This document shows, piece by piece, positions 1-64,000 of a DNA stretch of 64,000 nt (within the stretch, counting starts at the first letter, position 1; every line of letters begins with the position of its first letter). The stretch lies in the sequence record MW749003.1. One strand, 5' to 3'. The position numbers and the translations under genes are program-made. The notes beneath the pieces are model-generated. The model had not been told where the DNA came from. It did not search any database and worked only from the letters and a program-made list of their open reading frames with translations.

Positions 1-131
1 GAAAATTATTAGATTATTATAATTATATATTAAATGAATCTAATAAAAGTGAATATTTATTTAAATATAGTCTTACTGCCCGTGGAATAAGAATTGATAA
101 TGATAATAAAATAATTGTTGAACCTAATCTC

Positions 132-1136
132 ATGGTATATCAGATACACTGGGGATGGACAAATCCACCTGAAATTAATACAATAATTAAAGTACTCATT
201 ATAAGTGAATTAATAAATAAATTGATGGATGAAGGTTATGAAGTATTTTTAGGTAATAATACATCAAAGGAAAGAAATCTTGAATTATTTAGGTGGATGC
301 AAAGTCAATATAATAAAAAGCACATATTATCTAGTATTGATAATTCTTTAAATGCTAGAGAAGTATTTAAAGACATATCTGAGTATTTACATATTTCAAC
401 TAGAATGCTAAGTGATAGAATTCTCAGGAATAGTTATACTAAGGAATATGTAATTAATGCGAGACCCGCTAAGGCTTTTAGACCACCATATACATTATTC
501 AATATCTGCTTTCATGATTTGGAGCTAGATTCTAAATTGAATAGATTAGATCTTGACTTATACTATATGCCTTTTATTAAAGATATTGTTAATAATCAAT
601 TTGGTATTGCATTAATGAAAGACTATGTTCTTTTAAATAATGATAGAGAGCTTGAAAATTTTGATAATATAGATAAATATTTTGATGAACTATTACAAGA
701 TGCAGAAACAAGATTACCGATAATATCTAATATTGAAATTAAAACTAAATCTACAGCAAGTGTATATTTTCAGCTAATTGATATTAAAGATATAAGACAA
801 GTTACAATTATTAAAAGAATAAAATCAAAATATAAAGTAACTTCTAGGAACAAACATCCATTATCAAAATATAAAACCTTAAAAGGTTCTCAATATTTTA
901 GTGCAAAATTGAGAGAATCACAATTTAAAGCACTATTATTAATGATAAAATACTTTGAAGAACATTGTAATAAAAATGATTTAGCTAGAGCAGAAAAAAT
1001 ATTATCACTTAAAGAAGTTCAAAATTATCTTGGCTATGAACACTATAAGCATTTATATGAAAATAATCCAAAATTTAAAGATAGTTTTAAGAGAGTAAAA
1101 GATTTAGAAGCTATTGAATTATTAGAGAATTTATAA
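132..1136 (+). CDS. Hypothetical protein, paralog of 1151-2296
   Basis: 334-aa ORF; C-terminus NKHPL...YFSAKLRE...YLGYEHYK..YENNPKFKDSFKRVKDLEAIELLENL aligns with next ORF. Confidence 0.7.
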   Translation: MVYQIHWGWTNPPEINTIIKVLIISELINKLMDEGYEVFLGNNTSKERNLELFRWMQSQYNKKHILSSIDNSLNAREVFKDISEYLHISTRMLSDRILRNSYTKEYVINARPAKAFRPPYTLFNICFHDLELDSKLNRLDLDLYYMPFIKDIVNNQFGIALMKDYVLLNNDRELENFDNIDKYFDELLQDAETRLPIISNIEIKTKSTASVYFQLIDIKDIRQVTIIKRIKSKYKVTSRNKHPLSKYKTLKGSQYFSAKLRESQFKALLLMIKYFEEHCNKNDLARAEKILSLKEVQNYLGYEHYKHLYENNPKFKDSFKRVKDLEAIELLENL

Positions 1137-1150
1137 TTGGGGGATTTAAA

Positions 1151-2296
1151 ATGCCTGAATTTAATTTAATGGAAAATGTAATTGAAGTAATAGAGGTTCC
1201 AAGTGGTAGTAAATCTGGTTTATTCCCAAGAAAGAGAGAATCTGGTTTTGATAAAATATTAAGGCAAGAAATTGTACCAGCTCAAAAGAATCATCTTGAT
1301 ACAATTATAAAACGAATGAAAGCAATAGGCTATGATAAAATTGCTGTACTTAACACAAATATTCAATTTTATTGGGAGATAACTACAGTCGAATATCCTT
1401 TTAATAATGATAATCAGCTACATATAACATTAGTTAATAAAGAAAATACTATTGAATATTTAAGTTTAGTAAATCTTAAATCTGGATTTTTTTCAGATAG
1501 AAAATTTAATAACCTAACAAAGAGACTCCAAGATTCGGGAGAAGATATTGGAAAGATTATGAGAGCATATATAGAATATAATTTACCATATTACTTTTCG
1601 AGAAATTATGAGAAATATGAAAAGGAGAATGAAGAAATGAAAAAAGAAAATAATAAAGTTAACGATAAAATTAATAATAAAGAGGTAAATATTCTACTAG
1701 CCCCATTGGTAAAAGATTTCTTAGGAACAATTGGTAGTATTGCAATATTAAGAAATTTTAGTGAGTATTATGAAGACAAGTATATTGAGGATAAAGATAA
1801 AGTTGATAAATATTTTAATGAATTAATTGATGACGTAAAAATATTATTAAAAACCAAAAATGATATTACATTAATTGATCCTAATCCAAAAAATAATAAG
1901 TATATTAATCTTGTTAAGATTATGAAAGGAAAAGAATCAGTATTTAAGAATATTAAAAGAAGCCTATCAATTAATAAAAATAGTAAACATCCTTTATTAA
2001 GAAGTGAGCTTGAACCACTCCATTCAGAGTATTTTGAAGGAAAATACAGAGAGTATATTTTTAGAACAATGCTTGTGTTAATTGAATTCTTTGAGAATAG
2101 TTTCAAGGAAAATCCAATGGCAACTAAACATTCTGAATTTCTTAACAATATTGAAAAAGCTTTATCTAAAGACGAAATAAAAGAATATGTTGGTTATGAT
2201 TTGTTTAAATCTGATTATGAGAATAATCCTATCTTTGAAGAAAGCTTAAAGCGTGTTAAAGGGCATTCAGCTGTTGATATATTAGAATCCCTATAA
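1151..2296 (+). CDS. Hypothetical protein, paralog of 132-1136
   Basis: 381 aa; SD GGGGA; C-terminus SKHPL...YFEGKYRE...YVGYDLFK..YENNPIFEESLKRVKGHSAVDILESL. Confidence 0.8.
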   Translation: MPEFNLMENVIEVIEVPSGSKSGLFPRKRESGFDKILRQEIVPAQKNHLDTIIKRMKAIGYDKIAVLNTNIQFYWEITTVEYPFNNDNQLHITLVNKENTIEYLSLVNLKSGFFSDRKFNNLTKRLQDSGEDIGKIMRAYIEYNLPYYFSRNYEKYEKENEEMKKENNKVNDKINNKEVNILLAPLVKDFLGTIGSIAILRNFSEYYEDKYIEDKDKVDKYFNELIDDVKILLKTKNDITLIDPNPKNNKYINLVKIMKGKESVFKNIKRSLSINKNSKHPLLRSELEPLHSEYFEGKYREYIFRTMLVLIEFFENSFKENPMATKHSEFLNNIEKALSKDEIKEYVGYDLFKSDYENNPIFEESLKRVKGHSAVDILESL

Positions 2297-2337
2297 TAAA
2301 TTCCTCTAAACCCGACAATACCATAGTTTACTATGCT

Positions 2338-2856
2338 ATGGTATTGTCATTACAAAATCTAAGAATTAACAACATGAAGATGACATCACTTAAGGAGGAA
2401 TTTATCATGAAGAAAAGATGTAATAATATTCATTGTATTGATAATAGTATTACAGAAACTGATTTACAAAAATGTTGGTATTGTAATTCTGATCTAACTA
2501 TGGTTGGTAAACCTATTGATCTAGATATTGGTCAGAAAATTTATGTTAACGAGCAGAATCATTTCTTAGGGATATCAGAAGGCAATTTAATCGAATGTGA
2601 AATTACTAAGATTAATAAATCTGCATTTTATGCTAAAGAAAAAAATAAAGATTATGAATATAGATTTAATCGAAAAACTTTTACAGGAAAAGGTATTCAT
2701 GTAGGAAGTATGTTAACTGCTTATTTAACAGTAGATCAATTTAATAAAGAAATGGATTACCAAAAAGAAAGAGATGAATTATTGGTTAAAATTAAAAAAA
2801 GGTTAGATGAATTAAATTTAGAAACATTAAAGGATGTAAATAATTTTATTAAGTAA
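2338..2856 (+). CDS. Hypothetical protein with N-terminal Zn-ribbon (probable start ATG 2407)
   Basis: AAGGAGG precedes ATG 2407; CNNIHC and CWYC. Confidence 0.7.
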   Translation: MVLSLQNLRINNMKMTSLKEEFIMKKRCNNIHCIDNSITETDLQKCWYCNSDLTMVGKPIDLDIGQKIYVNEQNHFLGISEGNLIECEITKINKSAFYAKEKNKDYEYRFNRKTFTGKGIHVGSMLTAYLTVDQFNKEMDYQKERDELLVKIKKRLDELNLETLKDVNNFIK

Positions 2857-2968
2857 AAAGGAGATATATTTGAAAATATTTAAAATGTCTCCCTTATATA
2901 AGGTTTAAAAAGAAAAATAAATAGATATTATAATAATGAGAAAATAGATATTAAGGGAGAGAGAAACA

Positions 2969-3484
2969 ATGACAATGACAAAACCACTTAAAGAGAAAAC
3001 ACTAAGTAATATGTTAGGAAAGCTTTTCAATGAAGAATTTGAACTTACTAAAGAGCAACATGCATTATATGAAAGACTTAAAGAGATTGAAGCACGTAAA
3101 GAAGAGATTTTAAATGAGAGAGATATCCTTCAAGGATTAGGGGAAAAAGAAGATTTAGACTTTGTTAGTGTGGATACTGAAACTACCACTACAACTAGAG
3201 TTACATTTGATAGAGATGAGAAAATTCAATCAGTTGAGATTAAAGAAGAAAAGAAAGAAAAACGTACTAGAATGTCTCAATCTGAGAAAATGAAAGCTAT
3301 TGATACATTAAAAGAGATTATGGAACAATATGGTCGTCCTATGAAGCTAAGTGATATTATTGAAGAATTAGCTAACCATGGTTATGAATGGAATAAAGTA
3401 CAATCTGCACGTAAGTTCATTACAGATTCAGGTATTTTAGATTCACCTTGTCGTGGTATGTATCAATTAATTAGAAAATTTTAA
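2969..3484 (+). CDS. Coiled-coil plus C-terminal winged-helix DNA-binding protein, Rok/sRok-like
   Basis: N-terminal EQHALYERLKEIE coiled coil; C-terminal TLKEIMEQYGRPMKLSDIIEEL...SPCRGMYQL resembles the Rok winged helix with a P-x-RG-x-Y wing (from memory). Confidence 0.45.
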   Translation: MTMTKPLKEKTLSNMLGKLFNEEFELTKEQHALYERLKEIEARKEEILNERDILQGLGEKEDLDFVSVDTETTTTTRVTFDRDEKIQSVEIKEEKKEKRTRMSQSEKMKAIDTLKEIMEQYGRPMKLSDIIEELANHGYEWNKVQSARKFITDSGILDSPCRGMYQLIRKF

Positions 3485-3705
3485 TAAGAGATTAATTATT
3501 TGGGAATAAAAATCAATCAACCATTATTAGATTCAATAATGGTTGATTAAAATGGATAAAGATTTGTTAAAAACATGTTTAGATAAAATTGAACGTCAAA
3601 AAAGGGAGTTAATAGCTGAAAATGCAATGATGCAAACCATGTAAGTAGTAGAAGATTAGTCTTCTACTACTTATACCAACAATAAAAACTAAAATTTTTT
3701 ATAGG

Positions 3706-4617
3706 GTGATAATTATGCTAATGACAAAATCTTTTAAAAATATACACCTAATTAAATGGGATATCTATACAGTTCTTAAAACACATGATAAAATATTAGA
3801 TATACTATCAAATAGAGTAAATTATCAGAAAGTACACATTGAAACAATTTATACTGAATCCGGAATCCAAGTAGTACAAAAATTAACTAATGATACATAT
3901 AATATATCTAAAAATAGTCTCCCTCTTTTATCTTATGGAGAAGCCAAGTTTAGTAAAGATGCAATGGATATGATAGTAAATAATTTTATGAATAGTAATA
4001 ATTTAAAAACTCAAGATGACTATAATAAATATAAAGAAATGCTTTTAAATAATGAGAATAATGAAGTTACAGTTGTTATAGATGCATCTAATATCGTGTT
4101 ACAGACAAATCATATTTCTGATGAAGAAATAGATCGTGCTAAAAAACATCTAATTTCTAATCATGATTTTTATGAATCTAAAAAATTATGTGATGTGTGT
4201 GGTAAAAGATCTAATAATGTATCTGAAAGAAATGAATTTGGTAGATTTAAGATTCATTATTTCTGTGATGATCATAGAGTTAAGGAATTATATAAGAATA
4301 AAAGTATAATAAATAACCAAATTATATCATATAATGGAAAAAATAAAATTAATCTTGGAGCTAAACCTACATGTGATGTATGTAAAGGAAGTTTATCCAC
4401 CTTTATATACACTGATCAATTTTATTTATTATATGATGATACAAAATTATGCAATAATTGTGTTCATAGCTATATAGGAAGAAATTTATTAAATCAACAT
4501 GGACATAGATGTGAAAACTGTCGTGGACAAGGATATATTAGGGATTACAAACTCTATAAAGTAGTTTGTGCTTATTGTCAAGGAACAGGTTGGATTAAGA
4601 AGGAGAACAGTAAATGA
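3706..4617 (+). CDS. Multi-Zn-finger protein with C-terminal DnaJ-type CxxCxGxG pair (paralog family 1 of 3)
   Basis: HLIKW N-terminal motif; CDVC, CDDH, CDVC, CNNC; CENCRGQG...CAYCQGTGW. Confidence 0.7.
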   Translation: MIIMLMTKSFKNIHLIKWDIYTVLKTHDKILDILSNRVNYQKVHIETIYTESGIQVVQKLTNDTYNISKNSLPLLSYGEAKFSKDAMDMIVNNFMNSNNLKTQDDYNKYKEMLLNNENNEVTVVIDASNIVLQTNHISDEEIDRAKKHLISNHDFYESKKLCDVCGKRSNNVSERNEFGRFKIHYFCDDHRVKELYKNKSIINNQIISYNGKNKINLGAKPTCDVCKGSLSTFIYTDQFYLLYDDTKLCNNCVHSYIGRNLLNQHGHRCENCRGQGYIRDYKLYKVVCAYCQGTGWIKKENSK

Positions 4618-5516
4618 GGGATTTACATTTAATTAAATGGTCATTAGCGGGAATGATTAGATTTGAGGATTTATGTTTTCCTCAATTTGATAAAACTTAT
4701 GAAATTATTTTTACTGATGGTTATGTAGAATTAGTTTTTGAACGAAAAAATAATTTTATTACATTTAAAGTACCTGTTGGAATTAAATATGGGAAGCCTT
4801 ATCTTTCTAATGAATTAAAAAAAGAAATACAAGAAAGAACTATTACTTATTATTATAAATATGTTAATTGTCTAAAAAGAGATGAATATTTAGATTATAG
4901 GAATAAATATCTACAAAATAAAAATAATAAAGTAGCTATTTTAAGAGATTCTAAAAAGTTAAAAGTATATGCTAATTACGAAATATCTGAGAAAGAGTTT
5001 CTAAATATTAGGCGAGAAAGAGTGAAGATTAAGGATTTTCTCAAGGAGAATATATGTGAAGTTTGTGGTTCAAGAAACTTATTAACTAGATTCAATAGAC
5101 ACAATTTATGTAATAAACATTCAATACAAGTTGAATTTAAAGAATATCATAGTTTAGATGATTTAATAAAGGAAAATAATAAATTAAAATGCCATTGCTG
5201 TAATGAAGATATTTTAAAAACTGATCTTTATATGAAACAAGATAAAGAAGCGAAAGAAAATATCGCATCGCCAATATTCACTATATTTCATAATACGGAT
5301 CCACTGGATAAAGATTTATATTATTGTGATCAATGTAAAAGAAAGTTTAATGATAAAATAGTTGAAAATATTGTTAAACGGTCAGAAATATGCAAATGTA
5401 AGGAGTGTAATGGAAAAGGTTACGAAAGAAATTATTATGTAGAAAAAGAATTCTGTGAAAAATGTAATGGTAAAGGATGGGTTAAGAAGAAGGGAGTAAA
5501 TAATGAAGTACAATAA
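4614..5516 (+). CDS. Multi-Zn-finger protein with C-terminal DnaJ-type CxxCxGxG pair (paralog 2 of 3)
   Basis: HLIKW motif; CEVC, CHCC, CDQC; CKECNGKG...CEKCNGKGW; ATGA overlap with upstream gene. Confidence 0.75.
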   Translation: MRDLHLIKWSLAGMIRFEDLCFPQFDKTYEIIFTDGYVELVFERKNNFITFKVPVGIKYGKPYLSNELKKEIQERTITYYYKYVNCLKRDEYLDYRNKYLQNKNNKVAILRDSKKLKVYANYEISEKEFLNIRRERVKIKDFLKENICEVCGSRNLLTRFNRHNLCNKHSIQVEFKEYHSLDDLIKENNKLKCHCCNEDILKTDLYMKQDKEAKENIASPIFTIFHNTDPLDKDLYYCDQCKRKFNDKIVENIVKRSEICKCKECNGKGYERNYYVEKEFCEKCNGKGWVKKKGVNNEVQ

Positions 5517-5949
5517 TACTTTAGATAGATGGAGACATTTAATTATTTGGGATTTTGAAGATGTTATGAAATTTGATTCAAAAATACCAAAGAGTATTAA
5601 ATATAATCATCAAGACACTGACTTAATAATTCTGTATGAAGTAGTTCTAGCGGAAGAGTATATTGAGTTTATCTATAAAACCAATGATAAATTTAGATTA
5701 TCAAAAATTATTCCACCTATTAAGAATAATAAAATAAAATATACAGAGGATTTCTATGATAGAATGTTAGCATGTACTCATCCTTTTTATACTGTTCCTA
5801 ATACTAAAATATTGATCAAAGATGAATATGATAAATATAGATTAGAACTTATGAATAATTTAAAAAATAAAGTTATATTATTATCATATAACTCAGAAAG
5901 GATGAAAGTATATACAAATTATAAACTATCAGGATTGGAGGAGATTTAA
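5503..5949 (+). CDS. Shortened third paralog (N-terminal domain only)
   Basis: HLIIW motif and DEYDKYRLELMNNLKNKVILL shared with the two upstream ORFs; no Zn fingers; frame stays open 40 codons past TAA, to 6072. Confidence 0.6.
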   Translation: MKYNNTLDRWRHLIIWDFEDVMKFDSKIPKSIKYNHQDTDLIILYEVVLAEEYIEFIYKTNDKFRLSKIIPPIKNNKIKYTEDFYDRMLACTHPFYTVPNTKILIKDEYDKYRLELMNNLKNKVILLSYNSERMKVYTNYKLSGLEEI

Positions 5950-6087
5950 GATCAGTTAGAAAAATATATAGTTATAATGAAATATAATATCTTAAAACGA
6001 ATAGATGATGATAAATTAATCATTAGTTATGATATTACACAACTAATGATTAGTGAGAATAATCATATTTAAAAATACATGTAAAGG

Positions 6088-9000
6088 ATGATGAAAATGG
6101 CAATTATTAAGAAAGATTATGAAACTATTCAAACTGAAAATGCTACAGAATATTATGATGAGGTTTTAAAGGAACGTGCTATTCCAGATCCTCGTGATGG
6201 ATTAAAACCTATTCACCGCAGAATTCTATGGGGTATGCATGTACATAAATGGGAATCAAATAAACCGCATGTTAAGTCAGCAAAAATTACGGGGAGCATT
6301 ATTGGTAAACAGTAGTTTCATTGCCTATCAATTATGATAGAGTATATAACTTAGCAATGAAATTCTTGCCGTCTTAAGTGGTAACATTTAAGATTATTAA
6401 TGGGGGATTAAGCTGGGAGGGTTTAGTTATCCTGATCAGAGTCCGAAGGATAAATGTAATAATTTATTCAGGCGCAACGCATAGATTGCTGAAACTTCAC
6501 AAGATGAAGAATATAATGTATCCACGAGACCCCATTAACCGTCTATTGTGAAATACATGGTTAAAAAGATATGCTATGCTGAGTTGGAAATGACCAACTG
6601 ATGAAAATGAGGGAAACCTCCAGAGCATAGGATAAAAAGCCTATGGTTAATAACTAACAGGAATATCATCCCCACGGAAATGCAAGCGTATATGAAGCAC
6701 TAGTAAAAATGTATCAACCTTGGTATGTCAATAAAAGCCTTATTGATGCTCATGGTAAGTAAAATCCTTTAATATTATATGAATACCGTCATATAATAGA
6801 TTAGGCTCGTTAAAGGATATGCCGTTTTGTATGGTAACATACATCATTATTACTGGGGGATTAAGCTGGGAGGGTATAGCCTATCCTGATCAGAGTCCGA
6901 AGGATGGATGTAATAGTCCATTCAGGCGCAACGCATAGATTGCTGAAACTTCACAAGATGAAGAATATAATGTATCCAAGAGACCCCAGTATCCATCTAT
7001 TGTGAAATACATGGATAAAAAGATATGCTATACTGGATTGGAAATGACCAATCGATGAAAATGAGGGAAACCTCCAGAGCATAGGATAAAAAGCCTATGG
7101 TTAATAACTATTAGAACTTTGGAAGTGTGTATGGGGATCCAGCCGCCGCTGAACGTTATAGTGAAGCTAGAATCCATAAATTTGCAGAAGAGGTTTTACT
7201 TTCAAATATTAATAAAAACATTGTTGATTTTGTTCCAAACTTTGATAATACTTTAGAAGAGCCAAAAGTATTACCTTCTATTCTTCCAATGATATTAGTT
7301 AATGGTAGTCTCGGTATTGCCGCTGGTTATGCAACCAACCAACATCCACATAATATTAATGAAGTTATTGATGAGACTATTAAGTATATTAAAGATAATA
7401 ACTATCAAATCAAGCTACTACCAGATTACCCAACTGGTGGAGTAATTATTAATAAAAGGCAAGTAGAAGAAGCATATACTACTGGTAAATCAAAGGCTAT
7501 TATTAGAGCAAGAATTACCAAAAATGAAAAGAAACATGAATTAGTTATTAGTGAGATTCCATATCTAAAAACATCTGATAAACTAATTGAATCTATTCAA
7601 AATGTAGCTAATGATAGAATTGAGAAAGGTAATAAGATTCCTAAGAAGATTGAAGGAATTAAGAATATTAAAAACCTTTCAGAGAAAGGTAAAATTAATA
7701 TTATTATTGAAGTAAAGAAAGGTTATGAGCTAGATTTAATTGAAAATCAATTATATAAATATACTAATTGTCAATTTACTCTACCAATGGACTTTAATGG
7801 AGTAATAGACAAGAAGTTTATTAACTTTACTAACGTCAACCAAATTGTTGCAGAATGGTTAAATTTCCGTATTGTTACTCTTAGACGTTTATTTACAAAT
7901 GATCTTAAAGATGCTAAGAAGAGAATTCATATTATTGATGGATTACTTACTGCGTTAGGTACTAATCTAGATCGTTTGTTAGATATTATCAGAACTAGTA
8001 AAAGTAGATCGCAAATGGTTGAAACTATTGTAAAAGAATTTAAAATTGAAGAAGATCAAGCTGAATATATTGTAAATATGAAATTATATCGTATTAACAA
8101 TATTGAAATTGATCAATTGAAAAAAGAAAGAAAAGACTTAGAAAAGAAATATAACGATACGGTATTATACTTTAAAGATGATAATAAGATTAATGAGTAT
8201 ATTATCTCTGAACTTGAAAATGCTAAGAAAAAGTTTGGTTGTGAACGAAAAACAACTGTTCTAGATTTAAATATAGAAGATATTAATAATAAAGAAAATC
8301 TTATTATTGACAGTAACCATACTTTCATTTGTACTAATCGTTATATTAAGAAATTAAATAATACTATCAAAGTTCAAAAACGTGGTGGTAAAGGAAATAG
8401 TATTGGTAAGATTAAATCTGATGATAATCCAATTACTATTTTTAATGCAAATAATAAGGATAATATTCTTATTTTTACGAATGCAGGAAAAGTTTATTCA
8501 AGAAAAGCTTATGAGATTGAAGGTTGTGAAATCCAATCATATGGCTATAATCTAAATAGTATTATTAAAGATGAAACTCTAACAAATGTCCTTGCAATGA
8601 CAGATGATGAGATGAATAATGAAAATATCAAAATTGCAATTGGTACTAGATTGAATAAAATTAAACTAGTGGATGTAGCAGAATTTAAGAATATTTATCA
8701 ATCAGGTATTATTGCAACTAAATTAAATGATGGTGATAGTGTTATCTTTGCTCAAAAAGTAGATATGAAAGGAAAGAATTCTATTATTGCTTGCACTAAT
8801 ACAGGAGCAACAATTAATATGTCACTTGACTCTATCCCAGTAGTTCTTCGCCCTACATTTGGTTCTAATATTTTTGATAATTCTATTATTAATAAAGGAG
8901 ATTATATTGCTGGTATTGATCTAGTAACAGAAGAAGTATCACATGCTTTCTTTATTAGTAAAAAAGGATTGGGAAAACGAGTTGAAATCTCTGAGTTCCC

Positions 9001-9229
9001 TGAACAAATCCGTGGTGGTAAAGGTCGAATTGGAATTAGAGCAAAAGAAAATGATGAAATTGTGAGAATTGTTTCTGTTAAACCGGATTCTGATTTAACC
9101 ATTATTAGTAATACTAGTATTATTGGAATGGACATTGATGAAGTAAGTGTATTACTCCGTCCAGCATTTGGTAACACTATTAAGAAATTAAATAAAGATG
9201 AGATTATTTTGGGAGCAACCGCTATTTAA
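6088..9229 (+). CDS. gyrA: DNA gyrase subunit A, three exons (6088-6306, 6661-6756, 7115-9229), about 809 aa
   Basis: RAIPDPRDGLKPIHRRIL; spliced IIG|EYHPHG and DAHG|NFGSVYGDPAAAERYSEAR (catalytic Tyr); C-terminal pinwheel with GyrA-box-like QKRGGKG. Confidence 0.95.
6307..6660 (+). mobile_element. Group I intron (family A, ORF-less) in gyrA
   Basis: Exon ends GGT(U), intron ends G; removal restores frame; R GCAACGCATAG and S AAGATATGCT; P3 TTAATGGGG/CCCCATTAA. Confidence 0.88.
6757..7114 (+). mobile_element. Group I intron (family A, ORF-less) in gyrA
   Basis: Same boundaries and core as 6307-6660 with compensatory stem changes (P3 TACTGGGG/CCCCAGTA); P1 ATGGT/GCCGT. Confidence 0.88.
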
Positions 9230-9322
9230 TTAGAGAAGACTATTAGTCTTCTCTTTTATTATATTGGAGGGAAATTAATATATGTATATAAGTACGCTTA
9301 AAAAAGGTCAAACGAAGGATAA

Positions 9323-9799
9323 ATGGGGGAAACTAAAATGATTCAAAAATTAATTAGTGGAGACTTCTTAAATAAAAAATTGGTATCTATCTCAAATATT
9401 CAACCGTATAATGTTCTTAATGAATATCTTGATAGAGAGAGCATTTATGACGATTATCCTGTGGTAAGAAATAAAGGTGAAATTGGTTTTACTGTAAAAG
9501 AAAGTGTCACATTTAAATTTGAGAATGATGTATGCTTAAATGTATTTGCCTTTTCAAGTGATGATCCAAAAATGGATTATAGTGTAACTGACTATAATGA
9601 AAATGATATTAGCATTAATTCACTAATTGGTAAGAAAATTAAGACATTTAGACAAATTGGGGAACAGGAATTTATTCTTATTTTTGAAGATAAATTAGAG
9701 GTTTATGTGGGAATTGATGATGGTATTTTAAATTGGGAAATTACTAAAGATGGTTCTTACTTTATAGAAAGAGATAAAGATTTGCTTGTTGCTAATTAA
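9323..9799 (+). CDS. Hypothetical protein
   Basis: 158-aa ORF, SD AAGGA. Confidence 0.65.
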   Translation: MGETKMIQKLISGDFLNKKLVSISNIQPYNVLNEYLDRESIYDDYPVVRNKGEIGFTVKESVTFKFENDVCLNVFAFSSDDPKMDYSVTDYNENDISINSLIGKKIKTFRQIGEQEFILIFEDKLEVYVGIDDGILNWEITKDGSYFIERDKDLLVAN

Positions 9800-9823
9800 A
9801 CGTATTAAAATGATTAACTAAAC

Positions 9824-9839
9824 ATATATTATCTTCCTG
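9824..9839 (+). promoter_or_regulatory. Early-type phage promoter
   Basis: ATATATTAT-N6-G; CGTATTAAA at 9801. Confidence 0.7.
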
Positions 9840-9868
9840 ATATTAACGAAATATTAGGAGGATAATAT

Positions 9869-10066
9869 ATGAAAAATTTTGAGAGTTTCTTTGTAAAGAT
9901 ATTACTATTAGTTTCAACATTCTTTTTGTCTATTTTTGCATATTATTATATGGATTCTGGAAAAGAGCTTATTACAGTATTACTTATATATCTCCCATTT
10001 GCTTTTGCAGTTTTATGGTCTGAAATAGTAAATTATTATAAAGATAAAAATAATAAACCGTATTAA
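9869..10066 (+). CDS. Small two-TM membrane protein
   Basis: SD AGGAGG; two hydrophobic segments. Confidence 0.7.
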   Translation: MKNFESFFVKILLLVSTFFLSIFAYYYMDSGKELITVLLIYLPFAFAVLWSEIVNYYKDKNNKPY

Positions 10067-10081
10067 ACTACCTAAGCAAAT

Positions 10082-10097
10082 ATATATTATAATCTTG
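10082..10097 (+). promoter_or_regulatory. Early-type phage promoter
   Basis: ATATATTAT-N6-G; CGTATTAAA at 10059. Confidence 0.7.
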
Positions 10098-10127
10098 ATA
10101 TAGTTAAAATAAAGGGAGAGATATATA

Positions 10128-10316
10128 ATGATTGAAAGTTTACAGAGAAAATTTAAATGGTTCAAAATAATAATGACTATTAGTACCATTATTGGACTAT
10201 TTATAGTATTGGGAATTCTATTTAGATTTGTATTGGCAATATTATTTTCTAAATTATTTTGGTTGGCTTTGATTATTGGATTCTTAGTATATGTGATTAC
10301 TAAAAGTAAAAAATAA
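10128..10316 (+). CDS. Small membrane protein
   Basis: SD GGGAG; long hydrophobic stretch. Confidence 0.7.
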   Translation: MIESLQRKFKWFKIIMTISTIIGLFIVLGILFRFVLAILFSKLFWLALIIGFLVYVITKSKK

Positions 10317-10333
10317 AAGTTATATAAAGGAGA

Positions 10334-10714
10334 ATGAATAAAATGAACTCAAGTAATTATGCAGTAGTAAGAGATTTAGAAAAAGAAGAGATTTTGATTG
10401 AAGAGAGAAAGACAAAAATTGAAAATTTCTTGAGTAACTTATACAATTATACATTCTTATCATTAATTGTAATTACAGTTATTATTTGTTCTTGGAAGAT
10501 GATTGATAACCATAATATCAATGTGCAATTTAATGATGCAAAGAAAGAAGAGATTATAGTTCAAAATGGGGAAACATTATGGACAATTGTTGATAAAACT
10601 AATTTCCAAAATGATTTAGATAAAGAAACTATTATCAGAAAAATTAGGGAAATAAATAATATGTCTACTAGTGATATTGTTGCTGGGGAAACTTTAGTTA
10701 TTCCAGTTAAATAA
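10334..10714 (+). CDS. Membrane-anchored LysM protein, YneA-like cell-division-inhibitor architecture
   Basis: Single TM (TFLSLIVITVIICSW) then LysM IIVQNGETLWTI...IREINNMSTSDIVAGETLVIP. Confidence 0.7.
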   Translation: MNKMNSSNYAVVRDLEKEEILIEERKTKIENFLSNLYNYTFLSLIVITVIICSWKMIDNHNINVQFNDAKKEEIIVQNGETLWTIVDKTNFQNDLDKETIIRKIREINNMSTSDIVAGETLVIPVK

Positions 10715-10740
10715 TAAATAAAATATGGGAGTGTTGTACT

Positions 10741-11112
10741 ATGAAGCAAACAATTTTTAACATTCAGGGGCATTCAAGTTATATAGATAATGGGGTTAAT
10801 ATTCCTCTTTCCTATGATGGAGATTTTGGAGGAAAGGATTTTAATATTCAGCTATTTGGTACAGCTCTCAATATTATATTAAATAAAGATTATAATTTTA
10901 TACAATACCTAGAATATATTGAACATTTTTCAGATGATATTAGTAAATTCTTTAACTCAAATTTATTAAATGATATTAAATCCGTAGAATTTTCTTGGAA
11001 GGATAATAAAATTCGATTTGAAGTTTCTTTAGTAGGTGGAAGAGTTTATTATTCAATTGGTTTAAATGGTGAGTCATATGGTTTAGAGCTAGAAGAAGTA
11101 ATAACAGGTTAA
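10741..11112 (+). CDS. Hypothetical protein
   Basis: 123-aa ORF, SD GGGAG. Confidence 0.65.
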   Translation: MKQTIFNIQGHSSYIDNGVNIPLSYDGDFGGKDFNIQLFGTALNIILNKDYNFIQYLEYIEHFSDDISKFFNSNLLNDIKSVEFSWKDNKIRFEVSLVGGRVYYSIGLNGESYGLELEEVITG

Positions 11113-11118
11113 TTAGTT

Positions 11119-11153
11119 AATAATGAGAGCTTATGCTCTCATTATTTTTTTTT
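11119..11153. terminator. Bidirectional intrinsic terminator
   Basis: AATAATGAGAGC/GCTCTCATTATT plus T-run between convergent genes. Confidence 0.7.
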
Positions 11154-12417
11154 ATAAATTAATAATTTGTTCATCACTTGCATTTGACATGATTTTATTT
11201 TTAAGATCTCCCAATTTTAAAAATTGATGTACTTTCTTTAAATTTTCTATTTCAAGACTTCCACTATTTATCATTTTATTAATTAATTCAAGTTGCTTTT
11301 TTATATCTTTTTTCTGTTCAATTGAGATCTCTTTATTACTAGTTAACTCATGTTCCAGTTTTTTCTTAATTAATAAAATTCTCTTGTAGGTTGTTGGGTG
11401 CGGTTCGAAAAAATAAAAAAATAGATCCAATTGCATTTCATATAATGATAAATAGTTAAGGAATACTTTATTATTTGCATTTTTATTCTTTTTAAAATCA
11501 GTTAATAACGATCCTAATGAAAATCCATATCCATACATAGTAGCAAAGCTATCTGAAAATCTTTCTTGATCATAATCTTTATCAAGAAAATTAAATGCCA
11601 AATTAATAACATTATCTCCGATACTACTATTAAATATATTATTCTTAATATCATTTATTTTTTCAATATGAGGAAAGAAGTCAGATATTTTTTTATTAAT
11701 CATAGTTATTTTTGATAAACTCTTATATGTTAGATCATTTACTTTTATCTTTTTTTCTAATGTTACAGCTTTTTTAGGAGAAATAAGTGAAATTGTAAAG
11801 AATAAGACTCTATAAAAATCCCTAATTATAGCAGTGATAATATTTTTTAATATTTTATATTTAATATCACCACCATCTTTTTTTATTTTGACAATTTTAA
11901 AGAGTTGTTTTGTATAATTTAATAATCTATATAGTCCTGAAAGTGGATAAATTGAAGCTCTAAAATAATTTTTTAGATCTAACATCCTTCTTAGATAAAA
12001 AAATTGATGTCCAAATTCATGTAGAATTGCAGAAATAATTTTCTCCTCTGAACTTTCTTTTATTAATCTTGATGATAAATGAAGAACTAATTCTTTTTTT
12101 ACTTTATCCTTAAATTTATATCCCTCTTTTGTCTTTATAACTTCATAATATTCTAAGTCCATATCCTTAAAACTGTTAAAATCAATAAAAGACATAACTC
12201 CAGCATATAAATTTTTTTCATCTGGTGTAATAAGAATATTTACATTTTTTATATTAAATAATTCTTCAAATAATTTTTCTATTTCTCTTAGTTTATTGCT
12301 TTTATTTGGATTTTTTCCTTTCTTCATCATATTCTTTAAATCAGTTAGATATTCTTCACATTTAATAAGCTTATCATTTTTCCCAAAATATGATTCCAAT
12401 ATTAAAGTCTTAACCAT
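11152..12417 (-). CDS. Zincin metallopeptidase, M48-like; late gene, possibly virion-associated
   Basis: ILHEFGH (HEXXH), downstream ERFSDSFA and HPTTYKRI; SD GGAGG; late promoter 12446-12457. Confidence 0.65.
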   Translation of the reverse strand: MVKTLILESYFGKNDKLIKCEEYLTDLKNMMKKGKNPNKSNKLREIEKLFEELFNIKNVNILITPDEKNLYAGVMSFIDFNSFKDMDLEYYEVIKTKEGYKFKDKVKKELVLHLSSRLIKESSEEKIISAILHEFGHQFFYLRRMLDLKNYFRASIYPLSGLYRLLNYTKQLFKIVKIKKDGGDIKYKILKNIITAIIRDFYRVLFFTISLISPKKAVTLEKKIKVNDLTYKSLSKITMINKKISDFFPHIEKINDIKNNIFNSSIGDNVINLAFNFLDKDYDQERFSDSFATMYGYGFSLGSLLTDFKKNKNANNKVFLNYLSLYEMQLDLFFYFFEPHPTTYKRILLIKKKLEHELTSNKEISIEQKKDIKKQLELINKMINSGSLEIENLKKVHQFLKLGDLKNKIMSNASDEQIINL

Positions 12418-12445
12418 TTAAAAACCTCCTTAACGTTTAATATCT

Positions 12446-12457
12446 TATTAAAATGTT
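12446..12457 (-). promoter_or_regulatory. Late-type promoter
   Basis: AACA-TTTTAA-TA on minus strand. Confidence 0.65.
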
Positions 12458-12474
12458 TCCTAATATACATAGTA

Positions 12475-12486
12475 AACATTTTATTA
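12475..12486 (+). promoter_or_regulatory. Late-type promoter
   Basis: AACA-TTTTAT-TA. Confidence 0.65.
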
Positions 12487-12513
12487 TAAACTGACAGGAA
12501 AGGAAGAAGTTTT

Positions 12514-13674
12514 ATGAATCACACTGTGATAAAAGATAACTTAGAAAAAGCTATTCATGTTGCTTTATCTGATAAACATAATACTGACAAATTAAATCAT
12601 ATAGTCAAAAAATATATAGATCACAATAACCAAATATTATATGCAAATGCTCCATTACAACGACTTTATTTCTCTGATACTGATAGAAATCATATTTTTG
12701 AATTAACAGGAGTGAAGAAAAATTATATTGGGGAAATCATAAAGAAAGTTGATATGATTAAAAGTTCATGGAAAATTGTTAATAATCCATTCAATATTCT
12801 AATGGCAATGATTATCAGACAGTATTCTATTGATAAGAAAGAAGAGTCATTAAATAATTCTCTCCTTTACCTAACTCTTTCGCTTTATAGCTCGCTACAT
12901 TATAAGTACTTTCAGTATATTCCGAATGAGAATGTTATGAATTATACAATTAATAACTTAAATAATAAATTTTTATTTAAACAGTATGGTGTAGTAATTA
13001 AAGCACTATTTCATACAGCTAATAAAACGTTAGAAAAATATGAAAAAGATTTAAAAAGAGGTAATGATGAAGATATAGTTAACTTTTTAATGTTTCTTCA
13101 GACACGTTTAAATAACTTAATGAAAAATTTTACTAGCGAATATATGAAGAATTATAAGAGTAAAAAGTATTTGAATACTGAAAAGGATAATACAGATGAA
13201 GATAATTTTTATGAAACTGATAATGTTTCATTAATGATATCTCGTCTAACTAGTCAAACGACTAATAAGTTTTATTCAGGAGATTTAAATGATAAGCTAA
13301 TTAGAGTTTCATCTAAATTTAGTGATGTAAGTCCTATCACACTTAAATATGCTTTAGAAAGTATTAAAAAGAATGAGCGAGAAAAAGTTGAAAGCCTTAT
13401 TCAATCTATCCTACAAGTATATTTGATTGATGGAAAGAATAGTTATGAAAGTATAGCTTCTCAGAGGTTTATTGCATATTGTATTTCTATATACTCTAAG
13501 AGTAATACAAAAGATGTTAACATTCTAAGAATTAAAAAATTACTTGATTATTTCCTTAAGAATAATAGTAATAAATATAGTGAAACAGAAAGAGAAGCTA
13601 CTAGAATCAGTTATAGAAAAGCATTTTATATGTATATTGTATTATTTATCCAGCAAAATCAATTAAAACACTAA
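12514..13674 (+). CDS. Hypothetical late protein (possibly structural)
   Basis: 386-aa ORF behind late promoter, followed by inverted repeat 13676-13713. Confidence 0.75.
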   Translation: MNHTVIKDNLEKAIHVALSDKHNTDKLNHIVKKYIDHNNQILYANAPLQRLYFSDTDRNHIFELTGVKKNYIGEIIKKVDMIKSSWKIVNNPFNILMAMIIRQYSIDKKEESLNNSLLYLTLSLYSSLHYKYFQYIPNENVMNYTINNLNNKFLFKQYGVVIKALFHTANKTLEKYEKDLKRGNDEDIVNFLMFLQTRLNNLMKNFTSEYMKNYKSKKYLNTEKDNTDEDNFYETDNVSLMISRLTSQTTNKFYSGDLNDKLIRVSSKFSDVSPITLKYALESIKKNEREKVESLIQSILQVYLIDGKNSYESIASQRFIAYCISIYSKSNTKDVNILRIKKLLDYFLKNNSNKYSETEREATRISYRKAFYMYIVLFIQQNQLKH

Positions 13675-13675
13675 A

Positions 13676-13713
13676 AAGTAATTACTGTCAATCTAATTTG
13701 ACAGTAATTACTT
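13676..13713 (+). terminator. Intrinsic terminator-like hairpin
   Basis: AAGTAATTACTGTCAA/TTGACAGTAATTACTT. Confidence 0.65.
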
Positions 13714-13723
13714 ATTTCTCTTG

Positions 13724-13735
13724 AACATTACTATA
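13724..13735 (+). promoter_or_regulatory. Late-type promoter heading the 13752-22222 operon
   Basis: AACA-TTACTA-TA. Confidence 0.7.
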
Positions 13736-13751
13736 TAAATTAATAAAGGAG

Positions 13752-14102
13752 TTGAGGAATATGCCAAGTAATACAGCTAAGGGATGGGAAGACCAATTAT
13801 CATGGGATGATTCAACAAGTACAGATGGTGGTTCTTCCTCTATTACAATTGCACCTGAAGAACCAGTACAACTTATCAGAGATCCAGAAACAAATCAAGT
13901 TACTAAGGTAGTTTATGGAAACATGTCTCGGATGATGGAAGGAGAACCTGTTGTCATGTGGTCAGAAGAAATTCTTCGTGATGAGGAAACTGGTCAAGTA
14001 ATTGGTATTAGAACTGTTAGACCTAATGGAACCTCTACAGTTGAAACTATTCTTCGTGATGAAAATGGCATGTTTCTTGGTACAGAATTGAAATATGAAT
14101 AG
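13752..14102 (+). CDS. Putative structural protein with three RD-x-x-G hairpin repeats (probable start ATG 13761)
   Basis: IRDPETNQV, LRDEETGQV, LRDENGMF; first gene of late operon. Confidence 0.6.
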   Translation: MRNMPSNTAKGWEDQLSWDDSTSTDGGSSSITIAPEEPVQLIRDPETNQVTKVVYGNMSRMMEGEPVVMWSEEILRDEETGQVIGIRTVRPNGTSTVETILRDENGMFLGTELKYE

Positions 14103-14114
14103 AGGTGATATAAG

Positions 14115-14816
14115 TTGGGTTTACCAAGTTTAATTATAAACTTTGAAGAGATTAAGGATCCAATTATTAGAGCTATTAATGAAGCAGCAATTTCAGTATC
14201 AGTTGGTGATGTAACTCTAGATTCTTCTTCTATTACAATTGATACAACTGAAATTGAAAAGTCTTTAGATGATATCCTATCTAAATTAGGAACTGTTGAT
14301 AGTAATGTTAGATTAGTTCAGGATGCTAGTAAAAATATTCTTAATAGTTTAATTGCTCATGATAATAATCTTAAAAATTCAATGGATCAATTAGGAACTA
14401 AACTTGACAATATATTAAGTACAACTACGAGTATGTTTAATATATTAGAAGAAATTAAGAAACAATTGGCAACTGAAGGAAATCAAAGAGCTATTGGATA
14501 CTCACTTGCAGTTCCAAGTGTAGCTGGTAGTTACACAAAAGTTTTTACTAGTGATAAAGATACTATTTTAACTGGGATAACTATCTCTCAATCAGCATGG
14601 AATAACAATGATAAATGGTCTCTAAAAATTGGTGATTTTATTATGTTTGATAGAATTTATACTAAAAATCGTGGAGAACATAAAGAATTAAAGAAATTCT
14701 TTCCAGTACCAGCTAATACACCAGTGACCTTTCAGTTTGATAATACTAGTAGTGCCAATAGTAAATATGTATGGTTTGATATTGACTATATTGAAATTGA
14801 TAAACCTACAGTTTGA
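14115..14816 (+). CDS. Putative structural/fibre protein, MGLPS family paralog 1
   Basis: MGLPSLIINFEE; central coiled coil; C-terminal beta domain ending SKYVWFDIDY. Confidence 0.65.
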   Translation: MGLPSLIINFEEIKDPIIRAINEAAISVSVGDVTLDSSSITIDTTEIEKSLDDILSKLGTVDSNVRLVQDASKNILNSLIAHDNNLKNSMDQLGTKLDNILSTTTSMFNILEEIKKQLATEGNQRAIGYSLAVPSVAGSYTKVFTSDKDTILTGITISQSAWNNNDKWSLKIGDFIMFDRIYTKNRGEHKELKKFFPVPANTPVTFQFDNTSSANSKYVWFDIDYIEIDKPTV

Positions 14817-14832
14817 TTAGGAGGTAACTTAA

Positions 14833-15525
14833 ATGGGGCTTCCTTCTTATATAATAAACTATAATGACTCTGCAAAATATATTCAGGAGGCTATTAGAGA
14901 TGCTAGATTATCTTTATCCATAAGTGACGTTAATATGGATAAAGTCACTGAAGCTATATTAAATACTTCAGTAGTTGAAGGCAAATTAAGCTCGATAGTT
15001 GATATAAATGATGTTATTAATCAGACTATTTCTAATTTATCATCCGATATTGAAAATATATCTGACTTCATTATTACAACAAGTGAAGAAAATAAAGAAA
15101 TAATAAATCAAATTGAAACTAAATTAAAATCTCAGTTAGATGTTACAAAAAGTATTAAAGATACAGTATCTGGTATAGCTGATAAGCTAAGTCCCCAAGG
15201 AGAACAAAGAATTAAAGGTTTTTATGAATATGTTCCTCCTATAAGAGAGGATTTTATATTAGAGTTTATACAGAATAGGGATATTGAACTAACAGCAATT
15301 TCTATGTCCCAAATAGGTTGGAAATATGAAGATACCTATGATTTAATGGTTGGTGAAGATATTATATTTAGTAATATCTCTACAAAAGAAGTTGCCCAAA
15401 AAAAGAAATTTAATAAAGGACTAAAAGTATCTGCTAATACTTCTATAAAATTTATTCTTCATAATAATAGTGGTAATAGTAGACAGATGTGGTTAGATAT
15501 AGAGTATTTAATAAAGCCACAGTAA
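14833..15525 (+). CDS. Putative structural/fibre protein, MGLPS family paralog 2
   Basis: MGLPSYIINYND; ends NNSGNSRQMWLDIEY. Confidence 0.65.
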   Translation: MGLPSYIINYNDSAKYIQEAIRDARLSLSISDVNMDKVTEAILNTSVVEGKLSSIVDINDVINQTISNLSSDIENISDFIITTSEENKEIINQIETKLKSQLDVTKSIKDTVSGIADKLSPQGEQRIKGFYEYVPPIREDFILEFIQNRDIELTAISMSQIGWKYEDTYDLMVGEDIIFSNISTKEVAQKKKFNKGLKVSANTSIKFILHNNSGNSRQMWLDIEYLIKPQ

Positions 15526-15542
15526 GGAGGTTTATTCATTAA

Positions 15543-16229
15543 ATGGGAATGCCTTCTCATATTATTAATCGTGAAGATCTAGAACAAATAATTATTCAGG
15601 CTCTTAATTCTAACAGTTTAAAAGTCAATTTAACAGGTTTAAAACTTCCAGAGACAGTTATTTCAGGAAATACAGAAGGTATTGAAACTGGGATGAAATC
15701 AATATTAGATGTATTGAATACACAATCCCAGAATGCTCAAGACTTATTTATGTCTGTCAGTAACTTATTAGCAAATACTACCATAGTTGAGGACTTATAT
15801 ATTGACAGATTATATGATTTGTCATTATTAGTTTCAAAATTAATTGCTGAAGAATTAGAGATAAATGAATTATTAAATAAAATAAAAGATTATTTATCTC
15901 TAAAAGGAATTGATAAGTCAGTTAGTATCCGTAAAGATATTCCAAGTATTAATGGAACCTACTATTTGAATTGTAAAGTTTCTGAAGAATCAAATATAAC
16001 TAAAATTACAAGTTTTCAAAATCAATATGATTTTTCAGACTGTTGGGATTTAAGAGTTAATGGAGTAACTGTGTTTGAAAATGTTTTTTCTAAGGGAATT
16101 GAACAAAGAAAATATTTTTCTTCACCTTTAAAAGTTATTCCTACTGATAGAGTTGAATTCTTATTTTATAATAATAGTGGAAAACAAAAAACTATATATT
16201 ATGATATTGATTTTCTCACTATTAGCTAA
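15543..16229 (+). CDS. Putative structural/fibre protein, MGLPS family paralog 3
   Basis: MGMPSHIINRED; ends NNSGKQKTIYYDIDF. Confidence 0.65.
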   Translation: MGMPSHIINREDLEQIIIQALNSNSLKVNLTGLKLPETVISGNTEGIETGMKSILDVLNTQSQNAQDLFMSVSNLLANTTIVEDLYIDRLYDLSLLVSKLIAEELEINELLNKIKDYLSLKGIDKSVSIRKDIPSINGTYYLNCKVSEESNITKITSFQNQYDFSDCWDLRVNGVTVFENVFSKGIEQRKYFSSPLKVIPTDRVEFLFYNNSGKQKTIYYDIDFLTIS

Positions 16230-16255
16230 TTTCCTAGCTAAATAATACCCCATTA

Positions 16256-17350
16256 ATGGAAGGAGGAAGTTACTACTATTATAATAGTAGTAGCAAAAAT
16301 AATATGGCTTTAGTAGATTACAATCTTAGAAGCAATGATAAGTTCTACTACACAGAGGGTTCTACTTCTGTCGGTGATCTTATTAAAAATGTAGCCAATG
16401 AATTTGTTACAAAAGCTGGAACTGAGTATGCATGGACATTAGAATCACCATCAGCTATTTCTAATGTCACAAATAAGGTAATCCTATCTACAACAACTTC
16501 ATTTGGAAAAACTTTCTATTTAAAAATCTTTAGACCAGAGACTACAGATGCAAATAATGTAGTTTCAGTTCCACTTACTTATGTAAATATGGCTATTGGT
16601 ACTGAATATAACGCTGAAACTGAAGATTTAGTAGAGGGTAAAGTATCTCCAGTAACTAAATTATCTTGGTATAAAGATGATATTGATCCAAGTATTAAAT
16701 CATGGCTACCAGTATCATACTGGATGAATATTACAAAAGATGCAGTTAACTTAGTATTCCGTGGAGATCCATCTGCTGATAACTATCCATATAAGAAATT
16801 CTTAGTTGGCTATGCATATATTGGCTCAGTTACTCCTTTAGAAGACGGTCAATCACCAGACGTAGAATACAACTTTGGTATTACTACTTCTTCAGCAACT
16901 GAACCAGTATTGAGTAATGCTTATGGTCCAAGAACTGGTACAGGGATTACTGATATCCTAATGGTAGCAAATAAAATTGGTATGCCATATCAGCCTCATT
17001 ATCCTTCATTCTATGGTTCTAACCAATTTATGGATAAAATGAATATTGAAGGCTCACGCTGGAATAATCAAAAACATCAATTCTCAGATATTACTGTTAC
17101 TCACTCTATTGACATGGAACGTGGTAAAATGCAGAATATTCTTGTTGGTGATAATTCAGCTCTTTATGACAATGATAAACTTGTTTATAAAGAAGGTACA
17201 ACTGAACAGTTAACTTATAAGAAATTCCAGATTTCTGCACCTTATAGCTTCTTAAATAACAGTTCCAATACACAATATTGTATTGCAATTAGATGCTACA
17301 ATCCAGATGGTATTTCAAAAGTTGATGATGGAACTACAGCTACTAGCTAA
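16256..17350 (+). CDS. Putative abundant structural protein (probable start ATG 16304)
   Basis: Gly/Thr/Ser/Pro-rich, beta-prone, strong-expression codon bias; within late operon. Confidence 0.65.
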   Translation: MEGGSYYYYNSSSKNNMALVDYNLRSNDKFYYTEGSTSVGDLIKNVANEFVTKAGTEYAWTLESPSAISNVTNKVILSTTTSFGKTFYLKIFRPETTDANNVVSVPLTYVNMAIGTEYNAETEDLVEGKVSPVTKLSWYKDDIDPSIKSWLPVSYWMNITKDAVNLVFRGDPSADNYPYKKFLVGYAYIGSVTPLEDGQSPDVEYNFGITTSSATEPVLSNAYGPRTGTGITDILMVANKIGMPYQPHYPSFYGSNQFMDKMNIEGSRWNNQKHQFSDITVTHSIDMERGKMQNILVGDNSALYDNDKLVYKEGTTEQLTYKKFQISAPYSFLNNSSNTQYCIAIRCYNPDGISKVDDGTTATS

Positions 17351-17374
17351 TTAATAAGGGAGAGGATGTAGACT

Positions 17375-19954
17375 ATGTTTTTGCAACGATTCTCATTTAA
17401 AACTGGTCTACCTCTATTTGCCCATAGATTTCGTTATACATTTAAGGCTTATATTATAAATGGCTCATCAGTTTTCTTAAAAATTGATGAGTCTCCTAAA
17501 AAAATAGTTAAAAATAAAAATTTATCAATTCTTAAATCAATTCATAATCTCTATTTAAATAAAAAAGAGTTAGTACTAGATTTTTTTATAAAAGAATTAG
17601 ATAAATCGTCAAAATCCACTAAAAAATTAATTGCTTTTAATAAATTAATGGATAGGAAAATTGATAAATATACAGTAGAAATTCTTAATAAAAGGATTTA
17701 TACTGTAGAAAAAAATAACTTAAATGTATATAAAACGAACTCTTTATTGGACTATATAGAGATGGATAAAAATAAGTTAAGAAAAGAATCTCATAATATT
17801 AGCACTATTAATAGTATACATATTAATGGTACTACATATGAGATATATATTCCTAATGATAATATAAGAGTCTCTTCTAAAATGGAGCAAATTATTTATA
17901 ATACAATTGACACACTATTATCAACCAAATATAGAGATATTGATAAAAGAGAAGATTATTTTCAAATTAATAATGAATCCATGAAAAAGTTAGATTATAA
18001 GATGGATTTAATTGAACTAGATAAAAGTAATAAAAATATTATTGATATTTATAATTCAATTAATACTCTTATAAAAGATAAATATAATATGGATTTTAAT
18101 TTAAATAATATAGTTCTTGAAAATAATTCCAATAAATATATTAATATAAATAATACTGTCTATGATATTTATAAAAATTCACCATATCAAATTAATAGAG
18201 ATAATCAAGGTCACTATCTAAATACAATTATTATAAAAGATATCAATAAGAACCCTAATAACTTTGGTCTGGTTAAAAGGGTTATTAGAAGTGGAAATAC
18301 TATTAATACTGTTAGTACACTTAAAAAAGATGAAGATAAAAATATTTCTAGTATATTTAATGGATGGAAATTTATAAGAAAACAACCTACATGGGAAATA
18401 AGTAAAGCTGATAGAAGTCTCAATCTAAATAAAAATTTAATTAAAGATATATCTTTATCTAATAAAGAATTACACTTTAAGAAAAAAACTATACCCGATA
18501 TATCATTTAAGTTTCTAATTTATTCATTATCAGATATTTCCAATGTTAATATTGATTATAATACTAAAAACTTATTTCTAAGTGTAATGTCAAGGAAAGA
18601 CTTATCATTGAATAAAAATAATCATTATTTATATTTGATTGATCGGAGAGATATTTTTATTCTTCCTTTATATAATTATCTTAAGAAAACTAGTAATCAA
18701 AACTTATTTATTGATTCTAATAATAATTTTTTAACAAAAAATAGATTAATATCTATTGAATCTATGAATGACAATCAATATTTATTTGATGAAACTTTTA
18801 ATAATATTATTAATAATTTAAATATATCCAAATATTATAGCTCTAATATAGATAAAAATATAAATAAAATTAATAAATCTTTAGGTTTAATTAAATATCA
18901 TAAAGATATGAGTGATTCAATCAATAAAGATTTTAATCTAAGAATAAGACAATCAGAAGTTTTATTTAAATCTTTACCAAGCTATAATATGATTATAAGA
19001 AGTGACGATAATTTTATCTTTATTCAAAATGATGAATTCTTAAATAGTCTTGATAATAAAATTATTGGTACGAATTATGTTAAGTATGATTTACTTAAAG
19101 ATAATCCACCAAATATTATTAAGAATTATAATTACTCATCACTTGATAGATTAGCCTATGCTAATATAGATGCTGTAAAAAATATATTTATTAAAGATAT
19201 ATTAAATCCTAATATTGATATTAATATAGTAAAGAGACAATTGAAATTAATTGAGAATAAAAAACTCAATAAATTTAATTATGACAATTCAGTTAATTTT
19301 CTTACATTAAATAAACGCTGGTGGTTCATAAAACCAACTAATCCAAAGACAAGAATAAATATTCCTTCAATTGATTATCCATATGAAACTAAACCAATAA
19401 TGGAGTTAAAAGAACATCCAATTCAGGCATTTAAAGACTTAGGAACTAATGACATAGATGTAAGTATTGAAATATTACTTGAGTTAGTTAATATAGTTAT
19501 GCATTGGTGGCATCATTCTTATAATGAACTTTATAGAGGTTTAGGTGATGAATCTATTGTTGGTATTATGAATGTTTTACATGAATGGTGGAATTTAGAA
19601 TCCTCTCAATCTCAAGTTAATGATGATAAAACTAATAAAGAATATGAACGAGTTTTTAGATGGATTAGATGGGAAGCTGAAAAAGTATACTTTGATTTCA
19701 AGAAAGACTACCAAAACAATTTAATATATAACGGTAATCATTATATGGAGATACTTACAAAAAATCTTTTAGAATATGTAGAATTTCACCATTATATGAT
19801 TGTACCTCTCTATAAATCTTTAGAACGTATGGATATTATGAGAGCAATTATGGATGATGATCCACAAGGTGATATTATGGTGGAACTTCCTAATAAAAAT
19901 AAAGGTGAAAGAGATTATGTTATTGATTCTGAAGATAATAGTTATCTCTTATAA
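17375..19954 (+). CDS. Large low-complexity (N/I/K) repeat protein with conserved-looking C-terminal domain; putative structural
   Basis: 859 aa; degenerate short repeats, then KRWWFIKP...YPY...EHPI...WIRWEAEKV. Confidence 0.65.
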   Translation: MFLQRFSFKTGLPLFAHRFRYTFKAYIINGSSVFLKIDESPKKIVKNKNLSILKSIHNLYLNKKELVLDFFIKELDKSSKSTKKLIAFNKLMDRKIDKYTVEILNKRIYTVEKNNLNVYKTNSLLDYIEMDKNKLRKESHNISTINSIHINGTTYEIYIPNDNIRVSSKMEQIIYNTIDTLLSTKYRDIDKREDYFQINNESMKKLDYKMDLIELDKSNKNIIDIYNSINTLIKDKYNMDFNLNNIVLENNSNKYININNTVYDIYKNSPYQINRDNQGHYLNTIIIKDINKNPNNFGLVKRVIRSGNTINTVSTLKKDEDKNISSIFNGWKFIRKQPTWEISKADRSLNLNKNLIKDISLSNKELHFKKKTIPDISFKFLIYSLSDISNVNIDYNTKNLFLSVMSRKDLSLNKNNHYLYLIDRRDIFILPLYNYLKKTSNQNLFIDSNNNFLTKNRLISIESMNDNQYLFDETFNNIINNLNISKYYSSNIDKNINKINKSLGLIKYHKDMSDSINKDFNLRIRQSEVLFKSLPSYNMIIRSDDNFIFIQNDEFLNSLDNKIIGTNYVKYDLLKDNPPNIIKNYNYSSLDRLAYANIDAVKNIFIKDILNPNIDINIVKRQLKLIENKKLNKFNYDNSVNFLTLNKRWWFIKPTNPKTRINIPSIDYPYETKPIMELKEHPIQAFKDLGTNDIDVSIEILLELVNIVMHWWHHSYNELYRGLGDESIVGIMNVLHEWWNLESSQSQVNDDKTNKEYERVFRWIRWEAEKVYFDFKKDYQNNLIYNGNHYMEILTKNLLEYVEFHHYMIVPLYKSLERMDIMRAIMDDDPQGDIMVELPNKNKGERDYVIDSEDNSYLL

Positions 19955-19971
19955 ATAAGGAGGAAAAAAAT

Positions 19972-20244
19972 ATGGCAACAACTGGACCAACTTATAAATC
20001 AGTAGGAAGTACTAGTTCTTCTTTTAAACAACCTAGACAAAAAATGTGGGGAGTTTTTAGTCGTCCAAATTCACAAGAAGGGGCAAAATATTGGGAACTT
20101 ACTATATTAACTAATAGTCTTGAAGAAGCTAAAGAGAAAGTTAATGATTGGTTAAAGAACCCACCAACTGGTCAATATGCTCAGGCAGGATTGAATAATA
20201 TCATTCTCTGTGAAGTTGTTCCTGTTGATATGGAAGTAATTTAA
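19972..20244 (+). CDS. Small putative structural protein, KQPRQKMWGVF family paralog 1
   Basis: KQPRQKMWGVF...EAKEKVNDWL..P...AGLNNII..EVVP. Confidence 0.7.
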   Translation: MATTGPTYKSVGSTSSSFKQPRQKMWGVFSRPNSQEGAKYWELTILTNSLEEAKEKVNDWLKNPPTGQYAQAGLNNIILCEVVPVDMEVI

Positions 20245-20265
20245 CTTTAATAGGAGGAAATAATT

Positions 20266-20865
20266 ATGGGTAGATTTGATCCAGTTACTTATAAATCGCT
20301 AGCTAATAATGATAACACTTTTAATAGATTACGACAAAAAACGTGGGGAGTCTTTATTGTTAGTGAGTATAAAGAATCTATTGGAGAACCAGTTCCAATT
20401 AATGCATCATCAATGAAAGATGATTATACATTGTTTGGAATCGAAAGTTCAAACATAGCAAAAAGAGATTATTCTATTAAAGGATATAAACCAGATGTAG
20501 ATATTCCTAAAACTGGGCCAGAAGGTGAAGAAATTATATCAATTACTAACGTTTCTATTCTTAAAGATGGTGCTGTTCAGTTAGGGACTAAAAGAATTCT
20601 TAATGGTTCATATTATGTAGATAATAAACCTTATTATGCTGATAGTGATGTATTATATGATAATGTAAAAATATACTACTATTATTCTAAGGTTAAAGAC
20701 TATTCATGGAATCTTGTATTACTAACAAAAAGTCTTCAAGAAGCTAAAGATAAGGTTAATGATTGGTTACGTTTACCTGAAATTGGTAGTACTTACCCAA
20801 TTGCTGGAATTAATAGTGTAATGATTACTGAAATTATACCTTCTGATAGTATAATTGAGTTGTAG
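20266..20865 (+). CDS. KQPRQKMWGVF family paralog 2 with an insertion of about 110 aa
   Basis: LRQKTWGVF...[insert]...EAKDKVNDWL..P...AGINSVMITEIIP. Confidence 0.7.
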   Translation: MGRFDPVTYKSLANNDNTFNRLRQKTWGVFIVSEYKESIGEPVPINASSMKDDYTLFGIESSNIAKRDYSIKGYKPDVDIPKTGPEGEEIISITNVSILKDGAVQLGTKRILNGSYYVDNKPYYADSDVLYDNVKIYYYYSKVKDYSWNLVLLTKSLQEAKDKVNDWLRLPEIGSTYPIAGINSVMITEIIPSDSIIEL

Positions 20866-20877
20866 GGAGTGTTATTA

Positions 20878-21147
20878 ATGTCATATTCTACAGTTGAATA
20901 CAAAGCAGTTTCTACTAGTGAAAGTATTTTTAAACAACCTAGACAGAAAATGTGGGGAGTATTTGTTGCTGTTAGTAAATCTGATAATATTAACAAATGG
21001 AAGTTAATTTATTTAGATAATGATTTCGAAGGTGCAAAGGACGTATTTAATGATTGGTTGCAAAACCCACAAGATCCAAAACTTGCAGGCATGGATAATA
21101 TTATTATGACAGAAGTACTTCCTGCTAATAGTTCTACAAGAAATTAA
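20878..21147 (+). CDS. KQPRQKMWGVF family paralog 3
   Basis: SD GGGAG; KQPRQKMWGVF...GAKDVFNDWL..P...AGMDNIIMTEVLP. Confidence 0.7.
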   Translation: MSYSTVEYKAVSTSESIFKQPRQKMWGVFVAVSKSDNINKWKLIYLDNDFEGAKDVFNDWLQNPQDPKLAGMDNIIMTEVLPANSSTRN

Positions 21148-21189
21148 AAATGAATGTAATGGGTGATTATTTCCCATTACATTCATTTT
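21147..21189 (+). terminator. Intra-operon hairpin/terminator
   Basis: AAAATGAATGTAATGGG/CCCATTACATTCATTTT. Confidence 0.6.
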
Positions 21190-21202
21190 ATTAAAGAAAG
21201 GG

Positions 21203-22222
21203 ATGTTATTTATGAATCTTCTAAAAATAAAAGATGGAAGATTGGAATTAGATAATTTCTATACAAATAGTAATTTTGCAGATTTTTTAAATAAAGGTGG
21301 AACTCATAGAGATTTTGAAGATAATTCTCTTTATATTGATACTAATGAAAAGGTAGAACGAGTCTTAAATTATAAAAACTTTCTCATTGAAATTAAGAAA
21401 GAGAATTGGGAAGAATTAAATGAAGATGAAAAGTTTACATTCTATATTGGTGATTCAGTAAATGAGTATGGGATTAGTGAAGATAAAGATGATCCAATTC
21501 AAAAACAGTTTCAAAAGATTATTTATTCAGAAGGATATGTTCAATGCTATGTATCAGATGATGGAATATCATGGCAGAATTTAGGAGGAGTTAATAATTT
21601 AGGGGAAAATATTACTAAACAGGGATTTCAAAAAATAAGTACAAAAAGTCTAAAATTATTACACTATGCAGTTTATACTGATCCATTTTTGACTATTCAG
21701 AATTTTCCAGAAGGTTACATTGCTAAGTTATATGATGAGAATAATAATTTAATTAAAGAGAGATTATTTGATAAGAATAATGAAGTCAAAATATTCTTAG
21801 ATTATAATATTACTGGTTATATAGTGATTTATGATTTAGAAAATAATGAAGTAACACGAACAAATCAAATGGAATTTTCATATGGTAACACCTTTATTGC
21901 TTGTGATTATAAATTAGAAATGATTTATAAAGATCAATTGCTTTCAAATGAGGAAGTCACTGAGATTGATACTTATGGTTCTCCTCAGTTAGTCACATTA
22001 AGAAATATTTCAGATAGTCAGACATATAATAATTTAACTATTACAACTGAAACTCTTAGTGATGATTTAATTGAATTAAGCTTAGATAATATTACTTTTA
22101 GTGAGTCTATTACAATACCTGATATTCTTCCAAATGAGGAAATTGATATTTATATTAGTATTAATCGGGGAGAAAAGACACCTACATTCTCTTATAGAGA
22201 ATTTCTATTTAAAGTTCTTTAA
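21203..22222 (+). CDS. Putative structural/adhesion-like beta protein, last gene of late operon
   Basis: 339 aa, beta-rich; YVSDDGISWQNLG Asp-box-like motif. Confidence 0.55.
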   Translation: MLFMNLLKIKDGRLELDNFYTNSNFADFLNKGGTHRDFEDNSLYIDTNEKVERVLNYKNFLIEIKKENWEELNEDEKFTFYIGDSVNEYGISEDKDDPIQKQFQKIIYSEGYVQCYVSDDGISWQNLGGVNNLGENITKQGFQKISTKSLKLLHYAVYTDPFLTIQNFPEGYIAKLYDENNNLIKERLFDKNNEVKIFLDYNITGYIVIYDLENNEVTRTNQMEFSYGNTFIACDYKLEMIYKDQLLSNEEVTEIDTYGSPQLVTLRNISDSQTYNNLTITTETLSDDLIELSLDNITFSESITIPDILPNEEIDIYISINRGEKTPTFSYREFLFKVL

Positions 22223-22251
22223 TAATAATACGACTAATATGTTTTTAAAAT

Positions 22252-22267
22252 ATATATTATAAACTTG
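22252..22267 (+). promoter_or_regulatory. Early-type promoter inside a 16-bp inverted repeat (22232-22294)
   Basis: ATATATTAT-N6-G. Confidence 0.65.
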
Positions 22268-22322
22268 ATATAGAATATTAAAAACATATTAGTCTTTTAA
22301 GGAGGTATTTTTTAAAAAAGTT

Positions 22323-22529
22323 ATGAAAAAAGATAACATTTTAAAGGAAAACGAAAAGTTAGAAATTTGATGTCAGAGATGTGGAAATCTAGGAGCTAAA
22401 AGGAGGAGAACTAATACAAATTATATGGAAGAAGATAGGAACTTTGTTATAGAATGTAATAATTGTTTTACATTAACTGAAGAGTATTGGGAAGGACAAT
22501 GGGAGATTTATAACTCACTTAGAGGTTAA
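22323..22529 (+). pseudogene. Small Zn-finger protein with in-frame TGA at 22368
   Basis: MKKDNILKENEKLEI*CQRCG...KRRRTNTNY...CNNC...EEYWEGQWEIY*; SD AAGGAGG upstream. Confidence 0.5.
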
Positions 22530-22535
22530 AAGGAG

Positions 22536-23168
22536 ATGTTTCATTTGGGAGCAAGAGCAATTAAAAAAGAAAAATATAATGAGAGCGTTAGAAAATCATT
22601 TAGAAGCCATTTAAATAGTTTATTTGAAAGTGGATTTAAAAAAGATCCAGAAAATTTAGAATCACTTAAATTTGCAATTCATATTGAGGATTTAATACTA
22701 AAGAGTAATTTTTATATTGAGTATTATGTTCCAAATAAGGGTTCTAATAAAGGTCAAATTATGAGAGCAGATGACATTTTGAATAAGAAGAAGGGAATGG
22801 TACAAGATATTACTATACTTGAAAAATATGGTCATCTTGTTTCAGATGATTTAAGTTTTAAAAGAATTAATAAATACAATTATGGAAAAATTGCATTTAA
22901 TACCAATACTTATGATATTGGTATTATTAGAGGATACTATGATGACAACACTAAAACAAGAAAGCGTTATAAAGTTGATTATTGTAATATTGGGGAAAAT
23001 TTAACAATTAAAACAAGTGATTGGAACGAAGAATACTGTAAAGTTTATAATAGTAAAGATGAAATGATTATAGGTGTTGAGGAAGAACTATCAATGCATC
23101 CAGAAATTAATAAAGTACTAGAACACTTAGATTTTAAAATGGGAATCTTAAAATATAGAGGAAAATAA
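22536..23168 (+). CDS. Hypothetical protein
   Basis: 210-aa ORF, SD AAGGAG. Confidence 0.7.
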   Translation: MFHLGARAIKKEKYNESVRKSFRSHLNSLFESGFKKDPENLESLKFAIHIEDLILKSNFYIEYYVPNKGSNKGQIMRADDILNKKKGMVQDITILEKYGHLVSDDLSFKRINKYNYGKIAFNTNTYDIGIIRGYYDDNTKTRKRYKVDYCNIGENLTIKTSDWNEEYCKVYNSKDEMIIGVEEELSMHPEINKVLEHLDFKMGILKYRGK

Positions 23169-23178
23169 AAATTAGGAG

Positions 23179-23880
23179 ATGACAACTATGAAAAAACTTC
23201 TTATTCTAACAATTCTGATTACATTACTAATTCCATTTAATACTATTGAAGCAAAATCTAAAGTTAATGCTCCTTTTGCAACAGTTATGGACACTACATT
23301 AATATTTAACGATCCAAAAGGAAAATCTAATCAAAGTACAGAATTTGTTTTATATGTAAAGAACAAAGGTAAATATGAAGAATATGAATCAATTGAGACA
23401 TATTATGGGGAATCTTATAATTTTATTAATGTTAGAAGAAACGGTCAGTATGCTATATCTATTAGAAAAAATGGCAGAGAAAGTAGTCTGAAAAAATTTA
23501 ATGTATCTAAATCAAGAGAAAAGGTAAAACTAAGTGGAAATATATTTGATACAAGAAGAGTATATTCTCCTTTGCATGTTCTTATTGATAGAAAAGGTAA
23601 CTTTCAAGTTGGTTTTAATAAAAAAGTATCAAATAAAAAAGTTAAAATTAAAATGTATACACTTGAAAAGAATGGAAAAAGAAAATATAGAGGATCTAAA
23701 AGTATAAAAGGTAATAAACCTCATAGAATTGATGCTAAATTTAATAAAATTAAGAAGTCAAGAAATTTTATCTTTACTTATACGATTGGTAAAAAGGAAA
23801 GCGAATATACATTCTTAACATTTGATAAAGAAGGGAAGTATATTGATGAAGAATTTGTTTCTAAAAAAGGAAAGAGATAA
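23179..23880 (+). CDS. Exported basic beta-rich protein (signal peptide)
   Basis: MKKLLILTILITLLIPFNTIEA signal-like sequence; very Lys-rich. Confidence 0.7.
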   Translation: MTTMKKLLILTILITLLIPFNTIEAKSKVNAPFATVMDTTLIFNDPKGKSNQSTEFVLYVKNKGKYEEYESIETYYGESYNFINVRRNGQYAISIRKNGRESSLKKFNVSKSREKVKLSGNIFDTRRVYSPLHVLIDRKGNFQVGFNKKVSNKKVKIKMYTLEKNGKRKYRGSKSIKGNKPHRIDAKFNKIKKSRNFIFTYTIGKKESEYTFLTFDKEGKYIDEEFVSKKGKR

Positions 23881-24099
23881 ATGAGTGCTAATAATAATAA
23901 TAATACTGTTAAATTTCTCAATAAAATCATGGTTATATTATTAGTGATTGGAGGACTGATTTTTACGGTACTCTTTATTACTAGCTTTATTAGTGATGAA
24001 AGTTATTCATTTGTATCTACCCTCCTTATTGATTGGTTGGGTGTGATTTGTTTAATTGCTACATATAGCACAATCTTTTATTATATCACATTGAAATAA
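23881..24099 (+). CDS. Small two-TM membrane protein
   Basis: Two hydrophobic segments; abuts upstream stop. Confidence 0.65.
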   Translation: MSANNNNNTVKFLNKIMVILLVIGGLIFTVLFITSFISDESYSFVSTLLIDWLGVICLIATYSTIFYYITLK

Positions 24100-24197
24100 T
24101 AAAAGAAAAAGTGATTGATAATGGTAGAAAATAACCAAACTTTGAGGTATTAGTAGAGAATTACACATTAAGCGCAGGGAGAGAGGGGTGTTTTAGG

Positions 24198-24407
24198 ATG
24201 GCATACACATTAATGGGGTACTTTCCTGTACTAAGAAGAAAGATGAATGCAGAATTTAAGCGGGTAGGGTTCAAGAATATCAAGGAAAAACGTTGGTTTT
24301 TCAACAAAGTTCTTGGAAAAACTCCATATTTAAACGACATGACTATTGCGGAGATGGAACAGGTTATTTTTGAGTTACAAAAGTACAATAACGTAAATGA
24401 AATTTAA
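24198..24407 (+). CDS. Hypothetical protein
   Basis: 69-aa ORF with purine-rich SD region. Confidence 0.55.
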   Translation: MAYTLMGYFPVLRRKMNAEFKRVGFKNIKEKRWFFNKVLGKTPYLNDMTIAEMEQVIFELQKYNNVNEI

Positions 24408-24427
24408 AGAAGGTCAACAAGTTGTTA

Positions 24428-24472
24428 AATAAGACTATACCATAAATTGGTATAGTCTTATTTTTTTTTTTT
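24428..24472. terminator. Bidirectional intrinsic terminator
   Basis: AATAAGACTATACCA/TGGTATAGTCTTATT plus long T-run, between convergent genes. Confidence 0.7.
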
Positions 24473-26732
24473 AATAATGAACTTTAACTAAATCATTTTT
24501 AATAATTAAAGTAAGATCATCTTTTGTAAATGTATAATTATTCTTTTTATCTAGTTCTAGATTTTCCCACCAACTACCAGTAAGAACCTTAGAGATTTTT
24601 TGTGTATTTAGATCAATTGTTTGAGACATAATAGATTTTTTAGTGACATCAAGAACATTATTCAATGATTCCATTTTTTCTTTTTCAGTAATATTATCGT
24701 TATTTACAATTGCTTCACAAAATTTAATTGTATTTTTCATAACTTCAGCAGGTGCATTTTTCTTTTTATCATTTAGAACATCTTCAACTTTTGGAAGAGA
24801 CGACCATCCTTTAAGTGTAAATTCCAATAAACGGCTCATATAAAAGTCATTAGACTCTACTACTTCCCTTCCAATACCCTGATATTCTAATCTAGAGTTT
24901 AATCCATGTGCTTCTAATACTTTAATTTGATCAGCATTAAATTTTGCAAACTGTTCCGTTTTTTTCATGTTATACGATTTATTTTTAAATTCATTGATAT
25001 AATATTTAATTACTTTTTGTTTAGCTTTAAGAACATTAATATCAAAAACAATATTTAAAATAATTTCTGGATCGTTATTATTGGCATACATTCTATTAAT
25101 AATTGGAAGAGACTCTAAATTGAAAGTAACATCAATACTATTTACTGTTTTTTGCCCATCTTCTTCATTCCAATTAGCGTCTAAATGTAAAATTAACTTA
25201 TCAAAGTCAATAACACCTTCTTGATGAAGAGCTAATAGTTTATCATATGTGTCTTTATCAATACGAACAGTAATTTTATTTACATTAAGATTACCATCTT
25301 TAATAATAGTTTGAGTTCTATAGATACAAGAATCAATCTCTTTTGGAAGTTTTACACGTTTAGCTTCTAATGGATTAATAGAAACTTTTCCATTAATTTT
25401 ATAACGGACACTGATATTTAAGTGTTTAGAATTGAAAATTAATTCATTCATAGGTGCTAGTGGTTTTTCATCACTTTTCTTAAATACATTAAAGGTATCA
25501 GTTACCTTTTTACCAATTCGATTATATTCACTACTATCTAATGGAATGTAATAGTTATTACCAGATGTTAGTACTTTTAATAAATCCATAACACAAAAAG
25601 CATCTTCTTTAGGGAGATAATCCTCTTCAGCCCTTCCATCTTTAAAGCGTGTTTTATTGACAAAAATAGCTTTATTGAGTTCTTTCATGTATTCTTGACG
25701 AGAATCAGCAGTAAAAGCCTCCATGTGTTTATCAATAAAGTACTTATCACCAATACTCATATGCATAATGTCAAGTGATTCATCAGCCTTACCAGCATAA
25801 TACAATTCATATGCTAAAGCATATTTAAAATTAGCTTCAGTAGTAACTGGAATTTTAGATTTAATCGAATCAATATTAATAACTTCATCATTTACTTTAA
25901 TTTCTTTAGCATCAGTGATAATAAAGAATTGGTTTTTAATCTTATTCAAGAAATCTAGATGCATTCTTGCTTCTTCAGAATACTTAGTATTTTTATTACT
26001 TAGGTATAAAATTCTTGAATTTTCATCAGCTTCAATAGTAACCTTCTCAGATACCATATCGCTTAAAATCTGGTAGTTATGGCTAAAAATATCATCATAG
26101 TCATTAATTTTACTAGAGTGAATTAAACGACCAAACATAGTTTGGGCGGACATTTCTTCTAGTAAAGCTCTATTATAGTAGTTTCCATATCCGATAGTAT
26201 TCAAAGCCATAATATCATCTTTAATAGAATCAATTCTTTCCCAAATTAATTCATATTCTTTTCTTTCATTACTTACTACAGGAACACCATCAGTAAAAAA
26301 AGTCACATTAAAATTAGGACAGAGGGCTTTTAAGTCATCAATAATTTCTTTAACATGCAATAGTGATTCAGAAAAACAAGTAGCACCAACAGGTGATTTA
26401 AGAGTATCGAGTAAAATATTAATATCTTCAGAATCACGTTTTGATTTACCTTTAAACACTGTTTTACATTGACCTTCACTAGAGAACCAGATAACTGAAA
26501 TTAGATCATTATCACTCATTAATCGTAATGTACCTTTAACATTTTCAATTAATTGTGGTAAATCAGTATTCATTGACCAAGACCGATCTAATACATGGAT
26601 ATGATGCAATCTATCAACTTCAATACTACTTTCTTTTACTTCTTCTTTAGAGTAATTGATAGCAATGACAGTTTTTTCAGTATTTCCCAATTTAATTTGA
26701 CTTTTATATGTTTTCATCATGTTCCTCCTCAA
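24471..26732 (-). CDS. von Willebrand factor A (MIDAS) domain protein (probable start 26720)
   Basis: HVLDRSWSM (DxSxS), GATCFSESL, FFTDG; SD GAGGAGG; late promoter 26747-26758. Confidence 0.8.
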   Translation of the reverse strand: MRRNMMKTYKSQIKLGNTEKTVIAINYSKEEVKESSIEVDRLHHIHVLDRSWSMNTDLPQLIENVKGTLRLMSDNDLISVIWFSSEGQCKTVFKGKSKRDSEDINILLDTLKSPVGATCFSESLLHVKEIIDDLKALCPNFNVTFFTDGVPVVSNERKEYELIWERIDSIKDDIMALNTIGYGNYYNRALLEEMSAQTMFGRLIHSSKINDYDDIFSHNYQILSDMVSEKVTIEADENSRILYLSNKNTKYSEEARMHLDFLNKIKNQFFIITDAKEIKVNDEVINIDSIKSKIPVTTEANFKYALAYELYYAGKADESLDIMHMSIGDKYFIDKHMEAFTADSRQEYMKELNKAIFVNKTRFKDGRAEEDYLPKEDAFCVMDLLKVLTSGNNYYIPLDSSEYNRIGKKVTDTFNVFKKSDEKPLAPMNELIFNSKHLNISVRYKINGKVSINPLEAKRVKLPKEIDSCIYRTQTIIKDGNLNVNKITVRIDKDTYDKLLALHQEGVIDFDKLILHLDANWNEEDGQKTVNSIDVTFNLESLPIINRMYANNNDPEIILNIVFDINVLKAKQKVIKYYINEFKNKSYNMKKTEQFAKFNADQIKVLEAHGLNSRLEYQGIGREVVESNDFYMSRLLEFTLKGWSSLPKVEDVLNDKKKNAPAEVMKNTIKFCEAIVNNDNITEKEKMESLNNVLDVTKKSIMSQTIDLNTQKISKVLTGSWWENLELDKKNNYTFTKDDLTLIIKNDLVKVHY

Positions 26733-26746
26733 GATTTTCAGTTTTA

Positions 26747-26758
26747 CAATTGAGTGTT
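26747..26758 (-). promoter_or_regulatory. Late-type promoter
   Basis: AACA-CTCAAT-TG on minus strand. Confidence 0.55.
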
Positions 26759-26811
26759 TGAACTTCTCATAAAAAGTTAGGAGAAAACCGTATCAAAATT
26801 TTTTTATAAAT

Positions 26812-26827
26812 ATATATTATAATTGGG
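26812..26827 (+). promoter_or_regulatory. Early-type promoter
   Basis: ATATATTAT-N6-G; CGTATCAAA at 26789. Confidence 0.7.
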
Positions 26828-26866
26828 ATAAATGGTACAATTTATTCGAAAAGGGGAGAAAAAATT

Positions 26867-27616
26867 ATGGGGAGAATTTTTATGGAGAGTGAACAAGGGA
26901 TTGTGGAAGTGGAAGAAAAAGGAAATATTTATGAATTAACTGAAATCATGAAGGAAAAAGGTAGATCAGTGAAACTTAAGAAAACACATTTTATGGAAAG
27001 AGAAGAATTAGTGAAGTCTACGAATTTTAATTTAGTATCAAATAGCGTTATCACTAATTTTGAATTACAATTTCTAATTGGAGACAGTGATATTGTCAAT
27101 AGGAAAGATAGTGATATAGAATTATTTTTCCACAAAAGATTAAAAGTATTCCTAACAGAGATGTTAGTTGAAAAATTAACTAATAATGAAATTAAAGGTG
27201 CAACATATTCATTCTTTGGAAATATGGGAAATGAACATTTTGTATCACATATTGATAAAGTTCAAATTTTTAAAGATGAAAATAAAGTAAATTTTGTTTT
27301 CTCAAGTGTATTAGATGGAAAAATTAACAGCCTAGATGTTGATTTACATAAAATGAAAAATGAATTTCATGTTGATAAATTATTCAATATTATGAATAAT
27401 ATTATTGGTGAAGATGTTCATACTATTAATCTAAATTGTAGTTATAACACGCTTAATAATAGACGATTATTTAGTGTAAATATGTTACCTCTACTTATTG
27501 GTTATAAAACTAGCACTACACAAACTGAAAATTATCTATGTACCTTCACAGTATTTGACATAAATCTTTGGAAAGAGCCATTCATGATAGATAAAGAGCT
27601 AGGAAGAAATATATAA
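26867..27616 (+). CDS. Hypothetical protein, weak paralog of 27635-28435
   Basis: Shared pattern E(L/Y)xFxIxD...IFF...EM and C-terminal T..F...LW. Confidence 0.65.
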   Translation: MGRIFMESEQGIVEVEEKGNIYELTEIMKEKGRSVKLKKTHFMEREELVKSTNFNLVSNSVITNFELQFLIGDSDIVNRKDSDIELFFHKRLKVFLTEMLVEKLTNNEIKGATYSFFGNMGNEHFVSHIDKVQIFKDENKVNFVFSSVLDGKINSLDVDLHKMKNEFHVDKLFNIMNNIIGEDVHTINLNCSYNTLNNRRLFSVNMLPLLIGYKTSTTQTENYLCTFTVFDINLWKEPFMIDKELGRNI

Positions 27617-27634
27617 ATTATTTAAATATGGGAG

Positions 27635-28435
27635 ATGAGTGAAGAAATGACACCAATGGAGGAATATAGAGGATTATGTAATAGTGAAAGCGTTCTAAGT
27701 ATTTTTGATAGAAACTATAAATTTAGCGTTTCTAGAAATATTAAAGGTTTTAGCTTCACTGAGTCAATTAGAAATCCTTATGGCAACAATAAGATGAACA
27801 TCGGATCCCTTTCACAAGATAAAGAAGACATCATTAATGTTATAGATTATAGCAGATTAGATAAAGAATATAAATTGTCTAATCAAGTGGAATATGAATT
27901 CTTTATTAAAGATGTAAGAACTATTAATAAAGATTTTAAACTTTACAAAATATTCTTCTATAATGTTATTAAAGAAATGATATGGGAGAGAATAAAGGAA
28001 ACTCAAACATTTGACGGTTACAAAATCCCAGATAACCTTGAAATTAACTTAGTTGATACAGTTAATTTCATGAGTATTGACATTCCTTCAAGAATGGTGA
28101 ATTTTGATGAAATTCATTATAGTTATGGTAGATTTAATGATTCTATTAGTATTGATTTTGAATTTGCTAATAAATATATTGATTTAAATAAATTGATTAA
28201 TTTAGTTAATTCTGGTATTGAAAATAAAGAGCTAATAGAAATAGAAATGTCTCTACATGCACATAGGAACTTTAAAGATAATAGAGATGATTATTTATTT
28301 GATCTACCAATATTTATGAATTGCCACTCAGATCCAATAGACCCTAGAGATTCTAAGGAGGATTGGATAACAACAATGGCTATATTTAGTAATGAACTAT
28401 GGGATGGAAATTATGAAAATTTTATAAAAAAATAA
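27635..28435 (+). CDS. Hypothetical protein, weak paralog of 26867-27616
   Basis: 266-aa ORF, SD GGGAG. Confidence 0.65.
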   Translation: MSEEMTPMEEYRGLCNSESVLSIFDRNYKFSVSRNIKGFSFTESIRNPYGNNKMNIGSLSQDKEDIINVIDYSRLDKEYKLSNQVEYEFFIKDVRTINKDFKLYKIFFYNVIKEMIWERIKETQTFDGYKIPDNLEINLVDTVNFMSIDIPSRMVNFDEIHYSYGRFNDSISIDFEFANKYIDLNKLINLVNSGIENKELIEIEMSLHAHRNFKDNRDDYLFDLPIFMNCHSDPIDPRDSKEDWITTMAIFSNELWDGNYENFIKK

Positions 28436-28579
28436 AAGGAGGGAGTGAGTACATACCGTACCCCACTGTCCTTCTTTTTTTTATTCTGATTTTTCAAATT
28501 CAATTAAATCTTTTCCCATTTATTAATCTCGTTTAAACTTCTACCTTAAATATAGTTATTTCTTAAATATTTCCTATAC

Positions 28580-28795
28580 TTAATGTTTCATTCTTTTATT
28601 TAGCTCTTCCACAACTTTTTCAATATCACTTTCAAACTTATATGAGGTTAAGAATGCATTAGGAGTAATTCTAGATTTTTCATTATATTGAATTAATACT
28701 TGGAATAAATTAAGAAGATTATTCTTTTTCATTTCTTCTAGAACAATATTATTCTCTTCAATAAAACTAATTTTTTCAACAATATTAACACTCAT
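28580..28795 (-). CDS. Hypothetical protein
   Basis: 71 aa; SD AGGAGAGG; coupled to upstream gene. Confidence 0.6.
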   Translation of the reverse strand: MSVNIVEKISFIEENNIVLEEMKKNNLLNLFQVLIQYNEKSRITPNAFLTSYKFESDIEKVVEELNKRMKH

Positions 28796-28985
28796 TATTC
28801 AAACCTCTCCTTCTGATCTCTTTATTTGTTAAATCTAAAATTGAATTTTGACGTTTGATATATTCTTCTACAATATTACCACCAATTGAATGATCAAGAA
28901 TTCTTCTCTTAGCATCCTCTTGGCAAGCTAAGAGAGATTCATTATCTAGATTCTTAATACTATTGATATAAAATGATATATTCAT
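28785..28985 (-). CDS. Hypothetical protein
   Basis: 66 aa; SD GGGGG. Confidence 0.6.
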   Translation of the reverse strand: MNISFYINSIKNLDNESLLACQEDAKRRILDHSIGGNIVEEYIKRQNSILDLTNKEIRRRGLNNEC

Positions 28986-28994
28986 ATTTTCCCC

Positions 28995-29555
28995 CTAGAG
29001 ACGATTATATTTAAGTGCCATTAATATTGAAGATTTACTAGCTTTATAGATTTTATTATCCACTATTAAATTAAGAGCTTCCTCTTTTGTAAATGCTTTT
29101 ACCTCTCCAATTTCACCTTTTTGTGGAATAATATCATCAATAGTTGATCTTTTTAATCTAGTAATAAAAGTAAAATCCCTTTTATACTTAATCTGACCTC
29201 TCTTTAAATAAAACTTATCAGTATAATCAACAAGTTCAACTGTATAAGTTTGTATACCTGCCTTAATTCCAAATTCTTCTTCTAACTCTCTTAAAGCACA
29301 TCTCATTGGTGATTCTCCTTTTTCAAGACCACCTCCAGGAATAGTCCATTTATATTCTTCTTCACCATTTGCAATTTTCTCATGTACAAAATCTGGTAAG
29401 TCTGTTCTTGTTCCCAAAATAATTCTATCTTTATCATCTAGTAAAATAATACCACAACCAATATCTCTAAAACTACTATTGACCTTCTTGTTAACTGTGA
29501 TATCTTTTACTTTCTCAAAGATTGAGATATCACTATCTTTTCTTTTTGGAATCAT
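28995..29555 (-). CDS. Nudix hydrolase
   Basis: Complete Nudix box GGLEKGESPMRCALRELEEEFGI. Confidence 0.9.
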   Translation of the reverse strand: MIPKRKDSDISIFEKVKDITVNKKVNSSFRDIGCGIILLDDKDRIILGTRTDLPDFVHEKIANGEEEYKWTIPGGGLEKGESPMRCALRELEEEFGIKAGIQTYTVELVDYTDKFYLKRGQIKYKRDFTFITRLKRSTIDDIIPQKGEIGEVKAFTKEEALNLIVDNKIYKASKSSILMALKYNRL

Positions 29556-29582
29556 AATTATATTTCTCCTTTTTAAATTATT

Positions 29583-29598
29583 CTTTTTAATAATATAT
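29583..29598 (-). promoter_or_regulatory. Early-type promoter
   Basis: ATATATTAT-N6-G on minus strand upstream of Nudix gene. Confidence 0.65.
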
Positions 29599-29825
29599 AT
29601 TTAATGACTTATTTAAATAATTCTTTTTCTTCACATTAATTGGTTATGTATTTTTTATAAATAATAAAAGATATCATTTTATATAACAACATGTTATATA
29701 TTTGAATATCTTTTATTATTATTATTATTTTATTAAATAATATTTTTTTTTATTAATCCTTCCCTAAAAACCCCTATTATTAATTTTGTTTATTTTTTTA
29801 TTTGCTTAAAAAAATTAGAGAATGG

Positions 29826-29837
29826 AACATTATATTA
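29826..29837 (+). promoter_or_regulatory. Late-type promoter
   Basis: AACA-TTATAT-TA. Confidence 0.65.
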
Positions 29838-29866
29838 AATTTGATGGGAAGGATTGAGATTAGATC

Positions 29867-31195
29867 ATGAGCAATAAAACTTTTGTCTTAGATACATCAG
29901 TACTGTGTCATTACCCTGAATCATTATTTTCTTTTGAGGATAATAAGATTGTAATAACAGAAACAGTTATTGAAGAATTAAGTAAGCGTAGAAAATCAAG
30001 TGATGAATCAGGAAAAAATGCTCGTGATGCTATTAGATATATTAATGAACTGAGTAAGCAAGGCAATATTACTGAAGGTATAGATATGGATAATGAGGGT
30101 ATTATTGTCATTGAAACTAATTATGCTGATATTGAAATGCCAAATGGCTGGAATAAAAATGATAATGATAATAAAATGCTTCAAGTCTGTCAATATTTAA
30201 TAAATCAAGGTGAAGATGTACATTTTGTAACAAAAAGTCCTTTAAGAAGTCTTAAGGCAACTATTCTTGAAATTCAAAATGAAGATTTTATTACTGATAG
30301 AGTCGAAGATGAATATTCAGGTAGACGAGATATCTTATTAACAGAAGATGATCTAAATTTATTCTTCTCTGAAGGCACTATCGATACATTAACAACTGAA
30401 ATGTATGATATAGACGGTAATATTATTGATCCTAGTATCTTAACAAAGAATGAATATATTACTATAATGTCGAATACAGATTTAAATCAAACAGGTTTAG
30501 GTTACTATACAAATGGTTATATTAAAAAGTTAATTTTTGGGGAATATAACCCTTATCAAGTACAACCTAAAAATGCGGCTCAAAGATTTGCTATTGATGC
30601 ATTAATGCAAACTCCAAAAGAAACACCATTGGTAATACTAAAAGGTCCAGCAGGAACAGCTAAAACTTTTCTATCAATTGCTTCAGCACTAGATACAGTA
30701 GTTGATAGACAAGAATATAGACGGATTTTAGTTTGTAGACCAAATGTTTTAATGGAAGAAACACTTGGATTCCTTCCGGGAGATGAAAATGAAAAAATAG
30801 CACCATTAATGCGCCCTATTATGGATAATTTAGAAGTATTAATTGATGAACAATCAGTAATAAATAATCTATTTGAAACAGAAACTATCGTTACCCAAGC
30901 AGTTGGATACTTACGAGGAAGATCTATTCCTAATACTTTTATTATTATAGATGAAGCACAAAATGTTACACCTAAAGCAATGAAAGGTATTCTTTCTCGT
31001 GTTGGTTATGGTACAAAAATTGTTATTTGTGGAGATACTGATCAGATTGATCATCCTTATTTAACTAAAACTGTTAATGGTTTAGCATATGCTTCTGATA
31101 AAATGAAAGGTAGTTCACTTTGTAGACAAATCACTTTTAAAACTGAAGAAAATCAAAGATCTCCTTTAGCTCAAGAAGTAACAGAACGATTATAA
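29867..31195 (+). CDS. phoH: PIN-PhoH (PhoH2/YlaK-like) ATPase
   Basis: N-terminal PIN FVLDTSVL...NDNKML; GPAGTAKT Walker A; RGRS; IIDEAQN; GDTDQID. Confidence 0.92.
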   Translation: MSNKTFVLDTSVLCHYPESLFSFEDNKIVITETVIEELSKRRKSSDESGKNARDAIRYINELSKQGNITEGIDMDNEGIIVIETNYADIEMPNGWNKNDNDNKMLQVCQYLINQGEDVHFVTKSPLRSLKATILEIQNEDFITDRVEDEYSGRRDILLTEDDLNLFFSEGTIDTLTTEMYDIDGNIIDPSILTKNEYITIMSNTDLNQTGLGYYTNGYIKKLIFGEYNPYQVQPKNAAQRFAIDALMQTPKETPLVILKGPAGTAKTFLSIASALDTVVDRQEYRRILVCRPNVLMEETLGFLPGDENEKIAPLMRPIMDNLEVLIDEQSVINNLFETETIVTQAVGYLRGRSIPNTFIIIDEAQNVTPKAMKGILSRVGYGTKIVICGDTDQIDHPYLTKTVNGLAYASDKMKGSSLCRQITFKTEENQRSPLAQEVTERL

Positions 31196-31312
31196 GAAAA
31201 ACAAGGATTTGGTGGTTAATTATACCGCTGAATCCTTGTTTTTCCTATTTTTTAACAAAACAATGCATTATAGGAATCTACAAATAGAATGTTGATATAA
31301 GGGGGATTAAAC

Positions 31313-31747
31313 TTGAGCAGAGAGAAAATTTTAAAGGAGACATTGCTTCTTAATTCATTATTAGAAGCAAAAGTAATATCAAGGGAAAATGTTTTATTAA
31401 AAATCGAAAAAATGGTAAATAGTATGAACCCGCCACCTAAAAAGGTTATTTTTAGAGCAGTAAAAGATAAACAAGATAATTTAATAGATATAGAAGTTGT
31501 TGAACCGCAAAGATATGGAAAAGAGAAAACACTAATGAGCATTCAAAATGTTTTTACAACTGATTCAATTGAAAATACTCTAAGTGATATTGAGGCATCT
31601 TTTAAACTTGCAAATGAGTTTAAACCTATATTTAAAAAGGCAACTTTAAGAAAAAAGAAAAATAATACTGAATTCTATTTTTCATTCCATGATAACAGAC
31701 GTGTTTACAATCTTGAGACAGAAAAGTGGGAGAAAATGATAATGTAA
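31313..31747 (+). CDS. Hypothetical protein
   Basis: 144 aa, TTG start after GGGGG SD. Confidence 0.6.
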   Translation: MSREKILKETLLLNSLLEAKVISRENVLLKIEKMVNSMNPPPKKVIFRAVKDKQDNLIDIEVVEPQRYGKEKTLMSIQNVFTTDSIENTLSDIEASFKLANEFKPIFKKATLRKKKNNTEFYFSFHDNRRVYNLETEKWEKMIM

Positions 31748-31750
31748 ATG

Positions 31751-31790
31751 AAATAACAGTTAAGTGATTTTAAACACTTAACTGTTATTT
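31751..31790. terminator. Bidirectional terminator
   Basis: AAATAACAGTTAAGTG/CACTTAACTGTTATTT between convergent genes. Confidence 0.65.
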
Positions 31791-31795
31791 ATTAA

Positions 31796-32218
31796 TTATT
31801 TCATTTTACCTTTCATATTTAGGAGTGGTTTAAAATTAACTTTAACTGTTTTAATTTTACCATCTTTAGATCTATACAAAGCGTATACAGTTCTCATAGA
31901 ACCTTTAGCTGTTGGACCTTCTTCTGTAATAACTACTTGACCATTAAAGGTTTTGAAGTTTTGAGTAGAGATCTTGGTGAGATTTCCTATAGAAAATGTA
32001 CTTTTCATACTACTTGAAAATACTGCTTTTAGTTCTTCTGAGTCTTTTAATTCATTAACACTTTTTACTGGTGTTAATCCTTTCTTTTGAGCCTTAGCAT
32101 TTGTTTCTTTAAGAGCAATTTCAATAGCTTTTTTAAGATCAGGCGCTCCTTTACTTACACGAATTGCTTCATTAAACATAAATGAAGACTCAGCTAATTT
32201 TAACTGTTTTTCATTCAT
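31796..32218 (-). CDS. Basic late protein, possibly internal head protein
   Basis: SD GGAGG; late promoter 32242-32253; N-terminal LAE/FNE motifs. Confidence 0.6.
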   Translation of the reverse strand: MNEKQLKLAESSFMFNEAIRVSKGAPDLKKAIEIALKETNAKAQKKGLTPVKSVNELKDSEELKAVFSSSMKSTFSIGNLTKISTQNFKTFNGQVVITEEGPTAKGSMRTVYALYRSKDGKIKTVKVNFKPLLNMKGKMK

Positions 32219-32241
32219 ATGAAAACCTCCAATATTTGATA

Positions 32242-32278
32242 TAATATATTGTTTATTGAAGAAGACAACAATTAATTA
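32242..32278. promoter_or_regulatory. Back-to-back late promoters (32242-32253 minus; 32267-32278 plus)
   Basis: AACA-ATATAT-TA (minus) and AACA-ATTAAT-TA (plus). Confidence 0.65.
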
Positions 32279-32304
32279 TAAACTGGATAAGTAGGAGGAT
32301 TATT

Positions 32305-35300
32305 ATGTCATTTTTTAAAGGTATTCGGAACATAGAAAGAGTTCAATATGATCTAGTGCAATATTGTGACAAGGAATTTGTTCCAAAATTTATAGCAAGT
32401 CAAAATATTGATGAAGATAAATTATACGATACTATTGATTTTAGTTTACAGTTAGCTGAAAAATTACATTTAGATTATAATATGTGTTTCACTATTGCAG
32501 TAATGCATGATTTTGGTTATATTGAGGAAGATGAAAATAATTTTAATACATTAATGAGCATAAAAGCAGATCAATTTTTATTGAGATATTTTGATGGAAG
32601 TCAAATGGAAATTATTGAGTCTGCTTGTAAAGAACACGATGGTACAAGTAGAGAAACAGGAATATTTACATCTTTATATTCAAAGGTTATTGCAGATGCA
32701 GATAGGATGTCAATATTAAGAATTGAAGCTATGATTCGTCATTATTGGAAATTCTATTCTAGTCAAAAGGCATTTTCTAATACAGATGAGCGTCCTAATA
32801 AACTAACAGATAAAGAAATTTTTGATAAGATGTATAGTTTTCTTAAAAAAGAGTATGGTACAATTGTATCAAAAAATAAATTATTGTTAGAAGCATCAAG
32901 AGAAATGATGAAAGATGAAATAGAGAATTCTAATAAAGTATTAAGCTCTGAAGAAGACACAAAAAGAATGGTTCTACATTTAGCTACTTATGGGGAAATC
33001 CAAATAAATAATGATGGAACGCTTACCGTAGAAAAAATAACTAAAGAGCCAATCAGTGAATCAGATCCTTTTGAATTATTTGAAAAAAATATAAAAGAAT
33101 CAGTAGATGAACAACTACTAGAAGCCGCACCAAAGAATCTATCAAAGAGACAAAAGGTAGAAGATTTAATATATAAGGTACTTTCAGTTTTAGATGATAC
33201 TGGAGCTAACTTGAGAAAATATAAAGAGTTCTTTGGTAAAATGAACGATGAACAATTTGATAGATATATGAAAAAATTCCTAAAAGATGAAGATGAAAAT
33301 TTTTATCTTGAAATTTTACCTAATAAAAGTGAACCTTCATTAAAGCAAATTAAAAAAGCACTAGATATCTTAAAAGTACCAACTGATGAATATGTATATC
33401 TTCGACATGATGGTCATAAAAATGATCCTATTAGAACTGCATATAAAGTACCTGTTGGTTATATTACAATTAAGCGGGTACAACAGATCCTAAGTAAAAA
33501 GAATACTTATTCTCTTGATATTGCACAAAGAAACATGAAATCGGGTTATAATTGGCTCTCCATTATAGCAATATAATGGCAAACACTCTCCTTAATTTCT
33601 GGGATATCCTAATTTTTAGGACAATCAGAAGCGAATTTGAATAAAAACCTAATATTCAAAACGTTCAACGACTATCCGAAAGCAATCATACGATTGTGAG
33701 TAGCGGTGAAATTCCGCAATAGGAGTACGGCTCAAGCTATTGGAGTGGGTGAGAATCCCTTAAATGGAAACAGGAGGTATCCTTAACGGATAAAGATATA
33801 GTCTCGTCTCTATGGTAACATAGAGCAGTTCATAAGAGAACGCAGTAGATGTAGCGAGTCTACTGGAAGATACGCAAGTTACAGGTAATGACAAAATTGC
33901 CAGAATATCTGATATTGAATCATATAGTCTTGTTGCTATAGGAGCTGATAATGCTTTAAAAGAATTCCTTGGACCACGAGCTAGATTATTGGCTCGTAAT
34001 TTCCTTAATTGCTGGAAACTCCTTAGAGCTTATTAGACCACAACGTGACTGGTAACAGTGAGCGTGAAGGTTATAAGAACTAATAAGATTGGACAATCAG
34101 CAGCTAAGCTTTTATATAATTCTTTAAAAGAGCTGACAATGCTAAAACAAAAATATATTTAAATTTAGTGTTGGAGGTAATTAAATTTTATGCCTAGAAG
34201 AAAAAGCAATGAGGAATTTATGAATGAAGTTATAGAGTTAGTAGGGGAAGAATATACATTTTTAGAGAAGTATGTACGATCACTGACTAAAATAAAGGTA
34301 AAGCATAATATTTGTAATAATATATACATGGTTACTCCTAATGATTTCCTAAATGGTGGAAAAAGATGTCCTAAATGTACTGTTCAAAAAATGGCTGATC
34401 GGTCAAGAATGACAAATGAGGAATTCATTAATAGAGTAAAAAAAGTAACTAAAAATGATTATACCTTTCTAGAAAAATATAATGGTACTAATAACAATTT
34501 AAAAGTAATTCATAATATTTGTGGATATAAATATTGTGTATCACCTAATAATTTCCTAAATGGTGGAAAAAGATGTCCTAAATGTGCTAATAATATTAAA
34601 AGAACAAATAAGGAATTCGTTAATGAAATTAGCAAATTAGTAGGAGAAGAATATACTTTTTTAGATGAGTATATAAATACTGATACGCCTATAAAAATTA
34701 TTCATAATATTTGTGGTCATAAATATAAAACTTCCCCTAAAGAGTTTATTCATAGAAATTCTCGTTGTCCAAAGTGTAATTTTCTTAATAATGAATCTTT
34801 CTTTTCTAAAGTTATAAAAAAGACATTAAATGAATTAAATATTTATTTTATTCAAGAATATTCTATTAGAGAGTTGGGTAAAGGTAAAAAATTTGATTTT
34901 TATATACCTAGTTTAAACCTATTAATAGAGTATGATGGTAGCCAACATTTCTACCAAAAATTTAATGATAAAAATGGTTTCTTGTCACAGATAAAAAGAG
35001 ACCAAGAAAAGAATGATTTTATAAAAAATAGTGAATACACTTTGATTAGAATAAGTTACAAAATCAATAAAAACCTAGACATAATAATTAAAGAATTAAT
35101 AAAAGAAAGTTCAACGACTATCGAAAAATATAATCTATTATTAATTAATAAAAATAATGTAGTAAATTTTAACAAATATTACAAGAATGCTAATATTAAT
35201 TATTTTGATTATATTAAGTAGAGTACCCTACAAGCTATTGGTAGTATACTTCTGGGATGAAGTATAGTATAGAAAATTTTCTATATTGGGAAACAGGAAA

Positions 35301-35614
35301 CTTAGAAGATATAGTCTCAACTTCTATGGAAACATAGAGCAGTTCATTAATACTATTTTAAATAGTATTATGAGAACGCAATGAGTGTAGCGAGCTCATT
35401 GGAAGATAACTTGGATAACTCTGTAGCAAAGACAGATATGTATAAAAATATTAATTTATATGGATATACTTATCTAAAAGATTTAGGTCATGATATTACT
35501 GAAAATCAAACTCTTAATACCATGTATGTATATCTAATGGGTGCTGGATTAGGGAATGATTTATTAAAAGAGGATACTAATTTAGAAGAACTATTAGATA
35601 AAAAAGGAAAGTGA
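32305..35614 (+). CDS. Virion-type RNA polymerase beta C-terminal subunit with N-terminal HD-like domain; exons 32305-33546, 33875-33982, 35414-35614 (516 aa)
   Basis: AVMHDFG...HDG...IADADRM (HD); spliced KVPVGYITIKRVQQ...RNMKSG|QVTGNDKIARISDIESYSLVAIGADNALKEFLGPRA|DNSVAKTDMY parallels RpoB VTVGYMY...QPLGGK...[29 protein letters not shown]. Confidence 0.8.
33547..33874 (+). mobile_element. Group I intron (family B, ORF-less)
   Basis: GGT|...G| boundaries; P4 TTTCTG/CAGAAG; R GTTCAACGACTA and S AAGATATAGTC. Confidence 0.9.
34146..34157 (+). promoter_or_regulatory. Intron-internal late promoter for the homing endonuclease
   Basis: AACA-AAAATA-TA about 33 nt before ATG 34190; SD GGAGG. Confidence 0.55.
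34190..35221 (+). CDS. Intron-encoded homing endonuclease, Zn-repeat plus Vsr-like (EDxHD-type) domain
   Basis: Three EYxFLExY...HNIC...P..F...RCPKC repeats; FDFYIP..NLLIEYDGSQH...RDQEKND. Confidence 0.85.
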   Translation: MPRRKSNEEFMNEVIELVGEEYTFLEKYVRSLTKIKVKHNICNNIYMVTPNDFLNGGKRCPKCTVQKMADRSRMTNEEFINRVKKVTKNDYTFLEKYNGTNNNLKVIHNICGYKYCVSPNNFLNGGKRCPKCANNIKRTNKEFVNEISKLVGEEYTFLDEYINTDTPIKIIHNICGHKYKTSPKEFIHRNSRCPKCNFLNNESFFSKVIKKTLNELNIYFIQEYSIRELGKGKKFDFYIPSLNLLIEYDGSQHFYQKFNDKNGFLSQIKRDQEKNDFIKNSEYTLIRISYKINKNLDIIIKELIKESSTTIEKYNLLLINKNNVVNFNKYYKNANINYFDYIK

Positions 35615-35618
35615 TATT

Positions 35619-36623
35619 ATGGAGAATAAAAGTAAAAACAATCCCCTTGAGATAAAAGGGGATTTTGTTTCATTAGCAGAAAATTTAAAATCATTTTTTT
35701 CTAAAGAATTAAAGGAAAATATTATTATTGATAAAGATAATATGCTATTAGAATATGATTCAAATTTTGAGAAAGAATATTCATTCCCCTCAATCAAAAT
35801 TGTAGAATCCAATAATAAATTAGTTGAAAGTAAATTTAAACAAATAGAATCTAGACTAAAAGAAAATTATCAATTTACTAATTATGATCTAAATATAGAT
35901 GAAGATAAATCAAATAATATAAAGTATATTAGTCACCATTACAATTTAAAGGAAAATAAAAATGTTATCTTATCTATAAACATGATTAAGGATAATACGA
36001 GATATGATAAAATTATTGAGAGTGTTAATATAAGCCTAGTATTTAGTAATCCTGTTATTACTGAAACTACGCATTTGGGAATCACAAAAACTAATATTTT
36101 AGAAGAAGATTTGTTAATGGAATCAGTATTTAAAAGAAATAAATATAATAATGAATTAGAGAATATGGATCGAATAATGCGAATTAATAGTATCTCTACT
36201 GTTAACTTATTAAATGTTTTTGATAGTAAATTGGTTAGCATGTTAGAAAGAAGATTTGGAACTTCTTTAAATGGAAATAAAGAATATTACACTACTTACA
36301 AAAAATCTTATGAAAAGGATCTTTTATTAAGACATTTTGTAGGAGAATATAATAAATTAGTAAACAACAAAGCATTGCCAAAGCATATTAGTTTTGCTTT
36401 CTCAGGACTGTTATATAAGGGACAAATGTACCCATTGTTAATTTCTATTAATAATAATATTAATAGGGTGATTGGAGTTTACTGTTTCTTATTAAGTCCA
36501 GATACTGAAAATGAGGGTGTTTATCAGATAGGAAAAGCTGAATTATACCACTCACCAGTTGATTCACTAGCAAGTGATATATTAAAAGTACGTAAAGTTC
36601 TTAAGTGTTCATATTTTGGATAA
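35619..36623 (+). CDS. Hypothetical late protein
   Basis: 334 aa directly downstream of the RNAP subunit gene. Confidence 0.7.
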   Translation: MENKSKNNPLEIKGDFVSLAENLKSFFSKELKENIIIDKDNMLLEYDSNFEKEYSFPSIKIVESNNKLVESKFKQIESRLKENYQFTNYDLNIDEDKSNNIKYISHHYNLKENKNVILSINMIKDNTRYDKIIESVNISLVFSNPVITETTHLGITKTNILEEDLLMESVFKRNKYNNELENMDRIMRINSISTVNLLNVFDSKLVSMLERRFGTSLNGNKEYYTTYKKSYEKDLLLRHFVGEYNKLVNNKALPKHISFAFSGLLYKGQMYPLLISINNNINRVIGVYCFLLSPDTENEGVYQIGKAELYHSPVDSLASDILKVRKVLKCSYFG

Positions 36624-36678
36624 ATAAATAATGGAATATCATACGGTTTAACAGCCAAATATGATATTCCATTTATTA

Positions 36679-36690
36679 AACAAATAATTA
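36679..36690 (+). promoter_or_regulatory. Late-type promoter
   Basis: AACA-AATAAT-TA. Confidence 0.65.
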
Positions 36691-36733
36691 ATTTCCACTA
36701 AACTATTATTATGAAAGGGGTAGAACATGAGAA

Positions 36734-37684
36734 ATGAAGAACAAGAGAGCAAAAAGAACTCTAAATGTGTTCTCTGTTCTAGTATTTGCATTTTTATTAT
36801 TACTCCTAATGGGAAGTAATTATGTCATCAATCTAGCTAATACTAGTTCTGAGAAAATAAGCTCTGCTATAGAAAATCAGAACCGACAGCATGCTAGGAG
36901 TAATCTCTTATATTTTAATGATAAATTAACAAGGGATTACGAGAACGGTAAATTAGATGTTACCAATCCAAAACAACTAGAGAAATGGGCTACTGATAAT
37001 TTAAGAACAGTAAAATCAGATTCAACATTTAATAATTTTGCTGTAATTGAAGTTGAATATAGCAAAGCAAGTAAAGAGTATATTGGTAATTATATTTGGC
37101 GTGCATCTCCACAAAATATTGATAATGGTCTAGGATATATGACTACCTATGATATCATTATTAATCAAGAGAAAGCCAGAGTCTTCTTTTCCAATAATAA
37201 AGATATTGGTGGGAAATATCCATTTATTTCTTATAATTTAATTAAGAATTCCTATAAAGGAAAGATCAGCGACTTAATTAAAGAAGAAATCATTAGATAT
37301 AAAAATCCAGATGAAGTCCAAGATACCTTAAATGCTATGTATGAAGGATCAGTAAGTGGCAACAATGATAATTACACTTGGAAATATAATAATGGTAAAG
37401 AAAGCTTTATTGAATGGACAACAGTTCCTTTAGAATCTACTATTGGACTGAATGATGAACCAAAAAATAAACGTGGATTAATAAATCCTAATTATAAAAG
37501 AATTATTATAGCATGTTCAGTTGATAAAGATTATGTTAACCAACCATTTAAGAAACAAATAACAGATCTAGAACACTTTAAAGAGTGCGTTTTAATAGGA
37601 GTTAGTTTGTTTGTATTTCTCTCTATTGGTTTAATTCTCTATTTTACTTGGCTGATTTGCTACAATAATAACCACAAAAAATAA
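36734..37684 (+). CDS. Two-TM membrane protein with large extracellular domain
   Basis: N-terminal TM VFSVLVFAFLLLLLMG and C-terminal TM VLIGVSLFVFLSIGLILYFTWLI flanking about 250 aa. Confidence 0.7.
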   Translation: MKNKRAKRTLNVFSVLVFAFLLLLLMGSNYVINLANTSSEKISSAIENQNRQHARSNLLYFNDKLTRDYENGKLDVTNPKQLEKWATDNLRTVKSDSTFNNFAVIEVEYSKASKEYIGNYIWRASPQNIDNGLGYMTTYDIIINQEKARVFFSNNKDIGGKYPFISYNLIKNSYKGKISDLIKEEIIRYKNPDEVQDTLNAMYEGSVSGNNDNYTWKYNNGKESFIEWTTVPLESTIGLNDEPKNKRGLINPNYKRIIIACSVDKDYVNQPFKKQITDLEHFKECVLIGVSLFVFLSIGLILYFTWLICYNNNHKK

Positions 37685-37697
37685 AAGAAAAGGAGCA

Positions 37698-38108
37698 TTG
37701 ATAACCATGCCTAACCATACTGATGACACAATTGTCAGAATCTTATGGGTGGTAGTGATTAGCTTCTTTTCCGCATTCGCCAAGGAACTTAATGATCGTG
37801 CCAAAAACCCTAAAGAAACGTTTCTCTTATTTCTGAGTGAGGTTCTTCTAAACGGTGTTTGTGGTGCGATCACTGGAGTTCTAGCATTTAACCTCACGGA
37901 TAATATCTATACAATATCTGCTATTTCCGCAATCGGAGGATTAATGGGAATGAACCTCATCAAATACATTACTAAGCTTGGCATTGTTTATGTTGCGGCA
38001 TTGAGAAATATAAACGTAGATGATCTTAGTAAAATTAATTTAGATGATGAAAAGCCTAGCGAAGAAGAAAAGAAAGAGAACACTACAGAAGAAAAAAGGG
38101 AATCCTAA
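37698..38108 (+). CDS. Putative holin (LydA-like; probable start ATG 37707)
   Basis: Three hydrophobic segments with small-residue motif SAISAIGGLMG; highly charged C-terminal tail; late operon. Confidence 0.6.
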   Translation: MITMPNHTDDTIVRILWVVVISFFSAFAKELNDRAKNPKETFLLFLSEVLLNGVCGAITGVLAFNLTDNIYTISAISAIGGLMGMNLIKYITKLGIVYVAALRNINVDDLSKINLDDEKPSEEEKKENTTEEKRES

Positions 38109-38299
38109 GATAATTAAAGAAGAATAGTCTAATAACTCACTGTTCTTCTTTGAATTATCATGGCATGAGTTATAATGCTTCTTTTATGTTTTAATTTTAT
38201 TACTTTTGAGTTATTATTTTAATATAAGAATAAAATTATACTGTACAGTATAATTTTTCAATTGCATTTAATTGTCATTACCTTAAATGAAATATAAGA

Positions 38300-38315
38300 A
38301 TATATTATTAATTTG
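38300..38315 (+). promoter_or_regulatory. Early-type promoter
   Basis: ATATATTAT-N6-G. Confidence 0.65.
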
Positions 38316-38340
38316 TATATTTTATTAAGGAGGATATTAA

Positions 38341-39003
38341 ATGTCATATATTGAAATCGATAAAGAATTTTTTATTAATAATATTCAGCCAGAGTTTGAA
38401 ACTGATTCAGAAATTAATATTCAGGGTAGATCTAAACTTAGATATGGTGCATCAATGTTAGAATTAAATCCAAATTCACTAGAATGGGATGACTTAGAAA
38501 AAATATATGACATTGCTCAGAATAAAGGCAATAGGTCTGTTATGATGCAAGTTTCAGCGATCAAGAATTTAATCTCTGACTTTGAAGGAGCTAAGATAGC
38601 TAATTTAAAAGCACTTGCAGTTGCACTACCTTCATACTTTAGTGATAATTTAATTGACGGATGGATTTATTCTTTGGATAGAAAAAATAATCCAGTCACA
38701 GTTGATCCATACTTAATTACAGATATTCGCTACTATCCTCCTAAAAAGGATGATCCAGCGTCTGTTTCTATTAGATTAGTTGCTAATTCACCTCGTCAAA
38801 GTAGCCGCGATAAACGTTATACACGTAGTATCTATTTTGATAGTAGTGATATCAGAGGGAAAACAATTCCTCAAATACTGGCAAAAGAGAATCTGTTTCA
38901 TGAAACAGAGGAACTAAAAAATATCTATCTAGAACAATTAGAATTATTTAATAAATATCAACCTCAAAAAACGAAGCAATGGTTATATAGACATAGCAAC
39001 TAA
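38341..39003 (+). CDS. N-terminal part of a probably frameshift-split AAA+ ATPase gene
   Basis: SD AAGGAGG; the +1 frame opens at 38942 and runs into the AAA module. Confidence 0.55.
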   Translation: MSYIEIDKEFFINNIQPEFETDSEINIQGRSKLRYGASMLELNPNSLEWDDLEKIYDIAQNKGNRSVMMQVSAIKNLISDFEGAKIANLKALAVALPSYFSDNLIDGWIYSLDRKNNPVTVDPYLITDIRYYPPKKDDPASVSIRLVANSPRQSSRDKRYTRSIYFDSSDIRGKTIPQILAKENLFHETEELKNIYLEQLELFNKYQPQKTKQWLYRHSN

Positions 39004-39088
39004 AAATAGATTTATCAATGATGAAGGAATAATTAAACGAGTTTTTAATGAAGAGTATGATCCTTATTACTGGAGAAACGAAGCAGGA

Positions 39089-39916
39089 GTGGACAAAAAA
39101 TTTGATAGAATTCCACAACATTGCTATATTTTTGGTTTTAACTTAGATACACATAAATATACATGGGTACATGCTACTAATATGAAACCATATGAATACG
39201 ACACTGGTCTAAGAGATAAGCTAATACTCCCTCAACGACATAAGGATTTAATTGACATTCTAGTAAGTGATCTTGATATTCTTAAAGAAGATATAATTGA
39301 AGGTAAATCTGGTGGAACTACTATATTAGCTACAGGCAAACCGGGACTTGGTAAGACTCTTTCAGCAGAAATTTATTCTGAAGCAATTGAAAAACCACTA
39401 TATAAAGTTCATTCAGGGCAATTAGGATTGAGCTCAAAAGATGTTCAAGAAAATCTAGAAGTAATATTAAAGAGAGCTTCACGTTGGGGAGCAATTGTAT
39501 TATTAGATGAAGCTGATGTTTTTATTAGAGAAAGAGGAAATGATTTGCAACAAAATGCTGTCGTTGCAAGCTTCTTAAGAACACTGGAATACTTTGATGG
39601 TATTTTATTTATGACAACTAACAGGGAATTTGATGTAGATGATGCTATTAAATCAAGATGTATTGCTGTTATTAGATATGAAACACCTTCTGAAGAAGAT
39701 GCTAAAAAAATATGGAAAGTATTATCTACTCAATTAGAAGTAAACCTTAGTGATGAATTAATTGATCAGTTAGTGCTTAAGTTCCCAGAAGCATCAGGAC
39801 GTGATATTAAAGAACTATTAAAACTTACATCAAGATTTGCCAAAGGAAAAAATGAAGAAATCTCATTAGAACTGTTTAGACAGTGTGCTCAATTTAGAGC
39901 TATTAAAATCAAATAG
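39089..39916 (+). CDS. AAA+ ATPase module (frame open from 38942)
   Basis: GKPGLGKT Walker A, IVLLDEAD Walker B, FMTTNR sensor 1, KSRC Arg finger. Confidence 0.85.
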   Translation: MDKKFDRIPQHCYIFGFNLDTHKYTWVHATNMKPYEYDTGLRDKLILPQRHKDLIDILVSDLDILKEDIIEGKSGGTTILATGKPGLGKTLSAEIYSEAIEKPLYKVHSGQLGLSSKDVQENLEVILKRASRWGAIVLLDEADVFIRERGNDLQQNAVVASFLRTLEYFDGILFMTTNREFDVDDAIKSRCIAVIRYETPSEEDAKKIWKVLSTQLEVNLSDELIDQLVLKFPEASGRDIKELLKLTSRFAKGKNEEISLELFRQCAQFRAIKIK

Positions 39917-39924
39917 AAGGAGTT

Positions 39925-40263
39925 ATGATAATGGGTAATATTCTTACTGAAATAAAAGCATTTGATACTAATTATATACAAAAAGGTGATGCTATTAAAA
40001 TTATTTCACCTGAAATTTTCTCTAAATTAGGTGTTAATAATAGGAATGCGATAATTTCCGAAATTAAAGATAATGGTCAGGAGCTGGTGTGCTTTTTTGT
40101 ATCTGATACGTATGTAAATACTTCTCCTTTTGGTGTTATCTTTAATGGTGATAATTACAAAATTTTATCAATTAGAATAAATGTTAAAGATGTAGTCAAT
40201 AATATGATTATGGTTGAAAAATTAATTCCTGAAGAAGTTTCACAATCAAGTGAGATTTTATAA
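39925..40263 (+). CDS. Hypothetical protein
   Basis: 112 aa, SD AAGGAG. Confidence 0.65.
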   Translation: MIMGNILTEIKAFDTNYIQKGDAIKIISPEIFSKLGVNNRNAIISEIKDNGQELVCFFVSDTYVNTSPFGVIFNGDNYKILSIRINVKDVVNNMIMVEKLIPEEVSQSSEIL

Positions 40264-40331
40264 TATAAATAAAGAATGAAATAGCTAATAATGCTATTTC
40301 ATTCTTTAAATAACTTTAAAGGAGTAACATA

Positions 40332-40790
40332 ATGGAAAATTTATGGGAAATGAATGATGAAATAGAAACTTTAAAAGATTCAGATAATAATGAATATCTC
40401 TATCATATTACTGATAAAAACAATTTAGAAAAAATAATGAAAGATGGGCTTGATCCAACATCTAAAAAAGTAACAATAAATGAACAGAATCTAATTTATC
40501 TTACATCAGACTATAATTTTATAATCGAAAATGATGATGAATTTTGGAGGAATAATTTAGTATTATTAAAAGTAATTATTAATGGAATTAAAGATAATTT
40601 AGAACCAGATTATGAGTATGATGTAGGTTTAGACATTAATGGTAATCCCCACCCAATTAAAGCTGTAACTTATGATAAAAAGATTGATTCTAAGAGAATT
40701 TCAATTATTGGGGAACTTGAATTATACCCATTAGAAAATGTACCTTTTCCTATGTATCATGGAAAAATCAAAAATAAAGGGGATATGTAA
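40332..40790 (+). CDS. ADP-ribosyltransferase-fold protein (Tpt1/KptA- or DarT-like)
   Basis: YLYHITDKNNLEKIMKDGLDP...IYLT...VLLKV...EPD: H-x-T, GL-x-P and Y-L-T pattern. Confidence 0.45.
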   Translation: MENLWEMNDEIETLKDSDNNEYLYHITDKNNLEKIMKDGLDPTSKKVTINEQNLIYLTSDYNFIIENDDEFWRNNLVLLKVIINGIKDNLEPDYEYDVGLDINGNPHPIKAVTYDKKIDSKRISIIGELELYPLENVPFPMYHGKIKNKGDM

Positions 40791-40791
40791 A

Positions 40792-41046
40792 ATGGCAAAT
40801 AACTACACAGGTTACACAAGTGAATTTGGTTTGTTATTATATTCAAATAAAAAATATAATAGAAAAAATGTATTTAAAAGATTAAGATGTAAACATGATG
40901 TAATTACAAAAGATAGATGGGTAGAAGCAGGTTTCTACCCAACAGATTATAGTATTTATTATTGTGAAAAATGTGGAAAAATCAAAAATATTAAAAAATG
41001 GAGTGGTGAAAAGAGAAAATTAAAATTTGGTAGAATAAGAAGATAA
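40792..41046 (+). CDS. Small Zn-finger protein
   Basis: CKH...CEKC; SD AGGGG before ATG 40792. Confidence 0.6.
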   Translation: MANNYTGYTSEFGLLLYSNKKYNRKNVFKRLRCKHDVITKDRWVEAGFYPTDYSIYYCEKCGKIKNIKKWSGEKRKLKFGRIRR

Positions 41047-41109
41047 AATAAAATATATTTCTCCTTCTTATGTATTCTCTTTTTAATAGAAAAAATTTAG
41101 AGAATTCCT

Positions 41110-41121
41110 AACAAGTAATTG
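41110..41121 (+). promoter_or_regulatory. Late-type promoter
   Basis: AACA-AGTAAT-TG. Confidence 0.6.
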
Positions 41122-41155
41122 AAAATCTTGTTATACATGAGAGGGGAAATTCTTA

Positions 41156-42421
41156 ATGTCAATCTTAACTGAAACAATGCGTAAAATTATTAGTAAAGAA
41201 AAAATTGGTGAAGAAAATACTTATACTCCTTCCTATAGGACTGGAATTGATCTTTTTGACTATCGTAATGGTCGTAGAGAGAGTGGAACTAAAAAAATTG
41301 GTGTTGACGGTGGAAAGGTTCTTACAGTTGTAGGTAAATCAGGTACAGGTAAATCAACTCTTGCTATTGAATTTGCTAGTAGTATTGTTGAACCATATAA
41401 AGAAGGTCAAGTCTATCATTTAGATTTTGAACGAGCATCGACTCTGTCTCGTATTCAAACTATCACTGGTTGGTCAGATGAGAAGATTAAAGAAAAATGG
41501 ATTCTATTGAATCGTGGTATTTATAGTGAAAGTTTATATCAATTGGTTAAATCACTATCTAAAATTAAACTTGAAAAATTTGAAGAATTAGCTTTGGATA
41601 CAAATGAAGTTGATTTGCATGGTAATGATGTAAGAGTTCTTCCTCCAACAGTTATTCTTCTTGATTCTTGGGCTACTCAGATGCCTCAAAGTATTTCTGA
41701 AGAAGAAAAACTATCAGGTTCCATGTCAGCAACATCTATTGCTAAGACAAATAATGCTATTATTAAACGTATTATGGGTGATCTTGAACAAGCAAATATT
41801 ATCCTGATTATTATTAACCATATTACTCAAAAAATTGAAATTAACCCAATGGCTAAAACACAAGCTCAAGTTAACTATTTCAAACAAGATGAATCTATTC
41901 CAGGGGGAACTTCTTGTATCTATCTTGCTAATACTCTTTTAAAACTTGTTTCTTCAAGTAAACTAGAGCCAGATAAAGAGTTTGGAATTAAAGGATTTAA
42001 AGTAAATGGTGAGTTAATTAAATCACGCTCTAATAGTGCTGGAAATAAATTTGAGATGGTATTTGACCAAGAAAAAGGTTTTGATAATGTTCTTACTAAC
42101 TATTTACTACTAAAATCTAATGGTGTTATTGGTGGCGCAGGTAGAGGATTCTATCTCAATACTCTTCCAGATGTAAAGTTTTCTCAAAAAACAGTTAAAG
42201 AAAAGTATGAAACTTTACCAGAATTTAAAGCTGAATTTGATCGTTTAGTTGAAGAGATTATGGATGAATTCCTATCCGGTATTGATCTCTCAGAAGATAA
42301 TGATAATCTTACATTGGAAGAAAACATTGAAGGTAACATTTGGAGAGCTAGTGACGGTCAATATTATAAATTTGATGATGAAACTGAGGAAGTTGAATTA
42401 ATTGAAAATTATGGAAAATAA
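41156..42421 (+). CDS. uvsX: RecA/UvsX-like recombinase
   Basis: TGIDLFD; VGKSGTGKS Walker A; LDFER; VILLDSW Walker B; IINHITQKI; IKSR. Confidence 0.85.
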   Translation: MSILTETMRKIISKEKIGEENTYTPSYRTGIDLFDYRNGRRESGTKKIGVDGGKVLTVVGKSGTGKSTLAIEFASSIVEPYKEGQVYHLDFERASTLSRIQTITGWSDEKIKEKWILLNRGIYSESLYQLVKSLSKIKLEKFEELALDTNEVDLHGNDVRVLPPTVILLDSWATQMPQSISEEEKLSGSMSATSIAKTNNAIIKRIMGDLEQANIILIIINHITQKIEINPMAKTQAQVNYFKQDESIPGGTSCIYLANTLLKLVSSSKLEPDKEFGIKGFKVNGELIKSRSNSAGNKFEMVFDQEKGFDNVLTNYLLLKSNGVIGGAGRGFYLNTLPDVKFSQKTVKEKYETLPEFKAEFDRLVEEIMDEFLSGIDLSEDNDNLTLEENIEGNIWRASDGQYYKFDDETEEVELIENYGK

Positions 42422-42486
42422 TCTCAAGATGAGAATAGTGTAATTTACACTATTCTCATTATCTTTTTCCAATTTATTTTTTAGAT

Positions 42487-42502
42487 ATATATTATAAAAA
42501 AG
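42487..42502 (+). promoter_or_regulatory. Early-type promoter
   Basis: ATATATTAT-N6-G. Confidence 0.6.
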
Positions 42503-42600
42503 AATTCCCATTGTCTAAAGGGAATGAAAAGTCTATATCAGACAAATAAAAATTTGCTTTTTGTTGGAAAATATGTTATAATAAAAGGAGGAAAACTTAA

Positions 42601-42994
42601 ATGAAAGTTGTAAAAAGTATAGTGAATGTAGCAATTCAACCAGAAAGTGTAGATTATATGAATAATTTATTTTCTTGTTATACAGAAGAAAATGATGTTC
42701 CACATCGTTTAACTATTAATAATCCAGTTATTCATATGTATCCAAAAGAAGATACATATGGTGAAGATGGAAAATTATATGGTTTTATTGATGCATTGAG
42801 ATTCACAGCAGATATCTATGACCCCAGAGAAGAAAATAGTTTATAGGGATAATCGGTTAAGAGATGTTATCAAAACAAATGATAGTAAAATTAAAAATAT
42901 TTCTTACTTCAAAGATCTTAGTACTATGATATCCTTTGATGGTAAACATATATTGCTTCCAAATTATATAGAATTATTGGTGGAAAAAATATAA
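42601..42994 (+). pseudogene. Hypothetical gene with +1 frameshift at CCCC 42822-42825 (130 aa if joined)
   Basis: Frame 0 stops at 42846; +1 frame PEKKIVYRDNRLRDV...YFKDLSTMISF is open to 42994 with no SD of its own. Confidence 0.5.
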
Positions 42995-43012
42995 ACATAG
43001 GAGATATTTATC

Positions 43013-43165
43013 ATGTTAATACAACCAGTTAGTCCAATCATACCTATTTATAATAATAACTTAAAAGATAAATTCTTAAAAAATAAAAAAAATGAGAAAC
43101 AAAAGAATGATTTAATATTTAAAGATATCTTAGAGAAATATATTAAAAAAGGGGTATTATTATGA
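43013..43165 (+). CDS. Small hypothetical protein (50 aa)
   Basis: SD AGGAG; ATGA overlap with next gene. Confidence 0.5.
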   Translation: MLIQPVSPIIPIYNNNLKDKFLKNKKNEKQKNDLIFKDILEKYIKKGVLL

Positions 43166-43614
43166 AACTAGAAAAATTTAAAATACCAAGAGTTGGAATG
43201 TTATATGAATATGCAAGATTTGATAGAAATAATAGTAATAAAAAATATAGTGAGATAAAATTAGTTAATACTTTATATAAAACAGATAATGAAATTTTAA
43301 AGGATATACCTTTTGAAGAGCTAGGTTTTAAAGGTAGTTATTATAATTGCGAGATTGCTGAGTATTTAGACTCTTATGATTTTTCTATGTTTAAAAATAT
43401 ATTTAATTATGATGAAGAGACAGTTAATTATATTAAAGAAGTTGGAAAAGGATATAATGAATTTATTGTAATAAATGATTTAAGAGATGAGTTTATTTTT
43501 GTTAAATATTGTGAAGTTCTTATAGTAGGTGACTGCGCTTATCCACTTCCTACAGACAATTGTTATTGGTTAGGTGGCGCTAAAGTAGTAGATTGTCCTT
43601 CAGAGGACTATTAA
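43162..43614 (+). CDS. Hypothetical protein
   Basis: 150-aa ORF, SD AGGGG. Confidence 0.65.
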   Translation: MKLEKFKIPRVGMLYEYARFDRNNSNKKYSEIKLVNTLYKTDNEILKDIPFEELGFKGSYYNCEIAEYLDSYDFSMFKNIFNYDEETVNYIKEVGKGYNEFIVINDLRDEFIFVKYCEVLIVGDCAYPLPTDNCYWLGGAKVVDCPSEDY

Positions 43615-43643
43615 TTAGATACATACAACTAGGAGGAATATAA

Positions 43644-46600
43644 ATGGATGACATCAGTGTAATTAAGAATGAAGATTATGAAGGTTCACATAGATTTTTA
43701 GCAGAGGAATTACTAATGCCTAATGCAAATAAAACAGATGGTAATAGATCTACAATGTTCTGCTCTCACTTAGCACAGGCAGTAACTCTACAAAAGGCTG
43801 AACCGCCATTAGTCTATACTAACTTTGAGAATCAAGTTGGAAAGTATTCAACTGCAGGTTATAGAAAGGCTAATAGTAATTATAAGGTTATTGAAAAAAT
43901 TTATAAGAATGATTATAATTATGTACTTATTGTACAAGATCAGGAAACTGGGGAATATACACTATTTGAAAGAGCTGAATGTGAGTTTTTAACTGAACAT
44001 TATGGTTTTCAATGGGATAATGATAAAATTGATTCATTAAAGAAAGATGATACAATTGAAAAAGATACTGTATTATATAAGAATACCTGTTATGATGAAA
44101 ATATGAATTTTGGTTATGGTGTTAATTTAAATGCTGCATATTTTAGTTATAAGAATGAAACATTAGAGGATGCTATTGTAATCTCTGAAAGTGCCGCTAA
44201 AAAGCTAGGAACATATAGTGTTAACAAAGTAAAAGTATCTGTCAATACAAATGATATCTTGCTTAACCTATATGGTGATAATGAGAACTATAAAGGATTC
44301 CCAGATATTGGAGAACATATTAAAAATCAGATTATTGCTAGCCGTAGAAGATTTGATTATAACACTGCATTATATGAATTAAAGAATCTAAATGAAATGA
44401 GAGATTCAGATACTCCATTCTTTGCTGATGGTAAGATTGTAGATATTGAAATTTTCTCTAATGTACCTGAAGAAGAATTAAAAGTACAGAAGTATAATGA
44501 ACAAGTTCTATACTATATTAATAAACAAAAAGAATTTTCTAATAATGTTTATCAAAAACTTAAAAAGATTGTAGAAGATAAAGATAGTAACATTTCAGAC
44601 AAGCTATTGCACTTCTATAATAATTGTAAAATGAGAATTGATGAAAATATTTCTTACACTTATCAGAATAGTAAGTTTAGTGGTTTTATTATGGAATTCA
44701 CAATTTTAGAGGAAGAACCATTAAATAAAGGAAGTAAGATTACAGGTAGATATGGTAATAAAGGTGTAATTAGTAAAATACTCCCTGATGATCAAATGCC
44801 TACTGTGGCTGAAGGACGTTTTAAAGGACTCAAGGCAGACATTTGTCTTAATCCTCTTGGTGTATTTAATCGTTTAAATTTAGGCGATTTAAAACTCTCT
44901 TAATTGCTGGAAACTCCTTAGAGCTTATTAGACCACAACGTAATCGGTGACGATAAGCGTGAAGGTTTGAAAACTAATAAGATTGGACAATCAGCAGTTA
45001 TTAGGCTTAATTTTTAAAAATCCTCCACAATTAAATGAACAAATAAATATGAATTATTCATTTTAGGGGGGATTTTATGAAAAGAAAAATTTATAATGAG
45101 GATATTATTTCTAAAGAAGTTAGTATAATTAATCCTGAATATGAATATGTTAAATTAATAAAACTAAAAGGTGTTCATTCAAAAATATTGATCAATCATA
45201 AAACATGTGGTAGAAATATTGAAATTATTTTCAATAACTTTAAAAATGGTAGAATCTGTAAATATTGTAGTAAGAATTGTATAGATGAGAAATCTTTTAG
45301 AGAATTAGTCAAAGAAGATACCGACTATATTTTTGAATCATTTATTTCAATGAATAAAAAAATGACTGTAACACATAAAAAATGCAGATATGTCTATGAA
45401 GTAAGACCATCAGATTTTGTCTATAATAAACATAGGTGTCCAAATTGTTCCAATCGTATAGCATATACTGAAAAAACTTTAAGTAAAAAAATAAAAAGCA
45501 TTGATTCAGAATATGAGATGATAGAAACAATTGATGGCTCTGGAGTAAGATCAAAAATAAAATTAAATCATAAGAAATGCAATAAATCCTTTCAACTTAT
45601 TGCAAGAAACTTTTTGATTAATAATCAAAGATGTCCATATTGTTATAGTAAAAGGATGTTTAATCCGTCATTTGATTCTAAAGGAATTAAAAAGATAAAA
45701 GAATGGCTGGATAAAGAAGGATTTAAATATGAAACTGAAAAAACTTATGATGATTTGATTTCTCCATTCTCAAATAAGAAATTAAGATTTGATATTTTTC
45801 TACCACATTTAAATACACTGATTGAATTTGATGGAAAATTCCATTTCAAGTATAGTAACTCTAGTAAAATATTCTCCAAAGAAAATTTAGAAAAAACTAA
45901 AATTAGAGATGAAGTCAAGAATCAATATTGTAAAGAAAATAATATAACACTTTTAAGGATTAGTTATACTGATAATATTCATTATAAATTAGATAAACAT
46001 TTTAAGTCTAATAATTCAACGACTATCGAAACCACTCTAGCAGATCATAGTTAGAAGGAAGGGAGTAGAGTACAGCCAAGCGGTAGAGGTATTCCGTAAT
46101 AAGGTTATAATTCCTCTTTAAATGGAAACAGAGAGTTAATGAAGATATAGTCTCATCTCTATAGAGATATAGAGCAGTTCATAAGAGAACGGCATGAAAG
46201 TAGCGACTTCATGTGAAGACAATGTGAATCCAAGTCAGTTAATAGAACAAGAATTAAACTGGATTGCTAAATTCATTAGAAAAGATATGGAAGAAGCAGG
46301 AAGTAATGAAGAAAAAGTTAGCATCTTACTTGATTTCTTAAATAGAGTGAATAAAGAAGAAACTGAATTAATGGAAGAATTCATTAATAGTCTAAATAAA
46401 ACAGAATTAGAAGAGTTTCTAAATGATATTATTGAAAATGGAATTCCTATCTGTCAAAAGCCATTCTTCGGTAATATTGGTTTAGATGAACTTTGGGAAT
46501 TATATGATCATTATAACCATATTGATTACTTTAAATGTGAGGGAATTAGTACTCCTTTAATTATTGGAGAAATTTATATGGTTAGATTAAAACATGAGCC

Positions 46601-46991
46601 ACATTCTAAATTTAGTGCTCGTAGTACATCATTTATGAACCTAAGAGGTCTACCAGCTAAATCTAAGAATTTTAAAGAGCATAAAGATTTATATTCAAAA
46701 ACACCTGTACGTATTGGTAATATGGAGATTTCTAACTTAAGTCTTACTAATGAAATGGGTTCTATTATGGATATGCTAAATTCATACTCTAATAATGAGA
46801 CTAATAGAAGAGAACTTATTATGCAATTATTAACTGGAAATCCATTTGATACCAATATTGATCTTTCAGATGTAGAGTCAGGTACAAGTAAGATTCTTAA
46901 ATCTTTATTCACATGTCTCGGTCTTTCTATTGATGATGTAGAAGAAGAATGGGAAAATAAACTAAATGGAAAAGTAGAGGATGAAAAATAA
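43644..46991 (+). CDS. Non-virion RNA polymerase beta subunit, C-terminal part (AR9 gp089-like); exons 43644-44874 and 46225-46991 (665 aa)
   Basis: NRSTMFCSHLAQAV; LEDAIVISESAA; GSKITGRYGNKGVISKI; spliced NPLGVFNRL|NPSQ; IIGEIYMVRLKH; RIGNME. Confidence 0.92.
45017..45076 (+). promoter_or_regulatory. Intron-internal late promoter (45038-45049) and SD-sequestering helix (45017-45026 with 45067-45076)
   Basis: AACA-AATAAA-TA; AAAATCCTCC complementary to GGGGGATTTT directly before ATG 45077. Confidence 0.55.
45077..46054 (+). CDS. Intron-encoded homing endonuclease, Zn-repeat plus Vsr-like (EDxHD-type) domain
   Basis: HKxC...RCPxC repeats; LRFDIFLPHLNTLIEFDGKFH...RDEVKNQYC. Confidence 0.85.
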   Translation: MKRKIYNEDIISKEVSIINPEYEYVKLIKLKGVHSKILINHKTCGRNIEIIFNNFKNGRICKYCSKNCIDEKSFRELVKEDTDYIFESFISMNKKMTVTHKKCRYVYEVRPSDFVYNKHRCPNCSNRIAYTEKTLSKKIKSIDSEYEMIETIDGSGVRSKIKLNHKKCNKSFQLIARNFLINNQRCPYCYSKRMFNPSFDSKGIKKIKEWLDKEGFKYETEKTYDDLISPFSNKKLRFDIFLPHLNTLIEFDGKFHFKYSNSSKIFSKENLEKTKIRDEVKNQYCKENNITLLRISYTDNIHYKLDKHFKSNNSTTIETTLADHS

Positions 46992-47164
46992 TGGGAGTGA
47001 ATGAAATAGAAAAAGAAATTAGATGGGTTGCTGATAATACTATCTTTACCCATTTTACTTTTGGTATTCGTAATTTTAAGAAGATTCTAGAAGCTGTTTT
47101 AATTAAGTTAGATGGTCAATATGACACAAAATTAGTTCAAAATATAACTAGAGAAATTTCATAA
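46991..47164 (+). CDS. Small hypothetical protein (57 aa)
   Basis: TAATG coupling with RNAP stop; followed by hairpin 47172-47210. Confidence 0.45.
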   Translation: MGVNEIEKEIRWVADNTIFTHFTFGIRNFKKILEAVLIKLDGQYDTKLVQNITREIS

Positions 47165-47293
47165 TAAGAGACGTATAATAGATGTGTGCCAGTTTCACAT
47201 CTATTATACGCTATTAAAATTACAGGAGGACATTATTAATATGTTTATTTCCTGTAATAAAAAAGACACAATTTTGAGAGGAAGAGATATTTT

Positions 47294-47701
47294 ATGGGGA
47301 ATGTAGTAGAATTTAAAAGAAAAACAGAAAATGAAGAAGTAACCGTAGAAGAAATTCAATTAGAATATGTTAAAAAGAAAATTTTAGATACATATGAATT
47401 AAAAGAAGAAGATATTATGGAAGTCGATGAAATGGTTAAAGTATATTTAGAACATCTAGAGAAAGGAGAGGTAATGGTCTTCTCAAGTAGTGAAGATGCT
47501 TTATCATTTGCTAATATTGTAATTAATCATCCAGAATTTAAAGATATTTCACATTTTAAAGTTACTCCTAATATTTCACGACTTTCAATGTTTTATGAAC
47601 TAGAACCTGTAATGAAGAATTCTAATAAAAAGTATATCTTTCCATCAGAAGATAAATTTGTTCCATCTATTCACTATAGAAATATCAATGAAATTTTATA
47701 A
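47294..47701 (+). CDS. Hypothetical protein
   Basis: 135 aa, SD GAGG. Confidence 0.65.
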   Translation: MGNVVEFKRKTENEEVTVEEIQLEYVKKKILDTYELKEEDIMEVDEMVKVYLEHLEKGEVMVFSSSEDALSFANIVINHPEFKDISHFKVTPNISRLSMFYELEPVMKNSNKKYIFPSEDKFVPSIHYRNINEIL

Positions 47702-47913
47702 TATTACATGAACTAGGAAGGGTTCACATTAATATTTATTAGAAATCATTACACTTATATTCTTTAAAATAGGAGGAAGAAAAATGTTGAGAAAGAAGGT
47801 ATCCTTTATATGCTGTACAAAGATTATTTCATTATGAAGAAATAATTGAAAGACGAGATAATACTATTAAAGAACTAAAATTAAAAATTAAGAGATTAGA
47901 GGAGAATTAAATT

Positions 47914-48150
47914 ATGGGAAAAGAAGTAACATTTGAGATAGTAAAAGAATTAGGAGTACTTTCAGAAGGTAAAAATGGTTGGACAAAGCAGGTTAATATT
48001 ATTAAATGGAATAATGGAAAACCTAAATTAGATATTCGGGATTGGAATGAAGACCGAAGCAAGATGGGTAAAGGAATTACATTAAATTATGATGATGTTC
48101 AATTATTATTTGACATTTTAGAAGATTGTAAAGATGATATTGATATCTAA
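47914..48150 (+). CDS. YdbC/PC4-like single-stranded DNA-binding protein
   Basis: FEIVKELGVLSE...GWTKQVNIIKWN...PKLDIRDW....KMGKGITL. Confidence 0.85.
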   Translation: MGKEVTFEIVKELGVLSEGKNGWTKQVNIIKWNNGKPKLDIRDWNEDRSKMGKGITLNYDDVQLLFDILEDCKDDIDI

Positions 48151-48195
48151 TTGATATCAATATCTCTTATTACAAAATTAGGAGGATAATTTAAA

Positions 48196-48477
48196 ATGGA
48201 AAAACAATATTTTTTAGAATTCGTTCACAACACTATTAAAGAAAATCCTGATTGGTTGGGAGAGACAGTTCTTTATATGCAGGATGGTCTTAAAAGATCA
48301 TTAGAAGAAGAAAGACAAAAAAGAAATGATGCTGAATATGCATTAGTAATGGCATATGATATGTTAAGCGAGAAAAAATTAAATAGCCGCCCAGCCAATC
48401 ATATTGCTATTAAGAAAGTATTAAAAAATAGTTCTGCTTTTCAAGGTACTGCTTTTGTAGAAGAATTAGATGTATAA
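48196..48477 (+). CDS. Hypothetical protein
   Basis: 93 aa, SD AGGAGG. Confidence 0.65.
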   Translation: MEKQYFLEFVHNTIKENPDWLGETVLYMQDGLKRSLEEERQKRNDAEYALVMAYDMLSEKKLNSRPANHIAIKKVLKNSSAFQGTAFVEELDV

Positions 48478-48541
48478 TATAGGAAATAATTTCAATATAA
48501 ATGAAATATAGCAACAAAAAATTTTAAAGGAGGAATCAACA

Positions 48542-51185
48542 TTGGATAAACTTAAAATTCAGAAATTCATTATAAGTCTTAAACAAAAGAAAAATTTGAG
48601 TGCAGAAAAATTAGAAGAGGTCAAATCATTTCTAGATAAGGCTTCAGAAGCCTATTATAACACTGGGCAAGAAATCTTATCTGATGATGAATTTGATGCC
48701 ATTGCCAGAGAATTTAAACGTTTAGGTGGTAAATTAGATGTAGGTGCTAATCCACCTAAAGGAAAAGGAACAGTAGATGTATCTCATACATTTGCTGAGT
48801 TAGTTGGTACATTAGATAAAACAAATTTTATTTATGAAAAGAACGTTGATGATCCAAGCAAGAAGAGTGTAGAAGAATGGCTAAACAATATTATCAAAAA
48901 GTTAGGGAATGATAAAGAATTTAGTCTAGGTATCAGTTTTAAATTTGATGGTAATTCGGTTGTTATTGAATATAAAGATGGAAAAGTAGTTAGAGCATTA
49001 ACAAGAGGTAGAAATGGTCTAGGAATGGATTTAACTCATGTCTTTAAAGATCATAATATTAAAAGAAAAGATCATGTAGGAATCAAATATGAAATCATTA
49101 TTCCTTGGAAACGTTATGAAGACTTAATGAAAGATACTGGTGTATCATATGCTAATCCTAGATCATTAGTATCTGGTAAATTAGGTGACGATAATGCTTA
49201 TGAGTATTATAAATATATGGAATTAGTTCCATTATGGGTAAAACCTTACAATTCAACAATGGAAAGAACTGAACAGCTAGAATTTATTGAAGAAGCATTT
49301 GGGGAAGATAATAGTTTATTCAGTGATTATAGATTGATTGAAGGAGTAACAGGAAATAATTTAACTCCTTTTATGGAAGAATTAGAAGATATGTATGAAA
49401 AATATAATATTGAAAGATATAATCTTCCATTTATGATAGATGGTTTAGTTATTGAAGTATTAGAGGAAGATATTAGAAATACATTAGGGTATGTAAATGA
49501 TGAACCTAACTGGGCGACTGCTTTAAAATTCCCTTATATGGAAAAAACTACTACTGTAACTGATTTTGATTTTACATTAGGTGACTCAGGAATTATTACT
49601 GCAAGAGTCTGGTATGAACCAGTAACTTTTAATGGAACTGAACACCGAAAACAATCTCTTCAGAACTATAAGAGATTTAAAGAGTTGGGTTTAGGAATTG
49701 GTAGTCAAATCTTGGTTCAATATCGTAAATAAATTGCGATTCATATCAGTAATGATATGTCTAAACTCTCTTAATTGCTGGGACACCCTTAGAGCCTATT
49801 AAACTAAAACGTAACTGGTAACGGTAAGCGTGAATGTTTTAAAAATTAATAGGATTGGGCAATCAGCAGCTGTCAAACATTAATGGACGAAATTTTTTAT
49901 TGGAATATGACGGACATTATCATAAAACTGGTTGGAAAGGAAATCCTAAAAGTAAAGAAATAGTAGAAAAACATGATATGACCAAAAATATTTTCTGTCT
50001 AAAGAATAATATTTTTCTTTATCGAATTCAATCAGACAAAGAAACAAATGAACAAAAAATACTTAATGAGTTAAATTTAATGTTTGGTAGTTCAACGACT
50101 ATCGAAAATCTTAAAAAAGATGAGTAGAGTACCCCACAAGCGATTGGTGGCATAATTCTGGAATGAATTATGGTATGGAATACTCCATATTGGGAAACAG
50201 AGAGTACCCTAAGAAGAATTATTAATTAAATTATTAGGGTATTGATATAGTCTCAACTTTAGGGAAACCTAAAGCAGTTCAAAAAGAACGGTATGAATCT
50301 AGCGAATTCATATGAAGTATATTGAATGATTGTCTTACCTATGTTGTTCCAATTTTAAATGAACACAATAAAAATATCGCTCCTCACCCTTATACTGATA
50401 AATGTCCAGTATGTGATGGTGAAGTTGGGATTACTAAAACTGGTGCTTTCGCCTATTGTAAGAATGAAACATGTGAAGGTAAAACAGTAGGTAAAATTCA
50501 GAACTATTTAACTAAGATGGATATTAAAGGGATTAAAGAATCAACTATTGTCAAACTTCATAATGCAGGATTAGTAAAAAGTATCACTGATCTTTATACA
50601 ATGGATTATGGAAAGATTGCTGAAGTAGACGGTTTAGGAGCAATTGCTTCAATTAATATTAGTGGTGCTATCAATAGTAAAATTCCATATGACTATGAAA
50701 TTATTGGTGCATTAGGTATTAGTAGTTTTTCTACATCCAAAGCTAAAGAACTTTGTAAAGTATTTTCTGTTCAAGAAATGCTTGATATACTTGAGTGTTA
50801 CTATCCTGAAAATCTAATTAACAGTATTACTCAACAAGAAGGATTTTCTGATATTACCGCTAACTATATTGTGGAAGGCTTACAAAAGAATAAAGAAACT
50901 ATTGAATTTTTATTAAAAAGAGAACACAAAGTCTTTAAAACAGAATATGAAAAAATGGCTGGAGTACAAGCTATGAAAATTGTTTTTACTAACTTCCGTG
51001 ATGAAGCAATGCAAATTCAATTAGAGATGGCTGGTCATAAAATTACAAGTGCAGTCTCAAGAAAAACTAATATTGTCGTAACCCCTAATCCAAACGGAAA
51101 TACAGTTAAATTAAAGAAAGCAAGAGAATATGGAATTCGAATTGTAAGTGTAGATGAGTTTAAAGAAGAAATGGGAATTAGCTAA
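48542..51185 (+). CDS. ligA: NAD-dependent DNA ligase; exons 48542-49726 and 50325-51185 (681 aa)
   Basis: AYYN...SDDEFD; KFDG; ALTRG; IDGLVI; WATALKF; spliced VQYR|NDCLTYV (motif VI); Zn finger CPVC...C...C; HhH; BRCT. Confidence 0.92.
49727..50324 (+). mobile_element. Group I intron (family B) with truncated endonuclease remnant
   Basis: P1 ATCGT/GCGAT; AATTGCTGG, AATCAGCAG, GTTCAACGACTA, TTGATATAGTC; ends G. Confidence 0.88.
49855..50127 (+). pseudogene. 5'-deleted homing endonuclease remnant
   Basis: Only LLEYDGHYH...HDMTKNIFC..NNIFLYRI remains; no Zn repeats, SD or internal promoter. Confidence 0.75.
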
Positions 51186-51190
51186 TATAA

Positions 51191-51228
51191 AATAAAGAGA
51201 TTCTATTATAGAATCTCTTTATTTTTTT
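51191..51228. terminator. Bidirectional terminator
   Basis: AATAAAGAGATTCT/AGAATCTCTTTATT plus T-run between convergent genes. Confidence 0.7.
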
Positions 51229-52033
51229 AATTTACCATGGATATAATAGCACCATTAATGGATGATACAACCTTAGATAGAGATGCTAGTATTTTAGAAT
51301 TAAGTTTAATTAATTCTGAGTGAACATGAATGGAACTTGATCCAATGAGATAACTTAATTCATAGTTATCCATTCTTGAAATTCTTTCTTTAATTACAGA
51401 AAGATTATCTTTTAATTCTTTCATTGTTCCTTCCACTTCAGCAATATTTTTATAAGATAATTTTAAGAATGTTAATAGTTTATCAATATCTTTTGTAGTA
51501 TAAGATGAACTACTCTTATTATCAAGTTTTTCACCAATTGATCGACTTAAACCATCTAAAGATACGTCCATAGATGTTTTAAGAATACTAAATTGAGAAG
51601 GATCAGTAATGGTGGACATTCGATTATGACTATCCATTAGTTTTTTATAATAAGGATCATCTGAAAATGAACTAATAGTTTTTAATATTTTATCTGGATC
51701 AATTTCAATTGTAACTTTCTTCCCACTTGTAAAGTCACTTTCATGAATCTTCTTTTCCAATTCTGATGTCTTTTTGGCTAATTTAGAAGCAAATTTCTTA
51801 AGCTGTGTATTAATCCATTCTTTTATCCTCTGGATCAGTTCAGACAATTTTTTGATGATCTTTTTTAATCCATTAGATAAACCTTCATTAAGTAATTCGG
51901 TATTCTCATTAATTAAGTTATTATGATGCTTGATAATTAAATTTTTTTCGTCAAGATTCATTTCATTAATTAAGTTCATTAAGAAAATGTTCTCTTCATT
52001 TAGACTAATAAGAAAGTCGGTTGTTAAGTCCAT
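51227..52033 (-). CDS. Putative internal head protein (helical, cleavable N-terminus)
   Basis: Late promoter 52062-52073; N-terminal LNE/INE/LNE|GL followed by amphipathic KKIIKKLSELIQRIKEWI. Confidence 0.5.
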   Translation of the reverse strand: MDLTTDFLISLNEENIFLMNLINEMNLDEKNLIIKHHNNLINENTELLNEGLSNGLKKIIKKLSELIQRIKEWINTQLKKFASKLAKKTSELEKKIHESDFTSGKKVTIEIDPDKILKTISSFSDDPYYKKLMDSHNRMSTITDPSQFSILKTSMDVSLDGLSRSIGEKLDNKSSSSYTTKDIDKLLTFLKLSYKNIAEVEGTMKELKDNLSVIKERISRMDNYELSYLIGSSSIHVHSELIKLNSKILASLSKVVSSINGAIISMVN

Positions 52034-52061
52034 AACTATAAACCTCCAATTTTATACTTTT

Positions 52062-52073
52062 TATTAAATTGTT
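52062..52073 (-). promoter_or_regulatory. Late-type promoter
   Basis: AACA-ATTTAA-TA on minus strand. Confidence 0.65.
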
Positions 52074-52090
52074 CTAATAGAAATATAAAT

Positions 52091-52106
52091 ATATATTATT
52101 ATACTG
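52091..52106 (+). promoter_or_regulatory. Early-type promoter
   Basis: ATATATTAT-N6-G. Confidence 0.65.
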
Positions 52107-52132
52107 ATCAAATTGTAAAGGAGAGAATTTTA

Positions 52133-52336
52133 ATGAGTTTATCTGATTCTATTGGAGCTGGAAGAGTAACAAAATTGGATAAGGATGAATTAAGAAGAGA
52201 ACTTGAAAAATTCTATAATACTTCTAATCATCCCAAAAGAGAAAAATTATTTGAACTTGCTTGGGAATATGGTCATGCTCATGGCAGTCGTGAAGTGGAT
52301 TTTTACTATGATGATTTAATTGATCTTATTCGATAA
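52133..52336 (+). CDS. Small hypothetical protein
   Basis: 67 aa, SD AAGGAG. Confidence 0.7.
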   Translation: MSLSDSIGAGRVTKLDKDELRRELEKFYNTSNHPKREKLFELAWEYGHAHGSREVDFYYDDLIDLIR

Positions 52337-52351
52337 AAAGGAGAGAATAAA

Positions 52352-52498
52352 GTGAAAGAAAAAATCGGTATACTTTTAGAGAAGATTAAAGATATGAACA
52401 TTAATTTTAATCATGGCGGAGTAAATCTAGTTATTAACGAAGAAGGATTTAAATTAAATGTTGCTAAGAAGGAACAAAAGAAATTAGAGAATAAATAA
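52352..52498 (+). CDS. Small hypothetical protein (48 aa, GTG start)
   Basis: SD AAGGAG; followed by hairpin 52513-52540. Confidence 0.55.
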   Translation: MKEKIGILLEKIKDMNINFNHGGVNLVINEEGFKLNVAKKEQKKLENK

Positions 52499-52571
52499 TT
52501 GGGAAATGAAAAATTAGGGAAGAATATTCTTCCCTAATTTGTTTATACTAATATAAAAAGGAGGTTAATGT

Positions 52572-53111
52572 ATGTCTATTAAAAGACAAGATGTAATTGA
52601 CCAACTATGGGAAAGAAGATCAAATGATTATGTACTTAAAGATGATAAAGAAGAATTTGAGCTTGATGAAATAGTAAAAGTAACACACCGTCATCAAATT
52701 TTTGAAAAAGATCTTCATGATGTTGAATTTAAGTTACAGCATCTACTTGAAAGAAGTATTACATGTCCTATATGTCAGCCTAACACTCAGCATGAAGCTG
52801 GTGTAAAAGTCTTAAGAGATTATTTTAAGAATAAACTTCAATTGGCAGATGAAGAAATTCAGGAAAAGGCTATTGAAACCGATAAAGGACATGTATTCGA
52901 TTTTCTAATATTTGATCGTTTAGTAATACATTATTTTGACCCATCTTATTATATAAACTTTACAAGAGAATCAGATGAAATGGTAGATTTAATGGCAGAA
53001 TTTGTTGATTCAGATGATTATGATTTACTCCCAGTAAACTATGCTAATATTACCAATATCTTAGCAGGGGGAGATTTAGATTTAAATCCAGATGAAGATG
53101 ATGAAGAATAA
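52572..53111 (+). CDS. Acidic, catalytically degenerate derivative of the Zn/Vsr-like homing-endonuclease fold
   Basis: DYVL...IVKVTH...CPIC...EAGVKVLRDYF...EKAI...FDFLI..RLVIHYFDP aligns with the intron endonucleases but lacks IExDGxxH; D/E-rich tail. Confidence 0.5.
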   Translation: MSIKRQDVIDQLWERRSNDYVLKDDKEEFELDEIVKVTHRHQIFEKDLHDVEFKLQHLLERSITCPICQPNTQHEAGVKVLRDYFKNKLQLADEEIQEKAIETDKGHVFDFLIFDRLVIHYFDPSYYINFTRESDEMVDLMAEFVDSDDYDLLPVNYANITNILAGGDLDLNPDEDDEE

Positions 53112-53164
53112 CAGAAGGTTTATTTGAACCTTCTGTTATATTTATTTAAAGGAGAGAGGATTAG

Positions 53165-53968
53165 ATGATTACTAAGAGACAGATTGAAAGAGTATTCAAA
53201 GTTGCTCTACAGGAACAAGGAAAGAAAAATGATTACATAAGAGAAATTGCAAGAAGTTATAAAGGACATTTTAAGACATTTAACTTTTCTGATTTTGAAA
53301 ATTTTGCAAAAAATTTGGATGATAAAATGTATGAGAGAGCATTCAGAAAATTTAAAAAGAACTTTAAGGATGATACACTAGAGTTATATCTTCCTTTTGA
53401 TAATATGGAAATTATATTTAATAATGGAGATGGTTTAGTTCCGCTAGGTAAGAAAGAAAGATATGAGATTATTAGAATTTTCATTACAAAAATTAAAGGA
53501 ACTATTTATATTACTTCACATATTCTTGATAATGAAGAAAAGAAATTATACAATAATTATATTACTTTAGAAAATGGTATTCTTGGAGGGATTCATGGTG
53601 AAGGAATGTTATCTGATAATTTAGCATCATTTGATTTATTTGTAAATTTAATGGTATGGTTAGATTATATCAATGGAAGTTACAGTGTAAAAATTATTGA
53701 CAATAAGAGTCTTCCAAGAGAAGAGAGAAGACGTGTTAAAAGGGAATATCAAAAGACAAGTGGCACTATTAATTTAAACTCAAAAGAATTAATTAAAAGA
53801 TATATTAGGGAAAAAGAATCAAATAAAAGAGGTAATAAAATCACCAAGCAATTTGAAGTCAGAGGTCATTGGGTACACCGTAAAGATGGAACTAAATATT
53901 GGAGAAGAGGTTATGTAAAGGGTAAACATTTAGAAGAAAAAACAAATAAAGATTATAATATTAACTAG
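53165..53968 (+). CDS. Hypothetical protein with C-terminal VRGHW motif
   Basis: FEVRGHWVHRKDGTKYWRRGYVKG. Confidence 0.65.
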   Translation: MITKRQIERVFKVALQEQGKKNDYIREIARSYKGHFKTFNFSDFENFAKNLDDKMYERAFRKFKKNFKDDTLELYLPFDNMEIIFNNGDGLVPLGKKERYEIIRIFITKIKGTIYITSHILDNEEKKLYNNYITLENGILGGIHGEGMLSDNLASFDLFVNLMVWLDYINGSYSVKIIDNKSLPREERRRVKREYQKTSGTINLNSKELIKRYIREKESNKRGNKITKQFEVRGHWVHRKDGTKYWRRGYVKGKHLEEKTNKDYNIN

Positions 53969-54068
53969 GAGGATTAATATTTGTTAATCAATAGTTATGT
54001 ATTATTTAGAGATATCATTTTAGGAATGCAATCTGGTTATAATGTAGTAGAAATAATTATAAATTATA

Positions 54069-54329
54069 TTGCGGGAGAAAAATATGGAAAAACCAATTTT
54101 GGTACTTCTAGAAGGTGAGTATCACCGTAGAAAGAATATATTAGTAACTACTAATGTAAGAAAAGTTGCAAGAGAATATATAAATTTATTATTAGAAGAT
54201 GATTGGTTAAATTATCCACATGTAGAAATATGGAAAAACGGAGAAGAAATAAAATATTTTGATGAAAGAATTAAAGACGAAAAAAAGTTAGTAAAGATAT
54301 TAAGTAAATATGCATATAACGATGCATAG
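54069..54329 (+). CDS. Hypothetical protein (likely start ATG 54084)
   Basis: 86-aa ORF, SD GGGAG. Confidence 0.55.
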   Translation: MREKNMEKPILVLLEGEYHRRKNILVTTNVRKVAREYINLLLEDDWLNYPHVEIWKNGEEIKYFDERIKDEKKLVKILSKYAYNDA

Positions 54330-54335
54330 AGTTAA

Positions 54336-54380
54336 AAAGTAATCATAGTAGATATAAGTCTACTATGATTACTTTATTTT
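54336..54380. terminator. Bidirectional terminator
   Basis: AAAGTAATCATAGTAGA/TCTACTATGATTACTTT between convergent genes. Confidence 0.7.
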
Positions 54381-54384
54381 AAAT

Positions 54385-54681
54385 TTATTTTTTTAAAGGT
54401 TCTTGAAGGTGCTTTTTAAGTGTATCAAAAGTTTTAAATGAAGCTCGGCGTGAAGCAGGAATTGTCATAGGTTCACGAGTACTAGGGTTATGTCCTTCAT
54501 AAGATTCACGATAAGTTACAGTGAATTTACCAAGTTTAGGAATAGAAACAGTTGTTTCTTGTTCTTTGTTAACTTCTTTGTAGATCAATCCTACAAAAGC
54601 ATTAAACATTTCCTCAGCTTGTTTTTTAGTAACTCCCGATACTTCTTCTTTAATATGTTGTGCGATTTGATTGACATTCAT
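54385..54681 (-). CDS. hup: HU/IHF-family histone-like DNA-binding protein
   Basis: VTKKQAEEMFNAF...VSIPKLGKFTV..RES..GHNPSTREPMTIPASRRASFK. Confidence 0.9.
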   Translation of the reverse strand: MNVNQIAQHIKEEVSGVTKKQAEEMFNAFVGLIYKEVNKEQETTVSIPKLGKFTVTYRESYEGHNPSTREPMTIPASRRASFKTFDTLKKHLQEPLKK

Positions 54682-54764
54682 TATAATGTCCTCCTTAGAA
54701 TTTATAATTTTTATTTTATCCTAAATCAATATCTTCTAAACAAGATTCTGATTAAGAATTTTTC

Positions 54765-54776
54765 TATAAATTTGTT
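54765..54776 (-). promoter_or_regulatory. Late-type promoter
   Basis: AACA-AATTTA-TA on minus strand. Confidence 0.6.
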
Positions 54777-54890
54777 CTAGAACCCACATATATTTTTTAA
54801 TTTTTTCGAAAAATATATAGGGGAGAACTATAGAAATTTATTTATATATTTGTTACATGCAAATTATAATATTTAAAAAGTTATGAAAAT

Positions 54891-54906
54891 ATATATTATT
54901 TATAAG
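54891..54906 (+). promoter_or_regulatory. Early-type promoter upstream of ugi
   Basis: ATATATTAT-N6-G. Confidence 0.65.
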
Positions 54907-55026
54907 ATAAAATAAGTAATTAAAGGAGGTGTTTAAAATGTAAATTATATTAAAATCGGTATAATAGAAAGAGAGAATTTAAATTGGGAATATACAAGTA
55001 ATACAAAAATTAGGAGGAATTTCAAC

Positions 55027-55281
55027 ATGACAAATTTATCTGACATCATTAAAAAAGAAACAGGAAAAGAATTAGTAATTCAAGAATCAATTTTAATGAC
55101 ACCTGAAGAAATAGAGGAAGTAATTGGGAATAAGCCAGAAAGTGATATTTTAGTTCATACTGCTTATGATGAAAGCACAGATGAAAATGTAATGCTATTA
55201 ACTTCAGATGCTCCAGAATATAAACCTTGGGCTTTAGTAATTCAGAATAATAATGGAGAAAATAAAATTAAAATGCTATAA
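55027..55281 (+). CDS. ugi: Uracil-DNA glycosylase inhibitor
   Basis: 84 aa MTNLSDII...LVIQESILM.PEE.EEVIGNKPESDILVHTAYDESTDENVMLLTSDAPEYKPWALVIQ..NGENKIKML, near-identical to PBS1/PBS2 Ugi. Confidence 0.99.
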   Translation: MTNLSDIIKKETGKELVIQESILMTPEEIEEVIGNKPESDILVHTAYDESTDENVMLLTSDAPEYKPWALVIQNNNGENKIKML

Positions 55282-55533
55282 GTATAAATATTAGTATATA
55301 GGAATATTCCTATATACTAATATTTCTTTAATAAAAAAATCTATTTTTATTTCCATTTTATTGGATTTTATGTTATAATAAATAGAGAACCAAAAAACTA
55401 TTTTCCTAACTTTTTATGTGAACTCATAAAAATATAATATAGGTTTTGATAGGTAATAATATAAAATTAATATTATTATATATTAATTTTTAATAAAATA
55501 ATTATATAATAATATTATAGGAGGAAAACATTT

Positions 55534-57024
55534 GTGATCAGTAATTTTAGAAAGTTTCATGGTAATAAGAATCAAGAAAAATTTAATGAAAATCTTATTC
55601 TTAATAAGGAAAATGAAAGTATTTTAAATTATTTAGATCCTATTTGTAAAACATTAGAGATTATTCCAGAGATTACATATCTTGGATCATCTGTAGAACC
55701 AATTAATAAAGTATATAAGTTTAATAAAGAAGAAAAGACTTCTGATATTGAACGCTCAGAACTACAATTAATTAAAATGTCCTTCCTTATTGAAAAAGAT
55801 GATAAGAAAGAAGAAATAAATAAATTTATTTACTTTCCAAAATTAATTGATTCACAGTACTTTATTATTAACGGCAATAGATATTATCCAATCTATCAAT
55901 TACTTGATAGTGGTACTTATCGTACTAATAAGGCTCTCACACTTAAAACATTACTTATGCCAATTGTTCTAAGAGAAAAGAAAGAGACATTTGATGATAT
56001 TAACGGTGAAACACATACAATGTTAAATGTTGATCTTGATTTATTTAAGAGTAAAGTTCCATTCTTAATATATTTCTTCTCTAAATTTGGATTTGAAGGA
56101 ACTCTTGAATATTTTGGTTTACAAGATTTAATTCATGTCTTAATGAAAGAAGATTTAGATCAATTGGATGAAGATGAACTTAATGATAATGTAATTTTTA
56201 TGATTACTAAAAATATTTCCTTAGTTGTTGATAAGAATTTCTTTAGTAATAAAAATAATCAGATTATTATTGCCACATTACTTAACTGCTTTAATACTAG
56301 AATTAAAATTGATAAGATTTATGAAAAAGATTATTGGGTGAAGAAACTCGGTGGTTACTTTACTACTAATAATAGTAATAAGCAAGAAAAAGGAGAAGGA
56401 ATTATTCTTTCATTTGAACGTATTCTTGATGAATGGACTAAGAAAATTTTGCGTACAGAGGAAAAGAATAAGGAAGATATTTATTCAGTAGTTAGATGGA
56501 TGATTAATAATTATCTTGCTTTAGTAAAACAAGATAACATGAACTTGGCTAATAAGAGAATCAGACTATATGAGTATCTCTTACATCCATTACTAATCAA
56601 ATTCAGTAAAGGTACTTATCGTGTTTTAAATAATCGTAATTCTAATAAGTTTGAGAAGATTAAAACGATTTTTAGTAACATCCAAGAAGGTTTCCTAGTA
56701 AAGAAAATTATCAATAATGAATTATTACGTTATGATAATAGTGTAAATAGCATTAGTCTTTTCACACTAATTCTAAGATATACACAATCTGGTCCACAGA
56801 GTCCTTTTAGCTCTAATAGTACAAACAATAAACTTAGAGGACTTCATCCATCTTACTTAGGGAGATTAGGTTTAACTTCTACTTCTGCTGGTGATCCAGG
56901 AGCCAGTGGTTCTTTGACTCCTTTCTTAGAACTTCCTGAGAATAGTTATATGCATTTTACAGAAGAACCAGAAATTAATTTGAATATTGATGATATCTCA
57001 ATTGATGAAGTTATTGAATCTTAA
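55534..57024 (+). CDS. Non-virion RNA polymerase beta subunit, N-terminal part (AR9 gp105-like), 496 aa
   Basis: FPKLID..YFIINGNRYYPIYQL; MNLANKRIRLYEY; LRYTQSGPQS; RGLHPSYLGRL..TSTSAGDPGASG (RpoB fork-loop region). Confidence 0.9.
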   Translation: MISNFRKFHGNKNQEKFNENLILNKENESILNYLDPICKTLEIIPEITYLGSSVEPINKVYKFNKEEKTSDIERSELQLIKMSFLIEKDDKKEEINKFIYFPKLIDSQYFIINGNRYYPIYQLLDSGTYRTNKALTLKTLLMPIVLREKKETFDDINGETHTMLNVDLDLFKSKVPFLIYFFSKFGFEGTLEYFGLQDLIHVLMKEDLDQLDEDELNDNVIFMITKNISLVVDKNFFSNKNNQIIIATLLNCFNTRIKIDKIYEKDYWVKKLGGYFTTNNSNKQEKGEGIILSFERILDEWTKKILRTEEKNKEDIYSVVRWMINNYLALVKQDNMNLANKRIRLYEYLLHPLLIKFSKGTYRVLNNRNSNKFEKIKTIFSNIQEGFLVKKIINNELLRYDNSVNSISLFTLILRYTQSGPQSPFSSNSTNNKLRGLHPSYLGRLGLTSTSAGDPGASGSLTPFLELPENSYMHFTEEPEINLNIDDISIDEVIES

Positions 57025-57052
57025 TTATAATACTTGGGAGGAAAAATTACAA

Positions 57053-57090
57053 AAAGCCATACTAATTAGTATGGCTTTATTTTTTTTTTT
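57053..57090 (+). terminator. Intrinsic terminator
   Basis: AAAGCCATACT/AGTATGGCTTT plus long T-run. Confidence 0.75.
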
Positions 57091-57248
57091 AAAAAAAAAG
57101 GAGAGCATTAAAATGGTTCAGAAATTCTTTTAATAATTAATAGTGATGTTACTATTAGTATTCTTAAATAACCTATTTGAAAAAATATTAGAAATTCAAG
57201 AAAAAATTAATGAATAGTTATTTACCGTATTAAAAATATTTTTCAAGC

Positions 57249-57264
57249 ATATATTATATTCCTG
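57249..57264 (+). promoter_or_regulatory. Early-type promoter
   Basis: ATATATTAT-N6-G; CGTATTAAA at 57226. Confidence 0.7.
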
Positions 57265-57301
57265 TAATATCAGACTATTTAAAAGAGGAGGAATATAATG
57301 T

Positions 57302-57646
57302 ATGCCTAACACCAAATCAGTACTGACAGAATTCAAAGATCCTCTACTGGTTACGAATCATTTCACAAAAGAAAAACGAATTTTTCTAAGAAAGACGCTT
57401 GGTGAAGATTATAGTATCCTAAGTAGCTCTGAATTTATTAATGAAATTGATAATGATCCATTAGAATTTCTTGATAGAAAGGGGGTTAATAAATACGATT
57501 TGGTAATATTTGATACTGGTAGTAATATAAATGAAAAAATTCTAGACTCAGTTTCCTCAAAACCACTAACTCTTCAAAGAACCACAAAAACTACTCCATC
57601 ATTCAAGCTTCTAGAATTTCATAATGATAAATTTAATATAATTTAA
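57302..57646 (+). CDS. Hypothetical protein
   Basis: 114 aa, SD GAGGAGG. Confidence 0.65.
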   Translation: MPNTKSVLTEFKDPLLVTNHFTKEKRIFLRKTLGEDYSILSSSEFINEIDNDPLEFLDRKGVNKYDLVIFDTGSNINEKILDSVSSKPLTLQRTTKTTPSFKLLEFHNDKFNII

Positions 57647-57713
57647 AATAAAAGGATAATCTTAGTGATTATCCTTTTTACATATTCAAAGATTTTAATG
57701 GGGGAATATTGGA

Positions 57714-58040
57714 ATGGATATTAATGGTAGAGTAATATTAGCCGCAATTGCGGTTATTGTGGGAGGTACAGTATTAATTAGTATAATACCTTTCTCAAGC
57801 TTTATAATTATTGCATGTATAATAGGAGCTGTAATACCTTGGATTCTTCCTAGAAGGAATGAACAAATTCAACAATACAACCAAGAACAAGAGTATTATA
57901 TAAAATTAGAAGAAGAGAATTTAAAACTTAGAGAACAGTTAAACCTAGAAGAAGAAAACCTAAGATTAAAAGAAAGATTAAAACTAGAGGAAGAAAATCT
58001 AAAACTAAGAGAAGAATTAGAAAAATTAAAGGAGAAATAA
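57714..58040 (+). CDS. Membrane protein with repeated coiled-coil tail
   Basis: Hydrophobic N-terminus; three 13-aa repeats. Confidence 0.7.
   Translation: MDINGRVILAAIAVIVGGTVLISIIPFSSFIIIACIIGAVIPWILPRRNEQIQQYNQEQEYYIKLEEENLKLREQLNLEEENLRLKERLKLEEENLKLREELEKLKEK
57903..58019 (+). repeat. Three degenerate 39-nt (13-aa) tandem repeats
   Basis: KLEEENLKLREQL / NLEEENLRLKERL / KLEEENLKLREEL. Confidence 0.85.
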
Positions 58041-58042
58041 AA

Positions 58043-58759
58043 ATGAAATTAACAGAAATTAAAAAAGAAGATAAAATTATATTGGTTGAAAAATGCAAAG
58101 AATTACTTAATCTAAAAGATGCTAAACTCCCAGATGAGTATTATTATTCCAGTCTTGCTTTATGTGTAATTGACTCTATCTTTTCTATTAATTCCAATTA
58201 TACAAGTGTGAAAAATGTAATTAAGCGTTATTGCACTTATTTTAATATTAACCCATTAAGAGAAAGTAGTTCATTCCCTAGTACATCTAATCAGTTATCT
58301 GTAAAAAGTTTTATTGATTCTTATGAAAAAATAGGGGTAGATTTTTACACTCAAAAAATCTTTAATAATAGACAACGAACTTCAGCAGTTAATGGAATAT
58401 TAAAATCTGAAGCTGTTTATGAGTTTTGTAAAGTTCTAAATAAGTATAATATTAATTATTTTCAAGATGTAAAAAACATATATGGTAATAAGGAATTTGA
58501 AAAAGATATTAGAAGTATTAAGGGTCAAGGAAAAGGAGTTTCGTTATTATACTTCCTTATGCTTTCTGGTGAAGAAGATAAAATAAAACCAGATAGAATG
58601 ATAATTCGCTTTCTTGAAGAGATCCTTCAAAGAAAGATTAATATAAATGAATCACAGATATTACTTAAAGAGGCATCATTAATACTATCAAAAGAATATC
58701 CAAATTTGAGTCCAAGATTATTGGATTATACAATTTGGGAATATGCTAGGGGAAATTAA
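58043..58759 (+). CDS. HhH-GPD superfamily DNA glycosylase-like protein
   Basis: IRSIKGQG (helix-hairpin-helix), KPD with Asp at the catalytic position, LDYTIW C-terminal helix. Confidence 0.6.
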   Translation: MKLTEIKKEDKIILVEKCKELLNLKDAKLPDEYYYSSLALCVIDSIFSINSNYTSVKNVIKRYCTYFNINPLRESSSFPSTSNQLSVKSFIDSYEKIGVDFYTQKIFNNRQRTSAVNGILKSEAVYEFCKVLNKYNINYFQDVKNIYGNKEFEKDIRSIKGQGKGVSLLYFLMLSGEEDKIKPDRMIIRFLEEILQRKININESQILLKEASLILSKEYPNLSPRLLDYTIWEYARGN

Positions 58760-58961
58760 AAACCATAATTTCACTATGGTTTTTAATATAAATTTTTAAA
58801 AATAATTACTATGATTTCTTAAAAGACAGTGATGATTATGAAAAATTTCAATTAATTAATTTGGTTTAACCTTTATAGATGATTCAACATCAAATTCTAT
58901 CACGGTCTCTTGGCAATAAATTAAAAGACATTATAAGGGAATTCCCTTATAATGTCTTTTC

Positions 58962-59654
58962 CTAATAGATATATAATTTTTTTCTATTTGCTTGTTTTGC
59001 TACATTCTGTCTCCACTTATCTAATAACTCTTGTTTTCTATCTGTTGCTTCTTGTAATTCATCTACGAATAATTCAATATTACCAAATGCAGTTTGGAGG
59101 TTTGCAAACCGTTTTCTAATTTGATATAATACTTCTTTCGTATCATATAATGCTAATTTTAGAAATTCAGTTTGAAGGTTAGTTGGAATTGTACCAAAAT
59201 GATCTGGATGGACAACATTTAATAAAAGTTTTGTTTTTCTAATAGTATATAAAGCAGGGGTTATAGTAATAATATTTGGATAAGTAAATTGGTAAGTCAT
59301 TGGGTTTCTATTCATTGATGATAGATCAGCTTGTATTTGTCTACTCACAGGATCAATCATATTATTACTATAAGGTACTAATTCTGCACCAAAGTATCTA
59401 GTTGTATTATCATACATTCTTGCTACGTTTAATATATTATAATTAGTATTAATATAATATTGGTTTCCAGTTCCTTCAACTTTATCTTCATTTGATATAA
59501 TAGCTTCAACTTGATAAGGGAAAAAATTACTAAATGTAACTAATGTTTCTTCTTTAATATTATCAATAATTTCATCTGGATCCATTTCAAGTTCATTAAA
59601 CTTATAACCTAATTTTTTTTCTATGAACCGAAGGATATAGGTACTAGATAACAT
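58962..59654 (-). CDS. Putative neck/head-completion protein (T4 gp13-like)
   Basis: ILRFIEKKLG..FNELEMDPDEIID.I...L..F and FLKLALYDTKEVL.Q.R..F...FG.I......QEA...K.EL parallel the gp13 termini; lies in head-gene cluster. Confidence 0.5.
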   Translation of the reverse strand: MLSSTYILRFIEKKLGYKFNELEMDPDEIIDNIKEETLVTFSNFFPYQVEAIISNEDKVEGTGNQYYINTNYNILNVARMYDNTTRYFGAELVPYSNNMIDPVSRQIQADLSSMNRNPMTYQFTYPNIITITPALYTIRKTKLLLNVVHPDHFGTIPTNLQTEFLKLALYDTKEVLYQIRKRFANLQTAFGNIELFVDELQEATDRKQELLDKWRQNVAKQANRKKLYIY

Positions 59655-59674
59655 ATTATCAACCCTCTCTATTA

Positions 59675-59917
59675 TTAACTGGTAGAACTAATAAAGTCTA
59701 CATCCTTCTTAGGAATATCTTCAATTTTTGAATAACGTTTACTCATAGCTCTATGAGTATAGCAATAATATTCTCCATCTTTATTTTTGGCAAAACTACA
59801 TTCGGTTTTCCCAAATTTATTTTCAATATATTCTTTTTCTTTTGGAGTTAAGGGAATATGCTGAATTGCTTCACTTAATAACAAACTTTCATTAATCATT
59901 TTAAATTTTTTATTCAT
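59675..59917 (-). CDS. Small late protein
   Basis: SD AGGAGG; N-terminal INE/LSE. Confidence 0.65.
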   Translation of the reverse strand: MNKKFKMINESLLLSEAIQHIPLTPKEKEYIENKFGKTECSFAKNKDGEYYCYTHRAMSKRYSKIEDIPKKDVDFISSTS

Positions 59918-59971
59918 AATATCCTCCTGTAATTTAATATGGTTACTCTAATTATAGAGTAACCATTTATT

Positions 59972-61121
59972 TTAAAATTGAATTAAAAGGAAATTATCAA
60001 TTTCTTTTTTAATTTCATCTTCAATAAATAAAACAGCTTTACCGTCTTCAGTATTAAAACTAACTGTTTTACCATCTTCACCTAATTTGGCAGTTCTTTC
60101 ATCTAAACCAAGATGATCAACTGTTGTTTTAATATTTTGACTCTCTTCCTTAATGTAATTAAGGATTTCATCTTGAGCCACTGACACCATTAGACCTTCA
60201 TTAAGAATTCTCTTATTCATAGGATGAATAGCATCTTCTTTAATAATATTTGTCTGATAAGCATTAGAATGAGAAGGGAAGATTACCCAATCCCAAGTAA
60301 CAATGTGAAGAGGTTTTTCAACTCGTGTTAGTCCATTCACTTTACGAGTAACACCACCAAGACCTCTCATTGAAAATGCTACTTCAGTACCTTGTCTAAT
60401 TAAACCTTCCATATCTTTACCAACAGCAGTGTTAGTAGTTGCTACCACACCTTTTAGTAATTTTTGTTCCCACCATAATTTCTCAATAACATGAGACATT
60501 CTAGTTTGATCAATGTATGTCTGTCTTTCCATTTTATCCGAAAGAGGGTGCAAATATCTTCATATGGATTCGCTACTTCCATACCGTTCTCTTATGAACT
60601 GCTCTAAGTTTCCCTAGAGTTGAGACTATATCAAGTTCTTCAGCATTACTGTTAAGAACCTCTCTATTTCCACTATGCTTATAGTGTACTCCCATTTGGG
60701 ATAGTCGTTGAACTCCATTGGTAAATATTTGTACATATATTTTACCAATAAAGCTGCTGATTGTCCAATCTTATTAGTTCTTATAACCTTCACGCTCACT
60801 GTTACCAGTCACGTTGTGGTCTAATAAGCTCTAAGGAGTTTCCAGCAATTAAGAGAGTTTAGACATAGTATTTCTACTATGAATGGCAACCCTACCAGCC
60901 TCTCCGAACAATGATTTACGTCTTAACTTTTCTTGAATTTGAGGAGAACGAATAGCACCATCTAATGCTTCAAATGCATATTCCCTTCTATTTCTATTAC
61001 CAGCTTCTGCCTCTTGAAGAATAGCTTCAATTACAACATTATCTTTATTATGCTCAATAATATTAGGTTTAACTGGTTCTGATGTAGATTCAATAATTAG
61101 AAAACCACAATTTTGATCCAT
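59972..61121 (-). CDS. Prohead protease (T4 gp21-like); exons 61121-60894 and 60550-59972 (268 aa)
   Basis: AGNRNRREY; spliced LFGEAG|HP (catalytic His); AFSMRG (Ser); WDWVIFPS (Asp). Confidence 0.9.
60551..60893 (-). mobile_element. Group I intron (family B, ORF-less) in prohead protease gene
   Basis: GGT|...G| boundaries; P1 TGGT/GCCA; AATTGCTGG, AATCAGCAG, GTTCAACGACTA, TTGATATAGTC on minus strand. Confidence 0.9.
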
Positions 61122-61158
61122 TATTTAGCCGCCTTTCTAATAACTTAATTAAATTTAT

Positions 61159-61193
61159 TAATTATATGTTTTCTAATAAAAAACATATAATTA
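61159..61193. promoter_or_regulatory. Palindromic pair of divergent late promoters
   Basis: AACA-TATAAT-TA on both strands (61159-61170 minus; 61182-61193 plus). Confidence 0.7.
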
Positions 61194-61229
61194 AGTTAAA
61201 TCATAATATTTAAAAGGAGGTACATCAAA

Positions 61230-61688
61230 ATGTTATCCAAATATGAGTCATTGTTATTAATTGAACATGAAGAATTTGATTCATATAGAGAAGAATATTT
61301 TTTATTAAAAGAAGGTTTAGCAACTGATGTTGATAAAACTACTAAAGGTATATTTAATATAATTAAAAAACTCCATTCCTCTAGTGATGATAGATTAATT
61401 GAAAATATGCCAGATTTTTCTAGACTATTAACACGTTGTATCATTATTGGAAGTATTGCCGTTATCAGTCCTGTTATCGGTCTTATTACTTTATATACTA
61501 GTTCAGCCATTAGAAGACGTAATGATGCTAATAGAAGAGAAAAATTAATTCATCTTTATTCAAGTAAATTAGAATATATTGAAGATCGATTAACTAGAGA
61601 ATCAGATGAAAAGAAAAGACAAAATATGATTAAAATGAAAAATAAATTAAAGAGTGACTTAGATAAACTAAAAGTCATTAAAGATTAA
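61230..61688 (+). CDS. Putative virion/head-associated protein
   Basis: Late promoter; LKE|G motif; hydrophobic segment then coiled coil. Confidence 0.55.
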   Translation: MLSKYESLLLIEHEEFDSYREEYFLLKEGLATDVDKTTKGIFNIIKKLHSSSDDRLIENMPDFSRLLTRCIIIGSIAVISPVIGLITLYTSSAIRRRNDANRREKLIHLYSSKLEYIEDRLTRESDEKKRQNMIKMKNKLKSDLDKLKVIKD

Positions 61689-61707
61689 ATGAAGGGAGTG
61701 TATATAT

Positions 61708-62346
61708 GTGACAGATTTTGATACCCTTCTAATTGATTTTAATAAAAAATTAATGGAAGATATAAAACATAATAATAATTTTTTCCTTAAAGAAGATGAA
61801 GACGATGATGTAGGTATGGATAGTCTTGAAGACTTATCTGTTGGACATTCTAATGATCCTGCTCATCCAGAAGATGAAACAGATAGTAAATCTGATGAAA
61901 CTACTGATGATAATCCACCAGAATCTTTGGATGGAGGAGATGATAGTTCAAATCCTTCAGATGGAGATACTGATGGTTCAGACGATCAGGGGGATGATGG
62001 CTCAGGAGGTTTGGATAGTGAGCAAGATACCAGTCCTACTGACAATGATAAGAAATTACAATTGTATAAGTCATACAAGTCAATCTACACATCTATCGAT
62101 ACCTTTTTAGATAAAGTTTCATCTTATAAGGAATATTTAGATACAGAAGAAAATAAAAGTAAGAATTATGAACTTGTTGAATATATCGAAGATAAATTAT
62201 ATAATCTAAAAGATAGTACCAAAATTATGTTAACTGACAAAATTAAGACAATGGATTATGAAAAAGTAAAAACTGTTTTCGTATATACAAAAAGTGAAAT
62301 TAACTTACTGGTCAACCTATTTAACAAATTTTCTTCTTCCAAGTAA
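61708..62346 (+). CDS. Acidic putative head/scaffold-associated protein (GTG start)
   Basis: FLKE followed by about 80 aa of D/E/S/G-rich low complexity; immediately upstream of capsid gene. Confidence 0.55.
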   Translation: MTDFDTLLIDFNKKLMEDIKHNNNFFLKEDEDDDVGMDSLEDLSVGHSNDPAHPEDETDSKSDETTDDNPPESLDGGDDSSNPSDGDTDGSDDQGDDGSGGLDSEQDTSPTDNDKKLQLYKSYKSIYTSIDTFLDKVSSYKEYLDTEENKSKNYELVEYIEDKLYNLKDSTKIMLTDKIKTMDYEKVKTVFVYTKSEINLLVNLFNKFSSSK

Positions 62347-62348
62347 TA

Positions 62349-62421
62349 AACAATTTAATAGTAAAAAAATTATAAATCAATTTATTAGATTTTATATTAG
62401 AGAGATCTAAACAAAAAATTA
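62349..62421 (+). promoter_or_regulatory. Two tandem late promoters for the capsid gene
   Basis: AACA-ATTTAA-TA (62349-62360) and AACA-AAAAAT-TA (62410-62421). Confidence 0.7.
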
Positions 62422-62457
62422 TTAAAATCTAATAATTAAGAAAAGGAGTAATGATCA

Positions 62458-64000
62458 ATGTCCGTAGAATATCGTACTAATCATTCAACTGGAACAACTG
62501 ATGAATTCAGTCAAACATTAAAAGAAAGTCATCAATATTTCTTACAAACTCAACAAGTAAACATCCTTGGAGAAGGCTTCAGTGATGTTCTTTCTGAAGC
62601 ATCCACTTTTAGTGCTTATGTAGATAAATTAGTAGAAGGCTTAGATGCAACTGAAGAAGCAGATATGCGTCAATTACTTGCGAACAACCGTCAAGCAATC
62701 CTTCAAGAGTCCGTAGTTGCAGGTATCCCTCCAATTGCGTCTCTATCTATGCCAACTATTCGTAAAATGTGGGCTAAGATTGCATTGAAATATGCTATTC
62801 CTACTGAACCTGTTAAAACACCTGCTTTCTCTGTATCATTCTCTAAACCTTATATCATTGATTCAGTATCAGGTGAAAAACATTATCTTCCAGAATCTCT
62901 TCGTTCTTTAGATAATGGACTTGCTGAAAAAACAAAACTTTCTTCTCAAGCTTATGAGCTACCTTTGGATAACAAAGATCTTCTTGCTGATGTAGGTGCT
63001 TCTGCACAAGCTGGAGATGCAATTGATCGCCGTTTCCATATTGTTGAAGTTGAAGTTTCTGCGGCAAGTGCGACTGGAACAGCTGAGACTGCTGAAACAG
63101 TTAAAGTAAAAGTTAACTCTAAAATTGATATTAATAACAAACTATATGCTGAAGTTAAAGCTAAACACTCTGATGGTACTGTAACTTCTGACGTACTTAT
63201 GGGTGCTGTTGATCCAGAAAAAGGTACTGTTAGCTTAGTATCTCTTCGTCAAGCAGTTAAAAAAGTTGTATTCCTTGGTTATGTATCTTCTGAGGCTCAT
63301 AACAGAGCAACTAACGTATCTTTCGATATTGAACGTAGAGATATCACTATCGGAACTGGCGAACACTTAGAGGCTTCTCTACCACTTGAAATGCTAACTG
63401 ATACTATGGCACTTTATCAAATTGATGGTGCTAATGAAGTGGTAGACACAATGTCTAACGTTACAGCCCAAAAAGTTGACCAAGAAATTTATAACTTTAT
63501 TGATGCGGCTTTCCAATCTAACCCTACTTATATGGGTAAATTTAACGTTCATCCTGCACCTCAGTTTGCTGGAAATCCTAGAGACTGGTTGGATGGTATC
63601 AAACGAGTAATTGATTACTTTGCTCAAAAAATTAAATCTGAAACTTACTACTACCAAGGTTACTTTGTAATTGTTGGGAACCCACTTGATACTGCTTTGA
63701 TTCCAAATGTTACTTGGACATTTAACCGAGTATCAGATGCTCAAAATGGTATTGAAGTAGATTACAGTATTGGAGCTGTTTCTGGTGCAAGCCGTTACAC
63801 AATTGTTTCTTCTGACTTGATTCCTCAAGGAGAATTGACAATGTTCATGGTTCCACTTACTAATAAATTTATGACGTTCAAGTACTATCCGTACACTTTC
63901 AATGTTGTACACAACTACCTGAACACTCGTAATCCTAATATTCCATCCATTATGATGACTAAACGTCATACCCTTGAAGAGTTCCTTCCAATGGTATGCA
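62458..64000 (+). CDS. Major capsid protein precursor (partial; runs off window, absent from ORF track)
   Basis: Open for 514 codons from ATG 62458 (SD AAGGAG): MSVEYRT...ILQE|SVVAGIPPIASLSMPTIRKMWAKIALKYAIPTEPV...; strong high-expression codon bias; adjacent to protease. Confidence 0.85.
   Translation, partial: MSVEYRTNHSTGTTDEFSQTLKESHQYFLQTQQVNILGEGFSDVLSEASTFSAYVDKLVEGLDATEEADMRQLLANNRQAILQESVVAGIPPIASLSMPTIRKMWAKIALKYAIPTEPVKTPAFSVSFSKPYIIDSVSGEKHYLPESLRSLDNGLAEKTKLSSQAYELPLDNKDLLADVGASAQAGDAIDRRFHIVEVEVSAASATGTAETAETVKVKVNSKIDINNKLYAEVKAKHSDGTVTSDVLMGAVDPEKGTVSLVSLRQAVKKVVFLGYVSSEAHNRATNVSFDIERRDITIGTGEHLEASLPLEMLTDTMALYQIDGANEVVDTMSNVTAQKVDQEIYNFIDAAFQSNPTYMGKFNVHPAPQFAGNPRDWLDGIKRVIDYFAQKIKSETYYYQGYFVIVGNPLDTALIPNVTWTFNRVSDAQNGIEVDYSIGAVSGASRYTIVSSDLIPQGELTMFMVPLTNKFMTFKYYPYTFNVVHNYLNTRNPNIPSIMMTKRHTLEEFLPMVC

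Follow-up and report, generated by a model that had tools for sequence, protein, structure and literature searches.

The window, by which we mean the whole 64-kb stretch of DNA analysed here, is that of Bacillus phage vB_BspM_Internexus, a phage of the PBS1/AR9 type, with 100% identity over the 3 kb that was queried (positions 2000-5000). PBS1, AR9 and Goe21 (Takahashivirus) are about 97% identical to the window over the same stretch. Takahashivirus comprises classical transducing phages of B. subtilis, jumbo phages that have uracil in their DNA. The DNA is AT-rich, as the original prediction for this locus had pointed out: the GC content of the window runs from 22 to 34% along its length, and that of the phage genome is 28%. 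The open reading frame under study begins and ends exactly where it had been placed in that prediction, and a Shine-Dalgarno sequence lies upstream of it (Table 1). We refer to the gene by the name of its AR9 orthologue, g039, and to its product as gp039. In every relative, g039 (gp226 in PBS1) is annotated as "hypothetical protein". The protein matches phrog_34763 (E = 6.5e-118), to which PHROG assigns no function, and a literature search for functional studies on gp039, g039 or its accessions found none.

Table 1. Features of the g039 locus, in coordinates of the window.
Feature	Position	Strand	Remarks
Early (virion-RNAP) promoter element AAATAGATATTAT	2919..2931	+	Followed by 6 nt and then the start-site G at 2938
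Shine-Dalgarno sequence AAGGGAG	2953..2959	+	9 nt before the ATG; read from the sequence
CDS (orthologue of AR9 g039 and PBS1 gp226; Rok-like protein)	2969..3484	+	171 aa; ORF including the stop codon
Long helix at the N-terminus (residues 5-61), an acidic heptad coiled coil that presumably serves oligomerisation	2981..3151	+	AF2 pLDDT 91-98
Linker, residues 62-103 (low-confidence/disordered; Thr run TETTTTT, mixed K/E stretch)	3152..3277	+	pLDDT 49-58
Winged helix, residues 104-167 (basic; remote WH_Rok homologue)	3278..3469	+	AF2 pLDDT 94-98
14-bp hairpin	3515..3548	+	Directly 3' of the gene, just before the g040-like ORF; RNA fold -16.5 kcal/mol, z -3.6

The gene is single-copy in AR9, and the gp039 protein is 100% identical, letter for letter, in all seven sequenced PBS1-like genomes. 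When the gene was compared between the window, AR9 and PBS1, five polymorphic sites were found, and all five are synonymous. The identity of the protein in seven genomes, together with nucleotide differences that are all synonymous, indicates that the gene is under purifying selection.

The early promoter of AR9 that is read by the virion RNA polymerase has the consensus AAATATATATTAT-(6N)-G (PMC5312081), and the promoter element of the window together with G2938 fits this consensus. In AR9, the identical sequence lies 38 nt ahead of g039 and is annotated as an 'early promoter'. The primary transcription start site of g039 was mapped to position 31858 of AR9, which gives a leader of 31 nt (PMC5312081, Table S2); this leader corresponds to positions 2938-2968 in the window, and the 85 nt upstream of the gene are identical in the window, AR9 and PBS1. 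In the published RNA-seq analysis of AR9, the FPKM of g039 was 2444, 3683 and 2615 at 5, 20 and 40 min, respectively; the flanking genes g036-g038 and g041-g042 had FPKM of 25-250, and at 5 min only about five genes among g001-g141 exceeded g039 (PMC5312081, Table S4). The primary early start site and these FPKM values demonstrate that g039 is an immediate-early gene with continuous and very high expression.

We built an AF2 model of gp039 on an alignment of 38 family members (described below). The model has a mean pLDDT of 85.9 and bears out the layout that had been proposed from the sequence, an N-terminal coiled coil followed by a linker and a C-terminal winged helix. The coiled coil is also apparent from the heptad pattern: in the family alignment, the hydrophobic positions of residues 12-57 show a clear periodicity of 3.5/7 residues. 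Both amino acid strings quoted in the original prediction are present in the protein: residues 29-41 read EQHALYERLKEIE and residues 159-167 read SPCRGMYQL. The winged helix is composed of helices at residues 104-121, 127-136 and 144-153 and of wing strands at residues 157-161 and 164-167. The model thus has the three helices and the beta-hairpin wing (W1) of the canonical winged-helix fold, a fold that is not specific to Rok. The conserved positions of this domain are G122-R123-P124, W141, A147 and, in the wing, R162-G163-x-Y165, and the Thr run of the linker recurs in many family members. The pI of the N-terminal domain is about 5. The winged helix has a family median pI of 9.4, close to that of the Rok domain (9.8) and unlike that of the HARE-HTH domain of RpoE (4.8). 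The whole gp039 protein is acidic, with a pI of 5.5 that is the lowest in its family.

Because a word-indexed protein search with gp039 returned its own cluster only, relatives had to be sought with an exhaustive phmmer search. Against 1.8 billion representatives (E <= 1e-3) this search gave 40 relatives of 86-564 aa, mostly metagenomic, the majority of which are 130-185 aa long and have the same layout as gp039. For most of them the match lies in the 70 residues at the C-terminus, whereas for several it covers the full length; 38 of the 40 make up the family alignment. Seventeen family members also match phrog_4665 and 14 match phrog_12313, both without assigned function, and a search of the PDB sequences with the whole-family profile gave only coiled-coil noise and a chance stretch of dynein. 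Among 50,697 GenBank phage genomes, a close relative of gp039 is found in the PBS1 group only. When two other family members (P0005 and P0012) were used in tblastn against the GenBank phages, only the seven PBS1-like genomes matched.

To describe the genomic setting of the family, we inspected the contigs of the best-ranked relatives and those of the relatives on the longest contigs, four contigs in all. All four look phage-like, and their GC content is 33-42%. Arrays of small ORFs were seen, one contig carries a faint integrase match, and two replication modules were found, one encoding Pol III alpha, a clamp loader, ThyX and SASP, and the other a RepB-type primase, an SNF2 helicase and a dUTPase. 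Since some such phages encode thymidylate synthase, the gp039 family is not tied to uracil DNA.

The original prediction had proposed that gp039 is a homologue of Rok (YkuW of B. subtilis; PF23159, PDB 5ZUZ and 5ZUX), a nucleoid-associated protein and xenogeneic silencer that acts on foreign DNA rich in AT. In direct searches, gp039 gave no match to the Pfam WH_Rok model (PF23159) at E <= 10, and a six-frame WH_Rok scan of the AR9 genome gave none at E <= 0.001. Three family members were matched by the model, P0037 with 23.6 bits (E = 5.5e-5), P0005 with E = 0.019 and P0003 with E = 0.029. Neither gp039 nor P0037, the best family member, reaches the Pfam gathering cut-off of 27.6 bits; the positive controls, Rok and sRok, scored 86 and 78.5 bits, respectively.

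The Foldseek comparison with the Rok domain, which had been suggested at the outset as a check, did find it: the Rok DNA-binding domain 5ZUZ ranks second for gp039 (E = 9e-3, 18% identity), and in the VIA alignment with this PDB entry 67 residues superpose with a Z of 8.2 and an rmsd of 2.4. However, Rok is not singled out from MCM, Rpa2, cullin and RpoE, and the winged helices of MCM, Rpa2, cullin WHB, ZBP1 and RpoE tie with it at a VIA Z of 7.6-8.9. Because Rok could not be separated from generic winged helices in this way, we used the structure search neither for nor against membership in the Rok family. In the ESM Atlas, a Rok-family cluster heads the list by structure, and by features the first cluster with a Pfam name is Rok-like; we treat this as a lead only.

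As Pfam was negative on gp039 itself and the fold alone does not decide the matter, we collected Rok-family genes for profile comparisons. The WH_Rok model was run over pLS20, which encodes sRok, and over 91 genomes from the family to which Bacillus genome G002 belongs, and matches were found in 61 of these 91 genomes; an sRok-based scan of the genome contigs found two close sRok copies only. The Rok strings given in the original prediction are real, as ...IYAKLRELD... and ...KKPYRGQY... both occur in Rok genes from Bacillus genomes. A non-redundant alignment of 16 Rok-family sequences, including sRok as one of the references, was used as the Rok profile. With whole proteins, hhalign matched the gp039 family to the Rok family at 94.4% (P = 9.4e-8), colinear over 151 columns, and with the C-terminal domains only it gave 91.4% (P = 9.1e-7) over 64 columns. 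In control comparisons, the HARE-HTH domain of RpoE reached 27.8% over 31 columns that cover helices 1-2 only, and the winged helix of LexA reached 0.8%. The best score among 40 column-shuffled Rok profiles was 15.1 (at most 1.9%), compared with 36.2 for the real profile, and the reversed-profile control scored 11.9.

Intermediates between the two families were also found. The gp039-family HMM, when run over 401 sampled Bacilli genomes, retrieved four chromosomal proteins, which score 30.3, 41.7, 24.6 and 55.4 bits on Pfam WH_Rok. Three of the four therefore pass WH_Rok, and the fourth, with 24.6 bits against a cut-off of 27.6, stays just under it. The same four proteins score 24-40 bits on the HMM of the gp039-family C-terminal domain, one of them retains the N-V-T-T and K-K-x-G-R-G motifs of Rok, and the neighbours of the three that were checked are housekeeping genes. 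Once the four intermediates were added, the family HMM reached full-length Rok-family proteins with up to 26.6 bits, and the hhalign value rose to 95.3%. The profile match, its controls and the retrieval of WH_Rok-passing proteins by the family HMM indicate that the C-terminal domain of gp039 is a genuine remote homologue of WH_Rok. Judged by these profiles, the gp039 family forms a divergent branch within a wider superfamily of Rok-type proteins, outside PF23159 as Pfam defines it. The proposed homology thus holds for the C-terminal winged helix, on profiles of 91-95% and on the intermediates; it does not extend to recognition by Pfam WH_Rok, nor to the N-terminal coil, which has no significant direct similarity to that of Rok.

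As for the coil, the comparison of the N-domain profile with the N-terminal oligomerisation domain of Rok (about its first 45 residues; Rok_N, PF26513) gave a P of 0.0066 over 13 columns, which is not significant, and direct HMM searches linking the N-domains of the gp039 family and Rok stayed at noise level. Two of the intermediates, L090p and L091p, showed weak N-terminal matches, with 18.2 and 11.5 bits on the Rok N-domain HMM and 8.8 and 16.1 bits on the gp039-family N-domain HMM, respectively.

Rok reads the minor groove of DNA through N154 and T156, which lie where helix 3 begins, and through R174 of the wing, helped by K171 and other lysines, and N154, T156, R174 and K171 are invariant or highly conserved across Rok homologues (PMC6212790). 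The full set of these contacts is not present in gp039. The wing residues R162-G163 align with R174-G175 of Rok, and this Arg-Gly is the best conserved motif of the gp039 family, with the Gly invariant and the Arg found in 26 of 38 members. K126 aligns with K136 of Rok. In place of T156 of Rok, gp039 has V144, where 28 of the 38 family members have Tyr; K171 is replaced by S159 (Lys or Arg in 14 of 38), and D153 and D158 of gp039 are acidic where the family or Rok carries basic residues. The counterpart of N154 depends on the register: it is K143 in the gapped MAFFT and hhalign alignments, and only in the ungapped register is it N142, a position that is Ser in 23 and Asn in 12 family members (35 of 38) and lies 20 residues from the wing Arg, just as N154 does in Rok. 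The caveat of the original prediction, that the N-T-R motif is only partly kept, is correct: the Arg-Gly is retained, Thr156 is lost and Asn154 is ambiguous.

Like Rok, gp039 consists, in this order, of an N-terminal helical region, a flexible linker and a C-terminal three-helix winged helix, and it has the wing motif P-x-R-G-x-Y in a basic winged-helix domain. Unlike Rok, it has no Arg-rich tail of the RRRRGTARPG type before the winged helix, its linker is Thr-rich whereas that of Rok is rich in Q, P and S, its N-terminal helix is about ten residues longer, more acidic and not detectably similar, and the pI of the whole protein is 5.5 compared with about 9.4 for Rok. It also differs in its origin, a lytic jumbo phage, and in its immediate-early expression. 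The sRok protein (RokLS20) of the conjugative plasmid pLS20 resembles gp039 in that it is borne by a mobile element, small (132 aa) and made of a coil and a winged helix. However, sRok belongs clearly to WH_Rok (78.5 bits) and keeps the N-M-T and K-K-P-R-R-G motifs, whereas the phage-borne gp039 is far more divergent.

Two other winged helices deserve comparison. The HARE-HTH model (PF05066) matches gp039 with 15.4 bits (E = 0.024) at profile positions 5-32 of 71, below its cut-off of 25.9 bits, and the RNAP-delta model of NCBIfam (TIGR04567) matches below threshold with E = 0.01. Five of the 38 family members match HARE-HTH, the best with E = 3.2e-4. Between gp039 and RpoE, the RNA polymerase delta subunit, the weak match is confined to helices 1 and 2 of the winged helix; unlike that of gp039, the HARE-HTH domain of RpoE is acidic and protein-binding and lacks a shared wing motif. 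The winged helix of Rok itself shows the same weak link to HARE-HTH (48.7% in hhalign). We rejected the view that gp039 is a plain HARE-HTH or RNAP-delta-like protein, a case that the original prediction had named as its refutation, since the match is partial and weaker than that to Rok and since Rok shares it. The C-terminal winged helix of archaeal MCM (PDB 2MA3) is the best direct PDB sequence match to gp039 (E = 0.0084) and ranks first in Foldseek, and it shares the wing ...P-x-R-G-Y... with gp039. Unlike gp039, it is appended to the C-terminus of a helicase and has no coiled-coil partner, and its E-values are marginal and lack support at the profile level.

The combination of a coil, a linker and a basic winged helix points to an abundant early DNA binder of the nucleoid-associated type. 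We therefore think it reasonably probable, with moderate confidence, that gp039 is a divergent phage member of the Rok superfamily that acts in this way on phage DNA, on AT-rich host DNA, or on both. The injected virion RNA polymerase transcribes g039 from its own early promoter, with high levels attained within 5 min. The acidic heptad helix at the N-terminus may form homo-oligomers and so provide multivalency, and the flexible Thr-rich linker would tether the basic winged helix and give it reach. The winged helix would bind DNA that is probably AT-rich, partly in the manner of Rok through the wing Arg-Gly. Its targets may be the uracil phage genome with its 28% GC, the AT-rich DNA of the host, or both.

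The winged helix could, alternatively, bind a protein instead of DNA, in the way of HARE-HTH in RNA polymerase delta or of the winged helices of MCM, Rpa2 or cullin, with gp039 docking on a protein of the host or the phage (RNA polymerase, DnaA or the replisome) as an adaptor for host takeover or replication. The weak HARE-HTH and RNAP-delta matches of gp039 and its family are consistent with such a role, as are the top structural neighbours, which are mostly protein-binding winged helices, the overall acidity of gp039 and the loss of several DNA-contact residues of Rok; Rok itself has been reported to recruit DnaA (PMC11841835). Nonetheless, the winged helix of the family is basic (median pI 9.4) whereas the HARE-HTH domain of RpoE, at 4.8, is not. 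Moreover, the profile match to WH_Rok extends over the whole domain and far exceeds that to HARE-HTH, and the best conserved motif of the family is the wing Arg-Gly, which in Rok is inserted into the minor groove. We regard a docking role as rather unlikely. A different possibility is that gp039 is a sequence-specific transcription regulator, which would not coat DNA in general but bind the TpA-rich early promoters (AAATATATATTAT) and time the switch from the virion to the non-virion RNA polymerase. The preferred all-AT pentamer of Rok is ATATA, with TpA steps favoured (PMC6212790), and the core of the AR9 early promoter is built of such steps. In addition, g039 is early but sustained in its expression, whereas most early transcripts fall after 20 min (PMC5312081). 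However, this proposal is purely conjectural, gp039 has not kept the N and T contacts to which Rok owes its specificity, and the phages of its relatives have no AR9-type RNA polymerases in the stretches seen. We consider it unlikely.

Truncated H-NS-type proteins are able to form mixed oligomers with H-NS. By analogy, the coil of gp039 could enter mixed oligomers with host Rok and poison it, which would free the AT-rich phage genome or de-repress the targets of Rok. Such an anti-silencer would agree with the colinear layout of gp039 and Rok, with the immediate-early and high expression of g039, and with the N-termini of L090p and L091p, which are weakly matched by the N-domain HMMs of both Rok and the gp039 family. 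Silencer homologues of mobile elements commonly interact with the core silencer of the host (PMC7074111). Against it stand the direct comparison of the gp039 and Rok N-domains, which is not significant, and the helix of gp039, which exceeds that of Rok by some ten residues and in acidity. Furthermore, the relatives also occur in phages of 33-42% GC, and canonical Rok is mostly restricted to Bacillus. Poisoning of host Rok, although an attractive idea, appears quite improbable to us, and counter-silencing of host Rok by gp039 is, in general, speculation. The further roles named in the original prediction, repression of host genes and organisation of the phage chromosome, are likewise conjectural.

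The reading of gp039 as an abundant Rok-type DNA binder bears on how an extremely AT-rich phage genome with uracil in its DNA copes with the minor-groove reading of a silencer of the host. dT and dU differ by a methyl group in the major groove only, so a Rok-type minor-groove reader, whether of the host or of the phage, should still see uracil DNA. Tentatively, PBS1-type phages might flood the cell with their own diverged Rok-type protein in the first minutes of infection in order to control the occupancy of AT-rich DNA, either by displacing or poisoning Rok or by binding early promoters, an idea that we find rather unlikely. The question can be tested in B. subtilis 168 with AR9 or PBS1.

Bacterial xenogeneic silencers fall into four classes, and Rok is the one that is understood least. 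Silencer homologues are known from other mobile elements, for example H-NS of phage EPV1, Lsr2 of mycobacteriophages and Sfh of plasmid R27 (PMC7074111). They represent the same concept as gp039 but belong to the H-NS and Lsr2 families. Rok has been described as occurring essentially on Bacillus chromosomes and a single plasmid only, and no phage-encoded Rok-type protein is described in these reviews of 2020 and 2024 (PMC7074111, PMC11841835); a tblastn search with canonical Rok against the 50,697 phage genomes gave no match. If PBS1-type phages do control AT-rich DNA with a Rok-type protein of their own, gp039 would be the first protein of the fourth (Rok) class known from a phage and a founding member of a wider phage family. 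The profile data show that phages encode a divergent family of Rok-type proteins, and the chromosomal intermediates, which tie the gp039 family to Rok, point to a wider Rok superfamily. A named candidate function would also be available for a gene that ranks among the most highly expressed of the immediate-early genes of PBS1 and AR9.

Finally, g039 appears to be co-transcribed with the small gene g040, whose counterpart in the window is a small ORF at positions 3552-3644. The hairpin that precedes this ORF has no U-run on the plus strand, and in a scan it was terminator-like on the minus strand only. It is possibly an RNA-stabilising or processing element.

When we compared the window with the phages AR9 and PBS1, the sequences differed just 5' of the promoter of g039, the gene of the Rok-like protein gp039 (window 2338-2930 against positions 3063-3950 of the AR9 stretch L001). 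The single ORF that occupies this place in the window carries a zinc-ribbon-like motif (C-x-x-x-x-C ... C-x-x-C), and identity among the three phages restarts about 85 nt 5' of the g039 ATG. The upstream difference looks like a strain-specific gene replacement with its boundary at the early promoter of g039.

The early promoter element is itself nearly duplicated at window 2942-2961 (AAATAGATATTAA, with the final base A, not T). This second element lies 23 nt 3' of the first copy, overlaps the Shine-Dalgarno sequence of g039, and likewise has a G six bases on, at 2961. The dRNA-seq table of AR9 start sites lists only the upstream one for g039 (PMC5312081).

Features flanking g039
Feature	Window coordinates	Location	Description
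AR9 g037		upstream of g039 in AR9	149 aa
AR9 g038		upstream of g039 in AR9	DUF1642, 136 aa
Single ORF	2338-2856	in place of AR9 g037 and g038	172 aa
AR9 g040 counterpart	3552-3644	ORF after gp039	30 aa
Hairpin	3640-3675	after the 30-aa ORF	16 bp, very stable, -20.3 kcal/mol, z -6.9
Three consecutive overlapping genes	3706-5949	downstream of g039

Downstream of g039, AR9 g040 encodes 88 aa, whereas the window phage and PBS1 have only the short ORF as its counterpart; the first ~20 codons are similar, and beyond them the two versions diverge. AR9 g040 has the top FPKM of the region (4546, 13402 and 4926 at 5, 20 and 40 min), and AR9 expression is weak for all three genes of the overlapping set (PMC5312081). 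Two of these encode ~300-aa paralogues (AR9 g041 and g042) with CxxC-rich, DnaJ-type zinc fingers at the C-terminus, and the 148-aa product of the third is similar to their N-terminal halves.

Within the otherwise variable linker of the gp039 family, alignment of the relatives revealed a conserved threonine run (TETTTTT, window 3173-3190, residues 69-74), which in many of them reads TTTTT-V/I. Rok, in contrast, has no such run. AF2 hinted, with low confidence, at short strands here; possible roles for the run are as a site of modification or as a strand between subunits.

The HU homologue of AR9, g103, is the top late transcript, at 52,105 FPKM at 40 min and 27 at 5 min (Table S4, PMC5312081). 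Together with gp039 it would give the phage two nucleoid-type proteins of opposite timing, the Rok-like one early and HU late.

The Rok superfamily seems wider than is stated in the 2020 and 2024 reviews of Rok and silencer homologues. Four Bacilli genomes of 42-51% GC encode chromosomal Rok-type proteins outside the canonical Rok group, adjoining ordinary metabolic genes (L089-L092). In addition, many genomes of the B. subtilis group encode a second coil-plus-WH_Rok paralogue of 125-132 aa (L040/L046, 62-64 bits), about 5.5 kb from rok and on the opposite strand.

Follow-up and report, generated by a model that had tools for sequence, protein, structure and literature searches.

The window analysed here, a 64,000-nt stretch of DNA, is 100% identical to positions 186001-250000 of MW749003.1, the record of Bacillus phage vB_BspM_Internexus. 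Internexus is an AR9/PBS1-type jumbo phage of the same genus as AR9, and AR9, PBS1, and Goe21 align to the window at 90-97% identity. Seven insertions interrupt five essential genes in the window, namely gyrA, a homologue of AR9 g078 (HD-domain/virion RNAP beta-like), and the genes for the non-virion RNAP beta-C subunit, the NAD-dependent DNA ligase, and the prohead protease. The genes and their insertions are laid out as follows (a vertical bar within a motif marks the insertion point):

6097..6306, plus strand: gyrA exon 1; 70 codons ending in ...SIIG (from the sequence; RNA contigs stop or join here)
6307..6660, plus strand: gyrA intron 1; 354 nt, ORF-less, gyrA-type group I, site G|EYHPHG (RNA joint, U(-1), omega-G, covariation)
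6661..6756, plus strand: gyrA exon 2; 96 nt, 32 codons, aligning with E. coli GyrA residues 76-107 (PDB sequence search)
6757..7114, plus strand: gyrA intron 2; 358 nt, ORF-less paralogue of intron 1, site HG|NFG (RNA joint)
7115..9229, plus strand: gyrA exon 3; begins NFGSVYGDPAAAERY (ORF list, sequence)
32305..33546, plus strand: g078 exon 1; HD-domain/virion RNAP beta-like (AR9 annotation, intronless Goe21)
33547..33874, plus strand: g078 intron 1; 328 nt, ORF-less core-type group I, site SG|Q (RF00028, 85.4 bits)
33875..33982, plus strand: g078 exon 2; 108 nt, 36 codons (Goe21 alignment)
33983..35413, plus strand: g078 intron 2; 1431 nt, core-type group I with a homing endonuclease, site RA|D (partial RF00028 matches)
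34190..35221, plus strand: putative homing endonuclease ORF in g078 intron 2; 343 aa (phrog_559, E 6e-84)
35414..35614, plus strand: g078 exon 3 (sequence, Goe21 comparison)
43644..44874, plus strand: non-virion RNAP beta-C exon 1; AR9 g089 homologue (alignments with PDB 7S00 chain C and bacterial beta)
44875..46224, plus strand: non-virion RNAP beta-C intron; 1350 nt, core-type group I, boundaries predicted (alternative 44877-46226)
45077..46054, plus strand: putative endonuclease ORF in the non-virion RNAP intron; 325 aa (phrog_559, E 3e-57)
46225..46991, plus strand: non-virion RNAP beta-C exon 2; exon sum 1231 + 767 = 1998 nt, as in AR9 g089
48542..49726, plus strand: NAD-dependent DNA ligase exon 1; ends ...ILVQYR
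49727..50324, plus strand: ligase intron; 598 nt, core-type group I, site YR|ND (RF00028 3' core, 32.7 bits, E 1.5e-6)
49855..50127, plus strand: endonuclease remnant in the ligase intron; 90 aa, C-terminal part only
50325..51185, plus strand: ligase exon 2; starts NDCLTYVVP, exon sum 1185 + 861 = 2046 nt, as in Goe21 ligA
60894..61121, minus strand: prohead protease exon 1; ends ...FGEAG
60551..60893, minus strand: protease intron; 343 nt, ORF-less core-type group I, site AG|HP (RF00028, 70.3 bits, E 5e-18, full model)
59972..60550, minus strand: prohead protease exon 2; starts HPLSDK... (5JBL alignment)

All seven insertions are present at the residues named by an earlier sequence-only reading of this DNA, and its identification of them as group I introns in conserved active-site regions is borne out by Rfam matches, covariation, and RNA joints. 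Its description of the sites as catalytic motifs is right or nearly so. In the ligase, the cut falls in motif VI, within the block aligned with RRA|GD of E. coli LigA. The first residue of protease exon 2 is a histidine paired in the alignment with 5JBL chain residue 104, which we take, from the chain length and the mutant, to be T4 gp21 His85; Peptidase_S77 (Pfam) was found on the intronless Goe21 orthologue of this protease. The last full codon of non-virion RNAP exon 1 encodes an arginine that corresponds in alignments to AR9 R410 and E. coli beta R1106. The description needs qualification for the virion RNAP sites: the two cuts flank a region, encoded by g078 exon 2, that matches the RNAP beta 'GEMEVWALEAYGA' block (E ~2e-4) and is very conserved rather than strictly catalytic.

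Reading the junctions from the sequence, we found that a U precedes the 5' cut and a G (omega-G) forms the last base in all seven introns. For the non-virion RNAP beta-C intron, this rule is satisfied solely in the register 44874|46225, where the cut, RL|NP at the protein level, splits the leucine codon (CGT T|TG AAT). This predicted register was chosen over 44876|46227, which encodes the identical protein, on the basis of the U/G rule and of a 7-bp P1 (AAUCGUU/GGCGAUU) and a 5-bp P10 (UGAAU/AUUUA) read from the sequence. By our own arithmetic from the coordinates, the exon sums after intron removal equal the lengths of uninterrupted orthologues in Goe21 (1551, 2046, and 807 nt) and AR9 (1998 nt). 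We count the exact boundaries and the group I architecture as established.

The seven introns fall into two families, with five core-type members (both g078 introns and those of the non-virion RNAP, ligase, and protease genes) and two gyrA-type members. The core-type introns have nearly identical cores and can be assigned by sequence to the classical phage group I type. The ORF-less introns of the protease gene and g078 (intron 1; record 219537-219825, window 33537-33825) give full RF00028 matches above the cut-off of 50 bits. The three ORF-split members yield partial matches of 21-33 bits, located at window 34010-34143 and 35305-35337 in g078 intron 2 and in the 3' core of the non-virion RNAP intron (32.5 bits, E 4e-6) as well as of the ligase intron, and over the 5' half these three share 83-100% identity with the protease intron. 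Compared with the protease intron of AR9, g078 intron 2 is 100% identical over 102 nt and the 5' half of the non-virion RNAP intron is 89% identical.

The two gyrA introns, ~90% identical to each other, represent a second group I type that Rfam misses. RF00028 gave zero matches to them at E<=10 in a 931-nt scan, and likewise zero matches in a scan of 17 loci with gyrA-type relatives, in which the filters were stricter. Their fold is backed by covariation among 48 distinct relatives, which supports the P3/P7 pseudoknot together with P2, P6a, P7.1/7.2, P8, P9, and P9.2; P4 and P5 were read by eye only. In this fold, 81.7% of cells are paired, compared with 63% in shuffled sequences and 32-47% with slid partners, both sides change in 43 of the 55 pairs, and none of 500 shuffles equalled the score. 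The strands of P3 match each other at 7/7 positions in 20 of the 48 sequences, versus 3.4% with foreign partners.

RNA data bear directly on the gyrA pair. As anticipated by the sequence-only reading, the predicted exons are joined exactly (6306 to 6661 and 6756 to 7115) in four RNA runs from two independent studies; these joints are seen in contigs rather than in raw reads, and the exon letters of the joining contigs are those of the intron-bearing allele. RNA contigs also contain intron circle joints, in which the last G of an intron is connected to its first bases (7114 to 6757, 7114 to 6758, and 6660 to ~6339). The other five introns probably self-splice as well; for the two found in the non-virion RNAP beta-C and ligase genes, splicing is predicted from structure and homology.

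Group II introns, whose hallmarks are a 5' GUGYG, a domain V, and a 3' AY end, were considered as another identity and rejected: no group II family matched in any Rfam scan, and the boundaries do not fit. The group II intron reported for AR9 sits in a different RNAP gene.

As proposed from the sequence, five of the seven introns lack an intact endonuclease: two carry full-length ORFs, one a remnant, and four are ORF-less. The g078 intron 2 protein shows weak Pfam similarity to a treble-clef zinc finger and a PvuRts1I-like nuclease, and AR9 g079 is annotated as a homing endonuclease with 'group I intron' in its note. The protein of the non-virion RNAP intron had zero matches in a Pfam search and, compared end to end with the g078 intron 2 endonuclease, is 31% identical; both putative enzymes may be active. 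In the ligase intron, the remnant matches phrog_7140, phrog_559, and phrog_9084 solely at profile positions near the C-terminal nuclease part.

Intron density was described as very high for a phage, which holds in comparison with most phages but does not set the window apart. Whole-genome scans gave 15 Rfam group I matches above the cut-off in Internexus and 12 in AR9, and the density is genome-wide and typical of the genus. Relatives that routinely show the same, already described set would speak against the sequence-only reading, and this is largely the case. Joined CDSs in the AR9 record KU878088 (three segments each for g044 and g078, two for g114) cover five of the seven introns, namely both in gyrA, both in g078, and that in the protease gene. 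AR9 and PBS1 are occupied at the same five sites, with gyrA and protease intron sequences 99% identical to those of Internexus; PBS1 differs in carrying an endonuclease within g078 intron 1, which is ORF-less in Internexus. Later papers credit the AR9 introns, including the two in gyrA, to Lavysh et al. 2016 (Virology 495:185), state that they self-splice, and report that AR9 mature mRNAs were determined experimentally. Beyond these five, Internexus has two introns of its own, in the non-virion RNAP beta-C and ligase genes: g089 and g095 are uninterrupted in AR9 and PBS1, both introns are missing from Goe21, and none of the other entries in a set of 50,697 phage records covers them. These two alone are new.

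In our view, all seven insertions are very likely group I introns that splice themselves, belong to two families, and behave as ordinary mobile, largely selfish elements. An intron-encoded homing endonuclease would cleave the intronless allele of a co-infecting relative, and repair would copy the intron and a few flanking exon bases into the cut allele; the ribozyme would then excise itself from the mRNA, leaving the essential gene functional, and most intron copies would since have lost the endonuclease. Introns would reside in active-site-coding DNA because no other target is as conserved and because an inexact deletion there would destroy the gene. A review (PMC12908238) similarly describes phage mobile introns and homing endonucleases as lodging in the best-conserved stretches of essential genes. 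Mismatches that separate intron-plus from intron-minus alleles cluster within ~16 nt of the junctions; in the protease gene, 10 fall within 16 nt of the junction and 1 in the remaining ~450 nt. This recoding is synonymous and, together with the presence and absence of introns among strains, points to ordinary homing into conserved sequence. We infer that homing caused the recoding, which could alternatively stem from selection for P1/P10 pairing or from intronless alleles escaping cleavage.

The sequence-only reading had proposed that splicing efficiency acts as a regulatory checkpoint coordinating replication, transcription, and head maturation. All five genes are indeed essential and interrupted in functionally critical exons, and the nearly identical cores of the five core-type introns mean that one factor could in principle act on all of them. 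The intron set is not conserved, however: Goe21 lacks at least five of the seven (among them gyrA intron 2, both g078 introns, and the protease intron), while two are missing from AR9 and PBS1. Because these phages do without several of the introns, no common dependency has been kept by selection. Moreover, the intron families occur in hundreds of unrelated phages and genes, and no sequence feature ties splicing to a signal. We therefore find the checkpoint unsupported and highly improbable; the data fit mobile introns in conserved DNA. Even less credible is that the interruptions are not spliced at all and leave separately translated pieces or pseudogenes. The Internexus record annotates zero introns and enters the gene pieces as separate CDSs, and jumbo-phage RNAP genes are naturally split, but the exact gyrA joints in RNA contradict this account, as do the 96-nt and 108-nt exons without a start codon of their own, the match of the intervening sequences to group I ribozymes, and the agreement of exon sums with uninterrupted orthologues, with joins annotated in AR9.

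A further proposal is that the endonuclease-bearing introns of the non-virion RNAP beta-C and virion RNAP genes serve as weapons against intronless co-infecting AR9-, PBS1-, or Goe21-like phages and thus bring an advantage beyond selfish spread. Both contain full-length endonuclease ORFs, sister phages of the same host hold intronless targets, and the presence of several alleles of gyrA intron 1 in metatranscriptomes of food fermentations hints at mixed populations. As recounted in the review PMC12908238, an intron endonuclease of phiPA3 is reported to act in this way against phiKZ (Birkholz et al. 2024), a precedent in which an endonuclease-bearing group I intron likewise splits a jumbo-phage gene for a multisubunit RNAP and close relatives present an intronless target. 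The competitive function demonstrated there would be conjecture in Internexus, whose lineage and host differ. With five of the seven introns lacking an intact endonuclease, the proposal could apply to two at most, and the same review reports that classic marker exclusion by SPO1 introns gave no fitness gain. We regard such a role as possible but rather doubtful.

Apart from these jumbo phages, a close likeness to the core-type introns is seen in Staphylococcus phage Twort. The Twort ribozyme belongs to subgroup IA2 and has a crystal structure, and Twort introns occur in nrdE and orf142. Over 108 nt, the 5' part of the ligase intron shares ~88% identity with a Twort nrdE intron, both phages have several introns in one gene, and the Rfam alignment of the Internexus core-type introns places additional helices between P7 and P3'. 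Unlike in Twort, other host genes are interrupted, and some copies encode an endonuclease that combines a zinc finger with a Vsr/PD-(D/E)xK-like part and whose coding frame extends across the J6/7-P7 core.

The gyrA site is occupied more widely among related jumbo phages. A homologous intron is present at G|(E/R)YHPHG in Bacillus phage BpSp, which like Goe21 lacks intron 2, and in Yersinia phage phiR1-37, where it differs in having an ORF in the P1 loop region; Goe21 gyrA intron 1 contains a LAGLIDADG ORF. In Staphylococcus phage MarsHill, gyrA is interrupted by an intein rather than an intron, and the MarsHill paper describes gyrA as a recurrent target of mobile elements.

The window is identical (100%) to positions 186001-250000 of MW749003.1, the record of Bacillus phage vB_BspM_Internexus (Internexus), a Takahashivirus and jumbo phage of the AR9/PBS1 type, and shares 90-97% identity with AR9, PBS1 and Goe21. 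The record annotates zero introns and enters the exon pieces as separate CDSs; 13 of these fragments, listed separately or as hypothetical, are really five intact essential genes, two endonucleases and one endonuclease remnant. The sequence-only reading had placed seven introns here, and all seven insertions are borne out in full, at the sites it proposed, by junction reads and by comparison with uninterrupted alleles. They are listed below, where I1 and I2 denote the first and second intron of a gene, g078 is the HD-domain/virion RNA polymerase (RNAP) beta-like gene in AR9 naming, and a slash marks the insertion point in the protein.

Introns of the window and their occurrence in the sister phages
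gyrA I1: 6307-6660, 354 nt, G/EYHPHG, no ORF; present in AR9/PBS1, present with a LAGLIDADG ORF in Goe21
gyrA I2: 6757-7114, 358 nt, HG/NFG, no ORF; present in AR9/PBS1, absent from Goe21
g078 I1: 33547-33874, 328 nt, SG/Q, no ORF; present in AR9/PBS1 (PBS1 copy with endonuclease), absent from Goe21
g078 I2: 33983-35413, 1431 nt, RA/D, 343-aa endonuclease ORF; present with endonuclease in AR9/PBS1, absent from Goe21
Non-virion RNAP beta-C intron: 44875-46224, 1350 nt, RL/NP, 325-aa ORF; absent from AR9/PBS1 and Goe21
Ligase intron: 49727-50324, 598 nt, YR/ND, 90-aa ORF remnant; absent from AR9/PBS1 and Goe21
Protease intron: 60893-60551, minus strand, 343 nt, AG/HP, no ORF; present in AR9/PBS1, absent from Goe21

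Junctions were read from the sequence, and each was checked against uninterrupted alleles. All seven introns are directly preceded by U and have G as their last base. The joined exons exactly match the lengths of Goe21_00920 for g078 (1242 + 108 + 201 = 1551 nt), AR9 g089 for non-virion RNAP beta-C (1231 + 767 = 1998 nt), Goe21 ligA for the ligase (1185 + 861 = 2046 nt) and Goe21_01300 for the protease (228 + 579 = 807 nt). Two DNA registers, identical at the protein level, are possible for the non-virion RNAP intron. We prefer the predicted register 44874/46225 (CGT T/TG AAT), since only there does the intron both follow a U(-1) and end in G; this register would also provide, as judged by eye, a 7-bp P1 (AAUCGUU with GGCGAUU), closing the same 8-nt loop as in both g078 introns, and a 5-bp P10 (UGAAU with AUUUA).

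Protein searches with single exons or uninterrupted Goe21 orthologues located the insertions in the gene products. In the alignment, the middle exon of gyrA covers residues 76-107 of E. coli GyrA, a segment that largely coincides with the quinolone-resistance region and lies shortly before the catalytic Tyr. In the protease, the cut comes immediately before the His aligned with residue 104 of T4 gp21 chain 5JBL, which is probably the mutated catalytic His85, given the chain length and the nature of that mutant. The ligase is cut within the block aligned to E. coli LigA RRAGD, which is motif VI. In the non-virion RNAP, the final complete codon of exon 1 corresponds to R410 of the AR9 counterpart (chain C of PDB 7S00), a residue aligned with R1106 of E. 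coli beta, within LNPLGVPSR. The g078 introns bracket the RNAP beta block FGEMEVWALEAYGA...KS/DD (E about 2e-4), and the C-terminal domain of g078 belongs to RNAP beta rather than beta-prime. An assignment of the 36-codon g078 exon to the beta-prime trigger loop was dropped: when 17 homologues were combined into a profile, it hit the 'GEMEVWALEAYGA' region in the C-terminal part of RNAP beta instead. The earlier description of the sites as catalytic motifs is fair at four of them and slightly generous for those in the virion RNAP.

Rfam scans (cmscan) of the full 64-kb window missed all seven introns, both with the gathering cut-off and at E<=10. Scans of 0.4-1.4 kb stretches matched five, two of them above the gathering score, so that the whole-window null reflects a filter effect and not absence; the gyrA type is missed altogether. 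The five comprise g078 I1 and I2 and the non-virion RNAP, ligase and protease introns, here termed core-type. RF00028 matches the protease intron over the full model (70.3 bits, E 5e-18) and the ligase and non-virion RNAP introns with its 3' core (32.7 and 32.5 bits, respectively, E about 1e-6), while a whole-record search gave 85.4 bits for g078 I1 and partial matches for g078 I2. The protease intron is 83-89% identical to the 5' halves of the ligase and non-virion RNAP introns, and two elements, AACGACTAT and GATATAGTC, occur once in each of the five core-type introns and nowhere else in the window. Similarity also extends to a Twort nrdE intron, which is about 88% identical to the Internexus ligase intron over 108 nt.

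The ORFs of g078 I2 and of the non-virion RNAP intron share 31% identity over their full length, strongly match phrog_559 and consist of repeated zinc-ribbon modules followed by a C-terminal nuclease domain; in Pfam, the former also weakly resembles a treble-clef zinc finger and a PvuRts1I-like nuclease. The ligase-intron ORF corresponds to the C-terminal 90 aa only of such an endonuclease. In all three ORF-bearing introns, the endonuclease frame reads through the J6/7-P7 core TTCAACGACTATCGAA, translated as ...SSTTIE... (window 35100-35221, 46005-46054 and 50080-50127), so that protein and ribozyme share sequence.

The gyrA introns share about 90% identity and had no Rfam match, a 931-nt scan included, nor did RF00028 match any of 17 loci carrying gyrA-type relatives. 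Introns of this type interrupt gyrA, terminase and tail genes of unrelated phages: in BpSp and Yersinia phage phiR1-37 they split gyrA at the same site as in Internexus, in a Clostridium phage a terminase gene and in a Staphylococcus phage a tail gene. Their 26-nt 3' module GATGAAAATGAGGGAAACCTCCAGAG (P9.1), located at window 6600-6625 and 7054-7079, recurs exactly in at least 107 IMG/VR contigs; as a side observation, this Rfam-invisible family is common in phage metagenomes. Covariation was scored in 48 distinct ORF-less cores (alignment A2) on a named structure of P2, P3, P6a, P7, P7.1, P7.2, P8, P9, P9.1 and P9.2, in which 81.7% of cells are paired, compared with 63% after shuffling and 32-47% with slid partners. 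Changes on both sides were found at 43 of 55 pairs. These figures understate the P3 and P4 helices, which MAFFT misaligns in some family members. In 20 of the 48 cores, the two P3 strands of the same sequence pair completely, compared with 3.4% for foreign partners. P3 crosses P7, the pseudoknot typical of group I introns, and the presence of helices between P7 and P3' points to subgroup IA.

RNA contigs from four runs of two studies, one of a single organism (2017) and one a metatranscriptome of food fermentation (2024), contain both gyrA joints (6306>6661 and 6756>7115), although their abundance cannot be judged from contigs. The exon letters are those of the intron-bearing allele, not of the intronless Goe21 allele. 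In metatranscriptome contigs, the terminal G of gyrA I2 (7114) is followed directly by 6757 or 6758, and that of gyrA I1 (6660) by about 6339. Such joints point to intron circles, some full-length and some truncated, with the terminal G at the closure. Such circles are products of group I ribozymes. One further metatranscriptome contig (window 6277-6331) departs at 6331 and then follows the Goe21 LAGLIDADG-ORF allele, so ORF-bearing and ORF-less forms of gyrA I1 co-occur in the food-fermentation samples.

The group I fold of the gyrA-type introns is thus supported by relatives that split other genes, by covariation and by RNA. Across the seven introns, the group I label given from the sequence proved correct, on Rfam matches, covariation and RNA joints; readings as group II introns, inteins or split genes were rejected.

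In a set of 50,697 phage records, coverage of 80% or more of the non-virion RNAP intron or the ligase intron was confined to Internexus, and exact junction 20-21-mers of these two private introns were not found in IMG/VR, a weak negative. Differences between intron-bearing and intronless alleles cluster beside the junctions: the protease gene has ten within 16 nt of the junction and one in the other roughly 450 nt, and Ser codons change family at g078 I1 and gyrA I2. Such clustering is what homing with co-conversion classically leaves behind, and would record that process here; selection for P1/P10 pairing or cleavage resistance could have contributed. The count behind the claim that seven introns in 64 kb are very dense holds, yet the density is no local peculiarity: the whole record has 15 RF00028 matches over the cut-off (26 at E<=10) and AR9 has 12, counts that leave out the gyrA type and ORF-split copies.

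The same reading had proposed splicing as a shared checkpoint. This idea is unsupported and hard to reconcile with sister phages that manage without most of these introns. Instead, the insertions are very probably ordinary mobile elements, group I introns lodged where the DNA of essential genes is best conserved, an explanation also offered for phage introns in a review (PMC12908238). In a more interesting variant, the two intact endonucleases might act against intronless relatives during co-infection, by analogy with the effect of phiPA3 on phiKZ reported in that review. Tentatively, and on balance improbably, two things may hold together. The non-virion RNAP beta-C intron, with its full-length endonuclease ORF, and the ligase intron, with its decayed one, would be recent invasions of new sites that let Internexus convert or damage intronless AR9-, PBS1- or Goe21-like alleles in co-infection; and the gyrA type would be a widespread phage group I subclass (at least 100 IMG/VR contigs with the invariant 26-nt P9.1 module), undetected by the Rfam model and accumulating as circular RNA.

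Novelty is limited to the two private insertions, the re-annotation of the record and the observation on the Rfam-invisible family; the remainder is already published for AR9. Its record (KU878088) gives gyrA (g044) and the HD/virion-RNAP gene g078 as CDSs joined from three pieces each, labels g079 a 'group I intron' homing endonuclease and joins the prohead protease g114 from two pieces. As cited in later papers, Lavysh et al (2016) described AR9 genes disrupted by introns, two of them in gyrA, and determined mature AR9 mRNAs experimentally. Through the private introns, Internexus forms a natural intron-plus/intron-minus pair with AR9, PBS1 or Goe21, and B. subtilis provides a tractable system in which such a pair could be used to study homing, and competition mediated by introns, at RNA polymerase and ligase genes.

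Two other loci differ from the sister phages. The AAA-family ATPase, homologous to AR9 g083 and 1647 nt long in AR9 and Goe21, is divided into two ORFs in Internexus (38341-39003 and 39089-39916); it was rejected as an eighth intron on account of an about 68-nt deletion relative to AR9 and Goe21. Either the gene is frameshifted or truncated, or the assembly is at fault. Window 24184-24407 resembles SPO1-like phages (about 82-84% identity with Grass and SBSphiJ) and takes the place of a poly-gamma-glutamate hydrolase gene, which is found there in AR9, PBS1 and Goe21 and is missing from this position in Internexus.
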